Assembly (NCBI RefSeq): GCF_004010195.1
Contig: NC_057749.1
Coordinates: forward strand, 8,387,423-8,451,422
Reading direction: 5' to 3'
DNA: 64,000 nucleotides
From: Chiloscyllium plagiosum
Lineage: Eukaryota
A program made the position numbers and the translations under genes. Below are positions 1 to 64,000 of the stretch, one piece after another (position 1 is the first letter of the stretch; the number at the start of each line of letters is the position of its first letter). The notes under the pieces were generated by a model. That model worked only from the letters and a program-made list of their open reading frames with translations, made no database searches and was not told the origin of the DNA.

Positions 1-178
1 ACCCTCCTCTAGCTTATCTCTCCACGCTTCAGGCTCACTGCCTTTATTCCTGATGAAGGGCTTTTGCCCGAAACGTCGATTTCGCTGCTCCTTGGATGCT
101 GCCTGAACTGCTGTGCTCTTCTAGCACCACTAATCCAGGTTTTGGTTTCCAGCATCTGCAGTCATTGTTTTTACCTCC
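1..178 (+). mobile_element. Penelope-like element 3' end (family A) with hammerhead motif
   Basis: Same sequence as 59020-59190, which follows a GIY-YIG C-terminus; contains CTGATGA-A-GGGC-TTTT-GCCC-GAAA-CGTC. Confidence 0.8.
44..82 (+). ncRNA. Minimal type I hammerhead ribozyme motif, intact core
   Basis: CTGATGA 50-56, extra A, helix II GGGC/GCCC with TTTT loop, GAAA 70-73, palindromic ACGT, GTC triplet 75-77; helix I weak. Confidence 0.75.
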
Positions 179-1522
179 CAAAACTAAAAGGCAATCGAGT
201 TTCAATTGAAGTTTCTCATCGTGGACTGGTCACATACTTGGTTAAATCCTCCAAAATCATTGACTTGATGAAGCCTTAAGAAATCTCTGTTGACCAACCT
301 AAAACTTGACTAGGTCCTAAGAAAACTGCCAACCTTCTCTATACGTGAAATCACTGTCAATTAACAGTGGCTCTATTAAAACTGCCAAACTGATAAGGAT
401 AGCCCATTCTACATAGCTAACTTGTTGCATATTTTGCTTTTTACTTGCCTCAGAGCAGCGCAGAGATGACATTAATTTCTGAGTGTACAGATGAGCTAAG
501 AACAAGAGCAGGCTGCTCAACCTTTTGAACCTGTTCTGCCTTTCAATAAGAGCAATAGATTTTACTTATAGTGCATTTAACATATCTACCACCAGAAAAT
601 GTCTCCCCTTGTATTAACCCCATTTATACCTTTCTACCTTTCTATGCTTTATCTTCCCTTCAGCTGCAGTTATTATGAATGCCGCCACCAACTGGAGACA
701 TGCACCCTCAGCTACACAGCATCCAAATGTAACGTCACTGCCCAGTGGAGGTGGCACATCCAGAATGGTGGCAGTGCCTGGAACAGAATAAATGGCCTGA
801 GGAACTGACTGGCTCTGCTGACCACAACCCCTCTGCCATTTCCACCCAGGCCCTAGATTGGAGCCATTAGGGAGTGTGAGCGGAAGAGGTTAAGACATCA
901 AGGGGGTTTCTTTCAAAAACAGACCCATTGGTTAAGTGAAGATGGGGTAGAATGTGCATGGTGTTAGTGCTGATGTCACTGTTGTGCAGAATGTGGTGAC
1001 ATCAGCAATGCATCCTGTCGCCTATTCCCTCCAGCTGACATCCCCCATTGGTCCTTGTGTCGGAAGCTATTTCATCAGCCATTTTGGCATTTGAAGCAAT
1101 CTCTTTTCCTTAGCTCTGAGTCCACACCCAGGCTTAACCAACAAAGCATAGTGAACATGGATCAGTTGCCAGACTCCTATAATGGAACACAGAACAAATG
1201 AACTGCTAAACACTGCATTGTCAAACATAAGCTGATGCTCAAAATGTCCTGATTGCAAAGAATTATAAAGTTCCTCACACGATTGAGGACAAATAATTCA
1301 AAACATTTTATTCACACAGCATAACTTTTAGCAATTGCAAAGAATGCACAGCATGGAAAGACCATTCAGCCCACTTAGTCTATGCCAGCATCTAAGCTTT
1401 ACACAAGATAGCTCCACCTTATCCCATCAACACAGGCAGCTACATTTCCTTTCCTCATGCATTTATTTAATTACAACTTAAATTGATCCAAGCTATTCAC
1501 CTCAATTATTCCTTATGATAGC

Positions 1523-1758
1523 TGTAGCAATTGGAACAAGGTCAACCAGATGGACTTATAGAATATAAGTTCCCTGATTGGGAGCTGTTAATCTGGTCTA
1601 CTCAGGGAGCACTGGCTGACAGATAAGAACAGGAGTGCCAGAGGTTCTACTCACTCTGAGATCTGGCTCTGAGCTGGGTGTACCAGTGTCATGTATAGTG
1701 GACGTGTAAATAAAAGATGACTTGGTGATGGGATACTGGCCTTTGTGGAGTGATTTCA
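1523..1758 (+). mobile_element. Solo LTR, short family
   Basis: TGTAG...TTTCA termini, internal AATAAA, homologous to the reverse complement of 3942-4505. Confidence 0.6.
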
Positions 1759-1869
1759 GTTGCAAGTGTCACACTTAGACGAAGCTTTGGGTAAAGACAT
1801 TTCTCTTGAATCCCCTGTTGGAATTTTCTTGTGACTGCTGTATATTCACAATGCCCTAGCCTTGGTCAC

Positions 1870-2030
1870 CTCCCACAAATGGCAGGACAAGTCGCGAGAG
1901 TAGTTAATAAAACATATGATGTGCTCGGCTTTATTCATCGGGCTTTGGAGTACAACAGCAAGGAGGTGATACTTAACTTGTGGAATATAATTGTTAGACA
2001 TCAACTGGAGTAACGTGTACAGACATTATA
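1870..2030 (+). mobile_element. CR1 LINE ORF2 fragment
   Basis: Translates VVNKTYDVLGFIHRALEYNSKEV. Confidence 0.75.
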
Positions 2031-2054
2031 TAAAAAAAAGATGTAAAATAAAAT

Positions 2055-3305
2055 AACTTAACCTATGCACTCCTCAATTCACTGCTATCCATGTGCATGT
2101 CCAGCAGTCACTTAAATGTCCCTAATGACTCTGCTTCCACCACCACCACTGGCAACGTATTCCATGCATTCACAACTCTCTGTGTAAAGAACCTACCTCT
2201 GACATCCCTTCTATACCTTTCTCCTAATACCTTAATACTATGACCCCTCATGCCAGTCAATCCTGCCCTGGGGAAAAGTCTCTGGCTATTGACTCTATCC
2301 ATTCTTCTCATTATCTTGTATACCTCAATCAGGTCACCTCTCTTCCTCCTCTCCAGAGAGAAAAGTCCGAGCTTAGTCAACCTTTCTTCATAAGGCAAGT
2401 CCTCCAGTCCAGGCAGCATCCTGATAAACCTTCTTTGCACCCTCTCCAAAGCCTCTGTATCTTTCCTATAGTAGGGCGACCAGAACTGAACACAATATTC
2501 CAAGTGTGGCCTCGCCAGGGTCTTGTAGAGCTGTAGCAAAACCTCGTGGCTCTTAAACTCGATCTCCCTGTTAATGAAAGCCAAAACACCATATGCTTTC
2601 TTAACAACCCTATCCACTTGCGTGGCAACTTTGAGGGATCTATGTACTTGAACACCAAGATCCCTCTGTTCCTCCACACTGTCAAGAATCCTGTCTTTAA
2701 TCCTATATTCAGCATTCAAGTTCAACCTTCCAAAATGCATCACTTTGCATTTGTCCAGGTTGAACTCCATTTGTCATTTCTCAGACCTGTCTATGTTGCA
2801 CTATAGCCTGCAATAGCCCTCGATACTATCAAATGCATTTACAACCTTTGTGTCATCTGAAAATTTACTAACCTACCCCTCAACCTCCTCATTCAAGTCA
2901 TTTATAAAAACTACAAAGAGCAGAGGCCCAAGGACAGAGGCCTGCGGGACCCCATTCAACACTGATCTCCAGGCAGAATACCTTCCATCTCCAGCCTTCA
3001 GTTAGTTAACCAGTTCTGAATCTAAATAGCCAAATCTCCCGGTTTCCCATATTTCCTGACTTTATGAATGAGCCTACCATGGGGAAACTTATCAAATGCC
3101 TTGCTGAAGTCCATATACACCACATCCACTGCTCAACCTTCATTGACCTGTCTTTTCACCTCCTCAAAGAACTCAATAAGATTTGTGAGGCATGACCTGC
3201 CCCTCACAAAGCCATGCTGACAGCCTTTTAATCACGCTATGCTTTTCCAAATAGTCATAAATCTATCCCTCAGAATTCTTTCCAAAACTTTGTTGACCAC
3301 AGAAT
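2055..3305 (-). mobile_element. CR1 LINE, 5'-truncated (RT to 3' end)
   Basis: ORF 2108-2770 with FNLDKCKVMHFG, RPHLEYCVQFWSP, RGDLIEVYK, FFTQRVVNAWN. Confidence 0.95.
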
Positions 3306-3460
3306 TTACAATAATGCCTCCAGGGAGGAAAAAACTCTGTTTTGAGGATAGATTCAAGAAGTTTGGACTGTTGTCCTTGGAGAGAAGAAGGCTGAATGGA
3401 GATGTGACAGAGGTTTTCAAACTCATGAGTGGCTGAATAGAGTAGATAGGGAGATCAAGC
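3305..3460 (+). mobile_element. CR1 ORF2 C-terminal fragment
   Basis: FEDRFKKFGLLSLERRRLNGDVTEVFK. Confidence 0.8.
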
Positions 3461-3520
3461 AGGCTATGGTAATTAACAAGATAGATTGCACTTCATGTTT
3501 GCACCCAGTTACAGGTTACT

Positions 3521-3588
3521 TTGATATAATAGACACTGTTGCATTGATATAATAGACACTGTTACATTGATATAACAGCACTGTTACA
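3521..3588. repeat. Tandem repeat, ~23 bp x3
   Basis: TTGATATAATAGACACTGTT(G/A)CA units. Confidence 0.9.
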
Positions 3589-3719
3589 AGATACTTTCGG
3601 GAGGATCTGGATATTAGGCTTCACTCTTTAAAGATCCTAAGCTGTTATGCCCTCAAGCCCATATGATATAATTGCAGTGGATCGTGCTTATGACCATGCT
3701 CAGTGTTAACTCATTTAGA

Positions 3720-3890
3720 CCCCTCTGCACTATCTCAAAGCACTTTCCAGTCAATGTTTTTTTTGAAGTGTAGTCGCTATTGTAGTGTAGAAAATGCAGC
3801 ACCTAAAATGTGTTCAGCAAAGTCACACAAAAATAACAATGTGATAAATGTCCAGTTTTATTCTTTTGCAATGTTGCTTCAGGGATAACG
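3720..3890 (-). mobile_element. Deu-type SINE 3' relic
   Basis: ttgaagtgtagtcgctattgtagtgtagaaaatgcagca...aatgtgataaatg, antisense to the 44525-44650 segment. Confidence 0.55.
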
Positions 3891-3941
3891 GTTGCCGAGG
3901 GCTAACACCCCTAGTCTTCAGTGTAACATTGTGGCGCCTGG

Positions 3942-4505
3942 TGAAATAACTACACAGAGGCTGATATCCCATCACCCACGTCACCACATATTTAACTATG
4001 CACAATACACTGGCTCTGGCCAGCCAGTTCAGTCTCAGTCTTTGAAGTGTGGAGATGCTGAATCCCCTGTTTACTTTTTTACACTGACCCAGTTCCCTCA
4101 GAGTCAGCTCTCAGAGTGAACAGAACTTCTGACACTCCTGTTTTTTTTTTTGCTTCTTTTATTTTATCTCTCCCACGCACTATCGCCTAACAGTGGGTAG
4201 TGCTTATTTTTCCCCAGCACCCATGTCGTGTGTATGCAGGTGAGGGACGTAGTGAAGAACAACAAGTGTGTAAGTCTTTGTTTGTATTCCAACACCAGGA
4301 AGAAAGGAAACTTCCAAGTGGCCAGTTACAAGCAGTGCCCTTCTCAACAAAATGCAACACTACGTGATCAAAAAAGTGAAGGGGAGGGCAGGGATTAAAA
4401 TCTCTTGCCCCTATCTGTCAGTCAGGGCTTCCTAATTGGCCCAGGTTAACAACCTCAATCACGGATCTTGTAGTTAACAAAATCCACCTGGTTCCAATTA
4501 TTACA
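3942..4505 (-). mobile_element. Solo LTR, short family, with ~250-bp internal insertion
   Basis: Minus strand TGTAATAATTGGAACC...TATTTCA; flanks CCTGG/TCTGG resemble a 5-bp TSD. Confidence 0.6.
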
Positions 4506-4519
4506 TCTGGAATAAAGAA

Positions 4520-5580
4520 AAAAAGAGAGAGAGAGCAAGAGAGACTAAGCAAGAGAGAGAGATAGACCCTAGGATAAGAGAGCTAGAAAGAAAGACCTGT
4601 TATGGACCAGAACCCCCCTCAAAATATTTTAAAAAGGTAGTCTTGACCCTAATGTTTTCTGGTTTTAAAGGTAGATGCAAAGAGCTATGTTCCAGGTGCA
4701 ATGCGACTGGTCAAACTATTCAACATTAAATGAAACAATTTATTTAAACACTGTAGCTAGACAAACAAAAGAAAGAGGAACTTAGAATAACCTAACTCTG
4801 TTGGAAAACTTAACAGAACAATAGATACAGTAACTATAATTAATTAACTGCTCGAATATAGTAATGTACCCTAAATAGCCTGTTGGCAAAAAGACAAATT
4901 CAGAAAAATAGATTGTCTCACAGATCACGTAGCCTCAGAGATAAACCCTAGTTTCTAGGTGCAACCATGAGAGGAAAAAGCCTTTTCTTCTTCAAACCCA
5001 CAAAGCAACTGCTTAAAGCACAATCTGAAAACTAACCAAACAACTTGAAAGCCTGGTCTATGAGAGCTGGCCACGCCCATCCAGGCTGCTTTTATTGCTC
5101 CAACTTCTAAAAAAACCCTAAGGCCTCACAAGCTGTTTTCTCTAGTGGTTCTGGTAGATTGCTTGACACTTCTGCCTCACAACCTCTCTTCAAAATAAAA
5201 CAGCATAAAATAACCTCTTAAAGCTACAGTATTGTCATAGCCCCCAGGATAGAGAGAGGGGGAGAGAGAGACCTGAGGATAGAGAGAGGGGGAGAGAGAG
5301 ACTTCAGGATAGAGAGAGAGGGAGAGAGAGACTTCAGGATAGAGAGAGAGAGAGAGAGACCCAAGGACTGAGAGAGGGGAGAGAGAGACCCAATGATATA
5401 GAGAAAGAGAGACTCTGGGATGGAGACACAGGGGGAGAGAGAGACCCCAGGATAAAGAGTGGGGAGAGATAGATACCCCAGAATAGAGAGAAAGAGAGAC
5501 TCTAAGAAGGAGAAAGAAGGACAGAGAAATATCTCGGAATAAAACAAGAGAGAGACTAGGGACACAGACAAGAGACATGG
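4520..5580. repeat. GA-rich ~30-bp minisatellite, interrupted by a solo LTR
   Basis: Units like CCCAGGATAGAGAGAGGGGGAGAGAGAGAC at 4520-4597 and 5240-5580. Confidence 0.9.
4598..5239 (+). mobile_element. Solo LTR-like element (~640-bp family)
   Basis: Begins TGTTATGGACCAG, ends TATTGTCATA; flanks GACC/GCCC; 4 copies in window; transcriptional orientation uncertain. Confidence 0.7.
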
Positions 5581-6715
5581 TGATAGGTAAAGGACTATAG
5601 AAAGTCAACGTGCCTATTTTGGATTGTTACAATAAAGATTCAGAACAATGGACTGAACGGCTTGCTTCTGTGCTGTAAATGTTTATGATTCTAACTGTAG
5701 GAAAAAGACAGAAGGAATGATATTAAATATAAATAAAGATGCATGATGTACTTTAGTGATGAAATTGAGGCAAATGGGTTGAAATCGTGCTGTGCAATAT
5801 TAATACCAGCACAATGTTTTCGTTAAAAATATTCTCTACTCATCATTTTAATAAAGGTTATTTTAATGCTTTCATTTTCCAAAATAAGTGGGTTATGACT
5901 TTTCTACTTTAAACAGCAGACCAAGGAATTTGATATGAGCACATTTATATATTTGTGACGAATGTCAGCCAATGTGATTTCAACGTAAAAATGTTCCGAT
6001 TACAAAACACTGGCACTGGTATGAAATTAGATATTAATGTGCTCCACTCTCAAAGTGATTCTTGTAAATGGATTTACCGTTGTCAGTGTGCTGAGCATTG
6101 AAAACATGAATAATTGAACATGCACACATTTTTAAAAAATGTTTAATTAGTTGTAGATGAATTAGTGATGACTAGTGAGGGAAGAAATTAGCAATTCCTG
6201 TTAAAGTCATATTTACCAAATAAAGTCCATCTTAAAGCATTGCTGAAATTCAGTTAAACAGCTTATCAGATTCGCATCCAAGGTTAATATCCATACAGAA
6301 AGCTATGACAATAGCCCTTCACACTTCTACTTGGTAGAGTGTTAAGTCTCTTACTATGTTTACTCTGAGCTCGCATTATCCATTTAAAATGATTTGTCCT
6401 TCTTTAATCTCAAGGCTGTGGATGTTGTGTCTGGACATGTTGCTTTTCAAATGCTTATTGTTTCTCAAAGTGAAATTCTCTTTGCTCAATCGCTAGTGGT
6501 AAAGCCTTCAGATGTCTCAGTCTAACTCTCTGGATCCTCTTACCTAAACCTCTACACTTTTCAATTTTCTCCAAGACCACTTCTTCAAGTCAGCATCCGA
6601 TCGCTGTCATTGACCCTTGCTAAACTCTTTGTTTCTCTGACTCTTGCTTCTTTATGCCCAAACTTTGTGGCCACGACTATAGCCAATTGCTTTAGAGAAA
6701 CCTGAAAGCATCTCA

Positions 6716-7050
6716 TAGAATGCCAAGTGCGAACACAGGCCATTTGGCCCAACAAGTCCACACTGACCTCTGAAGAGTAACCCACCCAAAACTATTCCCC
6801 TACCCTATTACCCTACATTTACTCCTGACTAATGCATCTAATCTATGCATCCCTGAACACTATGGGCAATTTAGCATGGTCGATTCATCTAAGCTGCACA
6901 TCTTTGAATTGTGAAGGGAAACCCAGAGTACCCAGAAACATGGAGAGAATGTGCAAACTCCACACAGACAGTCGCCCGAGGCTGGAATCGAACCCAGGTC
7001 CCTGACACCATGAGGCAGCAGTGCTAACCACTGAGACATCATGCTGCCCT
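6716..7050 (-). mobile_element. HE1-type tRNA-derived V-SINE
   Basis: A/B-box head, V-domain TGTGTGGAGTTTGCACATTCTCC and CR1-like tail, all on minus strand. Confidence 0.9.
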
Positions 7051-7584
7051 CAAGAGAAATCTCCTTGGCGAATTCTGAAATTCCACTTCCTTTCCATTCA
7101 GAGCAAAATCCAGCACATTGCGTAGAGCATCATATTTGGTGGAGGGATTATCAATACTGAGGGAGATTGCATTATACTATTGGAGAACAATTAATAATCT
7201 TGAAGAATGAGCAAATAATCTTGCAAATATTCAACACAGACAAAGGGGAAGGAGTGCATTTTAGCAAGAAAAGAAAGACAACTTATTACTTGGAAGGTGC
7301 AAGCCGAGAGAGAGTAACACAGGAAAGTGGGACTAGTTTAGCTTGGAAACATGGTTGACATTGACTAGTTGGACCGAGAGGTCTGTTTGCATGCTATATG
7401 ACTTTATGACTACCAACAAGCCTTTTCCTTGGTAGTAGTCTAAGCTACTAATAACACATGGGGAACGATACCCTTTTGATGTGTTCTGTAGAAGACAGGC
7501 TCAATCTTCATGAAGAGGAAATTGATTTATTAGATATTATTTCATGTTTCACTATATTAGAGATATATGGTTGCCTTTGGTCAG

Positions 7585-8050
7585 ACATAGAGTCAAAGAG
7601 ATGTACAGCATGGAAACAGACCTTTCAGTTCAACTCGTCCATGCCGACCAGATATCCCAACCCAACCTAGTCCCATCTACCAGCACTTGGCCCATATCCT
7701 TCCAAACCCTTCCTTTTCATATACCCATTCAACGCCTTTTAAATGTTGCAATTGTACCAGCCTCCATCACTTCCTCTGGCAGCTCATTCCATACACAACC
7801 ACCCTCTGAGTGAAAAAGTTGCCTCTTAGGTCTCTTTTATATCTTTCCCCTCTCGCCCTAAACCTATGCCCTCTAATTCTGGACTTCTCCACCCCAGGGA
7901 AAAGACTTTGTCTATTTTTCCTATCCATGCCCCTCATGATTTTATAAACCTCTGTAAGGCTACCCCTCAACCTCCAATGCTCCAGGGAAAACAGCCCCAG
8001 CCTGTTCAACCTCTCCCTATAGCTCAAACACTCCAACCCTGGCAACATCA
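7585..8050 (-). mobile_element. CR1 LINE 3' end
   Basis: ORF 7767-8060 MLPGLECLSYRERLNRLGLFSLE...FFTQRVV. Confidence 0.9.
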
Positions 8051-8529
8051 TGAGGCTCACTTTAAAAATAATTCATCACTTTAGCGACATATAACTAAGA
8101 ATAATCACTGAAGTGTTAGTAGAACACGTGGAGACAAGTCTTACCTACTCCTTGGAACAGTCCTTAATGTACTCTTGGCCAGAGTTTATCGTATGGTGTT
8201 GGTTAAGCATTTCAGCTTGTATAATCTTAAACAACATTCAGCGCACACATTCAATACTGAAGACGTTCACTCCCTCTACCAACGATACACAGTAGCAGCA
8301 ATGTGTACCATCTGCAAGACGTACTGCAACATGTTTGCTCTCTAACATCCATGAACATGAAAGTATTACATTTGGTCCCTATATTCAAACCATGGTATGT
8401 ATTGTGAGTAATTGTGCCCCAAATACTAATCTTACTGGACCCCAGTGCCTGTCAATGTGAGAATGGCCTATTTATCTTTTTAAGATTATCCCACATTCTA
8501 AGCCTAGTTGCTGCGGAGCTTAATTATGC

Positions 8530-9110
8530 CTGCTATCTAATTTCATTTTTCCTGTAAGCAGCTTTATTTCCTTCCATATTGGGCTACCTGACACCTGTCT
8601 CCACTAAGTTAAACCTTTCCCAACAGCAAATCTCCTTATGTCCATCTTGAAGATGTCCAGCTTGTATAGGCCCTACGTACCCCAGAATGTGTCCCAATGT
8701 CTCAGGAATCAGAAGTCTCCTTTCCTACACCGATTATCCAGCCATGCGTTCAACCAATCATTCCTCCCTGTCCTATACTCACTAACACGTGGCTCTAGGA
8801 CGTATCCTGAGATTATCATTCTTGATGTCTCGTCTTTGAATTTCCTTCCAAACTCCCTGAAATTTGCCTTCAAGACTTCATCTGTCTTTCTGCCCTATGT
8901 TATTTGTGGACCATAATGTCTGCCTATTCAGCACAACCCCGGAAAGATGTCCTACAGCTACCTTTTGATATCCTTCATCTTGACACCAGAGAAAGACGAC
9001 ACAGCGAGTTATGCCTACTGCTGCAGAAACCCCAATCTGATTTCTTGACTATGGAATCCCTGATCATGAATGTTCTTCAATCTTCTTTCTCCCATCCTGT
9101 ACAACTGGTT
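8530..9110 (-). mobile_element. Degenerate CR1 ORF1 (esterase-like) fragment
   Basis: Antisense similarity to the 5' part of the CR1 at 55200-55620. Confidence 0.5.
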
Positions 9111-9133
9111 CGCCCATGGTATTTTACGCACAG

Positions 9134-9764
9134 TGTGACAATACTAATGCTTTAAGAGATATCTTTTGTCCCAGCTTTTTATAAAGAAGTTTTGAACCAG
9201 AGGTTTTGAGCAGTATGTTCCAAGCCAGTAAAGTAAACAACTTGTGAAGCCTTGGAACAATAGAAGCAGCCTGAAGGGGTGTTACCAATCTCCCATATAA
9301 CTATGATTTTAGTTTAACTTTCAGCAGCTGTTGGGGTTTGGAAGTTGCTATACATCTGTTGCTGCTACAGCAAAATGTTTGAGTTCTTTCTCTCCCTCTC
9401 GGAGTTTTCTCTTGATGTTCTTTCTTCCTAGATTGGAGAATTGCCTATGGGACAATCTGTTTTGCTGCATTTGCCTTTGCCAAGGGTGTGTTTATGGGAT
9501 ATTATTATGTTGGAACAGTTGCTGTTTGGTAGTTAATTAATTGATTATTCTGTTAAGTTTTCCAATCAAGTCAAGTCATTCTGATTTTTCTTTCTTTTTA
9601 TTTGCATTTTAAATATAGTGTAGTTCACTTCAAATTTGGTAGGTTGACCAATCGAATTGCATCCAGAACACAATGTCTTACACTTGCCTTTCAAAATAAA
9701 AATATGTTGGGGTGGAGGATACATTTTAAATATATTTTGAGTGGGTTTGACCTGGTCCATAACA
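9134..9764 (-). mobile_element. Solo LTR-like element (~640-bp family)
   Basis: Minus strand TGTTATGGACCAG...TATTGTCACA; flanks ACAG/ACAA resemble a 4-bp TSD. Confidence 0.75.
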
Positions 9765-9769
9765 ACAAA

Positions 9770-10135
9770 TAATCAATTACTATTTGGAATGTGGCCATTG
9801 CTCTGTTATGTTATAGAATTTGACAACAAATCTATGCACAGGAAGATCCCATAAGAAAAAAGGAATTATTGCTCTGTTTTAATTGTGACTGAGAAACTGA
9901 ATGATTTCACCCGCCCTTCTGCAAACACAGCCATAGGTAACTTATGCCTACACGGTAGTGGCTACACTGTAAACTATCACTCAAATAACACAGCACCTCT
10001 TGCAATACCACACCCTCCTTGGCACTGCCGAAGGACGTCAAGCTAGATCTCATCCTCAGATCCAAATGTGGGGGTCAAACCCACTACCTTCTGGTTCAAC
10101 AGGCAGTGTGCTATACCAGGATTAAAGACACCGAC
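9770..10135 (-). mobile_element. Deu-type SINE relic
   Basis: acagcacctcttgcaataccacaccctccttggcactgc is antisense to the Deu core seen at 15465-15512; tRNA-like head near 10070-10130. Confidence 0.55.
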
Positions 10136-10569
10136 ACTAACTAACATCTAAATAGCCAGAGTAAAACTATGTGTTGGATTTGAAATCAAATCCTAACTGA
10201 ATTCTATTTAAAGCAGATTAGGATATTGATCCTTTGCAAACCATTGGAGTTGGTGCCTCAGACAACAGAACTCTGTGTCGGGATTCAGTCTTGACTGGAC
10301 AAAGTGTTAATACAGTATACATTAACACAGAAAGTAATGTACTATCACATGATCTTGCTCTCCCTCCCACCTCTGCTCCCACCTCTCAGACATGTGCTAG
10401 TTCACTGCAAAGGGTTAAATCTGGGGCCTCTTGCCTACACAGTGTAATCAAGCAAATCGTTGTTCTTTTCAAATCTGGGTGTGTCAGTGGAGTGCAGGTT
10501 AATGACAGGGCAAAGGTAGCACTCACTTAGAATGCGAGAAGCCTTCTGGAATAAATCCAGTGATAATAA

Positions 10570-10860
10570 ACAAATAATCTATAGGAGACTGGGCTGGGAT
10601 CATTGCAGTTCCTCAGTTACATTAATGACCTCCCCAAGGCGTGCTCGCATTCCCAAGTCTTTTTATATACCAATGACACAATCCTAATGTGCTGTCACAA
10701 ATCTGTTAAAATTGATCTCAAAAATGGATTAATTGAGGACTATAATCAAGGCTTCTCAGCAGCTACTGAACAATCAAGTCATTTTAAACATAAAACTAAA
10801 TCAATGTCAATGGATTCTTCCCAACATATTAGTGAGGGATGGAAGGGTGCTTTGTAAATT
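10570..10860 (+). mobile_element. Ancient L2/CR1-group RT fragment
   Basis: LGSLQFLSYINDLP...VFLYTNDTIL, a decayed LGPxLFxxYINDL...YADD. Confidence 0.7.
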
Positions 10861-11081
10861 AACACAAATAACCTTAACCTTGGGAATGTTAGAGTACACT
10901 ACAGGATTTTAGGCACAGTTTAGATTCAAGACATCCTTCAAGGATCCCGTTGCCAAAACCTGCTGACAAGATAATCCTCAAAAAAATAAATCTTTAAAAT
11001 CTGACTGAGCCTGTCCTACACAAAGAGTCACAGAGGAAAAATGATGCTGGTCATCTTCTGGTGATAGCCATGATGGGGAGG

Positions 11082-11270
11082 AGCTTGTATTGGACTGAGG
11101 TGGACAAAGTTAAAACTCACACAACACCAGGCCTTGTTCAACAGGTTTACTTGGAAGCACTAGCTTTCAGAGCGCTGCTCAGCTACCTGATGCAGGAGCA
11201 GCGCTCCGAAAGCTAGAGCTTCCAAATAAACCTGTTGGGCTTTAACCTGGTGTTGTGAGAGTTTTAACTT
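11082..11270. mobile_element. Fold-back Penelope-like element (family B) with hammerhead motif
   Basis: Inverted arms 11107-11180 and 11196-11270; CTGATGC-A-GGAGC-AGC-GCTCC-GAAA-GCTA at 11187-11215. Confidence 0.75.
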
Positions 11271-11607
11271 AATCTCTTGGTGAGTTTGTGTGAGAATGTG
11301 ATCAGTTAAGGCACCTGCCATCAAGCCACAAATATATTTTTAAAAATGCAAATCGAATGATTGGAAATTGTGAATAAAACAAATAGATTTGGACATTAAA
11401 GTGTTTCTATTCAACAATATATGAATCAGGCTACCTTGAGTGATTGCTGCACAGATTGAAGCTTTCATTGTTCTAATACACATGTGACATTATGGATTTG
11501 CACAGTTAAGGACAAAGATTTTGTGGGAGCAGGATATATTGGATTACGTTGAGTTCTGTCAAAGAGCCAGCACAGGTATAATTAGCTAATTAGCTCCTTC
11601 TCTGATA

Positions 11608-11885
11608 AAAAGTAAAATACTGTGGATGCTGGAAATCAGAAACAGACTCAGAAAATGCTGGAGAAACTCAGCAGATCCAGCAGTGGACAGAGAAACAGAG
11701 TTAATGTTTCAAGTCCAATATGACTGTTCTTCAGATCTGAAAGAGGTTGGAAAATGGTGACTTTTATACTTTTCACAGCAGTAGAGCCATCCTTCGATGT
11801 TTCACTGCAGCTGGAGCAGAGAAATAAGAGCTAGATTGACCATCCTGGAGGTCAACAATTTTAAAAGGTATCGCTTCCATTTTCT
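11608..11885 (-). mobile_element. Penelope-like 3' end (family C) with hammerhead motif
   Basis: Minus strand CTGAAGA-ACAGTC-ATATTG-GACTT-GAAA-CATTA at 11734-11701; colinear with 20255-20535. Confidence 0.65.
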
Positions 11886-11904
11886 GTGGTCTGCCCCATA
11901 TTCA

Positions 11905-12022
11905 GGGGTGTGCGTGTTTGTGTGTGTGTGTGTGTTGTGTCTGTGTACTGTGTCTGTAGTGTATGAATGGTGTGTTCATGGTGGTATGTGCGTGTGTACG
12001 CACGTGTGTGTGTGTATGTATG
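11905..12022. repeat. Degenerate (TG)n microsatellite
   Basis: Direct inspection. Confidence 0.9.
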
Positions 12023-12029
12023 TTCACTG

Positions 12030-12325
12030 TTTTAATCATTCACAGGATGTAGCCATGTCTGGCTGGGTCTGTATTTACTATCTATCCTTAATTAATCCTG
12101 TTTGAGTCAACCAGATGACAGTGTGTCTGGAGTCACTTGTAAGCCAGGCCAGGTAAGACCTTGCCCTTCCCTCACAGTTTCTAATGACAATAAACAGTGG
12201 GTAAATGGTCAGCTAATTCCAGATTTTTTAAATTCAAATTTCACCATCTGCTCTAATCCCCAGAACATTGACCTCGGCTATCTGGATTGTGGCTGATGAT
12301 AATGCCACTAGACTACCATGTCTCC
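12030..12325 (-). mobile_element. Second SINE family (GGGATGGGCAATAAATGCTGG tail), degenerate
   Basis: Antisense to 21290-21560 and 35000-35460. Confidence 0.65.
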
Positions 12326-12429
12326 TGATCTTTACAACATAGTTAACGATGTATGAAACGACTGCTGCACCCCACACCCCAGCAGGAAAATCCCTCTTCA
12401 ATAATCTCTCTCCCCCCCTCTCTCTCCCC

Positions 12430-12739
12430 NNNNNNNNNNNNNNNNNNNNNNNNNNNNNNNNNNNNNNNNNNNNNNNNNNNNNNNNNNNNNNNNNNNNNNN
12501 NNNNNNNNNNNNNNNNNNNNNNNNNNNNNNNNNNNNNNNNNNNNNNNNNNNNNNNNNNNNNNNNNNNNNNNNNNNNNNNNNNNNNNNNNNNNNNNNNNNN
12601 NNNNNNNNNNNNNNNNNNNNNNNNNNNNNNNNNNNNNNNNNNNNNNNNNNNNNNNNNNNNNNNNNNNNNNNNNNNNNNNNNNNNNNNNNNNNNNNNNNNN
12701 NNNNNNNNNNNNNNNNNNNNNNNNNNNNNNNNNNNNNNN
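12430..12739. other. Assembly gap
   Basis: Run of N. Confidence 1.
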
Positions 12740-13175
12740 TTTCCCCTACTCGGAGACACAGGAACAAGCCCTAATCAAAGAGGTCAAAGTGGCCTCTGGA
12801 TGGAAATAGATTCTGATAGAAGAAAAGATATGCCTAATCAATAATCTACGATAGACTGACGTCAAACACCCTTATGGGAGTCAGAGATAAGAGTTTGTCA
12901 CGGACAAGACAGGATAAACAGAAGTTGTGGGATAAAGTCTTAAGGAAATGAGTGACGTAAGCGAAGCAGGGAACAGACAATGGAATAAGGAAAACATATG
13001 GGAAAAAACAGTATAAATTGCAAGGGTTTTTTGGGATATACTGTGCATTTTGTAATTACCTTACCTGGTAATTAGACAAAGCACCCGCCTATAGGTGTAT
13101 AAATAAAATAATGCTGTATTCAGAAATTAGTCTCGGACTGAAATTATTAAAGTGAGTGAGCTTTTGTTTCTCACA
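12740..13175 (+). mobile_element. Retroviral-like LTR, U3-R-U5 portion
   Basis: TGACGTCA 12857, TGACGTAA 12953, TATAAA 13012, AATAAA 13102, ends TCACA 13175; 5' end lies in the gap. Confidence 0.6.
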
Positions 13176-13500
13176 TTAGATTAGATTAGATTAGATTACT
13201 TACAGTGTGGAAACAGGCCCTTCGGCCCAACAAGTCCACCCCGACCCGCCGAAGCGAAACCCACCCATACCCCTACATTTACCCCTTACCTAACACTACG
13301 GGCAATTTAGTATGGCCAATTCTCCTGACCCTGCACATCTTTGGATGGTGGGAGGAAACCGGAGCACCCGGAGGAAACCCATGCAGACACGGGGAGAACG
13401 TGCAAACTCCACACAGTCAGTCACCTGAGGCGGGAATTGAACCCGGGTCTCTGGCGCTGTGAGGCAACAGTGCTAACCACTGTGCCACCGTGCCGCCCAC
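13176..13500 (-). mobile_element. HE1-type V-SINE, young full-length copy
   Basis: CpG-rich head, V-domain, (TCTAA)n tail. Confidence 0.95.
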
Positions 13501-13809
13501 GGGGAGGGTCAAATTGACCTTGACAAGGATGACCTTCTCAAGGCTGGATGCTGTGAGTTGCTTTCCAACACCGTGGATGCAGAATACAAAGAGAAGGAGT
13601 GTCCATATTCGAAAGTATAATTACATTCTGCTTCCGTCATCACATTTTGATGTACTTGCTCTTGGCAGGCTCTAAGTTATTTTCAGCTTCCTTCTTCATT
13701 CTCTCAGCACCTGACAGCTCTTGCCTTGCTACCTGCACTAATTCCTGGAATTGCTGTGTTTGCAGGATCATATTTTTGCAGAGGTTAGAAGTGCAGAGCA
13801 TGTAGTCCC

Positions 13810-14455
13810 TTTAAAGTTGTGCCTGTGCTAGACAGGGTGCTAAAAACTTTGTCTTCATTGCTCAAACCATTGAGTAGAGGAGTTGGGTTATCATGTTGAG
13901 GTTGTACAGGACATTGGGGAGGTCACTTTTGGAGTACTGAGTACAGTTCTGGTGTCCTGCTGTAGGAAGGATGTTATTAAATTGAAAAGGGTGCAGATAA
14001 GATTTACAAGGATATTATCGGGACAGGAGGGCTTGAGTTATAAGGAGAGGGTGGATGCTGGGACTTCTTTTCATGGGAGTGTAGGGGGTGAGGGGTGACC
14101 TTATAGAGGTTTATAAAATCATGAGAGGCATGGATAAGGTGAATAGCAGAGAGTAGGGGAGTTCTAAACTCGAGGACATATTTTTAAGGTGAGAGGAGAA
14201 AGATTTAAAAGGGACCTGAGAGGCAACGTTTTCACAGAGGGTCATTCATTTATAGAGTAAACTGCCAGAGGAAATGGTAAATGCACATTTAACATTTAAA
14301 AGACATTTGGACAGGCACATGAATAGGCAAGGCATAGAGGGATATGGGTCAAATGCAGGCAAATGGGACTCGTTTAGTTTGGGAAATCTATTTAGCATGG
14401 ATGGGTTGGACCGAAGAATTTGTTTCTGTGCTGTGTGACTATGACTTTGACTCTA
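13810..14455 (+). mobile_element. CR1 LINE 3' portion
   Basis: CRKDVIKLKRVQIRFTRIL; tail tgactatgactttgactct. Confidence 0.9.
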
Positions 14456-14519
14456 AATTTCAGAAAGCAAATCTTTGACTGATACCACTTGTGCCTTCTT
14501 TGGTTCTCAATGTTTCAGA

Positions 14520-15070
14520 CTGTGTCGAGGAGAATTGTCCCAGGGATGAGGAACTTCAGAGATGAGATCAGCCATGATCGTGTGAAATGGCAGATCAAGC
14601 TCAAGGGGCTGAATGGCCTACACCTGCTCCTCATTCCAATGTTCCTTTATGGATATCTTGGAGAAACAGGAATGGTCTTCCTTGTAGAAGAGATAGTTGG
14701 GTGAAGATTTGTTGGAGGCAATCAAAATCATGAGGGATCTGGGCAGAATGGATGAGGTGAAAAGGTATCCCCCACTGTTGATCAAAGGCCTAGATTTAAG
14801 GTAATTGGCAAAAGAAACAGTGGAGACACAAGAAAAAGAAACTCTATCATACAACGAGTGATTGGGATCTGAAGGCACTGCCAGAAAGTACGGAGGAGGC
14901 AGATTCAATCAAGGTGTTCAACAGCAAATTAGAATGTTATCTGAAAAGGAAGAATGAGCAGGGTTACAGTGAGGAGATAGTGAAATGGCACTGGGCGCAT
15001 TGTTTTTTCACAGAGTCAGACCAATCAAGAGAGGCTAAATGGCCTCTGTCAATTTTTTAGTGTTTCTATA
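14520..15070 (+). mobile_element. Degenerate CR1 3' fragments
   Basis: gatcagccatgat...gggctgaatggcctacacctgctcct tail plus ORF2 C-terminal remnants. Confidence 0.7.
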
Positions 15071-15209
15071 ATTCTGAGCATCAAAGAAATATCTTTCCAT
15101 TATTTTGCTCGTATATTTTCTTTCTCTTTTCCAGTTTCTTGAACTCCATTTCGACAAAATTCTTTTCCATCAGTTTTTCCACCCCCTTCCAGTAGGCTTT
15201 CAGTCTAAG

Positions 15210-15302
15210 TCGATAAAGTGTGGAGCTGGAGAAAGCACAGCAGGTCAAGCAGCATCAGAGGAGCAGGAGGGTCGATGTTTCGGGCAGGACCCTTCATTAG
15301 GA
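15210..15302 (-). mobile_element. Penelope-like 3' end (family A), mutated hammerhead
   Basis: Minus strand CTAATGA-A-GGGT-CCT-GCCC-GAAA-CATC. Confidence 0.7.
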
Positions 15303-15307
15303 CATCA

Positions 15308-15385
15308 CCACATGTCAACGAATCTCACACATCCACATGGCCACGAATCTCACACATCCACATGGCCACGAATCTCGCACACGTG
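15308..15385. repeat. 25-bp tandem repeat x~2.8
   Basis: CACGAATCTCACACATCCACATGGC units. Confidence 0.9.
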
Positions 15386-15454
15386 GAGGTGTCATGACAA
15401 CAACTTTCAATCGAAGTTTGTGTTTTCAAATCTAGAAACTGAGCACATTATCTA

Positions 15455-15512
15455 GGTTGGCAGCCTAGTGCAGTACTGATGGATTGCTGCACTGTCTGAG
15501 GTGCCGCCTTTC
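15455..15512 (+). mobile_element. Deu-type SINE core fragment
   Basis: agtgcagtactgatggattgctgcactgtctgaggtgccgcctttc. Confidence 0.65.
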
Positions 15513-17222
15513 ATAAGAACATAAGAACTAGGAGCAGGAGAAGACCAGCTACCCCTCCGAGCCTGCTCCACCATTCAATAAGATCATGGCTGATCATCTC
15601 ATGGCCTTAGCTTCACTTACCCGCTCTCTCATTTAACCCTGAATTTCTTTACTGTTCAAAAAATTATCTTATTAACATTAAAAACATTTACTGAGGAAGC
15701 CTCAATTCCTTCACTGGGCAGGGAATTCCACAGATTCAAAACCCTCTGGGTGAACAAGTTCCTTCTCAACTCAGTACTAAATCTGCTCCCCCTAATTTTG
15801 AGGCTATGCCCTCTTGCCCTAGTTTCACCCGCCAGTGGAAACACCCTCTCGACTTCAATCGTATCTATTCCCTTCATCATTTTATTTGTTTCTAAATGAT
15901 CCCCCCTTCACCATTCTTCAAAATTCCAATGAACATAATCCCAGTCTTCTCAGCCTTTCCTCATAAGCCAACCCTCTCAACTCCAGAATCAATCTAGTGA
16001 ACCTCCTCTGCACCCCCTCCAGTGCCAGTACATCCTTTCTCAAGTAAGGAGAACAAAACTGTACACAGTATTCCAGTGTGGCCTCACCAGCACCCTATAC
16101 AGCTGCAACATAACCTCTCTGCTTTTAAACTCAATCCCTTTAGCAACGAAGGACAAAATTCGATTTGCCTTCTTAATTATCTTTTGCACTACAGACAAGC
16201 CTTCTGTGATTCATGCACAAGGTCACCCAGGTCCCTCTGCACAGCAGCGTGCTGCAATTTCCTACTATTCAAGTAATAGTCCTTTTTACTGTTATTCTTA
16301 TTGAAATGGATGACTTCACATTTACTGACACTGTACTCTATCTGCCAGACCTTTGCCCACTCACTTAAACTATCCCTTTGCAAAGTTTCACAGTCCTCTG
16401 CCCATTTGGGTCTACCACTCAGCTTAGTGTCATCTACAAACTTTGACACACTACACGTGGTCCCCAACTTAAAATCATCTATGTAAATTGTGAATAATTG
16501 CAATCTCAACACTGATCCCTGAGGCACACTACTAGTCACTGATTGCCAAACAGAATAGCACTCATTTATTCCCAATTTGCTTCCTGTTGGTTAACCAATC
16601 CTCTATCCATGCTAATACATTTTCCTTAATGCTTTGCATTTTTATCTTTTGAAGCAGCCCTTTGTGCAGCACCTAATTGAATACTTTTAGAAATTCAGAT
16701 ACACCACATCTACTGGGATCCCATTGTCCACCGTGTTTGTAATGTCTTCATGGAATTCCAAAAGATATGGGTGACATGGCAACTCAGTGGTTAGCACTGC
16801 TGCCTCACAGCACCTGGAGGGATCCAGATTCGATCCCAGCCTCGGACATCTGTCTGTGTGGAGTTTGCACATTCTCGCCAGGTCTGTGCGGGTTTCCTCC
16901 AAATGTTCCGGTTTCCTCCCACAATCTAAAGATTTGCAGGTTAGGTGTTTTGGCCATGTTAAATTGCCCATTGTGCAAGTTATTATTCAGGGTTAAATAT
17001 AGGATAGGGGAAGTGGGTTATTCTTCGGAGGGTTGGTGTGGATTGGTTGGTCTGAAGGGCTTGTGTCCACGCTGTAGGAATTCTAATTCTAATTAGTCAA
17101 GCATGACCTGCCCTTCATGAATCCATGCAGCGTCTACCCAACGGCATAATTTCTATCTAGTTGCTTGCTATTTCCTTCCTTGATAACAGACTCAAGCATT
17201 TTCCCTATTACAGAAGTTAAGC
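15513..17222 (-). mobile_element. CR1 LINE RT to 3' end, interrupted by a SINE
   Basis: VTSSVPQGSVLRLQLFTIYIDD, SKFVDDTKL, FTQRVLNLWNSLP; (GTTCTTAT)n tail. Confidence 0.95.
16768..17093 (+). mobile_element. HE1-type V-SINE nested in CR1
   Basis: Head, V-domain and tail; CR1 rejoins as ccaaaagat|tagtcaagcatgacc. Confidence 0.9.
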
Positions 17223-17224
17223 GA

Positions 17225-17465
17225 GATTGCAGAACACTGTGGTAAAGAGGGATTTGGGTGTCTCATGAAGTTAGCATGTAGGTACAGCAAGTGATTGGGA
17301 AAGCAAGTAAAATGTTGGTTGTTATTGCAAGGGGAATGGAATATAAAAGTAGAGAGGTTTTGCTATAGTTATACATGGTGTTGGTGAGACCATATCTGGA
17401 GTTCTACACACAATTTTGCCTCATTTAAGGATGTAAATACTTTAAAAGCAGCTCAGAGAGGGTCC
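17225..17465 (+). mobile_element. CR1 ORF2 fragment
   Basis: ggaatggaatataaaagtagagagg...gtgagaccatatctggag. Confidence 0.75.
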
Positions 17466-17739
17466 CCAACTGCTCCCTGCAGACTATGCCACACTCTCCG
17501 TGCTCAGTGAGTTTTACACTCACTCCATACTGCTACTGTTCCTCTTTCCAACTGCTCCCCCAGACAGGATAATAAAACCATGGCCTGTTCTCTCAGGTAA
17601 ATGGAAAAGATAACATGAGCTCTGGCCCTGTGACCCCAGCCAATAGTTAGTCCTCATTCAGCTTCAAAACAGATTCACACATGGTTGATTGTTAGACCTT
17701 GCTGTGATCAAATTGGTTGTTGAATTTTCTATGTTACAA

Positions 17740-17960
17740 CTGGGGGTCAGGTCGCTGGATGTCTGTTTTGTGATGTCGAGTTATGCCATCAATGTGGGTT
17801 CACTTCCTGCACCATCTGAGGTTACCATGAAGGACTCTCCTTCTCAACGTCTCCCCTCACCTGAGGAATGATGACTCTCAGGTTAAACTCACCACCAGTC
17901 ATCTATCTTTCTTGAGAGAGCACCCCTATCATCTGGGAAGATTATGGCGACTTGTACATT
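17740..17960 (+). mobile_element. Third SINE-like family (CTGAGGTTACCATGAAGGA core)
   Basis: Homologous to 28680-28870 and 49570-49735. Confidence 0.6.
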
Positions 17961-18517
17961 GTAACTGCAGCCATACTTCTGAAACAGTTAGCTGGCTGCA
18001 GAGTGCTTTGGGGATGTCCTGAGGTGCTACACAAATGTAATTCTTCCTTTATAAAGAAAAGCAAAGATGCAGTATCTCTAATGTCACCCACATCCTGTGG
18101 ACAGATTTAAAATGTCGTTGCCAATGTTAACCAGGGGAACCCTCTCCCTCGTCAAATTAATTCAAATTAAGATGCAGGAATTGTTTTACTTTCCCTGAAA
18201 CCCAGCCTGTTTTCAATTTTAAACTTGAACACCAGACACACTCGTTTAATCATAATTAATGCAAGGTGCTCTTGGACAGATGTAAAACATTTTAACCAGA
18301 ACCACGAAATCAATTAAGCTCTAATATAATTTTATGAAGCTTATGCTGTCTGTCATTATTTTGACTAATTAACAGCTAGGGCAAAGTAATATATTCATTT
18401 TCTCTTATTCCCGATTCGTTGAAAGTCGAAGGAAAGTTTAATCTAGAGACTCAAAATGTAGACTTGAATCGAAATGAAGACTCTGCTGACAAAGCAGCAC
18501 TTCCTACTCACTGCCCA

Positions 18518-18820
18518 GGGCAGTCAGCAAGGGTGGCATGGTTAGCACTGCTGTCTCACAGCATCAGGAATCTGGGTTCAATTCCAGCCTCGGGCCACTG
18601 TCTATGTGGAGTTTGCACGTTCTCCCCATGTCTGTGTGGGTTTCCTCCCACAGTCCAAAGATTGGTGGATTGGCCTTGCGAAATTGCCCCTAGTGTCCAG
18701 GGATGTGTAAGCTATGTAGATTGGCCATGGGAAATGAAGTGCCATTGGGATGGGATGCTCCTCAGAGGGATGGTGTGGACATGATGGGCCAAATGGCCTG
18801 CTTACACACTGTAGGGATTT
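18518..18820 (+). mobile_element. HE1-type V-SINE
   Basis: Head, V-domain and tail. Confidence 0.9.
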
Positions 18821-19084
18821 GGTGTGGGACTTGTAATCAACAAAATTGCAGCTGTACATGTGAGATTTTTAGCATTATTGTAGTCATTTAGTCACCTCTC
18901 AAGAAGATATATGTCATCAAACTACATTCCCTTCATACAACCACCTCAGGAAACTAGAAGAGTTTCTAACTGTGTTCCATCATCTAATTATATCCTTGGA
19001 GGTGGTGACTGAGAAGAGGCACATGAGTTTTCTTTTTGATTGTCTATTTCATGTTACGTCTGCTATTTGGCCTGAAAGTACTCA

Positions 19085-19915
19085 ATAAGACCATATGAAA
19101 TAGGAACAGAAGAAGACCATTCAGCCCCTCAAGCCCGCTTCACCGCTCAATACTGTCATGGCCGATCAGACATCCCTCATGTCTGCCCTCTCCCGATAAC
19201 CCTTGATTCCACGATTGATCAAGAACTGATCAACCTCATCCTTAAATATACACAATGATTCCAATGGTAAGTTTGCAATTGCAAGCTTCAAAGATTCAAA
19301 CCAAGTTAATTTTAAATGGAAGGCCTTTGTAGCTGTAAATAATTGAGGAAAAACCACTAAATACCTACTTTTCAAAGACACTTTGCACTTAAGATTGTGA
19401 AGCAAACCTCAAAAATTGGACGGGTAATGGATAGTGAAGAAAGTTATCTCAGAGTATAACAGGACCTTGATCAGATGGGCCAATGGGCTGAGGAGTGGCA
19501 GATAGAGTTTAATTTTGATAAATGTGAGGTGTTGCATTTTGGTAAGGCAAACCAGGGCCAGGACTTATACACTTAACGTAGGGCCCTGGGGTTGTTCCTA
19601 TGGTGTATAACTCTATGACTCTATGATTCTGCCCTCATATTCTCTATGGCAAGGAATTCTAAAAACTCAGAGAGAAAAAAATTTCCTCCTCATCTCAGTC
19701 TTAAATTGTTGTCCCTTTATTCTGTGACAATGCCCTCTGGTCCTGGACTCTTCCATGAGTGGAAACATTTTCTCAGCATTGACCCTGTTAAGTCCTTTGA
19801 AAATCCTATATGTTTCAATGAGAACACCTCTCATTCTTCGATACTAGTGAGTAGTGTCCAACCTGTTCAATCTTTGCTCATAAGGCAATCCGTCGACATC
19901 GGGGATAGTCCTGTG
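19085..19915. mobile_element. Mosaic of CR1 fragments (minus 19085-19260 and 19640-19915; plus 19410-19630)
   Basis: gagtggcagatagagtttaattttgataaatgtgagg and CR1 3'-UTR motifs. Confidence 0.75.
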
Positions 19916-20254
19916 TCATAGACCTCCAGGTCAAAACCTGATTTTTGGGTACGTACAATGCTACTACACTGAGTCAGCATTGATCTCTTGGCTTGTACAA
20001 TGACAGATGTATCAGGCGTGAGGTTACAGATTGTGTTTAAGTACAATTCTACAACTTCTGATAGCACACAGCACTTCATGAACATCTGATCTTAAGTTGC
20101 TAGATCTGTTTGGAGTCTGTAAGGATGATCAGCCATGATCATATTGAATGGTGGTGCAGGCTTGAAGGGCAGAATGGCCTACTCCTTCACCTATTGTCTA
20201 TTGTCCCGTTTTAGGACTGTGATTGATAGTGCCACACAACACGGTGGAAGGTAA

Positions 20255-20535
20255 TGAAAGCAAAATACTGCAGATGCTGGAACAAACACAAAGAACATTG
20301 GAGAAACTCAGCAGGTCTCGCAGCATCTGTGGAAAGAAAGAAACACCGTTAACATTTCGAGTCCAAAATGACTCTTTCTTCAGAAGTGAAATGGGTTGGA
20401 AAATAGTGGTTTTGATACTTTCGACAGAGGTGAAGGTATCCTTTTCTGATGTTCATCTCCAGCTGGAGGAGAGACATTGAGAGATGGATTTACCATCCGG
20501 CAGACTTACACCTTTAAGAGGTTTGTCTCCCATTT
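20255..20535 (-). mobile_element. Penelope-like 3' end (family C) with hammerhead motif
   Basis: Minus strand CTGAAGA-AA-GAGTC-ATTTTG-GACTC-GAAA-TGTTA at 20383-20349. Confidence 0.7.
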
Positions 20536-20934
20536 ATGAAGAGCAGCCCCATATTGAGGTGACTCTTCTTCAGACCTGTCAGCAATGGAAGGTATCCTCA
20601 GTTTGAAGGTGGGACTTCATGTCTGTCAGAACTGTGCGTGGTCTCTGTCACTATCGATACTGTCATGAGCAGACACAACTGCAATTGGTAGATCCCTTTT
20701 GTTGATTCCCTCGTCTTCTGCCACAGGCCCAATGTAGTAGCTACATCCTTTAGTACTTGGCCACTTTGGCCAGTAATTTAGAGAGATCTCCTCAACTTGT
20801 ACATAAAGAAACCTCAACTCCCTGTGAATTCGTAGGTGTTACAAATGATGAAACATGAGTTTCCAAAGACTCAAAGCAGACTCTATCTTTGCAAAGAAGG
20901 CATCAAGAGAGATATCATCTCCCCACCATTGGTA

Positions 20935-21560
20935 GGCAAGGGGATGGTGTAGCAATATTATCACGAGACTGTTAAGACAGAGAACCAGCTAAAGTGGGCA
21001 GCACGGTGGCTCAGTGGTTAGCACTGCTGCCTCACAGCGCCAGGGACCCGGGTTCAATTCTCAAGTCAGGCAACTGTCTGTGTGGAGTTTGCACATTCTC
21101 AATGTGTCTGCGTGGGTTTCCACCGGGTGTTCCGGTTTCCTCCCACAGTCCAAAAATGTGCAGGTTAGGTGAATTGGCCGTGCTAAATTGTCCATAGTGT
21201 TAGGTCTAGGGGAATGGGTCTGGGTGGGTTGCTCTTCGGAGGGTCAGTGTGGACTTGTTGGGTCGAAGGGCCTGTTTCCACACTGTGGAGCTCAGGTTCG
21301 AATCCCACCACAGTAGACGGTGGTATTGAATCAATAAAAATAAAAGCTGGAATTAAGAGTCTAATGATGACCATTATCGAGAAAACCCATCTGGTTCACT
21401 AATGCACTTCAGGAAAGGAAACTGCCATCCTTCCCTGATCTGGTCTACACCACCGGAACCACAGCAATATGGTTGACTCTTATCTGCCCCTCTGAGCAAT
21501 TAGGGATGGGCAATAAATGCTGGTCTAACCAGTGATGCTGTCATACCCTAAATGAATTTG
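20935..21560 (+). mobile_element. Second SINE family with nested HE1 V-SINE (20996-21288)
   Basis: V-domain SINE inside an element ending gggatgggcaataaatgctgg. Confidence 0.85.
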
Positions 21561-22107
21561 AAACTGTAATTAGAAACAATTTAATATGTGGCAGACTATG
21601 ACTTTCAGAATCAACTTTGCTCAAAAATCAGAAGATACGGTCTCACTTGCCCTTGCCCTTGTTCTGAAGCTGCATCCTCCAAAGTCTCTCGCAGATGGAA
21701 GGATGCCAATTATGAATGTAAAAAAAATTCTCCTTGAGGTGTTCTCATTGTACATCTCCACAGAGGACTGTTGGCAGAACAAGTTCTTCTGTCTATGAAA
21801 ACGTGACCTAGTTCTCCGTGAGGAATGACCTTCCTTTCTTGGCATTTTCACAGGTCAGAGTCAAGACTGGGTCAGCAAATTTAGTCAAGGCTGAGTCAGG
21901 CTGAATTTTTGATAGCCAAGGGACTCGAGGGCTGTGGACGGGGAGGTGGTGGGGGACGGAGCAGCTAAAGAAATGTAGATATGAGATGAAGGATCCAGAC
22001 CTTTGAGAAATGGAAAATTAGCCACCTCTGTATAGATCGTGGAATGTGGGCATTACTGGCTGGACCAACATTTAGTGCCCACCCCTATTTACCCTTGAGA
22101 AGGTGGT

Positions 22108-22395
22108 AGATTAGATTAGATTACTTACAGTGTGGAAACAGGCCCTTCGGCCCAACAAGTCCACACTGACCTGCCGAAGTGCAACCCACCCATACCCCTA
22201 CACCTAACACTACGGGCAATTTAGCATGGCCAATTCACCTGACCTGCACAGCTTTGGACTGTGGGAGGAAACCGGAGCAAACCCACGCAGACATGGGGAG
22301 TATGTGCAACCTCCACACAGTCACCTGAGGTGGGAACTGAACCCGGGTCTCTAGCGCTGTTAGGCAGCAGTGCTAACCACTCTGCACTGTGCCTT
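22108..22395 (-). mobile_element. HE1-type V-SINE
   Basis: (TAGAT)n tail and head on minus strand. Confidence 0.9.
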
Positions 22396-22429
22396 CTCAA
22401 GGTAGTGAGTTACCTTTTTGAACCACAAC

Positions 22430-22632
22430 GTGGAGGTGCTGGTGTTGGACTGGGGTGAACAAAGCTACAGATCACACAACACCAGGTTATAGTCCAACAG
22501 GTTTATTTGAAAGTACAAGCTTTCAGAGCACTGCTCCTTCAGAGGTAACCTGACGAAGGAGCAGCGCTCCAAAATCTGGGACTTTCAAATAAACCTATTG
22601 GACTGTAACTTGGTGTTGTGTGATTGTTAATT
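22430..22632. mobile_element. Fold-back Penelope-like element (family B)
   Basis: Inverted arms; CTGACGA-A-GGAGC-AGC-GCTCC-AAAA at 22550-22574. Confidence 0.75.
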
Positions 22633-23234
22633 TTTTGAACAATTGCGGTCCATTTAGTGTGGGGCTGATTATAATGCTTTTAGGAAGGGAGCTCCAGGAC
22701 TTTAATCCAGCAACACTGAAGAAACAGTGATATATTTCCAGGTCAACAGTGAGTGGTTTGGAGGGGAATTTATAGATCGCAGTGTTTCCATGTACCAGCT
22801 GCCTTTGTCCTTCCAAATGGTGGAGATCATGGATTTGGAAGGAGCTGTCAAAGGAGTCTTGCTGAATCGCTGCATTGCATTTTGTGGATGGGGCACATTG
22901 CTGCCACTATTCAGCAACGATGAAAGGAAAGCATTTTTGAACTGTTGCATGGTTGGTGCTGCATTATCTTTGATAGCATTGAGTTTCTTGAGCATTGTTG
23001 AAGCTTCACTCATTCAGGTCAGTGGGAAACATTCTATCACAATCTTTGTCGATGGTAAACAGGCTTTGAGGAGTCAGGAAGTAGTTATCAATGCAGAATT
23101 ACTGCTCTGTACTCACGGTGTTTATATGATTTGTCCAGTTCAGTTTCTGATCAATGGTAACCTCCAGAATGTTGATAGAGGGTAAATCGGTGATGGTAAT
23201 GCTATCAAGTGTCAAGTGAGATGGTTGTTGGAGT

Positions 23235-23537
23235 TGGGTAGTCACAGTCTAAGGGTATGGGATAAGCCATTTCCGACTGAGATAAGGAGAAACTTCTTAA
23301 TGCAGAGAGCGGCAAGCCTGTGGAATTCTCTGCCGCAGAAGGGAGCCAAGGCCAAAACATTAAATGTTTTCAAGAAGGAATTAGATATAGTTCTTGGAGT
23401 TAAAGGTCACAAAGACTATGGGGAGAAGGCAAGAACAGGGAACTGAGTTGGATGGTCAGCCATGATCATATTTCATAGCAGAGTAGTCTTGAAGGGCCAA
23501 ATGGCAAAATCCTGCTCCTATTATCTATGTTTCTATG
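23235..23537 (+). mobile_element. CR1 LINE 3' end
   Basis: EIRRNFLMQRAASLWNSLP...FKKELD; tail. Confidence 0.85.
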
Positions 23538-24712
23538 GGCATTGGCCAGCACACATGTGACACAAATGTTACTTTTTACTAACATTTAATTAGCCCAAGC
23601 ATGGACGGAGGAACTACAGAACAGAAAAAGGTTACTTCACCCAATTGGCCCATGGTGTTTCTGCTCCACATCAGCCTCCACCCATCCAACCACATTGAAC
23701 TCAATCAGCATTTCCTTCTATTGCACACCTTTCTCTGTTATGTGCCTCCCTATCTTCCCCTTAACAGCACATGCCATTTCCCTCAACCTTTCCATATTGG
23801 AGTGAATTCTCTGTACTTGCCAGGTAATGAATGGTCTCTTCATTCTTGACGAATACCCCTTCTTACATTGCAAATGACTACACTGGAAAATTATTTCATT
23901 GACTGTAAAGCACCTCGGGATCTCTTGGGGCTATGAAAGTTGCTATATAAATGAAATAGTTAATTTCCTTTTAATGTTGTCTTCTCCAAACCTGTGTTTA
24001 ATCCTCTCTTCTACCTTGCAATTTCAAAAATGTAGCCCACTATAGCATATCCTTAATATCCCTTTTGCAAGAAAACATTTCTGCTAATTCCCTCTAATAG
24101 TATGTTGGTATCTCCTTGTTACTCTGTACTGACTGCTAGATATGATCTTTCACTGCTTGCATGTCAAACCCTTAATTTTCAACAATTCCCTTAGATCCAC
24201 TGCCTCCTTTAATCTCCCTGTGTCATTGAGCACAGTTTGGCATTTTCAATCTTTCATCACATGTGTATCACCCTGTCTGGTAATAACACGGTGAGTTTAT
24301 GTCATACCTTCCCATCTCTCTGATGTTCCATGATGAGGTGACCATAACCGAGCACACACTGTTCCAACTGTGACCCAGGCAATGCAGAACATCAAAGATC
24401 TGACAAGACAAGGTTACTATTGAACATCAAGGTTTGCTGATATTCATCAACCTCTTGTGTTTTGCTCAGTCACTTTAGCAAGTACTCAGAATTCTGGTTT
24501 ATGACTTTATAGTTGATTGACACTCATTGTTAGAGAGATGGGAGTGGAGGATAGAGATTTATTGAGGGAGAGCTGGGATAACTGATGAATGTGAATTCAA
24601 TCTGGTGTCCATCATATTGCAAGTCCTTAGCGAAAAAGCAATGAGAGTCAGTTATTTGCAATCTTTCTGGCTTTTTTCATACTAAATCTCCCAATTAATA
24701 GAGAGTTGACAT

Positions 24713-24800
24713 AAGCTACCTGACAAAGGAGCAGCGCTCCTAAAGCTTGTACCTCCAAATAAACCTGTTGGACTATAACCTGGTGTTGTGTGATTATTAA
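24713..24800 (+). mobile_element. Family B single arm, decayed hammerhead
   Basis: agctacCTGACAA-A-GGAGC-AGC-GCTCC-TAAAGCTT...cctggtgttgtgtgatt. Confidence 0.7.
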
Positions 24801-25524
24801 TTGACTCCATAACTGAAGCTTAACCTCCCGAATGTCGCATTCAATTCCTCTGACAATAAAATTCTTGCTTTGCATTCCTCAGGACACAATCAAGAATGCC
24901 AAATTTCGAAGGGTACTGATGGGTTGGCAAGTCAACTCAGCTTGGCTGAGGCTTTGCCAGGGAGAATATTGCCAGGGGAGCTTTGGCAGGTTTTCCAGCT
25001 GAAGTTAAAACTTCCTGAATCTTTGAGAAGTTGGAAGTGACTAATTGTAGGAGTCTACTCTCCATGGAGTGTTTGCTGTTTGTAAATAAGTTACTACAAG
25101 TCTGAGTCTTTGTTTCTGTCAATGTGAGAGAATCTTTTTACAGAACAAATTACTGTAGTGCAAGGAACAGCACTCTGAACACATGAAGGTTCCAGTTCAG
25201 TGGCTTTTTATTCAATTGTCACCAAACATTTTGAGTAAAGAGAATTATTGCAAAGGTACCGAAAAAGAACTCAAACATGGTGAGAGCTCAGATCCAAACA
25301 GTTCTGAGGCAGGCCATGTTTTAGAGTCACGGAGGCATACAGCACGGAAACAGATCCTTTGGTCCAACCAGTCTGTGCCAACCATAATCGAAAACCAAAC
25401 TAGTCCCATCTGCCAGCCTTTGGCCTACATCCCTCCAAATATTTCTTATTCATTTGCTTATCCAAATGTCTTTAAAATGTTGTAATTGTACCTGCAGCCA
25501 CCACTTCCTCTGGATATTCATTTC

Positions 25525-25830
25525 ACACAATAACGAGAGGTCATGCTTTCAAGGTGAGAGGTGGAAGATTTAAGGGGGATGCACTCGGCAAGTTGTTCAC
25601 ACAGAGGGTGATGGGCATTTGGAACGCATTGCCGGCAGAGGTGGTAGAGGCAGGCACGGTAGATTCATTTAAAATGCATCTGGACAGATGCATGAGTAGG
25701 TGGGGAGCAGAGGGATACAAATGCTTAGGAATTTTCCAACAGGTTTAGACAGTACATTTGGATCAGCTCAGGCTTGAAGGGCCGAAGGGCCTGTTGCTGG
25801 GCTGTAAATTTTCTTTGTTCTTTGTTCTCT
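25525..25830 (+). mobile_element. CR1 3' end nested in a minus-strand CR1
   Basis: LFTQRVMGIWNALP; tail ttctttgttctttgttct. Confidence 0.85.
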
Positions 25831-26123
25831 GTTCACACGCACCACTGTTTATGTAAAAGCAATTGCCCATCATTAAAGATTTAAAATCTTTCTCCTCACA
25901 TCTTAAAAATATGCCCCCTCATCTTGAAATTTCCCCCACCCTAGAGAAAAGACACTAACCATTCACTTTATCTAAACCCCACATGATTTTATAAACGTCT
26001 GTAAGGTCACGCCTCAACCTCCTACATTCCAGTGAAAAAGCTCCCAGCCTCTCCTTATAACTCAAACCCTCCATTCCCAGCAACCTCCTGGTAAATCTTT
26101 TCTGAACCTTCGCCTGTTTAATA

Positions 26124-26435
26124 GGACGGCACGGTGGCACAGTGGTTAGCACTGCTGCCTCACAGCACCAGATACCTGGGTTCAATTCCCGCCTCAGGTG
26201 ACTGACTGTGTGTGGTTTGCACATTCTCCCCGTGTCTGCGTGGGTTTCCTCTGGGTGCTCCGGTTTCTTCCCACAGTCCAAAAATGTGTAGGTTAGGTGA
26301 ATTGGCCATGCTAAATTGCCCGTAGTGTTAGGCGATTGGGGTAAATGTAGGGGAATGGGTCTGGGTGGGTTGTGCTTCGGCGAGTTGGTATGGACTTGTT
26401 GGGCCAAAGGGTCTGTTTCCACACTGTAGGTAATC
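26124..26435 (+). mobile_element. HE1-type V-SINE
   Basis: Full head, V-domain and tail. Confidence 0.95.
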
Positions 26436-26479
26436 TGGACAGTATACTCCAGAAGAGGTCTCACCAATGTCCTGCATTG

Positions 26480-28433
26480 GACCTCAAGAAAGAGATGGAT
26501 TCTTAGAACAGCTGGTGCTGGACCCTACCAGAGAGAAGGCAATTCTGGATCTGGTATTGTGCAATGAACCAGAATTGATCAGGGACCTCGAAGTGAAGGA
26601 GCCATTAGGAGGTAGTGACCATAATACAATAAGCTACAATCTGCAATTTGAAAGGGATAGGGTACAATCGGTAGTGACAGTATTTCAGTTTAATAAAGGG
26701 AACTATGGAGCTATGAGGGAGGAAGTTCAAAGTTCAATGGTGCAATACCTTAGCAGGGATGACAGTGGAGGAACAATGGCGGATATTTCTGGGTATAATG
26801 CAGAAGATGCAGGATCAGTTCATTCCAAAAAGGAAAAAAGATCCTATGAGGAGGCAGGGGTGGCCTTGACTGACGAGGGAAGTTCAGAAACATTTCAAGT
26901 CAAAAGAGAAAAAGTATAACATAGCAAAGATGAGTGGGAAAATGGAGGACTGGGAAGCTTTTAAAGAACAACAGAAGATTACTAAGAAGGAAATATGCAG
27001 AGAAAAAATGAGGTACGAAGGTAAACTGGCCAAAAATATAAAGGAGGATAGTAAAAGCTTTTTTAGGTATGTGAAAAGGAAAAAATGGTTAAGACTAAAA
27101 TTGGGCCCTTGAAGACAGAAACAGGGAAATATATTACGGGGAACAATGAAATGGCAGATGAGTTGAATTGATTTGTGTTCACTGGGGAAGACACAAGCAA
27201 TCTCCCTGAGGTAACAGTGGCTGAAGGACCTGAACTGAAGGGAATTTATATTTGTCAGGAATTGGTGTTGGAGAGACTGTTAGGTCTGAAGGCTGATAAG
27301 TCCCCAGGGCCTGATGGTCTACATCCCAGGGTACTGAAGGAGGTGGCTCGAGAAATCGCGGATGNNNNNNNNNNNNNNNNNNNNNNNNNNNNNNNNNNNN
27401 NNNNNNNNNNNNNNNNNNNNNNNNNNNNNNNNNNNNNNNNNNNNNNNNNNNNNNNNNNNNNNNNNNNNNNNNNNNNNNNNNNNNNNNNNNNNNNNNNNNN
27501 NNNNNNNNNNNNNNNNNNNNNNNNNNNNNNNNNNNNNNNNNNNNNNNNNNNNNNNNNNNNNNNNNNNNNNNNNNNNNNNNNNNNNNNNNNNNNNNNNNNN
27601 NNNNNNNNNNNNNNNNNNNNNNNNNNNNNNNNNNNNNNNNNNNNNNNNNNNNNNNNNNNNNNNNNNNNNNNNNNNNNNNNNNNNNNNNNNNNNNNNNNNN
27701 NNNNNNNNNNNNNNNNNNNNNNNNNNNNNNNNNNNNNNNNNNNNNNNNNNNNNNNNNNNNNNNNNNNNNNNNNNNNNNNNNNNNNNNNNNNNNNNNNNNN
27801 NNNNNNNNNNNNNNNNNNNNNNNNNNNNNNNNNNNNNNNNNNNNNNNNNNNNNNNNNNNNNNNNNNNNNNNNNNNNNNNNNNNNNNNNNNNNNNNNNNNN
27901 NNNNNNNNNNNNNNNNNNNNNNNNNNNNNNNNNNNNNNNNNNNNNNNNNNNNNNNNNNNNNNNNNNNNNNNNNNNNNNNNNNNNNNNNNNNNNNNNNNNN
28001 NNNNNNNNNNNNNNNNNNNNNNNNNNNNNNNNNNNNNNNNNNNNNNNNNNNNNNNNNNNNNNNNNNNNNNNNNNNNNNNNNNNNNNNNNNNNNNNNNNNN
28101 NNNNNNNNNNNNNNNNNNNNNNNNNNNNNNNNNNNNNNNNNNNNNNNNNNNNNNNNNNNNNNNNNNNNNNNNNNNNNNNNNNNNNNNNNNNNNNNNNNNN
28201 NNNNNNNNNNNNNNNNNNNNNNNNNNNNNNNNNNNNNNNNNNNNNNNNNNNNNNNNNNATTCGTTTAAGAAAGAGTTGGATAGAGCTCTCAAGGATAGTG
28301 GAATCAAGGGTTATGGAGATAAGGCAGGAACAGGATACTGATTGAGGATGATCAGCCATGATCATAATGAAAGGTGGTGCAGGCTCGAAGGGCAAAATGG
28401 CCTACTCTTGCACCTATTGTCTATTGTCTATTG
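26480..28433 (+). mobile_element. CR1 LINE ORF2 (endonuclease end, tether, RT start, 3' end) spanning a gap
   Basis: PTREKAILDLVL, LGGSDHN, KSPGPDGLHPRVLKE; (CTATTGT)n tail. Confidence 0.95.
27365..28258. other. Assembly gap
   Basis: Run of N. Confidence 1.
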
Positions 28434-28679
28434 TACAACCTCAACATGACTTCCTATACTCAAAGGTTTACTCTACTGTCCATGTCCAAAGCACGGACTC
28501 CAAACATACCACTAACCTGCCAAAAAACGTTCCCCCAAATCCAAGGGAAACGTCCGACACAGAAGATGTTTACCCAACCCTCACACCCTTCACTATTGCT
28601 GCCTCCAGTCAGCGGGATGGTACCTGGTACCGCTGCCCTGGGAAATTTCAACTCAAGTATCTGAGCTTCGGCAGAAGTC

Positions 28680-28870
28680 TGGGGTGGTGCTTAGTTCAGT
28701 TGACTGAACAGCTGTCTCATAGTGCAAATTGATGGCAGCAATGTGAGTTCAACTCCCACACCGACTGAGGTTACCATGAAGGATTCTCCCCTCTCCCCTC
28801 ACCCAAGACGATGAAACTCTCAGGTTAAACCACCATCAGTCACCTCTCTCTAATGAGGGGATGGGAGCAT
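28680..28870 (+). mobile_element. Third SINE-like family
   Basis: tRNA-like head and ctgaggttaccatgaagga...ctcaggttaaaccacca. Confidence 0.6.
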
Positions 28871-28974
28871 GTCAACTGAAGAACAGTGAAACCATTGCTT
28901 AACTGGTTGCATCTATCAACATTTAGATCCTGCCCTTTCTCCAAACTCCTGAAGATCTGCTGCTCGATGCCTAG

Positions 28975-29745
28975 CTATTGATTTCAAGAAGGAGGTAGAT
29001 ATAGTTCTTGTGGCTAAAGGGATAAGGAAGGAGAGTGAGATTAGGCTATTGAAATCTATGATCAACCGTGGGGGAGCAGGCTCGACGGGCTGAACAGTCT
29101 ACTCCTATCGCCTAGGTTTCTATGTTTTACATCATTCAGCAATCAGAACCCCACTCCTGCTGTTCCAATAAATAGGGTTACTGTTCAGGTTGCTATCGAG
29201 GGGAATTGAATATAAAAGTAGGGAGGTTATGCGTCAGTTGATGAGAACACAATTGGGGAACCGATCATAGCAATAGCCATGTCATTGGAGAGATGATATA
29301 AATGCGTTGGAAGCAGTTTGGAGAAGATTTACAACTAGACAGGAACAGGTGGGTTGTCCAGAGAGGAAAGGTTGGACAGGCTAGGGCTGAATTTGTTGGG
29401 AACAAACCAGAAAGTGCTGGTGAAACTCAGCAGGTCTGGCAGCATCCGTGTCGAGAGAAACAGAGTGGACGTTCTGATTTCTGATGCAGGCTCACCACAC
29501 TCCACAAATGCTGCCAGACCTGCTGAATATCTCTGTTTTTGTACCATCTTACACCACGCAGCTCTCATTGTCCTCCGGTCAAACTGAGAGTTTTCTCAGA
29601 GACGTTTTGATCAGTGAGGGGATCGAGGATTATGGGGAAAAGGCAGGAAGGGTGGAGTTGAGGATTATCAGATCAGCTGTGATACCTATGAATGGCAGAC
29701 CACACTCAGCGGGCTGAATGGCCACTATCTTATGGTCTGTCTGTA
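28975..29745 (+). mobile_element. CR1 fragments with a family C fold-back insert at 29400-29545
   Basis: CR1 tails; inverted ctcagcaggtctggcagcat / atgctgccagacctgctga. Confidence 0.7.
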
Positions 29746-30599
29746 TGAATTGTTGACTGGACAAAGCATATAAAGACTGAGCAGCCAGTGAACTCTGAAT
29801 GGCTGCAGATTCAACATAATCCCAGCACTCAGATGATAATCCGATCACCCCCTCCTTTGTTTTCACATTGTCCCACACCTTCTGAATGAAATCCCATTTT
29901 AATTTCACTCAAACAGCAACTGGAAAAACACAAGCCCACTCCTGGGATAAACCTCAACGCAGAGGCAAGGCAGTTCCTACCAGGAGAGAGCTCTAACAAG
30001 CGCAAACCCACATCAGTGCTTACGACCCTGAGGAGCATTAGGTGTAGCATTCCAAAGATGGAATACAGAGTTCCTGTGGGCTTGGTCAATATTAAAACAG
30101 TGGAACAAATCTTCCAGGAAACTGTTTGCTGGAGCAGTGAGTCGTGACGGCAGATTAGTACAGTTAATGTCCAAACTGACAGAGAGAGAAATTACCTTCA
30201 AACAGTAACCTGACTTGTTTGCTTTGTAGAAGATTGCTGCTGTGCCATTTGTTGTGAATTTTTACTTTGGGCCAGATTAGTATTTACTTCATGGCTGCCT
30301 TCATTCAGGTATTCTGCTTTCTGAGCACTCAGTTCACGAGCAGTCAGTGGAATGATTCTGCGATAGGACCAACTTTTTACCAGCTTTATCTGTTCACAAG
30401 GGATTTATATCCCTCCAGTCAATTATCTGGGGCAGCTTGTGCAATTATATTAAAGGCACAGGGTAGAAAAAGGCCTATCAGCCCATCTATTTGATATTGG
30501 TACTATACACATTGTGAGCTCCCCCCCCATTCTCCCAATTCCACCATCTCATCACCACAGCTTTTTTTTTATTCCTTTCGTACTCTTGTATTGTATTCA

Positions 30600-31320
30600 C
30601 AGAATGTTGACCAGCATTCATTGCCCATCTCTAGTTGCCCTCGGAATGGTGGGGGGGTGAGCTGCTTTCTTAAACCACTGCGGTCCATGGAGTTGTAGGA
30701 AAAAACGCAATGCCCTGAGGGAGGGAGTTCCAGGACTTTGACCTAGTGGCACTGAAGGAACAGTGATATATTTCCAAGTCAGGATGGTGAGTGGCTTGGA
30801 AGGGATCGTGTCGGTGGTGTTTACTTTTCCCCCATTTATCTACTGTTCCTGTCCCTAATCAAACAGGCTACATTTTTCTGGATGGTGTCAAGCTTCTTGG
30901 AGCTGCACTCATCCAGGTGAGTGGGAGCTATTCCATCACAGCCCTGACCGAGGGTGGCCAGGAGTCAAGAAGTGAGTTATTCATTGCAGGATTCCTAGTC
31001 TCTGACCTGCTTTTGTAATCATTATTTTTATAAGACTAGTCCAGTCCAGTTTCTGCTTGAAGGTACCTCAGGATGTTGACAGTGGGGGATTCAGGGATGG
31101 TAACGCCATTGAATGTCATGGGATGATGGTTAGATTCTCTTTTCTTGGAGAGAGCCATTCACTGGCACTTGTGTGGCATGAATGTTTCTTGCCACTTTTC
31201 AGCCTAAGTCTGGATATTGTCCAGATCTTGTTGCATTTGGACACAGACTGCTTCAGTATCTGAGGAGTTGCGAATGATGCTGAACGTTGTGCAATCAATG
31301 AACACTTTCACTTCTGCACA
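30600..31320 (-). mobile_element. CR1-group LINE 3' portion
   Basis: Colinear with 22040-23232. Confidence 0.7.
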
Positions 31321-31439
31321 CACCAACATTCAACCAGTCTGCCTGCAGCTATTATACAATTTGGAACAGAAAGCTAGACTCATTGGCAACCAAGTGTTGA
31401 TTGTCATAAATACCCATCTAGGTCATTAATACCCTTTAG

Positions 31440-31845
31440 GGAAGAGTTCAGTGATGAAGAGAGATTGGACAGACTAGTGTTGTTCTCCTTATATCAGAGG
31501 AGATTGATAGAGGACACAATTGAGATGTGTAAAATTATAAGGGGCATAAGTGGGGCAAGCAGGAGGAAGCCTTTCCCCTTGATGGAGGGATTGATGTCCG
31601 AGGGACATAGATTTAAGGGAAAGGGCCTGGGGTTTAGAGGGGGAGGTGAGGAAGAAGGTTTTCACCCAGAGGGTGGTGGGAATCTGGAACTCGCTGTCTG
31701 TAAGGATGGGAGAGGCAGAAACCCTCACGAAATTTAAGCCAAATTTAAATGTGCACTTGCAATGCCAAAGCCTACAGGCCAAGTGCTGGAAAATGGGGTT
31801 AGAATGGACTGTTGGTTGTTTTTGACTAGTGCAGACTTGTTGGAA
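31440..31845 (+). mobile_element. CR1 3' end
   Basis: LDRLVLFSLYQRRLIEDTIEMCKIIRG. Confidence 0.8.
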
Positions 31846-31851
31846 TTCTTT

Positions 31852-31945
31852 GTCAAAAGATGTGCTGCTGGAAAAGCACAGCTGGTCAGGCAGCATCCAA
31901 GGAGCAGGAGAATCGATGCTTCGAGCATAAGCTCTTCATCAGATT
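31852..31945 (-). mobile_element. Penelope-like 3' end (family A variant) with hammerhead
   Basis: Minus strand CTGATGA-A-GAGC-TTAT-GCTC-GAAG-CATC at 31942-31914. Confidence 0.7.
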
Positions 31946-32599
31946 TATTTTTGGGTGCCGTTGTCCTAAAACTGTCATCCTTACCTGGTCTGGCCTGCAT
32001 GAGACTCCAGACCCACAGCAATGAGCTTGACCCCGAACTGCCCTCCAAGCACTTAGGGATGCGCAGTAAATATTGGCCCAGCCAGTGACATCCACACCCC
32101 CGAACAATTCTTTTCAGAAGTGTCCGAGTGTGAGTGATGTTCAATCCAGCTTAAGGGAAGGAGGGAGAGGAGCTGTGAGCTAAAAGATGCATTTAATGAG
32201 TAGATAATGACTCAGTGAATTAAACATCTTCTGCAAGGCATCTCTATAGAGGCTAACACTTATATTAAGCACAGGAACCAACCATTGGCAAGGATCCCAA
32301 ACCCGTATCAGCATATTTGGGCTCATATGCAGAGAAGGTGGAACTTGCTACCACATGAAGTGGTTGAGATGGAGCCACAGAGATCTACAAGCTTGAAAAG
32401 GCCCTTCGGCCCATCACAGTTTCCAGAATATGTCCATTAAAGGGGAAGCACGATACATGGAGGAGAAAGGAAAGCTGATGGGGTGAGAGGGGTCTCATGC
32501 CACACATCAACACCAACATACACCAACTGAGCTGAACAAGCTGCCTCTCCACTATAAATAATGTGCAGCCTCCCCTCATTATCCCCAGCTTCACTGTCA

Positions 32600-32865
32600 G
32601 GGAATAGAATCCCTACAGGCTACTCAGCCCATCAGTACACACCGACCTTCTGAAGAGCATCCCAGACAGACACACTCTCCTACCCTATCCTTGGAACCCT
32701 ACACTTCCCATTTCTAACACACCGAACCTGCACATCTTTGAACTGTAGGAGGAAACCTGAGAACCTGGAGGAAACCCACACAGACAGTCACCCGAGGGTG
32801 GAACCGACCCTGGGCCCCTGGCCTTTGAGGCAGCAGTGTTAACCACTGAGCCAACGTGCTGTCTG
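32600..32865 (-). mobile_element. HE1-type V-SINE, internally deleted
   Basis: Head and tail motifs on minus strand. Confidence 0.85.
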
Positions 32866-33344
32866 GGTCCCCAGAGAACAGGGTGCTACTAGAGGGTGAG
32901 AATTGAATAAGATAGAGAGATTTATTTCTGCGCACTTTCTCTTGTTGTATTTTAACTGTAGTGGATGAAGAAAGTATGTTTTGCTTTAATTGCAGTAGTT
33001 TGAACATCTAACCAATGATGGCATTGACATTACCTGTAAACAGGGTTTATTTGATTTATTGTTGTCACATGTACCTAAGTACAGTGAAATGTTTTGTTTT
33101 GCGAGCAGTAAGGGCATGCAGATCATAGACAGAGTGAGGCATACAAGGCTACAGCTCCACAATTTCTTTATTTGTTCATGAAAACTATGTAGTTTTGGTC
33201 CAGCCTTATGGGACCTAATCTCACAAGGAAGGATTCTGAGCTAAAATGGGACCATCTGTGTCTAAAACACAAATGTCCTCCCATAAACAAGGATGAGAAT
33301 TTTAAAATCAAATGCAACACACTCTTTGAAAATGGCCGCACTGA

Positions 33345-34065
33345 TTACTAGAGTCATTAATTGCAACAAAGGACATATGTAGAGAGACCGGATCAGTTAG
33401 GAATGTATTCACTGGAGTTTAGAACAATGAGGGTGGGAGAAAGTGGGGACTGCAGATGCTGGAGATCAGAGTCGAGAGTGTGGTGCTGGAAAAACACAGC
33501 AAGTCAGGGAGCATCTGAGGAGCAGGAGAATCGACGTTTCAGGCATAATCCCTTCATCAGAAATCACTTATGCCCGTAACTTCAATTCTCCTGGTCCTCG
33601 GGTGTTGCCTAACCTGCTGTGCTTTTCCAGCACCATACTCTCGACTCTTCATCAGCAATGCCAAGAATGAGGTGAGATCTCACAGAAACCCACAAAATTC
33701 TAACAGGATAAGTGCAAGAAAGATGTTCCCAATGACAATGGACTTCACAATTAGGGATCACAGTCTAAAAGATTCAGGGTAGGCTATTTATGACTGAGAT
33801 GAGGAGAAACATGTTCTGCCAGAGAGTGGTGAGCTTGTGGAATTCTCTCCCACAGAAATTGACTGAGGTCAAAACATTGAATGTTGTCAAGATGGAGTTA
33901 GATATAGTTCTTAGCTCTCTAAAGAGATCAAAGGTTTGGATGGGGGAGGTGTGGGGGGTAAGCAGGAACAGGGTACTGATTTGGATGAACAGCCATGATC
34001 ATATGGAATGGCAAACTATGGTCGAAGGGCTGAATGGACTATTCCTGCTCCTCTTTTCTATATTC
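33345..34065 (+). mobile_element. CR1 3' end interrupted by a fold-back element
   Basis: YVERPDQLGMYSLEFRTMR|...EMRRNMFCQRVVSLWNSLP. Confidence 0.85.
33438..33650. mobile_element. Fold-back Penelope-like element (family A)
   Basis: Arms agagtcgagagtgtggtgctggaaaa / ttttccagcaccatactctcgactct; minus strand CTGATGA-A-GGGATTATGCCT-GAAA-CGTC at 33560-33533. Confidence 0.75.
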
Positions 34066-34195
34066 CCACTTTTCAATTGATGGGCCGAACAGCGTGTGCT
34101 GAAAGATTCCATTGTCACTTTGGTCCGAATTGTCATGCCTGCACTTCACCACCTTTGCAGCCTCTGAACTTTGACAGAAACAGATCTCAGAAAGA

Positions 34196-34842
34196 CATTG
34201 TGGATCAGCCCAAACCCCATCAAACTATTCAGAAGATAGCCTAGGTCCTAACTTCCTTTTATTTTAAAGGTGAATGTATGGCGTTGCATTCCAAATGCAA
34301 TTTCAAGCTATTGGAATTAAAGCAAAACATACTTTCTTCATCCAGTATAGTTAAAATACAACAAAAGAAAAAAGGAATTGGAATAACTTAATTCTATTGG
34401 AAAAGTTAATGATAGATACAGCAATGATTACTAATTAACTGTCCCAACACAGGAAGATCCTATAAACACACCCTCGGCAAAAGGCAAATTCAGAAACCAG
34501 ATTATCTCACATGCAGTTCTCCAATCCAGGAGGAAACAACATCAAAAGACAATTCTGAGAGAGCGAGAACTCCAGATTTCAGCTGTAGCAAAGACAGATG
34601 TGGCAGCTTTTCACAATCCCAGCAACTTCTGCTGAAAGCTAAACCAAAGATCCTGCTTCCATGAGAGCTTGATGCCACCCATTCAGGCTGCTTCTATTGT
34701 TCCAACTTTTTTTAAAAATCGCAAGGCCTCTCAAGCTGTTTACTACAGTGATTCTGGTAAACTGCTTGGTATCTCCATCTTAAAACCTCTCTTCAAAAAC
34801 AAATCGAACGAAATAACCTCTTAACACCACAGCATCATCAAA
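34196..34842 (+). mobile_element. Solo LTR-like element (~640-bp family)
   Basis: Colinear with 4598-5239. Confidence 0.7.
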
Positions 34843-34999
34843 ACTGCAAGGGAGAAATGTGCTGAATGGACACTAGATTTAATTTTGAGTGGCCAGGACA
34901 GAAGGAAAACCTCCTCACCATTTGATTGTGGTGTGGTATCCTCAACAGCAAATGAAGCTTCAAAACGAACAGCTTCATGGTTCCAAGTGTATGTAGGGG

Positions 35000-35462
35000 A
35001 AATGATTATTGCTGGACTGTTAGTCCAGAGACCCGAGTAATGTTCTGTGGACCTGGGCCCGAATCCTGCCGCAGCAGATGGTAGAATTTGAATTTGATTA
35101 AAACCTGGAATTAAGAGTCTAATGATGAGCATGAAACCATTGCTGATTGTCAGGAAAAACCCATTTGATTCATTAATGTCCTTTAGGGAAGGAAACTGCC
35201 ACCTTTACATAGTTTGACCTACATGCGACTCCAAACCCACAGCAATGTGGGTGACTCTTAACTGCCCTCTGGATCATTAGAGATGAAGGGCGAAAGTGAG
35301 GATTGCAGATGCTGGAGATTAGAGTCGAGAGTGTGGTGCTGGAAAAGCACAGCAGGTCAGGCAGCGTCCAAGGAGCAGGAGGATCGACAATTCGGGCAAA
35401 AGCCCTTCTCTAGAGATGGTGGTCCAGTCAGCAATGCCCTCATCCCGCAAATGAATAAAAAG
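35000..35462 (+). mobile_element. Second SINE family with family A Penelope end nested at 35290-35412
   Basis: Shared body and tail; insert aaagtgagg...ttcgggcaaaagcccttc. Confidence 0.75.
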
Positions 35463-35802
35463 GAAGTACAACCAAAAAATAATCAAATACATCTGGATTT
35501 CTGCTTCAAGAAAGACACCATCAGCCAAACGGGTTTCACAATGTCCTGCTGCAGAAGTTTCTTCTATTATGTCACTCTGCACGAAAGACAATCAAAAGTC
35601 CATCAAACCAGATTGATGGCTGGTTGGACTTATGCTGGACTAGCTAGCTGATCAAAGGCTTTCAGAATAACTCTTAAGAAAAAAGAAGCAAAGGATAAAA
35701 TTGAAGATTTTGTTTTCAAATTGAGAAATCCAAATGGAAGGCCAAGTCATTTTCGATGTTGAAAAGGACAAGGGAAATTAGGAGGTGATCACAAGGTAAA
35801 AG

Positions 35803-36155
35803 ACACGGTTGGCTCAGTGGTTAGCATTGCCACATCACAGCGCCAGGGACCCTGGCTCGATCCCAGTCTTGGGTGACTGTCCTTTTCAACATGGATGCTG
35901 ACTTGGCCTTCCATTTAGATTTCTCAACTCAAAAAGAAACCTTCAAAATTATTCTCAGCCTGTTTGTTTCTTAAACCTTAGACCGAAATGGGATACCTCC
36001 CATCTGAGTAGTCAGTGCTTGGGTATGTACAACGTAATTTCATACAGTCAACAATCTGGTTTGCATGTTCTCCCCATGTTTGCGTGGGCTTCCTCTGGAT
36101 GCTCCAGTTTCCTCTCGCAATCCAAGGATGTGCAGGTTAGGTGGATTGGCCGTGG
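35803..36155 (+). mobile_element. HE1-type V-SINE split by an insertion (35881-36055)
   Basis: Head ends ggtgactgtc; V-domain resumes at ~36056. Confidence 0.8.
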
Positions 36156-36206
36156 TAAGCTTGGAGTTTTTGTTTTGTCTATTGTGTAATAAACTTCCAA
36201 TCTGTT

Positions 36207-36827
36207 TGTTATGGACCAGACCAAACCCCCTCAAAATACATTAAGAAGGCAGCCTAGACCCTAACATTTTCTTATTTCAAAGGTAAATGTAAGGTGTTGC
36301 ATTCTGGATGCAATTTGGTTGGTTAAAATAATTGACATTCAGCAAAATACAATTTATCCATCCATTATAGTTAAAATACAACAAAAGAAAAAATAAAGAA
36401 ATTGGCTTAGCTGTAATTCTATTGAAATGCTTAACAAAATAGTAGACACAGTAACTATTAGTAATTAACTATCCCAACATTTTAACATCCGATAAACACA
36501 CCCTTGGAAAAACAGATTGTCTCACATGCAACTCCAGCAGCAGGAAGAGAACCTCTAACATTTAGCTGTAACCGGGGGAGGGCAAAAAAATAGCTCTCAC
36601 TTCTTCAAGACCCTAATAGCAACTGCTGAAAGCTAAAGCTAAAAATCCTGGTCCTGTCGGAGCTCGACCCCACCCATTCAGGCTGCTTCTATTGTTCCAA
36701 CTTAAAAAGAAACCCAAGGCCTCACCAGCTGATAACTATATTGGCTTTCCAAATAGACAGCTTGACAGCTCTGAATTAAAACCTCCGTTTAAAAAAAGAA
36801 ACCTCTTAAAGCCACATGATGATCACG
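36207..36827 (+). mobile_element. Solo LTR-like element (~640-bp family)
   Basis: Begins TGTTATGGACCAGACC; colinear with the other copies. Confidence 0.7.
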
Positions 36828-36902
36828 TCGTTCAAGAAATGTCACAGACTTGTGTGATTATGTTTTAGTAAACGAAGTCCATGAATGTTCTCTGCTTTTT
36901 CG

Positions 36903-37152
36903 GGGGTGTCATGGTGGCTCAGTGGTTAGAACTGGTGCCTCACAACACCAGTTTGCACATTCTCCCCGTGTCTGCGTGGGTTTCCTTACACAGTCCAAAG
37001 ATGTGCAGGTCAGGTGAATTGGCTGAGCTAAATTGCCCAAAGTGTTAGGTGCATTAGTCAGAGGGAAATGGATCTGGGTGGGTTACTCTTCGGAGGGTCG
37101 GTGTGGACTTGTTGGGCTGAAGGACCTGTTTCCACACTGTAGGAAATCTAAT
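36903..37152 (+). mobile_element. HE1-type V-SINE
   Basis: Head (partly deleted), V-domain and tail. Confidence 0.9.
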
Positions 37153-38247
37153 CATCGACAGAATCATTCTGAATAACAGAGTGTAGCAATAGAGTTCACT
37201 CAATTGTTTTGCAAAAATCAACATGATTTGCAAACGTAAAATTTTCAATTTACGAAAATTGAAAAAATATGACCAACCAAGCCAGGTTATATTCTGGGAT
37301 CTGACTTATCCAGTGGAGCCATCCTCTGAGGATCATAATAGTGATGATCTCAGAAGTCCTCAAGATGTGAACTGTACCACCATCTTCTTATGGAGAACTG
37401 AAGGGTAGGTAATAAATATCAACTCTGCCCTTATCTTCAGAACAATTTTTTTCAAGTGATTAACTGACCAACCGCCATCTATGTGACTTGACGGCTGCAT
37501 TTTGTATAAGAAACAACAAGACACAGGCGTTAGAAAATAATCCCCCCGTTACAAAATGCCTAGGGGACGTGACAAGTCTCTCTAAATGCACGTTTTTCTT
37601 TTTGTAAACCCATAGCTGTGAAGAGATTATTTGTCCAATATCCTTATGTAATGCCTGCAGTTTTATTGAAGATTTATAAAAGCCTCTATCTGATCCACTA
37701 AGCTCTTGTGTAGAGCATTTTACGGAAAGTAACTAGGTCCATAAGTGTTCTTAGTGTTTTTTTTTTAAATCATCTACAGCAGCATTCTGAATGACTGGGT
37801 GTAGCAATGCAGTTCACTCAATTATTTCACAAAAAACAAAATGGATTTCCTAACGTAAAATTCTCAATTTAATAGATAAAGCTTGCTTTTAGGAAAATCC
37901 CTCTTGTGTGCAAAAACGGTCTGGAGGCCCTGATGTGGGATTATCGCTGTGTTCCTGTAAATGTGAAATGAGAATGTTTTAAAATAAAACACTGGAGTAA
38001 AAACGATGCAGACTGATTTTTGAAAGAGCAGAGGTGGAAAACATTCTCAGCATAATCTCGAGGAAAGGAAACCAAGGCTGCAATTAGACAAATCGTGAAC
38101 GATTTTATTGCAAATACCAGATTTACCCCATCAGGGAGTTCATGGGACCTTTTAGCTAATGGGAGAGATGACTATGTTAGGAATCCCAGTGATGACATGA
38201 AGAGTTTCATTTCTATAGTGCCTGTCACAACATCCCAATGAAATTCA

Positions 38248-38576
38248 TTGAATTCCTACAGTGTGGAAGCAGACCATTTGGCCCATCAAGTCCACACTGA
38301 CTCTCTGAGAAGTGTCTCACGCAGACCCACTCCCCTACCGCACTCTATCCCTGTAACCTTGCATTTCCCATGGCTAATATACCAGGCCTGCACAACTCTG
38401 GACACTACAGGCAACTTAGCACAGCCAAACCACCCTAATCTGCACTGTAGGACGAAATCCACGCCGACACGGGGAGAATGTGCAAACACCACACAGTTGC
38501 CTGAGGCTGGAATCCAGCCCAGATCCCTGGCGCTGTGACACAGCGGTGCTAGCCACTGAGCCACTGTGCCACCCCC
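38248..38576 (-). mobile_element. HE1-type V-SINE
   Basis: Head, V-domain and tail on minus strand. Confidence 0.9.
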
Positions 38577-38609
38577 TACAATATAAATTGTTTTCACTGT
38601 CATATGCCA

Positions 38610-39200
38610 ACAGTGGGGTGATGGCGGTGGAGTGTTAATCTCACTAGATGGCATCCCAGATGCCCCAACCTCAGGAGCGTGGGTATCAAATCCCACAGCA
38701 GCTGCTGCCATTTCAATTCAATTCATGAAATCAGGAAGCAGACAGCAGTAATGGTGACCATCAATTGTTGCTTAAAATCCATCTGGTTCACTAATGCCCT
38801 CTAGGGAAGAAACTGCCACCCTTACCTTGTCTGGCCTAAGTGTGACTCCAGACCCACTCTTGAATACCCTCTGGGCAATTAGGGATGGGCAATAAAAGTT
38901 AGACTTGCAGATCCCAGAGAAACAAAATTTTCACAATAAATAAATAAATGTTCTTGTCAGGAGTATGAATGTGGCTACATTTTCTTAATTCATGGGACTT
39001 GGGCATCTATGGTTGGGCCATCGTTTTATTGCTCGTCCCTAGTTGCCCCTGGAGAAGCTGGGAGTGAGCTGCCTTCTTGAACCACTGCAGTCCACCTGCT
39101 GTGGGTAGACTCATAATGCCCTCAGGGAGAGGGTGTCAGGATTTTGACACTGCAACTGTGAAGGAATGGCGATACATTTCCGAGTTGGGATGGTGAGGGA
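38610..39200. mobile_element. Second SINE family (+, 38610-38930) and related LINE tail (-, 38975-39200)
   Basis: gggcaattagggatgggcaataaa on both strands. Confidence 0.7.
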
Positions 39201-39929
39201 ACCTTGCTGTTTGTTTACTACCTTGCTACCTCTATCGTCACCTCCCTCGTCTGTGTTAAACGTAAAATCAATCAACCAACAAGAATGTTTCAGCTGTTTG
39301 CCACACCTCCCCCATATGGCTCAGAGTGGGATTTGCTGATTCCCGTGAAGCACCTTGCGATGTTCCCCAGCTACAAAGGCACCACATCAATCTGGATTGT
39401 TGTTGGCGTCTGTCAGGAGCGAGAAAGTGGGTGGGATTTTGAAGCTTGCCAGAAAAGTTAAAGCACAAAACAAGTAATTATTCGACACAATAGCTGCACT
39501 TCTGCCAACATACAGCAACTCAACTATCTCTGAGCTGCTAGGCAGCTTAGTTCTCATAAAGGGTTTTCACATTCCATCCTCTATAAAAGCTGATGTGTGC
39601 AAAGCTAAACTGCCCTTGCCTAGCCCACACCATAATCTGCTCCTATGCTGCATTGACATTCCTGGCCAGCCAAACCAGCTTTTATCCTCGTTTGCAAATC
39701 CCTCCAGTCCTTGTGCTCTCTCTCTCTCTCTGTCTTCAAAACTCTGTTGCAGTTTGACAAATCCAATTTCCCATGATATTTTGTCTGAAACACAACAGGT
39801 TCTCAAGAGCCCTATGATTCTGAACACTCTTGCAGTCCTCTGGAACTTTGCACAGCTCCCAGGATTGGGCTCTGCGATGTCTGGAACAATGCTGCCCTCT
39901 GCTGAATCCATGGGCAAACAGCAGGCCCC

Positions 39930-40225
39930 ATTTCAGAAACAGAAACACAAACTGCTGGAGAAACTCGGCAGGTCTGCAGAGCAAGCAGAGTCAGCCTTTC
40001 GAGTCCAGTGACCCTTCTTCAGAAATGTAAAGGGAAGTTGCAGGCAAAACCCAATCTGGCAGCATCTGTGGCAAGAAAAACGCAGTTAATGTCTGGAGTC
40101 TGGTCACTCTTCATCAGTTACTGGAGTCGAACTGTTTAATCTGTTTCTCTCCCTACAGATGCTGCGAGACCTGCTGAGTTTCTCCTGCATTCTCTGTTTT
40201 TGTTTCAGATCTCCAGCATCCACAG
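39930..40225. mobile_element. Family C Penelope-like ends, duplicated and fold-back
   Basis: Minus strand CTGAAGA-A-GGGTC-ACTG-GACTC-GAAA at 40022-39997; inverted arm 40140-40225. Confidence 0.65.
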
Positions 40226-40227
40226 CT

Positions 40228-41395
40228 AGATAGAGTAATAGAGTTCCACATCAGGGAAACAGACCCTTCGGTTCAAATCATCTATGTCAGCCAAGTTGCC
40301 CGAACTAAACTAGTCCCACTTGCCTGTGTTTGGTCCTCTTTCCTACTCATGTACCTGTCCAAACCTCTTTTCAATGTCGTACCTATTCCTGTATCTAGCA
40401 CTTCCTCTGGCAGCTCATTCAATACCCGCACTACCCAATGTGAAAAGGTTGCCCCTCAGGTTCCTTTTAAATCTTTCTCCTCTCACCTTAAACCTATGTC
40501 CTCTAGTTTTGAACTCCCTTATCCTGGTAAATGCTGTTCACCTTATCTATGTTCCTCATGATTTTTATAAACCTCTACAAGATTACCCCTCAGCATCCTT
40601 GAAAAAAGGACCCAGTCTATCCAGCCTCTCCTTACAACTCAATCCTTCCAAACCCGGTAACATCCTTGTAAATTTTGACTGCGCCTTCTCCAATTTAACA
40701 TCTTTCCTGTAGCAGGGCAATCAGAACTGTACATTGGTGAGGCCAATTTTGGAATACAACGTCCTGTACAAACCCAAGCTGACCTCTCAACTCCTGTACT
40801 CAATGCACTGACCAAGGAAGGCAAGGGTACCGAACACCTTCTTCACTCTGTCTGTGCGAGACACAACTTTCAAACAACTATACACCTGCATCCCTCGGTC
40901 TCTTTGTTAACTACACTCCCCAGGGCCCTGCCATTAACTGTATAAGTCCTGCCCTGATTTATCTTTCCAAAATTCAACATCTTGCATTTTTCAAAGTTAA
41001 AGTCCATCTGCAACTCCTTGGCTCATTGGCCCAATTCAGAAAGATCCCTTTGTAATCTTCTTTGCTGTCCACTATGCCAAACAATTTTGGTGTCATCCAC
41101 AAACCTACTAACCATGCTTCCTTTATTCTCATCGAAATTGTTTTTACAAATTGTGAACAACAGTGGACACTGCTGGTCACAAGCCTCCAATCTGAAAGAA
41201 ACCCTCCACCACTTTCCTCTGTCTCCTACCATCAAGCCGATGCTGTATCCAATTGGCTAGATCCACCAGACCACATGTGATCTAACTTTACTAACCAGTA
41301 CACCATACAGAACCTTGTCAATGGTCTCACTAAAGTCCATGGCAACGACATCTACCCTCTGCCTTCATCTATCCTATTGGTCATATCCTCAAATA
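40228..41395 (-). mobile_element. CR1 LINE RT to 3' end
   Basis: LLFTICKNNFDE...SRFVDDTKI; tail. Confidence 0.9.
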
Positions 41396-41567
41396 ATGGC
41401 TGCTAATTGCTTGCCCACTTACTGAACTTGTCTATATCTGATTCCAGTTTGTTTGGTCATTCCGTACAGCTTTCTCTCCCACCCAGCCCTGGTCTTGTAA
41501 GTGAACCCGGAGATATTACACTTGTTCCCTTCATCTAAATCCACTCTTATCAATTGTAAATGGCTGA

Positions 41568-42098
41568 CCCCATCTATTCCAAATCCCCTCCATTCCCAAC
41601 CCCCTCCATTTCCCACTCCCTCNNNNNNNNNNNNNNNNNNNNNNNNNNNNNNNNNNNNNNNNNNNNNNNNNNNNNNNNNNNNNNNNNNNNNNNNNNNNNN
41701 NNNNNNNNNNNNNNNNNNNNNNNNNNNNNNNNNNNNNNNNNNNNNNNNNNNNNNNNNNNNNNNNNNNNNNNNNNNNNNNNNNNNNNNNNNNNNNNNNNNN
41801 NNNNNNNNNNNNNNNNNNNNNNNNNNNNNNNNNNNNNNNNNNNNNNNNNNNNNNNNNNNNNNNNNNNNNNNNNNNNNNNNNNNNNNNNNNNNNNNNNNNN
41901 NNNNNNNNNNNNNNNNNNNNNNNNNNNNNNNNNNNNNNNNNNNNNNNNNNNNNNNNNNNNNNNNNNNNNNNNNNNNNNNNNNNNNNNNNNNNNNNNNNNN
42001 NAACCCCATCCATTCCCCAACCCCATCCATTCCCCATTCCCTCCATTCCCTGCCCCCTCAATTCCCCACTCCCTCCATTCCAACCCCTCCATCCCTCA
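41568..42098. repeat. C-rich minisatellite (CCCTCCATTCCCCA-like) flanking gap 41623-42001
   Basis: Repeated CCATTCCC units on both sides of the N run. Confidence 0.85.
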
Positions 42099-42344
42099 GC
42101 TCCTCAATGCTTTGTCATAATTCCAAGTCAAGTCAGGATAGTATAGACTGTTCGGTCCAGCTTGTCCATCTATAGGCTGCGATCTTATACTGAAATGTGA
42201 GAACAGCCAATGCTATTGTTGGAAGGCTATGTTGGTATTAACGGGTGAACAGTGTTAATGTATCTCCTCCTGAAATAGTCCGTGTAAATTAGTTACTGGT
42301 CTGTGTCCAACTGGGACTCCTTCCTCTCTGGGCAATGCCTGGAT

Positions 42345-42695
42345 TCTACAAATTCCATCCTTGTTTCCTATCCCTCCACAACCTGGCCCCTCACTACCTC
42401 TGTGACTCCCTCCAGGCACACAAACACTTCAAGATCTGTCCCTACAGGCCCTTGCGCCCAACCTCGATTTTAAGTGCCCCATTGTGTACTGGGTCCCAGA
42501 ATTCCCTCTTTTCCCAAGTCTCTCTGAACAGAGACCCAGCTTAAAAACCTAACTCTTTGACCAGTGTAGATCACTGTCCTTAATGCACCATGATGTGGGG
42601 TCATTGGCCGATATTGGTGCTTGATGATTACTCCAATGCAGAGTGCTGGGGAGGATTTGCAGTGTTAAAGGCTCTATATAAATGCAACTCGTCAT
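42345..42695 (+). mobile_element. L2 LINE 3' end
   Basis: SLHNLAPHYLCDSL, ttaaaaacctaactctttgacca, tail ctatataaatgcaa. Confidence 0.65.
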
Positions 42696-43414
42696 TACCC
42701 TGCAACCCCCACCCACCGAACCTTAATGCTGTCTGTACTCTGAACACTCGAGTCAATACTCTGTCTCTGCCTTCCACCTCATAGCCAGAAGGCCCGTCAA
42801 ACTGAGGAGCTGTGTCACTCGGTGCGTTTAATATTCCCTGGCACAAGAAAGGAATGACTATTACAACATAATTTTACAAATGTCAGGTTAACTTCTTGTA
42901 CAGAACAGAACTATTACTTGAGAAGAACTCATTCTTCAGATGTCAGGAGAGATAGCTGCAGACTTTATGAAATGACACACCGAGATGTTATAAATAAGCG
43001 ATAATACAGGAGGAAACTGCATTATTCATGTTTTGCAACATGACCCCCAAAGTGTTTAAATTAAGTAATAACATGGACGTGGGCATGCTTTCTGGTTCAC
43101 TGAAGAAGCAATGATCAAACTGAATGCAAGGTATCAGACAATTACTTAGCATAAATTACTCTTTGCCAAGATTCCTTACAATATACACCTACAGTTACTG
43201 TACAGTCCGACACTTCAAATTAATTCATTTTAGGCTCCCGAGTCTCTATTCAGTCCGCTCTGAATCTTCTAATTTAAATAAGCTTCCTCCGTGACTCCCG
43301 GCTCTTGTTGCTGAGTTATAAAGTCATGGGTTCAAGACTCACTTTCCACAGCCATAAGCCGAGGCCAGCAGCCCACTGCCGCATTGAGGAAATGCTACAC
43401 CTCCCTTCAGAGGC

Positions 43415-43648
43415 CTGAGACCTTTCAGCCAAAGTGCAATGGGGGTCCGTTCAGCTATTGGACCCTCTCAGAGTCTCAGATATCTGAAAATATAGTCTTG
43501 TACAAGTCAGAAAATGCCTTGGGTTTACATGTTGGGTAGAGTCAAACTCCAATCATTGTTTGTCCCTTGATAGGCTATTGTACAGAACCAAACTGCTTCA
43601 ATAACTATGTATATAAAGGTATATTTACAAATAAAGTATATCTTTAAA
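43415..43648 (+). mobile_element. Tx1-like LINE 3' UTR, extra copy
   Basis: Direct repeat of 44289-44518. Confidence 0.8.
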
Positions 43649-43694
43649 GGAAGCCCCCCTGGTGAATATCTTGCATTCGTAAGTTTGAACTGTG

Positions 43695-44520
43695 CAGAGG
43701 AATTTGTGTGGTCAGCATTTGTGTGGTCCTCCGGATCCTGCAGGAAAAGGAGAGGGTGGATGCTGACAGGAGGTCCCCTGAGCAGACTTGCAAAGTTGTT
43801 TGGCAGAATGCCTCATCGGCAGAACTTTCCAACAAGCACCAGGACATCGATTTGTGAGGAGGGCACTACCAGTGAGATCCTTCCTGTACAGTCTGTGCCA
43901 CTGCACTCTGCCCTCAAAACAGCTGCTGGGGTGAGTGCAGACTGTCACCCATCTCCCTCTGGAATGTGACTTCGCAAAGGAAGTCAGGAGAGAGATGTAA
44001 TGGCTATTGTCAAGGTTCGTCCCAAGCAGTTCTGTGACACAGGACTCTGCTCTGCGGGCTGTTCCCCTGATCGCACACTGAGACAAACAGCAACCGCACT
44101 TGGAGGACCGACAACTCAGTCTAAGATGGCCGTTGCTCTGCCCGAAACCTGTTGGTCTTCTAGAGCAAGGAGGTGACCTCGACGGGGTGTAGCAGACTGG
44201 CATATTCCAAGGTCCAGGACCACGTGCTGAGGGATGCACTAAAGCCAGAGGCCACAGCTGCCAAGACGCAGTGGGGAAAGACCACTGTCTGAGACCTTTC
44301 AGCCAAAGTGCAATGGGGTCCGTTCAGCTATTGGACCCTCCCAGAGCCTCAAATATCTGCAAATATAGTCTTGTACAAGTCAGAAAATGCCTTGGGTTTA
44401 CATTACCCCAATCACTACCTGTCCCCTTCGAATACTACTGTACAGAACTAAACTGGTTCAATAACTATGTATATAAAGGTATTTTTACAAATAAGGTATA
44501 TTTTTGAAATTAAAAAAACA
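43695..44520 (+). mobile_element. Tx1-like LINE ORF2 C-terminus and 3' UTR
   Basis: WQNASSAELSNKHQD, ECDFAKEVRREM*WLLSRFVPSSSVTQDS (zinc-knuckle region), A-rich end. Confidence 0.8.
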
Positions 44521-44689
44521 TTTCTCACTGCACCCACAACAGCACAACAAATTAGCCAGTTGCTTATCACATCACTGATTGTTGGGGCTTGCTGTATGCA
44601 AATTTGCTGTTCTGTTTCCTCCATTACAACAATTACCACATTTCAATCAGTGCTTCAGGATTGTGGGGAAAAGGCACATTTTGGCAGTT

Positions 44690-44900
44690 TATTGTCAGTA
44701 ACCATCTAACTAGTGCAATCTCCACAATGACACGCCTCTACAAATTGGCACACAAATCACACTCTCCTCTCGTACGTGTATTGTTTTCCCTTTCATTGAT
44801 ATTCCTTGCACATTGTCCTGATGAGTGCAAGACCAAAATGTTTATCAAAGTGCATCCTTCTTTCCAGCAATATTGATGTCTGCACTGCCAGACGATGTCT
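44690..44900 (+). mobile_element. Possible Penelope-like end (family D) with decayed hammerhead
   Basis: ttgtcCTGATGA-GT-GCAAG-AC-CAAAA at 44813-44838. Confidence 0.4.
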
Positions 44901-45404
44901 TATAAACACCACTTCATTGGCTATAAAAACACTTCGAGACATCCTGTGACAGGTGCTATCTAAATTCTACAGTTTCTTTTACTTGCCCACTCACACTATT
45001 ATATGCATGTGGTCCAGCTCTTATGGGACCTATTATTATAAGGAGCTATTCTGAGCTAAAATGGGTCCATCTGTGTATAAAAGATCCATGATCAAGGATG
45101 AGAATTTTAAAACTAAGTCTCTTCCTAACCATCTTGAATACAGTATGTGAAAATTACCACACTGATTTTCAGATTCATTAACTGTGGCTTTATACTGAGC
45201 ATCCTGAACAACCACAAACAATCCCAGTGCTGGGGCCTGTCACTGTCTAATACACACCTGTAAAAGGTAAAGGCTCCTGCAGGTCGACTGTGTTGTTCTA
45301 ACCGTGCCAATAACTCATTTCTATGGATAAGTAATCATACTGTTGATAATGTTTTCTGCTGTTCTGTTCCACTCTCTCTCATGCCCACAACTAAAGAACA
45401 CTGG

Positions 45405-45895
45405 ATACACACCCACACACACACACCCACACACTCACTCTCTCTCCCACACAGACACACACACACACACAACACACACGCGCAGAGAGACACACAGATT
45501 CACAAACACACAGAGGTACACACGCACATGCATGCATACTCACACACACACACAGACATGCACACATACTCAGACAGATACGCACGCAACTCAAGTATGC
45601 ACACACAGAATATACACATACAAAACACCTTACACAAAATATTCAGAGACAAAAACACATAAACATGCAGAATATGAGGTGCAAGCACATACACACACAT
45701 ACAATGTGCAGGTACACACATAACATACAAACACACACACCAAATATTCAGACACCCATTCACACACACAACAGGCACACATACACACACCATGAACATA
45801 CAGATATGTGGCACACACATAATGTACAGACACAAGCAATATGCACACACACACACACACAGAATATTCAGACACAAGTTCACAACATACAAACA
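45405..45895. repeat. Degenerate (CA)n microsatellite
   Basis: Direct inspection. Confidence 0.95.
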
Positions 45896-46025
45896 GAACA
45901 AAAACTGAAAGCTCAGCAGGTCTGGCAGCATCTGAAGAGAAATCAGAGTTAATGCTCAGGCCCCACAACAGGCAACTTCTGGTTTTGTTTCTGATTTACA
46001 ACATCCGCAGATCTTTTGGTTTTTA
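45890..46025. mobile_element. Family C fold-back remnant
   Basis: ctcagcaggtctggcagcatctg arm and an inverted tttctgatttacaacatccgcag arm. Confidence 0.55.
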
Positions 46026-47319
46026 TACAATCAAAACATGCAAGCATACAAATGGAAGACACAATGAATATACAGGCATGCAAAACAGCTAACACCGAAT
46101 ATTCAGTCACAAACACGCGGAATTTGGAAAAACACACACACTCCAATGAAATACTTTAACATGATTTCTGGAACCATAAACACGAAAAACTTTATGTTAC
46201 AAGATTTCACCTGTCCGTGTAGAATGACTTTCTGATGGTTTGTATCTCAATACTACCATGACCATTACTGAAGTAGATGTGGCTCCACTGGTCAGGAGAT
46301 TGAATATCCCATCATCAAAAATATATTCCCTTTTGTAACATGGAATCCCCACTCATGCAATTAATATTTACAGTTTCTTTTGTGGGGTTTTGGAGGATTT
46401 TACTAATGGCTGGGGGCTGACCTTATCTTGTGGTGGACATATTTGTTCCCTTTGCTTGGTTGCAGTGTGTCTGAACTACAGTCAGCCCATGGAAAGGCCA
46501 GGGAGGAGCCTCTGCAGTGTTGGCAGGGGAGCTGGGGCCCAATTACCATGGAGATTTTAAAAGGAATAGAGTTCAGAATCTGTTTGTAAAAGTTATTCAT
46601 TCGTGTTTCACTTTTAAACTGAATTTCTCTGGATTGAAACCACCAACCACAATAAACAGGGATTCTGTCAGACCATCCACGCGAAGGAACCTTCACTGGT
46701 CATGGACGTAGTCAAAAATCATGTGAATTAATATTCATAACTATCAATTTTAATTATTTCTAATTATAACCTCTTTCCATTGCTCCTTTTCTCTTCCATC
46801 TTCTTTGTTCAGCTGCGTGTTTGTCTGTGTCGCAACAACCATTCCCCAGTTTTAAAAATATGAACAAGCGCTTTTGGTTTAATGTTGAAATGAGTTTCTT
46901 CCAGTTTATTTTAATCATACTGAGAGTGTGAGGGGTAACACATCACAGCCTAGTTAAAAAGGGAAAAGGAAAGTAAGAATTCAAAATCCCTCCCTTCATG
47001 ACGAGAAGGAGAGAAAGCTAAAATAGCTCCATTTACCTCTTTCTCTTGAAAGTTAGACAAATGCATGAGTGAGAAAGGAGTAGAAGGCAGTGCAGATAGA
47101 GTGAGATGACAGCTCAGGCAAACAAAGAAAATAGGAGTAGGCCATTCATCCCTTCTTGCCTGCTCCCCCATTCAATAGGATTTTGGCTGATCATATTATC
47201 ACCTCCACTGAAATTATCCAAGACACTAATGAAAACCCACAGTGGGCTCATCACCCTGCCAGACAGCTCCTCCAGAATCTCTCAGTGAGATGTGAACACA
47301 GCTTTGCAAAAGCAAGTCA

Positions 47320-47560
47320 TAGTCATAAAAGTTCAGAAGAAGAATTGTACCATTAACTCTGTTTCTCTCTGCCAAAGCTGCTAAGTTTCTCCAGCAATTT
47401 CTGGTTTTGGCTTGTATCAGATCTTCAGCATCCGAAATTCTTTGTTTTATTTATCAGCTTGTCTCGTTCCACGGATGCTGCCAGACCTGTTGAGTTTTCT
47501 TTGCCCAGCACTGTCTGGGCTTGTTACGGGTTTCCAGCATCTGCAGTATTTCGCTTTGAT
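47320..47560 (+). mobile_element. Family C Penelope-like ends, two tandem remnants
   Basis: ttaactctgtttctctc...ccagcatctgcagtattt. Confidence 0.55.
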
Positions 47561-47694
47561 TCAATGCTGGCTACTGATGGCACACTCCAGAGCGTCAGCT
47601 GCAACTCACGTTATCACAGAAACAGCTTGGAGAAAAAAAAACTCAGTAATTACACTTACTTTTAATACTTAATGGGGAATGATGTTTGCGAACA

Positions 47695-48345
47695 GAACCA
47701 TCAACTCAGTGAAGGACACTCTTTAGGCGGCCCGAAGCCTGCTGATCTTCCAGCACAAGGAGTTAACCTTTTCCGAGAGTTGCAGACTGGCATATTCCAA
47801 GGTCCAGGAATCCAAAGATGTGCAGGTTAGGGCGGAGTGACCATGCTAAATTGCCCATGGTATCCAGGGATGCACAGGTCAGGGTGGAGTGGCGATAATA
47901 AATTACCCATGTGTCCAGGGATGTGCAGGTTAGGGTGGATTGCCACTCTAAATTACCCGTGGTGTCCAGGGATGTGCAGGTTAAGGTGGATTGGCCATGT
48001 TAAATTACCCATGGTGTCCAGGGATGTGCAGGCTAGATTAACCATGGGAAATGCAGTGTGACATGGATAGGGTAGGGGTGTTGGGTTTGGGTGGGATGCT
48101 CTTCAGAAGGTTGGTGTGGACACAATGGGTTGAACGGCCAGTTTCCACATTGTAGGGATCCTTTAGAAAGTCTACTTCCTGAGGTACGCACTGAAGCTTG
48201 GGCCAGCTGCCGCCAAGGCGCAGTGGGAAAGACCACTGCCTGAGGGTTTTTTGCAAACGTACAATTAAGACCAGTTCAGTTATCAGACCTCCTCAGTGCC
48301 TCATATATATGTAAACATTGACCCATATAAATAAGAAATGCCTTG
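47695..48345 (+). mobile_element. Tx1-like ORF2 3' fragment interrupted by a headless V-SINE (47811-48160)
   Basis: gcagactggcatattccaaggtccagga | ctacttcctgaggtacgcactgaag...gcagtgggaaagaccactg matches 44192-44290. Confidence 0.8.
47815..48035 (+). repeat. ~51-bp tandem repeat x~4.3 inside the SINE body
   Basis: CCAGGGATGTGCAGGTTAGGGTGGATT...AAATTACCCATGGTGT units. Confidence 0.9.
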
Positions 48346-48569
48346 GGATTTTTTTGGAATCGCAGGGAATGCCAAATTCCAATACAAAAAATCTACAGAA
48401 TTGTTGGGTCAAAATTCCTGAATTCACTCCCTTGTGAGTCAACCTACAACACATTGGCTGCGACGGTTCAAGAAGTAAGCTCACCCCCACCTTCTTAAGG
48501 GGCAACTAGGGACAGACAATAAACACTGGTGCTGACAGCGAGACCCATTTCCCAATAGTGAATAAAATC

Positions 48570-48700
48570 ATTCTTGACGAAGGGACTTTGCCCGAAACAT
48601 CGATTTTCCTGCTCCTTGGATGCTGCCTGACCTGCTGTGCTTTTCCGGCACCACTCTAATCTAGACTCTGATTTCCAGCATCTGCAGTCCTCACTTTTGT
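48570..48700 (+). mobile_element. Penelope-like 3' end (family A), mutated hammerhead
   Basis: TTGACGA-A-GGGA-CTTT-GCCC-GAAA-CATC at 48574-48601. Confidence 0.75.
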
Positions 48701-49804
48701 CTGAATAAAAAAACTCGTCCAGTGACATTAAGCCACCAACATCCCTGACTCGTAGGGACATTAAGGCAAGGGCAGGAGCTCAGTTCATTTCTCAGGCTCC
48801 TGACAACCCGAGAAGGTAAAATTGATGGGCCAGAGCCAAAGATTGATTCATACGTGTCGACACTGAAATCGCTTAACATAATTTTTTTTTAGCAAGAGCG
48901 CAAATCTCGGTCGTGTTTTACGTTTGTAAAGCTCTGATCATACCACCTGTCCCGCTGGAGCCTTCAGCACAGTTGCGTGTTGTCACCTCAATAGGGCTGA
49001 TGTGGCAGGTGGGAAATGCAAGGATGTGCAAACAAACCTCTTGACTAATGAGATGTCTTTATTGGAATGAACGGTGATTTGTATCTGAATGATTCATTCA
49101 AATGGCATCCTTAAACACACACAGGGTTCTGAAGCTAATAATGTGTGCTCATCTGCACAGCTCTGCTCCCTAATTCATTTCCGCATTAGAGGCAGCATTT
49201 GTGTTATGACAATAGCATCAGTCTTGCTCATTATAGTAAAAATGTTACATACATTATACAATCTTACATAAATGATATGCATAATGCCCTGCAAATGATT
49301 GGTTTTGAAAAATGTATTCTTCAGCAGTCAAATCCCGTCCCTGCCAACGTACTCAATTATACAAGGGGCTTCAAACCTGGAGAGAGGCTGCATATTATCT
49401 GCAATCTTCTTAACTCCAAAAGACCTTGAAGTGCAGCCAAAAACTGTTAAGAAGAAATCAGAGTGACTCAGGGCGTTGCAACTTCAGTGGTGTCCCATTG
49501 GTTAGACAATCGGAGGTGGCAAGCCGGCATTGTGATCGAAGCCACAGTCCTCGGGAAAACACTAGAAGGTCAACTAGTACTGTAGGTTAGTTCACAACGT
49601 AGACTGACACACGTTCAATTCTCACACCAGCTGAGGCTACTGTGAAAGTCTTGCATTCTCAATTGTATCCTTTGCCATGACCCTCATGTTAAGCCACCAC
49701 CATCAATATGTGTGTGTCTCTCTCTCTCTCTCATGATCAATCTCTTGATTTAACACATCGAATGCGTTCCATTGGAATGTGTCCTCTTTGTTGCTGTCAT
49801 CAGG

Positions 49805-51420
49805 AGTTGAGAAAGAGGCGGGGAAAACTGTCCCAACTCCAGGAAAGTATGCAGAACCTGCTCCTGCTGCAGACGATGGGGAGTCAATGTCACGGAGGTG
49901 AAGGGCCAGCAAGCCTCACTCTTTGCCTCGGAGGCCTCCAAGATAATCTTCTGGCCCAGGGTCCGCTCCGTGGAGCAGGACGAGACGTGCTCACGTTTCT
50001 TCTTCCAGAAGGTGCACAAAGAGAGCTCTGTGCTCAGCAGCCTGAAGGAAGAAGATGGCTCGATAACGTCATCTCAGGCTGATGTCATGAGGATCAGTAA
50101 ATCCTTCTATGCCAGTCTGTACGACGCGAAGCCGACCAACAGCGCGGCCTCCCAGTCTTTCCTGTCCTCTATCACGGAGGTCTTAGACGACACAACACGG
50201 GAGAGGCTGGACCAGCCGCTATCTCTGGACGAGCTGACCAAGGCCCTCGAGTCCTTCGAAAAGAATAAAACTCCTGAAAGTGACGGCTTACTGGTCGAGC
50301 TCTATTCTGCTCGGTGGGACTTGATTGGCCAGGACCTGCTCAAGGTGTATGTCAGTATGCTTCGGGCAGGTACCATGAGTGAATCCATGAGGAAAGGCAT
50401 CATCACCCTCACCTACAAGCAGAAGGGGGAGAGGGAGGAAATCAGAAATTGGAAACCAATCTCACTATTGAATGCAGATTACAAAATCTTGTCAAAGGTC
50501 ATCGCCAACTGGGTCAGGTCTGCTCTGGGATCGGGCAGGCAGATCGCTGAGAGTCTCGCACTCCTCAGGGGATACGATCGCCTACGTGGAGGACAGGCCT
50601 GCCTCATCAGCCTGGACCAGGAGAAAGCCTTTGACAGGCTATCACACATATATATGAGAGATGTTCTCTCCAAAATGGGCTTTGGGGAGGGAATCTACAA
50701 TTGGACCAGATTGCTCTACACCAACATTGTCAGTGCAGTCTCAATCAATGGTTGGGAAACAGATAGCTTCCCAGTCAGATCTGGAGTCAGGCAGGGCTGC
50801 CCTCTCTCTCCTGCCTTGTTTGTGTGCTGCATAGAGCCATTTGCCGAATCAATCAGGAAGGATGCAAGCCTGAGAGGGGTGACAATTCCTGGCAGCGGGG
50901 GTCTGCAGGTTAAGGTCTCCCAGTACAAGGATGATGTAGCCGTTTTCTGCTCGGATCCGCTGTCCGTGCGCAGACTCATGTGCATCTGTGACCAGTTCAA
51001 GCAGGCCTCGGGGGCCAAGGTCAACCAAGGCAAGAGCGAGGCCATGCTCTTCGGGAACTGGGCCGACCAATCCTCCAACCCCTTCACCGTCAGGACTGAC
51101 CACCTGAAGGTGCAGGGTATTTGGTTCGGGGGGGCTGGGGCATGCGCCAAGTCTTGGGAGGAGCATATCAAGAAGGTGAGGCAGAAACTGCACAGATGGA
51201 AGCTACGGTCACTCTCCCTCGCGGGTAAAAACCTGGTCATCAGGTGTGAGGCACTGTCAGTGTTACTATATGTGGCACAGGTCTGGCCTATTCCCAGAAC
51301 CTGTGCCGTCGCAGTCACCTGGGCCATCTTCCAGTTTATGTATATGTATGTATGGCATGACCGATTGTACAGACCATCAAAATATTTTATGAATAAAGTA
51401 TATTTTGAAATTTAAAAAAA
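49805..51420 (+). mobile_element. Tx1-like (L1 clade) LINE, 5'-truncated and internally deleted
   Basis: GC-rich ORF2 followed by AATAAA at 51393 and an A-tract. Confidence 0.9.
49898..51415 (+). pseudogene. Tx1-like ORF2 reverse transcriptase (505-aa open frame, damaged)
   Basis: NWKPISLLNADYKILSK, SLDQEKAFDR, GVRQGCPLSP, YKDD at the catalytic motif; no endonuclease or zinc knuckle. Confidence 0.9.
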
Positions 51421-51502
51421 GTAATTTTGGTGAAGAATCAGCTCCAAGGCAATTCACAGCAAACAATTGGAAGTGCAGGTGGTGTGGCAGTAACTGTTGC
51501 AA

Positions 51503-51562
51503 GGGAATTGGAACACAATGGGAGATTGGAACACAAATGGATTGGAACACGGGATTGGAACA
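51503..51562. repeat. Four imperfect ATTGGAACA repeats
   Basis: GAATTGGAACAC, GATTGGAACAC, GATTGGAACAC, GATTGGAACAG. Confidence 0.85.
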
Positions 51563-51689
51563 GAAGGGGGCGTCTTGCTGCAAATCTACAGGGTCTTGGC
51601 GTGATCACACCTGCATTACAGTAAGTAGTTTTGCTTTCCTTATCTCACGAAATATATGCTTGCATTGGACACAGAACAATGTAGGTTCA

Positions 51690-52680
51690 CAAGATGGTGA
51701 TGAGGGGGTTGTCCTGGGATGTGAGATGGATTAAACTGAGTCTATATTCTGTGGATTTGGGAATATTGGGAAGTGACCTGATTAAAACAGGTAGATTCTG
51801 AATGGGCTTGACAGGGTAGACACTGAAAGACTAATGACCCTGGCTAGGAAATCTAAAATAAGGGTCACAGTGACGGGATAATGGGCCTATCACTTAGGAT
51901 AGGACTGAAACAGGGAAATATTTTACACCTCAAAGGATTGTGAATCTTAGTAATTTCCTATTCCAGAGGGTAATGGTGCACCATCATTTAGTACATTCAT
52001 GAAAGGGATAGACAGGTTTTTGGTCGTTTGGGGAAGCGAGGATTATGGGGAGTCAGCGGGAAAGTGTACTTGAGGAGAAGATCAGCTAGAATTCTTCTGG
52101 ACGACAGAGCGGACAGCTGACTCCTGCTGCTCCTACATACGTTCTTAAATGTTCTCTCAGAGGAGAAGACAATGGTGAGGCCAGAACTGGAGTACTGTGT
52201 GTGGTTCTGGTCAGCACATCACAAAAAGGATGTAATTGCTCTGGAGGGAGTGCAGAGATTTACAAGAATGTTGCCGGGGCTGGAGAATTGTAGCTACGAG
52301 GAGAGATTGGAGGTATACAACGCTGTGAGGGGTAGAGATAGAGTCAACAGGAGGAACCTTTTTCCCTTGGCAGAGAGTTCAGAAACTACGACTCATAGAT
52401 TCAAGGTGAGTGGCAGAAGGATTGGAGGGAACGTGAAGAAAATTCCTTTTTACACAAGGGTATTGGGTGCCTGAAAGTCATTGCCTGGGTTGGTGGTGGA
52501 GGCACAGACCTTAAACCCTTTTAAAACGTATCTCGTTCTGCCCTTGAATGCTGCGAGCAGCAGAGCTATAGATAACGTACAGGAAGATGGGATTAGAAAG
52601 AGCATCTGGGTGTCTCTGCATCAGCATGGAAAAGATGGGCCAAATGGCCTCCTTCTGTGCTATATCAGTTCTATGCTTCT
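51690..52680 (+). mobile_element. Two CR1 3' portions (51690-52150, 52170-52680)
   Basis: MVRPELEYCVWFWSAHHKKDVIALEGVQRFTRMLPG. Confidence 0.85.
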
Positions 52681-53172
52681 CTAGTTCTAGAATACTCCTT
52701 GTCCCAGTTGATGGCTGTTTGCTCCAGAGCTACCTCATGCCTTTGCAATGCAGGAAGTAGTGGAGTTTTTTGTGGTGCAGTGGTAATGTCCCTGTTCTTT
52801 AGTATGGAGGCCTGGTTTCAAGTCTGGCTTGCTTTAGAGGTGTCATAACATCTCTGAGCACATTGAATGGGAAAACATCTGCAAAGTGCAATTCAGTGAG
52901 GAAACTGTAATAAATCATATAGCCTTTTGAATGAGGAGGAGAGGAGAGGGTAGTAATGTTGGTCAGTTCAGAATTGACCAAAAAGCCTAGCCATTCAGCC
53001 TGCAAGTATACTATGACGTAGTGGCCTTCAGCTAGAGGTTCAGTCTATCACTGTGAGGACTTAAACTCAGTTCCTAAAAGCTGGTCATTGTAATACTGCT
53101 GTGAAGCTATTGGCTCATTTCATTCATAAATACCTTTCAGAGAAGAAAAACTTCCAGCCTGCTTTGGACTGG

Positions 53173-53346
53173 AATAATAAAAGCAAAATACTGTGGACAC
53201 AGGGAAAATGCTGGAGAAACTCTGCAGTTTCTACCAGACCTGAAATATTCATTATTTCTCTCTCTCTCTCTCTCCACAAATGCTGCCAGACTTGCTGAAT
53301 TTCTCCAGCATTTTCTCTGTGTCCACAGTATGTTGCTTTTATTATT
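53173..53346. mobile_element. Fold-back element (family C)
   Basis: ~47-bp near-perfect terminal inverted arms AATAATAAAAGCAAAATACTGTGGACACAG / CTGTGTCCACAGTATGTTGCTTTTATTATT. Confidence 0.75.
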
Positions 53347-53369
53347 TGGTCTGGCCTAAGAGTGACCCC

Positions 53370-54295
53370 TGGTTATATCGAAAGGATGTTATTAAACAGG
53401 AGAGGGTTCAGCATCTTGCGGGGAATGGAGGGTTTGAGATATAAAAATACACTGGAAAGGCTGGGTCGGTTTTTCACTGGAGTGTAGGAGGTTGAGGGGT
53501 GACCTTATTGAGGATTATAAAATCATGAGGGGCATAGATAAGGTGAGTAGCCAGGCTCTTTTCCTGAGGGCTCAAAACTAGGGAGGGGTATTTTTAAGAT
53601 GACAGGAGAAAGGTTTACAAAAAACATGAGAGGCAACTCTTTTACTCAGAGAGTGGTTCATGTGTGGAATAAACTATCACAGGAAGTTGTGGATGTGGGT
53701 ACAGTTACAATATATAAAAGATATTTTGATAAGTACATGATTGGAAAACGTTCTGGAGGGACACGGGTCAAGAGCAGGCAGGTGGGACTGGTTTAGTTTG
53801 GAAATATGTTCGGTGTGGACTGGTTGGATGACTCTGTGGTTATCAAATGTGGAGAGATCATAGTCAGTTAGGATCATATTGATTGGAATTTAGAAGGATG
53901 AGTGGGGAATCTCATTGAAACGTATAAAATTCCAACAGAACTTGGCAGAAGTAAATGCAGGAAGGATGATCCTGATGGCAAGGGAATCTGGAACCAGGGA
54001 TTTAAGGATTTTCGTCCTAAACCTTTTAGGACTGAGATGAGGAGAAATGTCTTCATCCAGAGAGTGGGGAGCCTGTGGAATTCATTACCACTGAAAGGGG
54101 TCGAGGCCAAAACATTATGTGTATTCAAGAAGGAGATAGATATAGCTCTTTATGCTAAAGGGATCAAGGGATATTGACGGTGTGGGGGAGGGGAATGGGA
54201 TTTGGATATTGTGCTCAACGATCATATTACATTGCCAAGCAGTCTTGAAGGGCTGAATGGCCTACTTCTGTTCCTATTTTCAATGATTCTATGTT
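53370..54295 (+). mobile_element. Two CR1 3' ends (53370-53830, 53890-54295)
   Basis: SFTQRVVHVWNKL; VFIQRVGSLWNSLP. Confidence 0.85.
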
Positions 54296-54362
54296 AACTC
54301 TGAATGCCCGTAGAAATGGCTAGCCCCAGTCACTCAATTGCAACAGAATGCTGTAGATATCA

Positions 54363-54667
54363 GATAGAATCCCTACAGTGTGAAAACAGGCCATTTGGCC
54401 CAACAAGTCCACTATGACCCTCCGAACAGTATTCCACCTAGACCCTATTATTTTACATTTCCCCTGACTAATGCACCTAACCTACACAATTCTGAACATT
54501 ACAGTCAATGCATGGCCAATTCACTAACTTTGGAGTGTGGGAAGGAAACCAGAGCACCCGCAGGAAACTTGCACAGGCACAGGGCGAACGTGCAAACTCC
54601 ACACAGAACCCAGGTCCCAGGCACTGTGAGGCAGCAGTGCTAACCACTGAGCTACCATGCCACCCTA
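54363..54667 (-). mobile_element. HE1-type V-SINE
   Basis: Head and tail on minus strand. Confidence 0.9.
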
Positions 54668-54959
54668 AATAGCCTGCAGCAGGTGAGTCACCACCACCTT
54701 GTCAATGAGGGGTTGGTAGTAAATGTTGGCCAAGCATTGGGGAACTGTTGGTTTCTGCATTATTCAAAAAATTGTGCAAAGCTTGAACATATTCCTTTCA
54801 GTTCCCTGTGTAGGAATGTATCACTCCTGAGTAGGCTATAGCTATATTAATAATCAATTGAAGAGAATCAGTCCAGCACATGACATAGTTCATTTACACT
54901 TGCTAAAAGTGAGGAGGTATTGCTGAGCAAGTTGTCATTTGATAGAAGAATCAGCAGAG

Positions 54960-55095
54960 TTCCAGGACTTAGTGTCTGGAAGTGAGTTTGGTTGGTATTA
55001 TGGTATTGAAAGCAGCCAATAAATAGATTCTGATATAGGTGACCTTGTTATCCACCTGTTCCAGGGATGAGTGTCGGGCCAGGGAGATGGACATC
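54960..55095 (-). mobile_element. Rex1/Babar-like RT fragment
   Basis: SLEQVDNKVTYIRIYLLAAFNTIIPTKL. Confidence 0.65.
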
Positions 55096-56745
55096 TGCTG
55101 TCGGCAAATTGTAGCAGACCAAGGCAATCTGGGAGGCTGAAGAAGATGGGTACCATGTAGTAATGGGGGGGGTAACATAACAAAGAAAGTAGAAACAGTT
55201 CTGTAGGGCAAAGACAGACTTCCAAAGGCCCCACGTTGCCTACCTGATGCCAAGATTAAGGACCTCTCTTCCAGACTGGACAGTAACTTGGAATGAGGGA
55301 GTCAGGATCCAGTTGGCATGATTCGCAAAGGACAGAGGAAGAATTTGGAAAGAGGTTCCGCTTCAGAATTATGAGGAACTTGTAAAGCAGGACAATAAGT
55401 GAAATAATCTGTAGATTACTACATGAGCAATACACAAATTGGAGTGGGGTAAAAAGGATGAGAGGGGTAAATGAGTGATTCAAAGATTGGTTTAAGAGAA
55501 ATGGGTTCTGATACATGCAGAATTAGCACTGGTACTGTGAAAGAGAGAGCTGTTATGTTTGATTTGAACCAGTATCCAGGTGAATCGGACAACTCGGGGT
55601 GTGGATCAGGTTTAAACTAATCGTGCTAAAGTGGGGAGGAGGGGAGAGGATTGAAGACATGTTTAAAATGTCAGAAAGGAACAAAAGTGTATACATCCAG
55701 GTGGTGAAGAGACGAATGATAATCGGGGTGTGACAGAAAGGAGCAGAAAATATAAGCAGAAGAGGATAGCCAGACGTTAGAGCAACAGTCAGTAATAATG
55801 CCAAAACACCAAAGCTTCAGGCTGTTGACGGCATAAATAGAAATAAACAAATATGATTTGATAGCCATTGCAGAGACGTAGTTGCAGGGTGACCAAGACA
55901 GGGAACTCAATGTTCTCAGGAAAATAGGCAAAAGAGGAAGGAGGTGGGGTAGCTTTGACAACAAAGGAAGGTATTGGTGCAATGATAGGGAGCAATATAG
56001 ATGCAATCGTTTGCGATGTGGAATCAGTTTGGGTGAAAATATGGAATAGCAAGGGAAAGAAGTCACAGGTGGGACTCGACTACAGGTCCTCAAAGAGGTG
56101 ACTTACTGAGGGACAAAATATAAGTAAGGAAATATTGGGGGAGGGGGGGTGTAAGCAAGGCACTACATTGCCATGGGTGCTTTTACCTTGTATATTCACT
56201 AGGGAAATCAGACTGGCAAGGGTAACAAGGAAGATAAATTTTACAAATGCATCAGAGATTGTTCCTTGGAGCAGTACATTGCAAACCTGCCCACAAGCAG
56301 GCACCTTTAGAGCTAGCAATGTGTAAAGAGGTTGGATTAAAAAAGTGAACTGGTGGTTATGGATCTTCTAGGGAGTAACAATCACAACATGGTAGAGTGT
56401 CAAATTCAGTTTGAGGAAAAGCAACTAGAGTCTCAAACCAGTGACTTCAATTGAAATAAAGTCAACACAGAGATATGAAGGAAGAGTTGTCTGAAATGGG
56501 GTGAGAAATTAGACCAGGGGGAAGGTCAGAATCTGAGCAGTGATAGAGGTTTAAGCAGAAACTTTATAAGGCTTAGCAAAATTTCATTGAAAAGAAGGAC
56601 TGACTGAGAAGGATAAACCACCTGTGGTTTATAACATGGTCAAGGAGATTATCCAATCAAAACCTAAGGCATAGAAAATGCTGAAAAACTAACTTTTCAA
56701 GGAGCCATCAGCAGATTACTAAAAAAAAATTAAAAAGTGAAAAAA

Positions 56746-57080
56746 TTGAATCCCTACAGTGTGGAAACAGGCCATTTGGTCCAACAAGTTCACACTGACC
56801 CACCCAGAACCACTCCCCTACCCTATTACTCTACATTTACCCCTGACTAATGCACCTAACCTACTCATCCCTGAACATTATTGGCAATTTAGCATGGCCA
56901 GTTCACCTAACCTGCACATCTTTGGACTGTGGGAGGAAACTAGAGCACCCAGACGAAATCCACGCAGACACGGGGAGAATGTGTAAACTCCATATAGACA
57001 GTCGCCCTAGGCTGGAATCGAACCTGGGTCCCTGGCATTGTGAGGCAGCAGTGCTAACCACTGAGCCACCATGCTGCCCA
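56746..57080 (-). mobile_element. HE1-type V-SINE nested in CR1
   Basis: Full head, V-domain and tail. Confidence 0.92.
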
Positions 57081-57969
57081 CTTTTGAAAGTAAATTAACA
57101 AGAAATATAAAAACAAATGGCAAAAGCTTCTACTGTTATATTAAAAGAAAGAGAGTAGCTAAATTATGTGTGGGATGTAAAGGAAGAGGGATAATTTAAA
57201 TCAATATTTTACATTGGTCTGCATGGTGGAGAATACTATAGGCATTCCAAAGATATCAGAAAAGGAAGGTACTAATGGGAGGAAACCTCTTCTAACAGTC
57301 ACAAGAGGTGAACTATTTGAAAACGAATTGGACTACCAGAGGACAAGTCACCAGGATATATTAAGCAGAGGTGATGAAGGGAAAGCAGTAGTGTGTTTTG
57401 CTTTCCACAAGACATTCAGTAAGATGCCATATGAAAGGTTATTGCACAAGATAGAACCATGTGGTTTTAGGGTGATGTATTAACATAGACTGAGGATTGA
57501 TTAACACACAGGAAACAAAGGTTAGGGATTAATGGGGTTTTTTTTCAGTTTGGAAAGTCTTATCTAGCAGAGTGCCACAAAGATCAGTCTTAGGGCCTCA
57601 ATTATTTACCATCTATATTCATGACTTGGAGAAGAGGGCAGAAAATAATTTATCCACATTTGCTGATAATATAAAAATAAATGAGAGGGCATGTTGTGGT
57701 GAGGACATAAGGAACCTATTAGGAGATAGGTTGCAAGTATAGCTTGGGCAAAAACTTGGCAGATGGAGTTTAATGTAGGAAAGTCTGAGTGTGAGGTCAT
57801 GCACTTTGATAGGAAGAATCAAAATGCAGACTATTATTTAAATAGAGAGAGAGACTTCAATGAAGGGTGGCACAGAGGGCTCTGAGTGCTCTTAAAACAC
57901 AAACTGCTGGCATGCAGGAGCACAAGGCAAATTGAATTTTCACTTTATTTGCTAAGGAGATGAAGCTTT

Positions 57970-58570
57970 CCTTCCTTCATTCACAGGATGAGGTATTGCT
58001 GGTTGGGCCAGCATTTATTACACCTCATATTCTGACATGGGACCCTGCAACCACGCAGGATAAATGTGGATTTCTACAGCTTCCTCATTTCCCCTTTCCT
58101 CTCACCGCCCCCCGTCCACCACATTATCCCAGACCCAAACTTCCAACTCGGCACCACCTTCCAGACCTGTCCATCACTAACCCTCTGACCTATCACCTTC
58201 TCCCTCCCTCGGATGCTGCCTGACCAGCTGCGCTTTTCCAGCACCACACTCTCGACTCTGATCTCCAGCATCTGTAGTCCTCACTTTCTCCCAGTATTTA
58301 TTACCCATCACTAATTACCCAGAGGGCAGTTGAGAGTCAATATTGCTGTGGGTCTAGAGTCACATGTCAGCCAGACCTGGTAAGGACAACAGCCTCCTTC
58401 CCTAAAGGAAATTAGTGAACCAGATGGGTTTTTCAAACAATCAACAATAGTTTCATGATTCAGATTTTAATTGAATTCAAATTGCACTATCTGACATGAC
58501 AGGATTTGAGCACAGGTCCCCAGAACATTTGTTGGATTAATAGTCTAGCAATAATACCATTAGGCCTAAA
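57970..58570 (-). mobile_element. Second SINE family with nested + strand Penelope end (58020-58292)
   Basis: Insert translates HLIF*HGTLQPRRINVDFYSFLISP; hammerhead segment deleted. Confidence 0.7.
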
Positions 58571-58724
58571 ACTACCTTATTAAAAACAGGGAAGTCCTGT
58601 CCAGGGTGAGGGTGAGACCACATCTGATGCATTGTGGCAAGGTTTGGTCCTAATATTTAAGAAAGGATGTCTTGAAGTTAGAGGATATTGAAGAGATTCA
58701 CTGGGCTGAACTCTGAGATGAAGT

Positions 58725-59190
58725 TGGGCCTTCTCCTCCCTCACCACCCAACGCCTGGAGGAAGAATGCCTCATCCTCCGCCTCGGAACACTTCAACCCC
58801 AGGGCATCAATGTGGACTTCATCAGTTTCCTCATTTCCCCTTCCCCCACCTCACCCCAGTTCCAACCTTCCAGCTCAGCACCACCCTCATGACCTATCCT
58901 ACCTGCCAATCTTCCTTTCCACCTATCCACTCCACCCTCCCCTCTGACCTATCACCTCCATCCCCACCCCCACTCACCTATTGTACTCTATGCTACTTTC
59001 TCCCAACCCCCACCCCCCTCTCATTTATCTCTCCACTCTGCAGGCTTCCTGCCTCTATTCCTGACGAAGGGCTTTTGCCCGAAATGTCGATTTTCCTGCT
59101 CCTCGGATGCTGCCTGGCCTGCTGTGCTTTTCCAGCACCACTCTAATCTAGACTCTGGTTTCCAGCTTCTGCAGTTCTTGTTTTTACCTC
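58725..59190 (+). mobile_element. Penelope-like element: GIY-YIG C-terminus, 3' UTR and hammerhead
   Basis: Frame from 58740 reads LTTQRLEEECLILRLGTLQPQGINVDF; ctctgagatgaagttg occurs on both sides. Confidence 0.85.
59055..59093 (+). ncRNA. Minimal hammerhead ribozyme motif, intact core
   Basis: CTGACGA 59061-59067, A, GGGC-TTTT-GCCC, GAAA 59081-59084, TGTC. Confidence 0.7.
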
Positions 59191-59493
59191 TGAGATGAAG
59201 TTGCTGATTTATCAAGGATGGCTTAATAGATTGGGGCTATATCCACGAGCGATTAGTAGAATGAGGGATGATCTTCCTGAAACATACAAGATTATGAGGA
59301 TGCTTGACAGTGGAGATGTCCAGAAGGTTTTTCCATAAACAGGGAATCTCGAACCAGGGCACATTGATATGGAAAAAGGGAACACTCATTTAAAACTGAG
59401 AATGTGAAGGAATTTCTTCTCCCGAAAAAAAAGAATATCTGGAATTCTCTATCCCAGAGGGTTGTGAAGGCTAAATCACTGGAATTATTTCAT

Positions 59494-59565
59494 GATGTGG
59501 AGGAGCTGGTGTTGGACTGGGGTGGACAAAGTTAAAAATCACCAGGTTATAGTACAACAGGTTTT
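59494..59565 (-). mobile_element. Family B terminal fragment
   Basis: gagctggtgttggactggggtggacaaagttaaaaatcaccaggttatag. Confidence 0.7.
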
Positions 59566-59955
59566 AAAGAAATTTTTAAAAGAAGAGATTTTTGAAATAT
59601 TGGAGAGTTGAGGGCTATGTTGAGCTGGCATGAATGAGGAGTTTAAAATTAACAGCAATATGGGATTGTGTTCATAAATACAAGTGTTTATAAGTCAGAC
59701 ATAAATCAGGTGCGTTACAGGGGAGTTAACTGTATTACATTTTACAATGTTGCCTGCTTTCTACAGTCACGAACAGCAAGGCTGACTTGATGGGCCGATT
59801 GGTCTACCTCTGTTCCTATTTCTTATTAACATAGAGCAAATGCTAACAGTTCGAGCCAGAACACTGAATCAGAAAATCAATATTAGCTCTGTGGAGAACG
59901 TGTTTTCTTCATTTAAATTATTGGCTGCTTAATTCGATTGCTTCTATAAAACCCC

Positions 59956-59970
59956 AGGTCATGTAGGTCA
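59956..59970 (+). promoter_or_regulatory. Candidate nuclear-receptor DR3 element
   Basis: AGGTCA-tgt-AGGTCA in a TE-free island. Confidence 0.35.
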
Positions 59971-60689
59971 GAGGTATACTTCATTCTGTAATTGCTCAGT
60001 TTGTGCAGGGTGGTGATATCTCAGGGCTATTTAATTGGATATCAGTCTGTTTGTAATTTGTGAAAACTAGCTTCATTGCTGATAACTTGTCGAGATAATT
60101 GTCCCTTTATTAGATATTTGTGACCCTTTGTTGTTTAAGAGATCAATAAATGTTGGACTTTGTGTTCTTTCTAAATGGCCATCAACTGCTCTCTAAGAAT
60201 GTGTCAATGCACATTTGTCCATTAATGTCTTTGTGAGATTGTAACCTTTGTCCTTGCTCTGTCTTAGCAAATGAAGATGCAGAATTACCTTAAGTATCCC
60301 ACAGAACAGACCTTAACAAGACAAGGAGTAAACTGTTTATTTTCAACTTACTTGCTCCAGCACTGCCATAAGTTTCTCTTTGTGTTTTGTCAAAGGCTGT
60401 TCCTGCTTCTTCCTCTTGAGGGCAGCAGAAAGCCATCAGGCCTGAGAAGGCAGGAAATATTGTAAAATACAGTTAAGTCCTTTGTTGTGTACCTGATTTA
60501 TGTCTGATTTATAAACACTTGTATTTACATACACAATCCCATGCAGGGGCATATTGATGTTAAATTTTAAAGATCTGACATACAATGTTTCCTCATACTT
60601 ACCAATGGCTATTTTACATTGTCCTCTGCCAACTTTCTCCTACTAGTGGAACCAGTTACTTCACGTCCCTTCTATCCAGGCCTCTCAGT

Positions 60690-62005
60690 ATCTGATAGAT
60701 TTCAATGAGGAATCCATCATCCTTCAAAACTCCATCAACTACAGATCCACTCCTCACATGACAAACCCTTCATCCCTGGGATCGTGCTCATAAACCTCTT
60801 CTGGACTCCCCTCCAACACCAGCACTTCCTTCCTAAGACACAGGGCCCAGAACCGCTTACAATATTCCAAATGGGTTCTGACCATAGCCTTATACAGCTT
60901 CAGAAATACATCTCTACTCCTGTATTCTAACCCTCTCAAAACGAATACTAACATTGCATTTGCCTTTCTAACTGCCCATGAACCTCCATGCTAACCTTAA
61001 GAGAATCCTGAACTAGAATTCCCAATTTCCTTTGTGTTTCAGATTTCCAAAACCTTTCCCCGTTTAGAAAGTAGTCCATGTCTCTACTCCTCCTACCAAG
61101 GTGCATAACTTCACACTTCCACACATTGTATTCCACCTGCCACTTCTTTGCCCATTCTCCTAGTCTGTTCAAATCTTTCTGGAGCTTACCCACTTCCTCA
61201 GCAATACTTGTTCCCCCCCCCCCCCTATCTTTGTGTAATCTACAAACTTAACAACAATGCCCTCAGTTCCTTTTACCAGATTGTTAATGTATAACGTAAA
61301 TAGTTGTGGTCTCAACACTGACCCCTGCGGAACTCCACTAGTCACTGGCTGCCATCTTGAAGAAGGTCCCTTTATCCCCACCCTTTGCCTTCTGCCAGCC
61401 AGCCAATCCTCTATCATTGCCAGTGGTTTGCCTGTAACACCATGGGCTCTCATCTTATTCAGCAGCTTCCTGTGTGGTACGTTGTGGAAGATCTTCTAGA
61501 ATCCAAATTGATCATTGGCTCTCCTTTCTCGAACTTGGCTGTTTACATCCTCAAAGAATTCCAACAAATCTGTCAGAGATCGGTCATCAATCCCTGTGAT
61601 GATGGCGTGCTCAGTCTGCCCTTTTATCATGCACTTGGCAAGCACTCCACAATCTCATCGTTAATAATGGACTCTAAAATCTTACCAACGACCAAGGTCA
61701 GGCTAACCAGCCTATAGCTTCCTGTCTTCTGCCTCCCTCCCTTCTTAAACAGGGATGTTACTTTAGCCATTTTCAAGTTCTCTAAGACCCTCCCTGACTC
61801 CAGTGATTCCCAAAGGATCATTAATAAAGTATCTACAATTTTCTCAGCCATCTCCTTCAGGACTCTGGGGCATAGTCCATTTGATCTGAGTGACATATCC
61901 ACCTTCAGACCATTCAGTTTCCCTAGCACCTTCTCCTTAATGATGGCCGTTACACTCACCTCTGCCCCCTCACTCACTTGAAGTTCTGGTGTGCTGCTTG
62001 TGTCT
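60690..62005 (-). mobile_element. CR1 LINE ORF2 RT
   Basis: YRLVSLTLVVGKILESII, VTSGVPQGSVLRPQLFTLYINNL, KCEVMHLG. Confidence 0.95.
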
Positions 62006-62011
62006 TTCAGT

Positions 62012-62832
62012 TGGAGTCATAGAGATGTACAGCATGGAAACAGACCCTTCGGTCCAACCAGATCTCCCAACCCAATCTAGTCCCACCTCCCAGCACCCAG
62101 CCCATATCCCTCCAAACCTTTCCTATTCAGAAACTCATCCGATGCCTTTTAAATGTTGTAATTGTACCAGCCTCCACCACATCCTCTGGCATATACACGC
62201 CACCCTCTGTGTAAAAAAGTTGCCCCTTAGGTCCCTTTTAAATTTTTCCCCCTCACTCCAAACCTATGCCCTCTAGTTCTGGACTCCCCCAGCCCAGGGA
62301 AAAGACTTTGCCTATTTACCCTATCCATGCCCCTCATGATTTTATAAACCTCTATAAGGTCACCCCTCAGCCTCCAACAGTCCAGGGAAAACAGCTCCAG
62401 ACTATTCACTCTCTCCCTATAGCTCAAATCCTTCAACCTGGCAACATCCTTGTAAATCTTTTCTGAACCCTTGCAAGTTTCACAACATGCTTCTGATAAG
62501 AAGGAGACCAGAATTGTACACAATATTCCAAAAGCAGCCAAACCACAGTCCTGTACAGCCACAACATGACCTTCCAACTCCTATACTCAATACTCTGACC
62601 AATAAAGGAAAGTATATCAAACGCCTTCTTCACTATCCTATCTAGCTGCAACTCCATTTCAAGGAACTATGAAAACTGCACACCAAGATCTCTTTGTTAA
62701 GCAACACTCCCCAGGCTCTTAGAATTGAATGTGTAAGTCCTGCTCTGATTTGTTTTCCCAAAATGCAGCACCTCACATTTATCTATATTAAACATCACCT
62801 GCCACTCCTTAGCCCATTAGCTCATCTGATCA
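62012..62832 (-). mobile_element. CR1 LINE 3' portion
   Basis: LLEYCVQFWSPSY, RLRGDLIEVYKIMRG. Confidence 0.92.
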
Positions 62833-64000
62833 AGAGTTTTCTGATTCAGTATGTGGATGTACCTACGAGAGAAGGTACAAAACTTGACCTACTCTTGGGA
62901 AATAAGGCAGGACAGGTGACTAAGGTGTCGGGGTGGAGGGGAAGCACGTTGGGGCCAGAGACCATAATTCTATTAGATTTAAAATAATGATGGAAAAGGA
63001 TAGACCAGAGCGAGAAGTTGAAGTTCTAAATTGGAGAAAGGCCAAATTTTTTTGGTATTAGGTAAGAACTTTCGAAAGCTGATTGGGGGCAGATGTTCGC
63101 AGGTAAAGGGACAACTGGAAAATGGGAAGCCTTCAGAAATGAGGGCAGAGCAGTAGGTGTGATCTATTAGGATTTCAGTAAGGCGTTTGACAAGGTTCCC
63201 CATGGGAGACTTATTAGCAAGGTTAGATCTCACAGAATACAGGGAGAACTAACCATTTGGATACAGAACTGGCTCAAAGGTAGAAGGCAGAGGGTGGTGG
63301 TGGAGGGTTGTTTTTCAGAATCCAGAGAAAGTATATTCCTGTCAGGGTGAAAGGAAAGGCTGGTAGGTATAGGGAATACTGGATGACTAAAGAAATTGAG
63401 GGTTTGGTTAAGAAAAAGAAGGAAGCATATGTCAGGTATAGACAGGATAGATCGAGTGAATCGTAAGGCCTTGATAAGGTTCCAAATGGTCGGCCGCTCT
63501 GGAAGGTAAGATTTCATGGACTCCAATTTAAACTAGCAAATTGGCGACACAGTTGGCTTGACGTTATGAAGCAAATGGCTATGGTGGAAGTATGCTTGTC
63601 GGACTGGAGGCCTGTGACTGGTGGAGTGCCTCAGTGATCGGTTCTGGGCCCATTCCTGTTTGTTATCTATATCAATGATTTGGACCAGAGTGCACAAAGC
63701 AATGTTAGTAAGTTGCAGATGACACTAAATTAGGAGATATCATTTACAGTGAGGAACATTATCAGAAATTGCAGCAGTACCCTGATCAGCTGGGGAAGTG
63801 GGCTGAGAAATGGCAAATGGAGATACGTGTCTTGCATTTAGGAAAGTCAAATCCAGGTAGCAATTTAATGACGAATGATAGTGCCTTAAGGCGTGCAGTG
63901 CAACAAAAGGACGTTGGAGATCAACTGCACGGTTATCTGAAATTTGAGTCACGATACACAGGACAGTGAAGAAGGCTGTTGGTACATTGGCCTTCATCAG
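62833..64000 (+). mobile_element. Rearranged CR1 ORF2 fragments
   Basis: PTREGTKLDLLLGN, DFSKAFDKVPHGRL, VTGGVPQ*SVLGPFLFVIYIND. Confidence 0.85.

Follow-up and report, generated by a model that had tools for sequence, protein, structure and literature searches.

Minimal type I hammerhead motifs of the Penelope-like kind in three short repeat families of a Chiloscyllium plagiosum genomic window

Hammerheads of Penelope-like elements and related repeats

Cleavage of minimal hammerheads as dimers was reportedly described by Lunse et al. in 2017. Many animal genomes are already known to hold large numbers of the minimal type I hammerheads of Penelope-like elements (PLEs). Cervera & de la Pena (2014, PMC4209133) counted them in the thousands in the genomes of fish, coelacanth and frog, an abundance shared by the repeats described here. 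The >80% consensus published in that work reads NNN CUGANGAH G..C GAAAN-palindrome-NUH NNN (PMC4209133 Suppl. Fig. S3), and four features of the minimal hammerhead beyond the descriptor are listed in its discussion. The published PLE minimal hammerheads cleave poorly in vitro (PMC4209133).

The motifs analysed here lie in a 64,000-nt stretch of Chiloscyllium plagiosum DNA (the window). A first-pass annotation had compared them with the minimal type I hammerheads of PLEs, and this was borne out by a feature-by-feature match to the text and the Suppl. Fig. S3 consensus of PMC4209133. The shared features were the CUGANGA...GAAA core, one unpaired non-G nucleotide after A9, G10.1-C11.1, the lack of a loop 3, the palindromic 15.2/16.2 positions, the NUH triplet and, less clearly, the short helix I. 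In both cases one genome holds more than one consensus family, with compensatory changes between them, and the copies are mostly single, dispersed and truncated, some of them paired on opposite strands. The finding is real and belongs to an already described kind; what is added here is three well-defined families, of which at least family A occurs in extreme abundance in this genome. In contrast to the published elements, helix II of family A had 4 bp (5–8 being more usual), helix I was poorer than in the published consensus, most family A copies began exactly at helix I, and no full PLE was seen in this window.

The Poseidon-type element PAc of Anolis carolinensis resembles these families in several respects (PMC11167929). 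Its hammerhead lies just upstream of the internal RT start region, its insertions end in a "tail" beyond the hammerhead, and the PLE protein cuts and extends both DNA strands at AT-rich targets. Hammerhead mutants of PAc still insert, which fits the relative at 58030–58290 that has the 3' domain and lacks the hammerhead. The PAc ORF starts at stem II, whereas the nearest conserved ATG here was ~45 nt downstream, with a frame of only ~30 codons in these fragments. The SINE-like elements Sm-alpha and Sj-alpha of schistosomes and the non-LTR retrozymes are also short non-autonomous repeats with type I hammerheads, co-occurring with PLEs (PMC6765202, PMC7229834). Their hammerheads are canonical, with loop-loop contacts, and often tandem, whereas those found here were minimal, dispersed and non-tandem.

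The catalytic core is shared with Rfam Hammerhead_1 and its relatives. Nevertheless, the Rfam hammerhead families gave no match at the gathering score, none when the entire window was searched with E up to 10, and none on 20–130 alone. This is in line with the expectation that ordinary repeat annotation would miss the motifs, and because the standard models miss them altogether, a ribozyme census of such genomes needs a dedicated descriptor.

Repeat families and motif architecture

About 14 motif sites in 3–4 families had been claimed for this DNA. The sequence at every coordinate was inspected, and 13 of the 14 sites fell into three families of repeats, which BLAST and nhmmer searches inside the window delimited. 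Family A comprised seven listed sites (50+, 15300-, 31942-, 33560-, ~35410-, 48574+ and 59061+), family B three (11734-, 20383- and 40022-) and family C three (11187+, 22550+ and 24720+). Three is the more accurate number of families, since the homology between A and B extends through the entire motif and the 3' domain (cross-matches with E of 2.7e-07 to 3.2e-05 in the search within the window). The remaining site, 44818(+), was rejected as a hammerhead copy: it consists of the heptamer alone and, having neither a helix II nor a repeat family, was read as chance. Four copies or arms absent from the earlier list were found, namely B 40117(-), C arms 11180(-) and 22551(-), and A arm 33567(+). 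The features are collected in Table 1.

Table 1. Repeat copies and associated features in the window (a dot in the strand column stands for an inverted pair)
Family	Feature	Position	Strand	Remarks
A	Long copy cut by window start	1..176	+	Hammerhead 46–81; predicted cleavage after C77 (GUC); core intact
A	Short unit	15172..15308	-	G5->A
A	Short unit	31816..31947	-	Helix II GAGC/GCUC, a compensatory variant; A15.1->G
A	Head-to-head inverted pair	33436..33648	.	Minus arm 33436–33568 with full motif, intact core, weak helix II; plus arm 33567–33648 begins inside loop 2
A	Copy 5'-truncated inside core (starts at G8)	35286..35410	-	A14->U; 8-bp target-site duplication
A	Short unit starting at helix I (AUUC)	48566..48703	+	C3->U; helix II weakened; 9-bp target-site duplication
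A	Long 5'-truncated copy	58727..59187	+	ORF tail (ends ~58841), ~215 nt untranslated, hammerhead 59057–59092, 3' domain ~100 nt; core intact; 15.2-16.2 = U.G; 16-bp target-site duplication (58711–58726 and 59188–59203)
B	Copy, motif 11734	11601..11906	-	Core intact; 10.1-11.1 and 15.2-16.2 pairs broken
B	Copy, motif 20383	20250..20560	-	Core intact; GAGUC/GACUC; two A's after A9; passes strict descriptor
B	Copy, motif 40022	39901..40038	-	Helix II paired, one of its pairs being G.U; mutations in helix III and cleavage triplet
B	Head-to-head inverted pair	40040..40240	.	Minus-arm motif 40117 (G12, A14 mutated); plus arm runs from 40119, with its beginning within loop 2
B	Head-to-head inverted pair without complete hammerhead	53176..53343	.	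Plus arm starts inside loop 2; scored by Rfam as a weak miRNA-like hairpin
C	Head-to-head inverted pair	11101..11279	.	Plus-arm motif 11187 (A9->C); minus-arm core deleted; folds as a single long hairpin, -114.3 kcal/mol
C	Head-to-head inverted pair	22459..22639	.	Plus-arm motif 22550 (G12->A, H17->G); minus arm without core UGA
C	Single arm, motif 24720	24711..24810	+	G8->A, G12->U; start point = centre of the family C palindromic pairs
	Relative without hammerhead	58030..58290	+	Same ORF tail directly joined to shared 3' domain; 9-bp target-site duplication
	Isolated CUGAUGA heptamer	44818..44846	+	Outside the system; no helix II, no repeat family

The motifs were compared in a per-copy table of 13 copies, from which the truncated A_35410 was left out and to which B_40118 (the motif at ~40117) was added. 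The core was without error in five of these copies, and the other eight carried one or two point changes. The sites had been described as intact or mutated; these counts put figures on that, and the copy at 35410 is 5'-truncated inside the core rather than mutated. The catalytic core (C3 U4 G5 A6 N7 G8 A9 ... G12 A13 A14, A15.1-U16.1, H17) was present in the majority sequence of each family. All 13 fixed core positions were kept in these majority sequences in spite of the differing stems, and N7, the sole free core position, was also the sole one varying between families (U, C, A). Fixed bases kept, a free base varying and stems co-varying together support selection on the hammerhead in active progenitors. 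The extra A after A9 noted earlier was found in 13/13 tabulated copies (AA in 20383), and G10.1-C11.1 in 11/13.

In helix II, 55 of the 58 cells were paired. Pairs 2, 3 and 4 had both sides changed between families, pairs 2 and 3 each being GC or AU and pair 4 CG, UA or GC, depending on the family. This compensatory change supported the proposed covariation of helix II, and the variants quoted in its favour were all found: GGGC/GCCC at 50 and 59061, GAGC/GCUC at 31942, GGAGC/GCUCC in 3/3 C copies and GAGUC/GACUC at 20383. The helix III palindrome, previously given as ACGU or AGCU, was indeed ACGU in A and AGCU in C, but AUGU in B (20383, the sole B copy with a pair there). The 15.2-16.2 pair was CG in A and GC in C; it read CA in 5/13 copies and UG in 2/13, the outcome expected if an ancestral CG had undergone CpG decay.

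Helix I of family A had three standard pairs of four (AUUC/GAUU). Consistent pairing in family B was seen only at 2.1-1.1 and 2.2-1.2, and family C had three pairs in its best copy, with few undecayed copies across the families. A closed helix I with loop 1 was lacking in all motifs. The helix II hairpin was present in the minimum-free-energy fold of the A motif; this fold also paired U4-G8 with 15.2-1.1, in competition with the active fold. By our own reading of the tabulated sequences, the competing hairpin was not conserved in B or C.

A strict descriptor (CUGANGA, 0–2 additional nt, a stem of 4 bp or more, a 3–8 nt loop, GAAA, paired 15.2/16.2, then U and H) was passed by three window sites, 50+, 59061+ and 20383-. 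In 200 dinucleotide shuffles, the mean was 0.015 and the maximum 1, and 0/200 reached three. A less stringent pattern matched 12 times, at 8 distinct sites, compared with 3.85 expected. Judged by their motifs, most window copies appear to be decayed relics and not working ribozymes.

Retroposition and origin of the families

Target-site duplications of 16, 9, 9 and 8 bp were observed at four copies, and 5' truncation was seen among the copies. No poly(A) tails were found on the copies examined. The ~100-nt domain 3' of the hammerhead was common to A, B and the hammerhead-less relative, and short upstream ORF tails were kept in two copies (58722–58841 and 58036–58098). The 38-residue ORF tail upstream of 59061 had no Pfam match at E up to 10 and no relative in searches of a large protein collection; it may resemble the C-terminal E..I...P.G.N block of GIY-YIG nucleases. 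No PLE RT or GIY-YIG ORF was found in the window, either by Pfam (13 of the 64 stop-to-stop frames of at least 110 aa, and 8 shorter ones) or by a motif scan of all 437 frames of at least 55 aa. The only RT in the window (49811–51415), which we take to be LINE-type from its motifs, was unattached to any motif copy. Five head-to-head inverted pairs were observed across the three families, and in three of them the second arm began inside loop 2. An adjacent inverted 5'-truncated copy is presented as a typical PLE structure in PMC8557442. The inverted pairs, the 5' truncation and the lack of poly(A) are all indirect traits of PLEs.

We consider it likely that the sites represent three short retroposed families, whose progenitors carried a minimal type I hammerhead of the PLE kind and whose copies have mostly decayed. 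Each progenitor would have had a helix I strand of 2–4 nt, CUGANGA, one unpaired A, a helix II of 4–5 bp and GAAA, followed by a two-base palindromic helix III without loop and a NUH triplet. Motifs of this kind have been described for the pseudo-LTR/3' region of PLEs, and the elements may be 5'-truncated ends or non-autonomous derivatives of these. The ~100-nt 3' domain could be the recognition and priming part for the reverse transcriptase of the element, and the inverted pairs might arise when both strands of the cut DNA are used for priming. Where an active transcript contains several copies, two motifs might pair via the palindromic ACGU/AGCU to form an extended helix III. Cleavage would follow 3' of GUC in A, GUU in B and CUA in C, probably at a low rate and assisted by proteins.

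It seems unlikely that the units are instead LINE-dependent SINE-like repeats, whose 5' hairpin is merely hammerhead-like and never cleaves, the stem-loop flanked by CUGAUGAA and GAAA serving, for example, protein binding or RNA stability. The weak helix I and the missing Rfam match would suit such repeats, and so would the poor cleavage in vitro of the published PLE minimal hammerheads (PMC4209133); but 13 fixed core positions were kept in three families with different stems, only N7 varying, and the extra A, G10.1-C11.1, the palindromic 15.2/16.2 and NUH all fit the published consensus. The competing hairpin, which is the minimum-free-energy fold in family A, speaks for the SINE-like reading; its lack of conservation in B and C speaks against it. 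A discrete SINE would be expected to begin directly at the motif, and most A units do so. They start with the hammerhead, as opposed to the tRNA-like head of a tRNA-derived SINE, and ARAGORN found no tRNA-like sequence in the window. The lack of a PLE ORF in the window and in the protein searches also favours these repeats, and the 8–16 bp target-site duplications are compatible with LINE-type priming too; the head-to-head pairs, however, are characteristic of PLEs rather than of insertion by LINEs or SINEs (PMC8557442).

An origin from non-LTR retrozymes, which are tandemly repeated, carry canonical type I hammerheads and propagate via small circular RNAs, appears less probable still. A 2026 preprint (10.64898/2026.07.22.740005) reports retrozymes as well as PLEs in the sole cartilaginous fish sampled, relates retrozymes to PLE pseudo-LTRs, and describes monomeric derivatives as common in its survey. 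In the window, however, no tandem arrays of A, B or C units were found, and the copies were dispersed with their own target-site duplications. By the criteria in PMC7229834, the absence of a closed helix I with loop 1 means that the loop-loop contacts of canonical type I hammerheads are lacking. Chance resemblance multiplied by repeat amplification is hardly credible: copies within one family are not independent and the listed site 44818 is indeed chance, but three families with different helix II have an identical core and architecture, the strict descriptor is expected only 0.015 times per window, and the shuffles together with the per-copy table make this explanation very unlikely.

Abundance and 5' boundary of family A in public reads

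Public reads point to an extremely high copy number of family A: in one DNA run (X1), 111,875 contigs matched a 701-base stretch with at least 85% likeness. A very large ribozyme population had been suggested for this genome; the abundance stood, but "ribozyme" overstates what the window shows, because only three of its sites pass the strict descriptor.

In the same DNA run X1, the depth of family A rose 7.4-fold from 59036–59059 to 59060–83, and 531 contigs had loose ends before 59057, as did 352 before 59066. The sequence flanking the loose ends was AT-rich, with a low agreement of 0.32–0.35. The majority letters of the public reads restored CUGAUGA (92% T at 59065) and GAAACGUC (65% C at 59085). 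The dominant form of family A was a discrete unit of ~135 nt, and the start of most copies was 4 nt before C3, which is predicted neither by random 5' truncation nor by cleavage (5' end at 1.1).

If this start is not a mere SINE-like transcript start, it is possible, though doubtful, that the folded or dimerised hammerhead sets the end of reverse transcription or a template switch. The ribozyme fold would then shape PLE insertions, both unit ends and inverted pairs, beyond RNA processing. Both the sharply defined 5' end at helix I and the hammerhead-less relative provide handles on what the hammerhead does for PLEs during their life cycle. RNA run X21, being poly(A) single-cell data, offers only a weak test of cleavage: no accumulation of molecule ends was reported at the predicted site, the reads of this run lay on both strands, and 97% of them continued into unlike sequence.

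Repeat families carrying the hammerhead motif

When all coordinates were read and compared within the window by BLAST and nhmmer, it was found that 13 of the 14 hammerhead sites proposed in the first-pass annotation fell in three interspersed repeat families, called A, B and C here, whose copies are named by motif position. The remaining site, 44818, consisted of a bare CUGAUGA heptamer without helix II and without a repeat family, and was therefore treated as chance. The proposed list had also overlooked four copies or arms (see table). Families A and B were homologous across the motif and a common 3' domain (~100 nt): the family A profile matched the B copies at E values of 2.7e-07 to 3.2e-05, and the search from B to A gave matches too. 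The 3' part of family C was unlike that of A and B. Exact-pattern scans for the family A motif in metagenome, prokaryote-genome and viral contig collections gave 0 matches each.

Coordinates of the motif copies, inverted pairs and element boundaries (positions in the window)
Feature	Position (strand)	Remark
Family A	50+, 15300-, 31942-, 33560-, ~35410-, 48574+, 59061+	7 copies; BLAST, nhmmer
Family B	11734-, 20383-, 40022-	3 copies; BLAST, nhmmer
Family C	11187+, 22550+, 24720+	3 copies; BLAST, nhmmer
B motif absent from first list	40117(-)	
C arms absent from first list	11180(-), 22551(-)	
A arm absent from first list	33567(+)	
Inverted pair, A	33436-33648	
Inverted pairs, B	40040-40240; 53176-53343	
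Inverted pairs, C	11101-11279; 22459-22639	
Long family A copy	58727-59187 (+)	16-bp duplication on either side
Family A short unit	48566-48703 (+)	9-bp duplication
Hammerhead-less relative	58030-58290 (+)	9-bp duplication
Family A copy 35410	35286-35410 (-)	8-bp duplication
MLPDLL frame, examples	58212-58290; 33436-33515 (-); 20250-20326 (-)	common 3' domain

Five head-to-head inverted pairs were observed in the window. In three of them the second (+) arm started inside loop 2 (33567, 40119 and 53232) and the first arm held more of the unit; this junction seems non-random. A neighbouring copy that is inverted and truncated at its 5' end is named in PMC8557442 as typical of Penelope-like element (PLE) insertions. 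That family C might be a MITE or a foldback DNA transposon was considered and rejected, as its single arm (24711-24810) starts exactly at the centre point of the palindromic pairs.

Other repeats adjoined some copies. A (GT)n run (11908-11962) lay at the 5' side of B_11734, and a 25-bp tandem repeat in three copies (15308-15381) at the 5' side of A_15300. Other abundant SINE-like families, D1-D14, populate the window (e.g. 13350-13500, 22254-22385 and 56931-57079), and we take them to resemble elasmobranch SINEs.

Core conservation and pairing

A loose hammerhead pattern matched 12 times in the window, at 8 distinct sites, versus 3.85 expected. The strict descriptor (CUGANGA, 0-2 extra nt, a stem of at least 4 bp, a loop of 3-8 nt, GAAA, paired 15.2/16.2, U, H) was passed by three sites, 50(+), 59061(+) and 20383(-); in 200 dinucleotide-preserving shuffles the mean was 0.015, and none of the 200 reached three. 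Because copies inside one family are not independent, the comparison between families was regarded as the stronger argument. Helix pairs were tallied over 13 copies by a script anchored on the core, since MAFFT, when aligning the motif, misplaced the family C GAAA and the B_20383 helix II.

In all 13 copies A9 was followed by an unpaired A, and the G10.1-C11.1 pair was present in 11. The earlier observation that helix II differs and still pairs was confirmed, with 55 of 58 cells paired and with compensatory pairs specific to the families: G-C or A-U at pair 2, G-C or A-U at pair 3, and C-G, U-A or G-C at pair 4. The 15.2-16.2 pair was C-G in family A and G-C in family C. N7, the one free position in hammerheads, was the sole core position varying between families (U, C or A), and the predicted cleavage triplets GUC, GUU and CUA each fit NUH. 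In helix I, A had three standard pairs of four, B paired consistently at the first two positions only, and C had three pairs in its best copy. The core was intact in five of the 13 copies and carried one or two point changes in the other eight. Positions 15.2-16.2 read CA in five copies and UG in two, which is what would be expected if an ancestral ACGU had undergone CpG decay. Copy 35410 was 5'-truncated at G8 rather than mutated.

Minimal type I hammerheads have been described in the flanking repeats of PLEs and dispersed across metazoan genomes (Cervera and de la Pena, PMC4209133). That paper lists four features beyond its search descriptor, among them families with compensatory changes, a conserved G10.1-C11.1 and a palindromic 15.2-16.2, and gives a >80% consensus in which CUGANGAH, G...C and GAAA-N-palindrome-NUH are flanked on either side by 3 nt of helix I. 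Families A, B and C matched this consensus (PMC4209133) point for point with two exceptions: helix II of A is rather short, at 4 bp, and helix I is weak. The motifs are of the PLE minimal hammerhead type and sit in three families of mostly decayed retroposed fragments. The first-pass observation was largely right, and its interpretation is in essence the published one. The same source (PMC4209133) reports low in vitro cleavage, seen solely with dimers or trimers, and copy numbers in the thousands for coelacanth and Xenopus. In the one supplementary file searched, which contains its structural alignment, no cartilaginous fish was present, and a literature search on hammerhead ribozyme motifs with SINEs or Penelope in sharks or cartilaginous fish found no paper. 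A 2026 preprint (10.64898/2026.07.22.740005) reports PLEs and hammerhead retrozymes in the sole cartilaginous fish that it sampled.

Folding, abundance and RNA reads

No copy was matched by the Rfam hammerhead families, whether at the gathering score, at E values up to 10 over the whole window, or with positions 20-130 alone (111 nt). The expectation that routine annotation would miss the motif therefore held for Rfam-based annotation. For the A motif, the minimum-free-energy fold contained the helix II hairpin, and it also paired U4-G8 with 15.2-1.1, in competition with the active structure. By eye, this alternative pairing was not kept in the B or C sequences, and thus does not account for the conservation of the core. 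The inverted pairs folded as long hairpins (-114.3 kcal/mol for the C pair 11101-11279), which accounts for weak miRNA-like matches at 53186-53333, 33473-33642 and 11151-11222 in a permissive Rfam scan. The best of these, MIR6224 (E value of 0.038), scored far under its gathering score; the matches are artefacts of the inverted repeats.

In one public DNA run of the same organism, 111,875 contigs showed at least 85% likeness on 58700-59400. The summed word depth rose from ~0.58 million (59036-59059) to 4.3 million (59060-59083) and 11.6 million (59108-59131). Loose contig ends were found before 59057 (531) and before 59066 (352), and the flanks were AT-rich with low agreement (0.32-0.35), which indicated that most family A copies start with the 5' helix I strand, AUUC. 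The majority letters restored the canonical motif, with T for C at 59065 (92% of depth) and C for T at 59085 (65%). The proposal of a very large population is thus reasonable for the motif family; as to the window itself, it held only three strict motifs and five intact cores among 13 copies. A poly(A) single-cell RNA run (X21) had 2,627 reads matching this stretch, on both strands, 97% of which continued into unlike sequence, and no pile-up of RNA molecule ends was reported from it; run X22 had 0 matching reads and carries no weight on this point. These reads fit passive read-through transcription with no cleavage signal, in what is a weak test of cleavage given the library type.

Retroposition and proposed relation to Penelope-like elements

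The family copies are retroposed, since target-site duplications were present and neither poly(A), tandem arrays nor a tRNA-like head was found among the family copies in the window. The long copy comprised a short ORF tail that ends near 58841, an untranslated stretch of ~215 nt, the hammerhead (59057-59092) and the ~100-nt 3' domain. Three minus-strand A copies lying 1.6-1.85 kb apart were rejected as a PLE tandem, the intervening sequences being unrelated save for other repeats.

The ORF tail, which may resemble the final conserved block in GIY-YIG nucleases, had no Pfam match at E values up to 10, and the 56-residue frame holding it had no match at E values up to 0.01 in protein-collection searches ("longer" and "near" lengths). 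The only clear reverse transcriptase in the window was a 534-codon open frame at 49811-51415 (+) (Pfam RVT_1, E value of 2.8e-27), presumably LINE-type by its motifs, and it was not joined to any motif copy. That families A, B and C belong to PLEs is therefore an inference.

According to PMC11167929, the PLE protein of Anolis cuts and extends both DNA strands, and reverse transcription starts internally just downstream of the hammerhead, giving insertions with a "tail" past it; insertion still occurs with hammerhead mutants. The internal start and tail fit the conserved 3' domain that follows the hammerhead here, and the insertion of mutants fits the relative with the 3' domain but without a hammerhead.

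An ATG in the conserved GGATGCTGCC of the common 3' domain opens a frame starting MLPDLL. In most A and B copies no stop interrupts it before the element ends; in 59061 and 48574 a stop follows the 14th codon. This frame could be the start of the ORF of the parent element, its length of ~30 codons not being significant.

An A copy (35278-35418) and the hammerhead-less relative (58013-58304) each interrupt a copy of one host repeat, at points that differ by ~8 nt, which suggests that this target is preferred or simply that the host repeat is very abundant. The long A copy sits in an older repeat (58600-58726 and 59188-59338), whose frame reads ..YLRKDVLKLE.. before the insertion and resumes beyond it as ..LNRLGLYPRAISRMRDDL..; this repeat presumably corresponds to the C-terminal portion of a LINE ORF.
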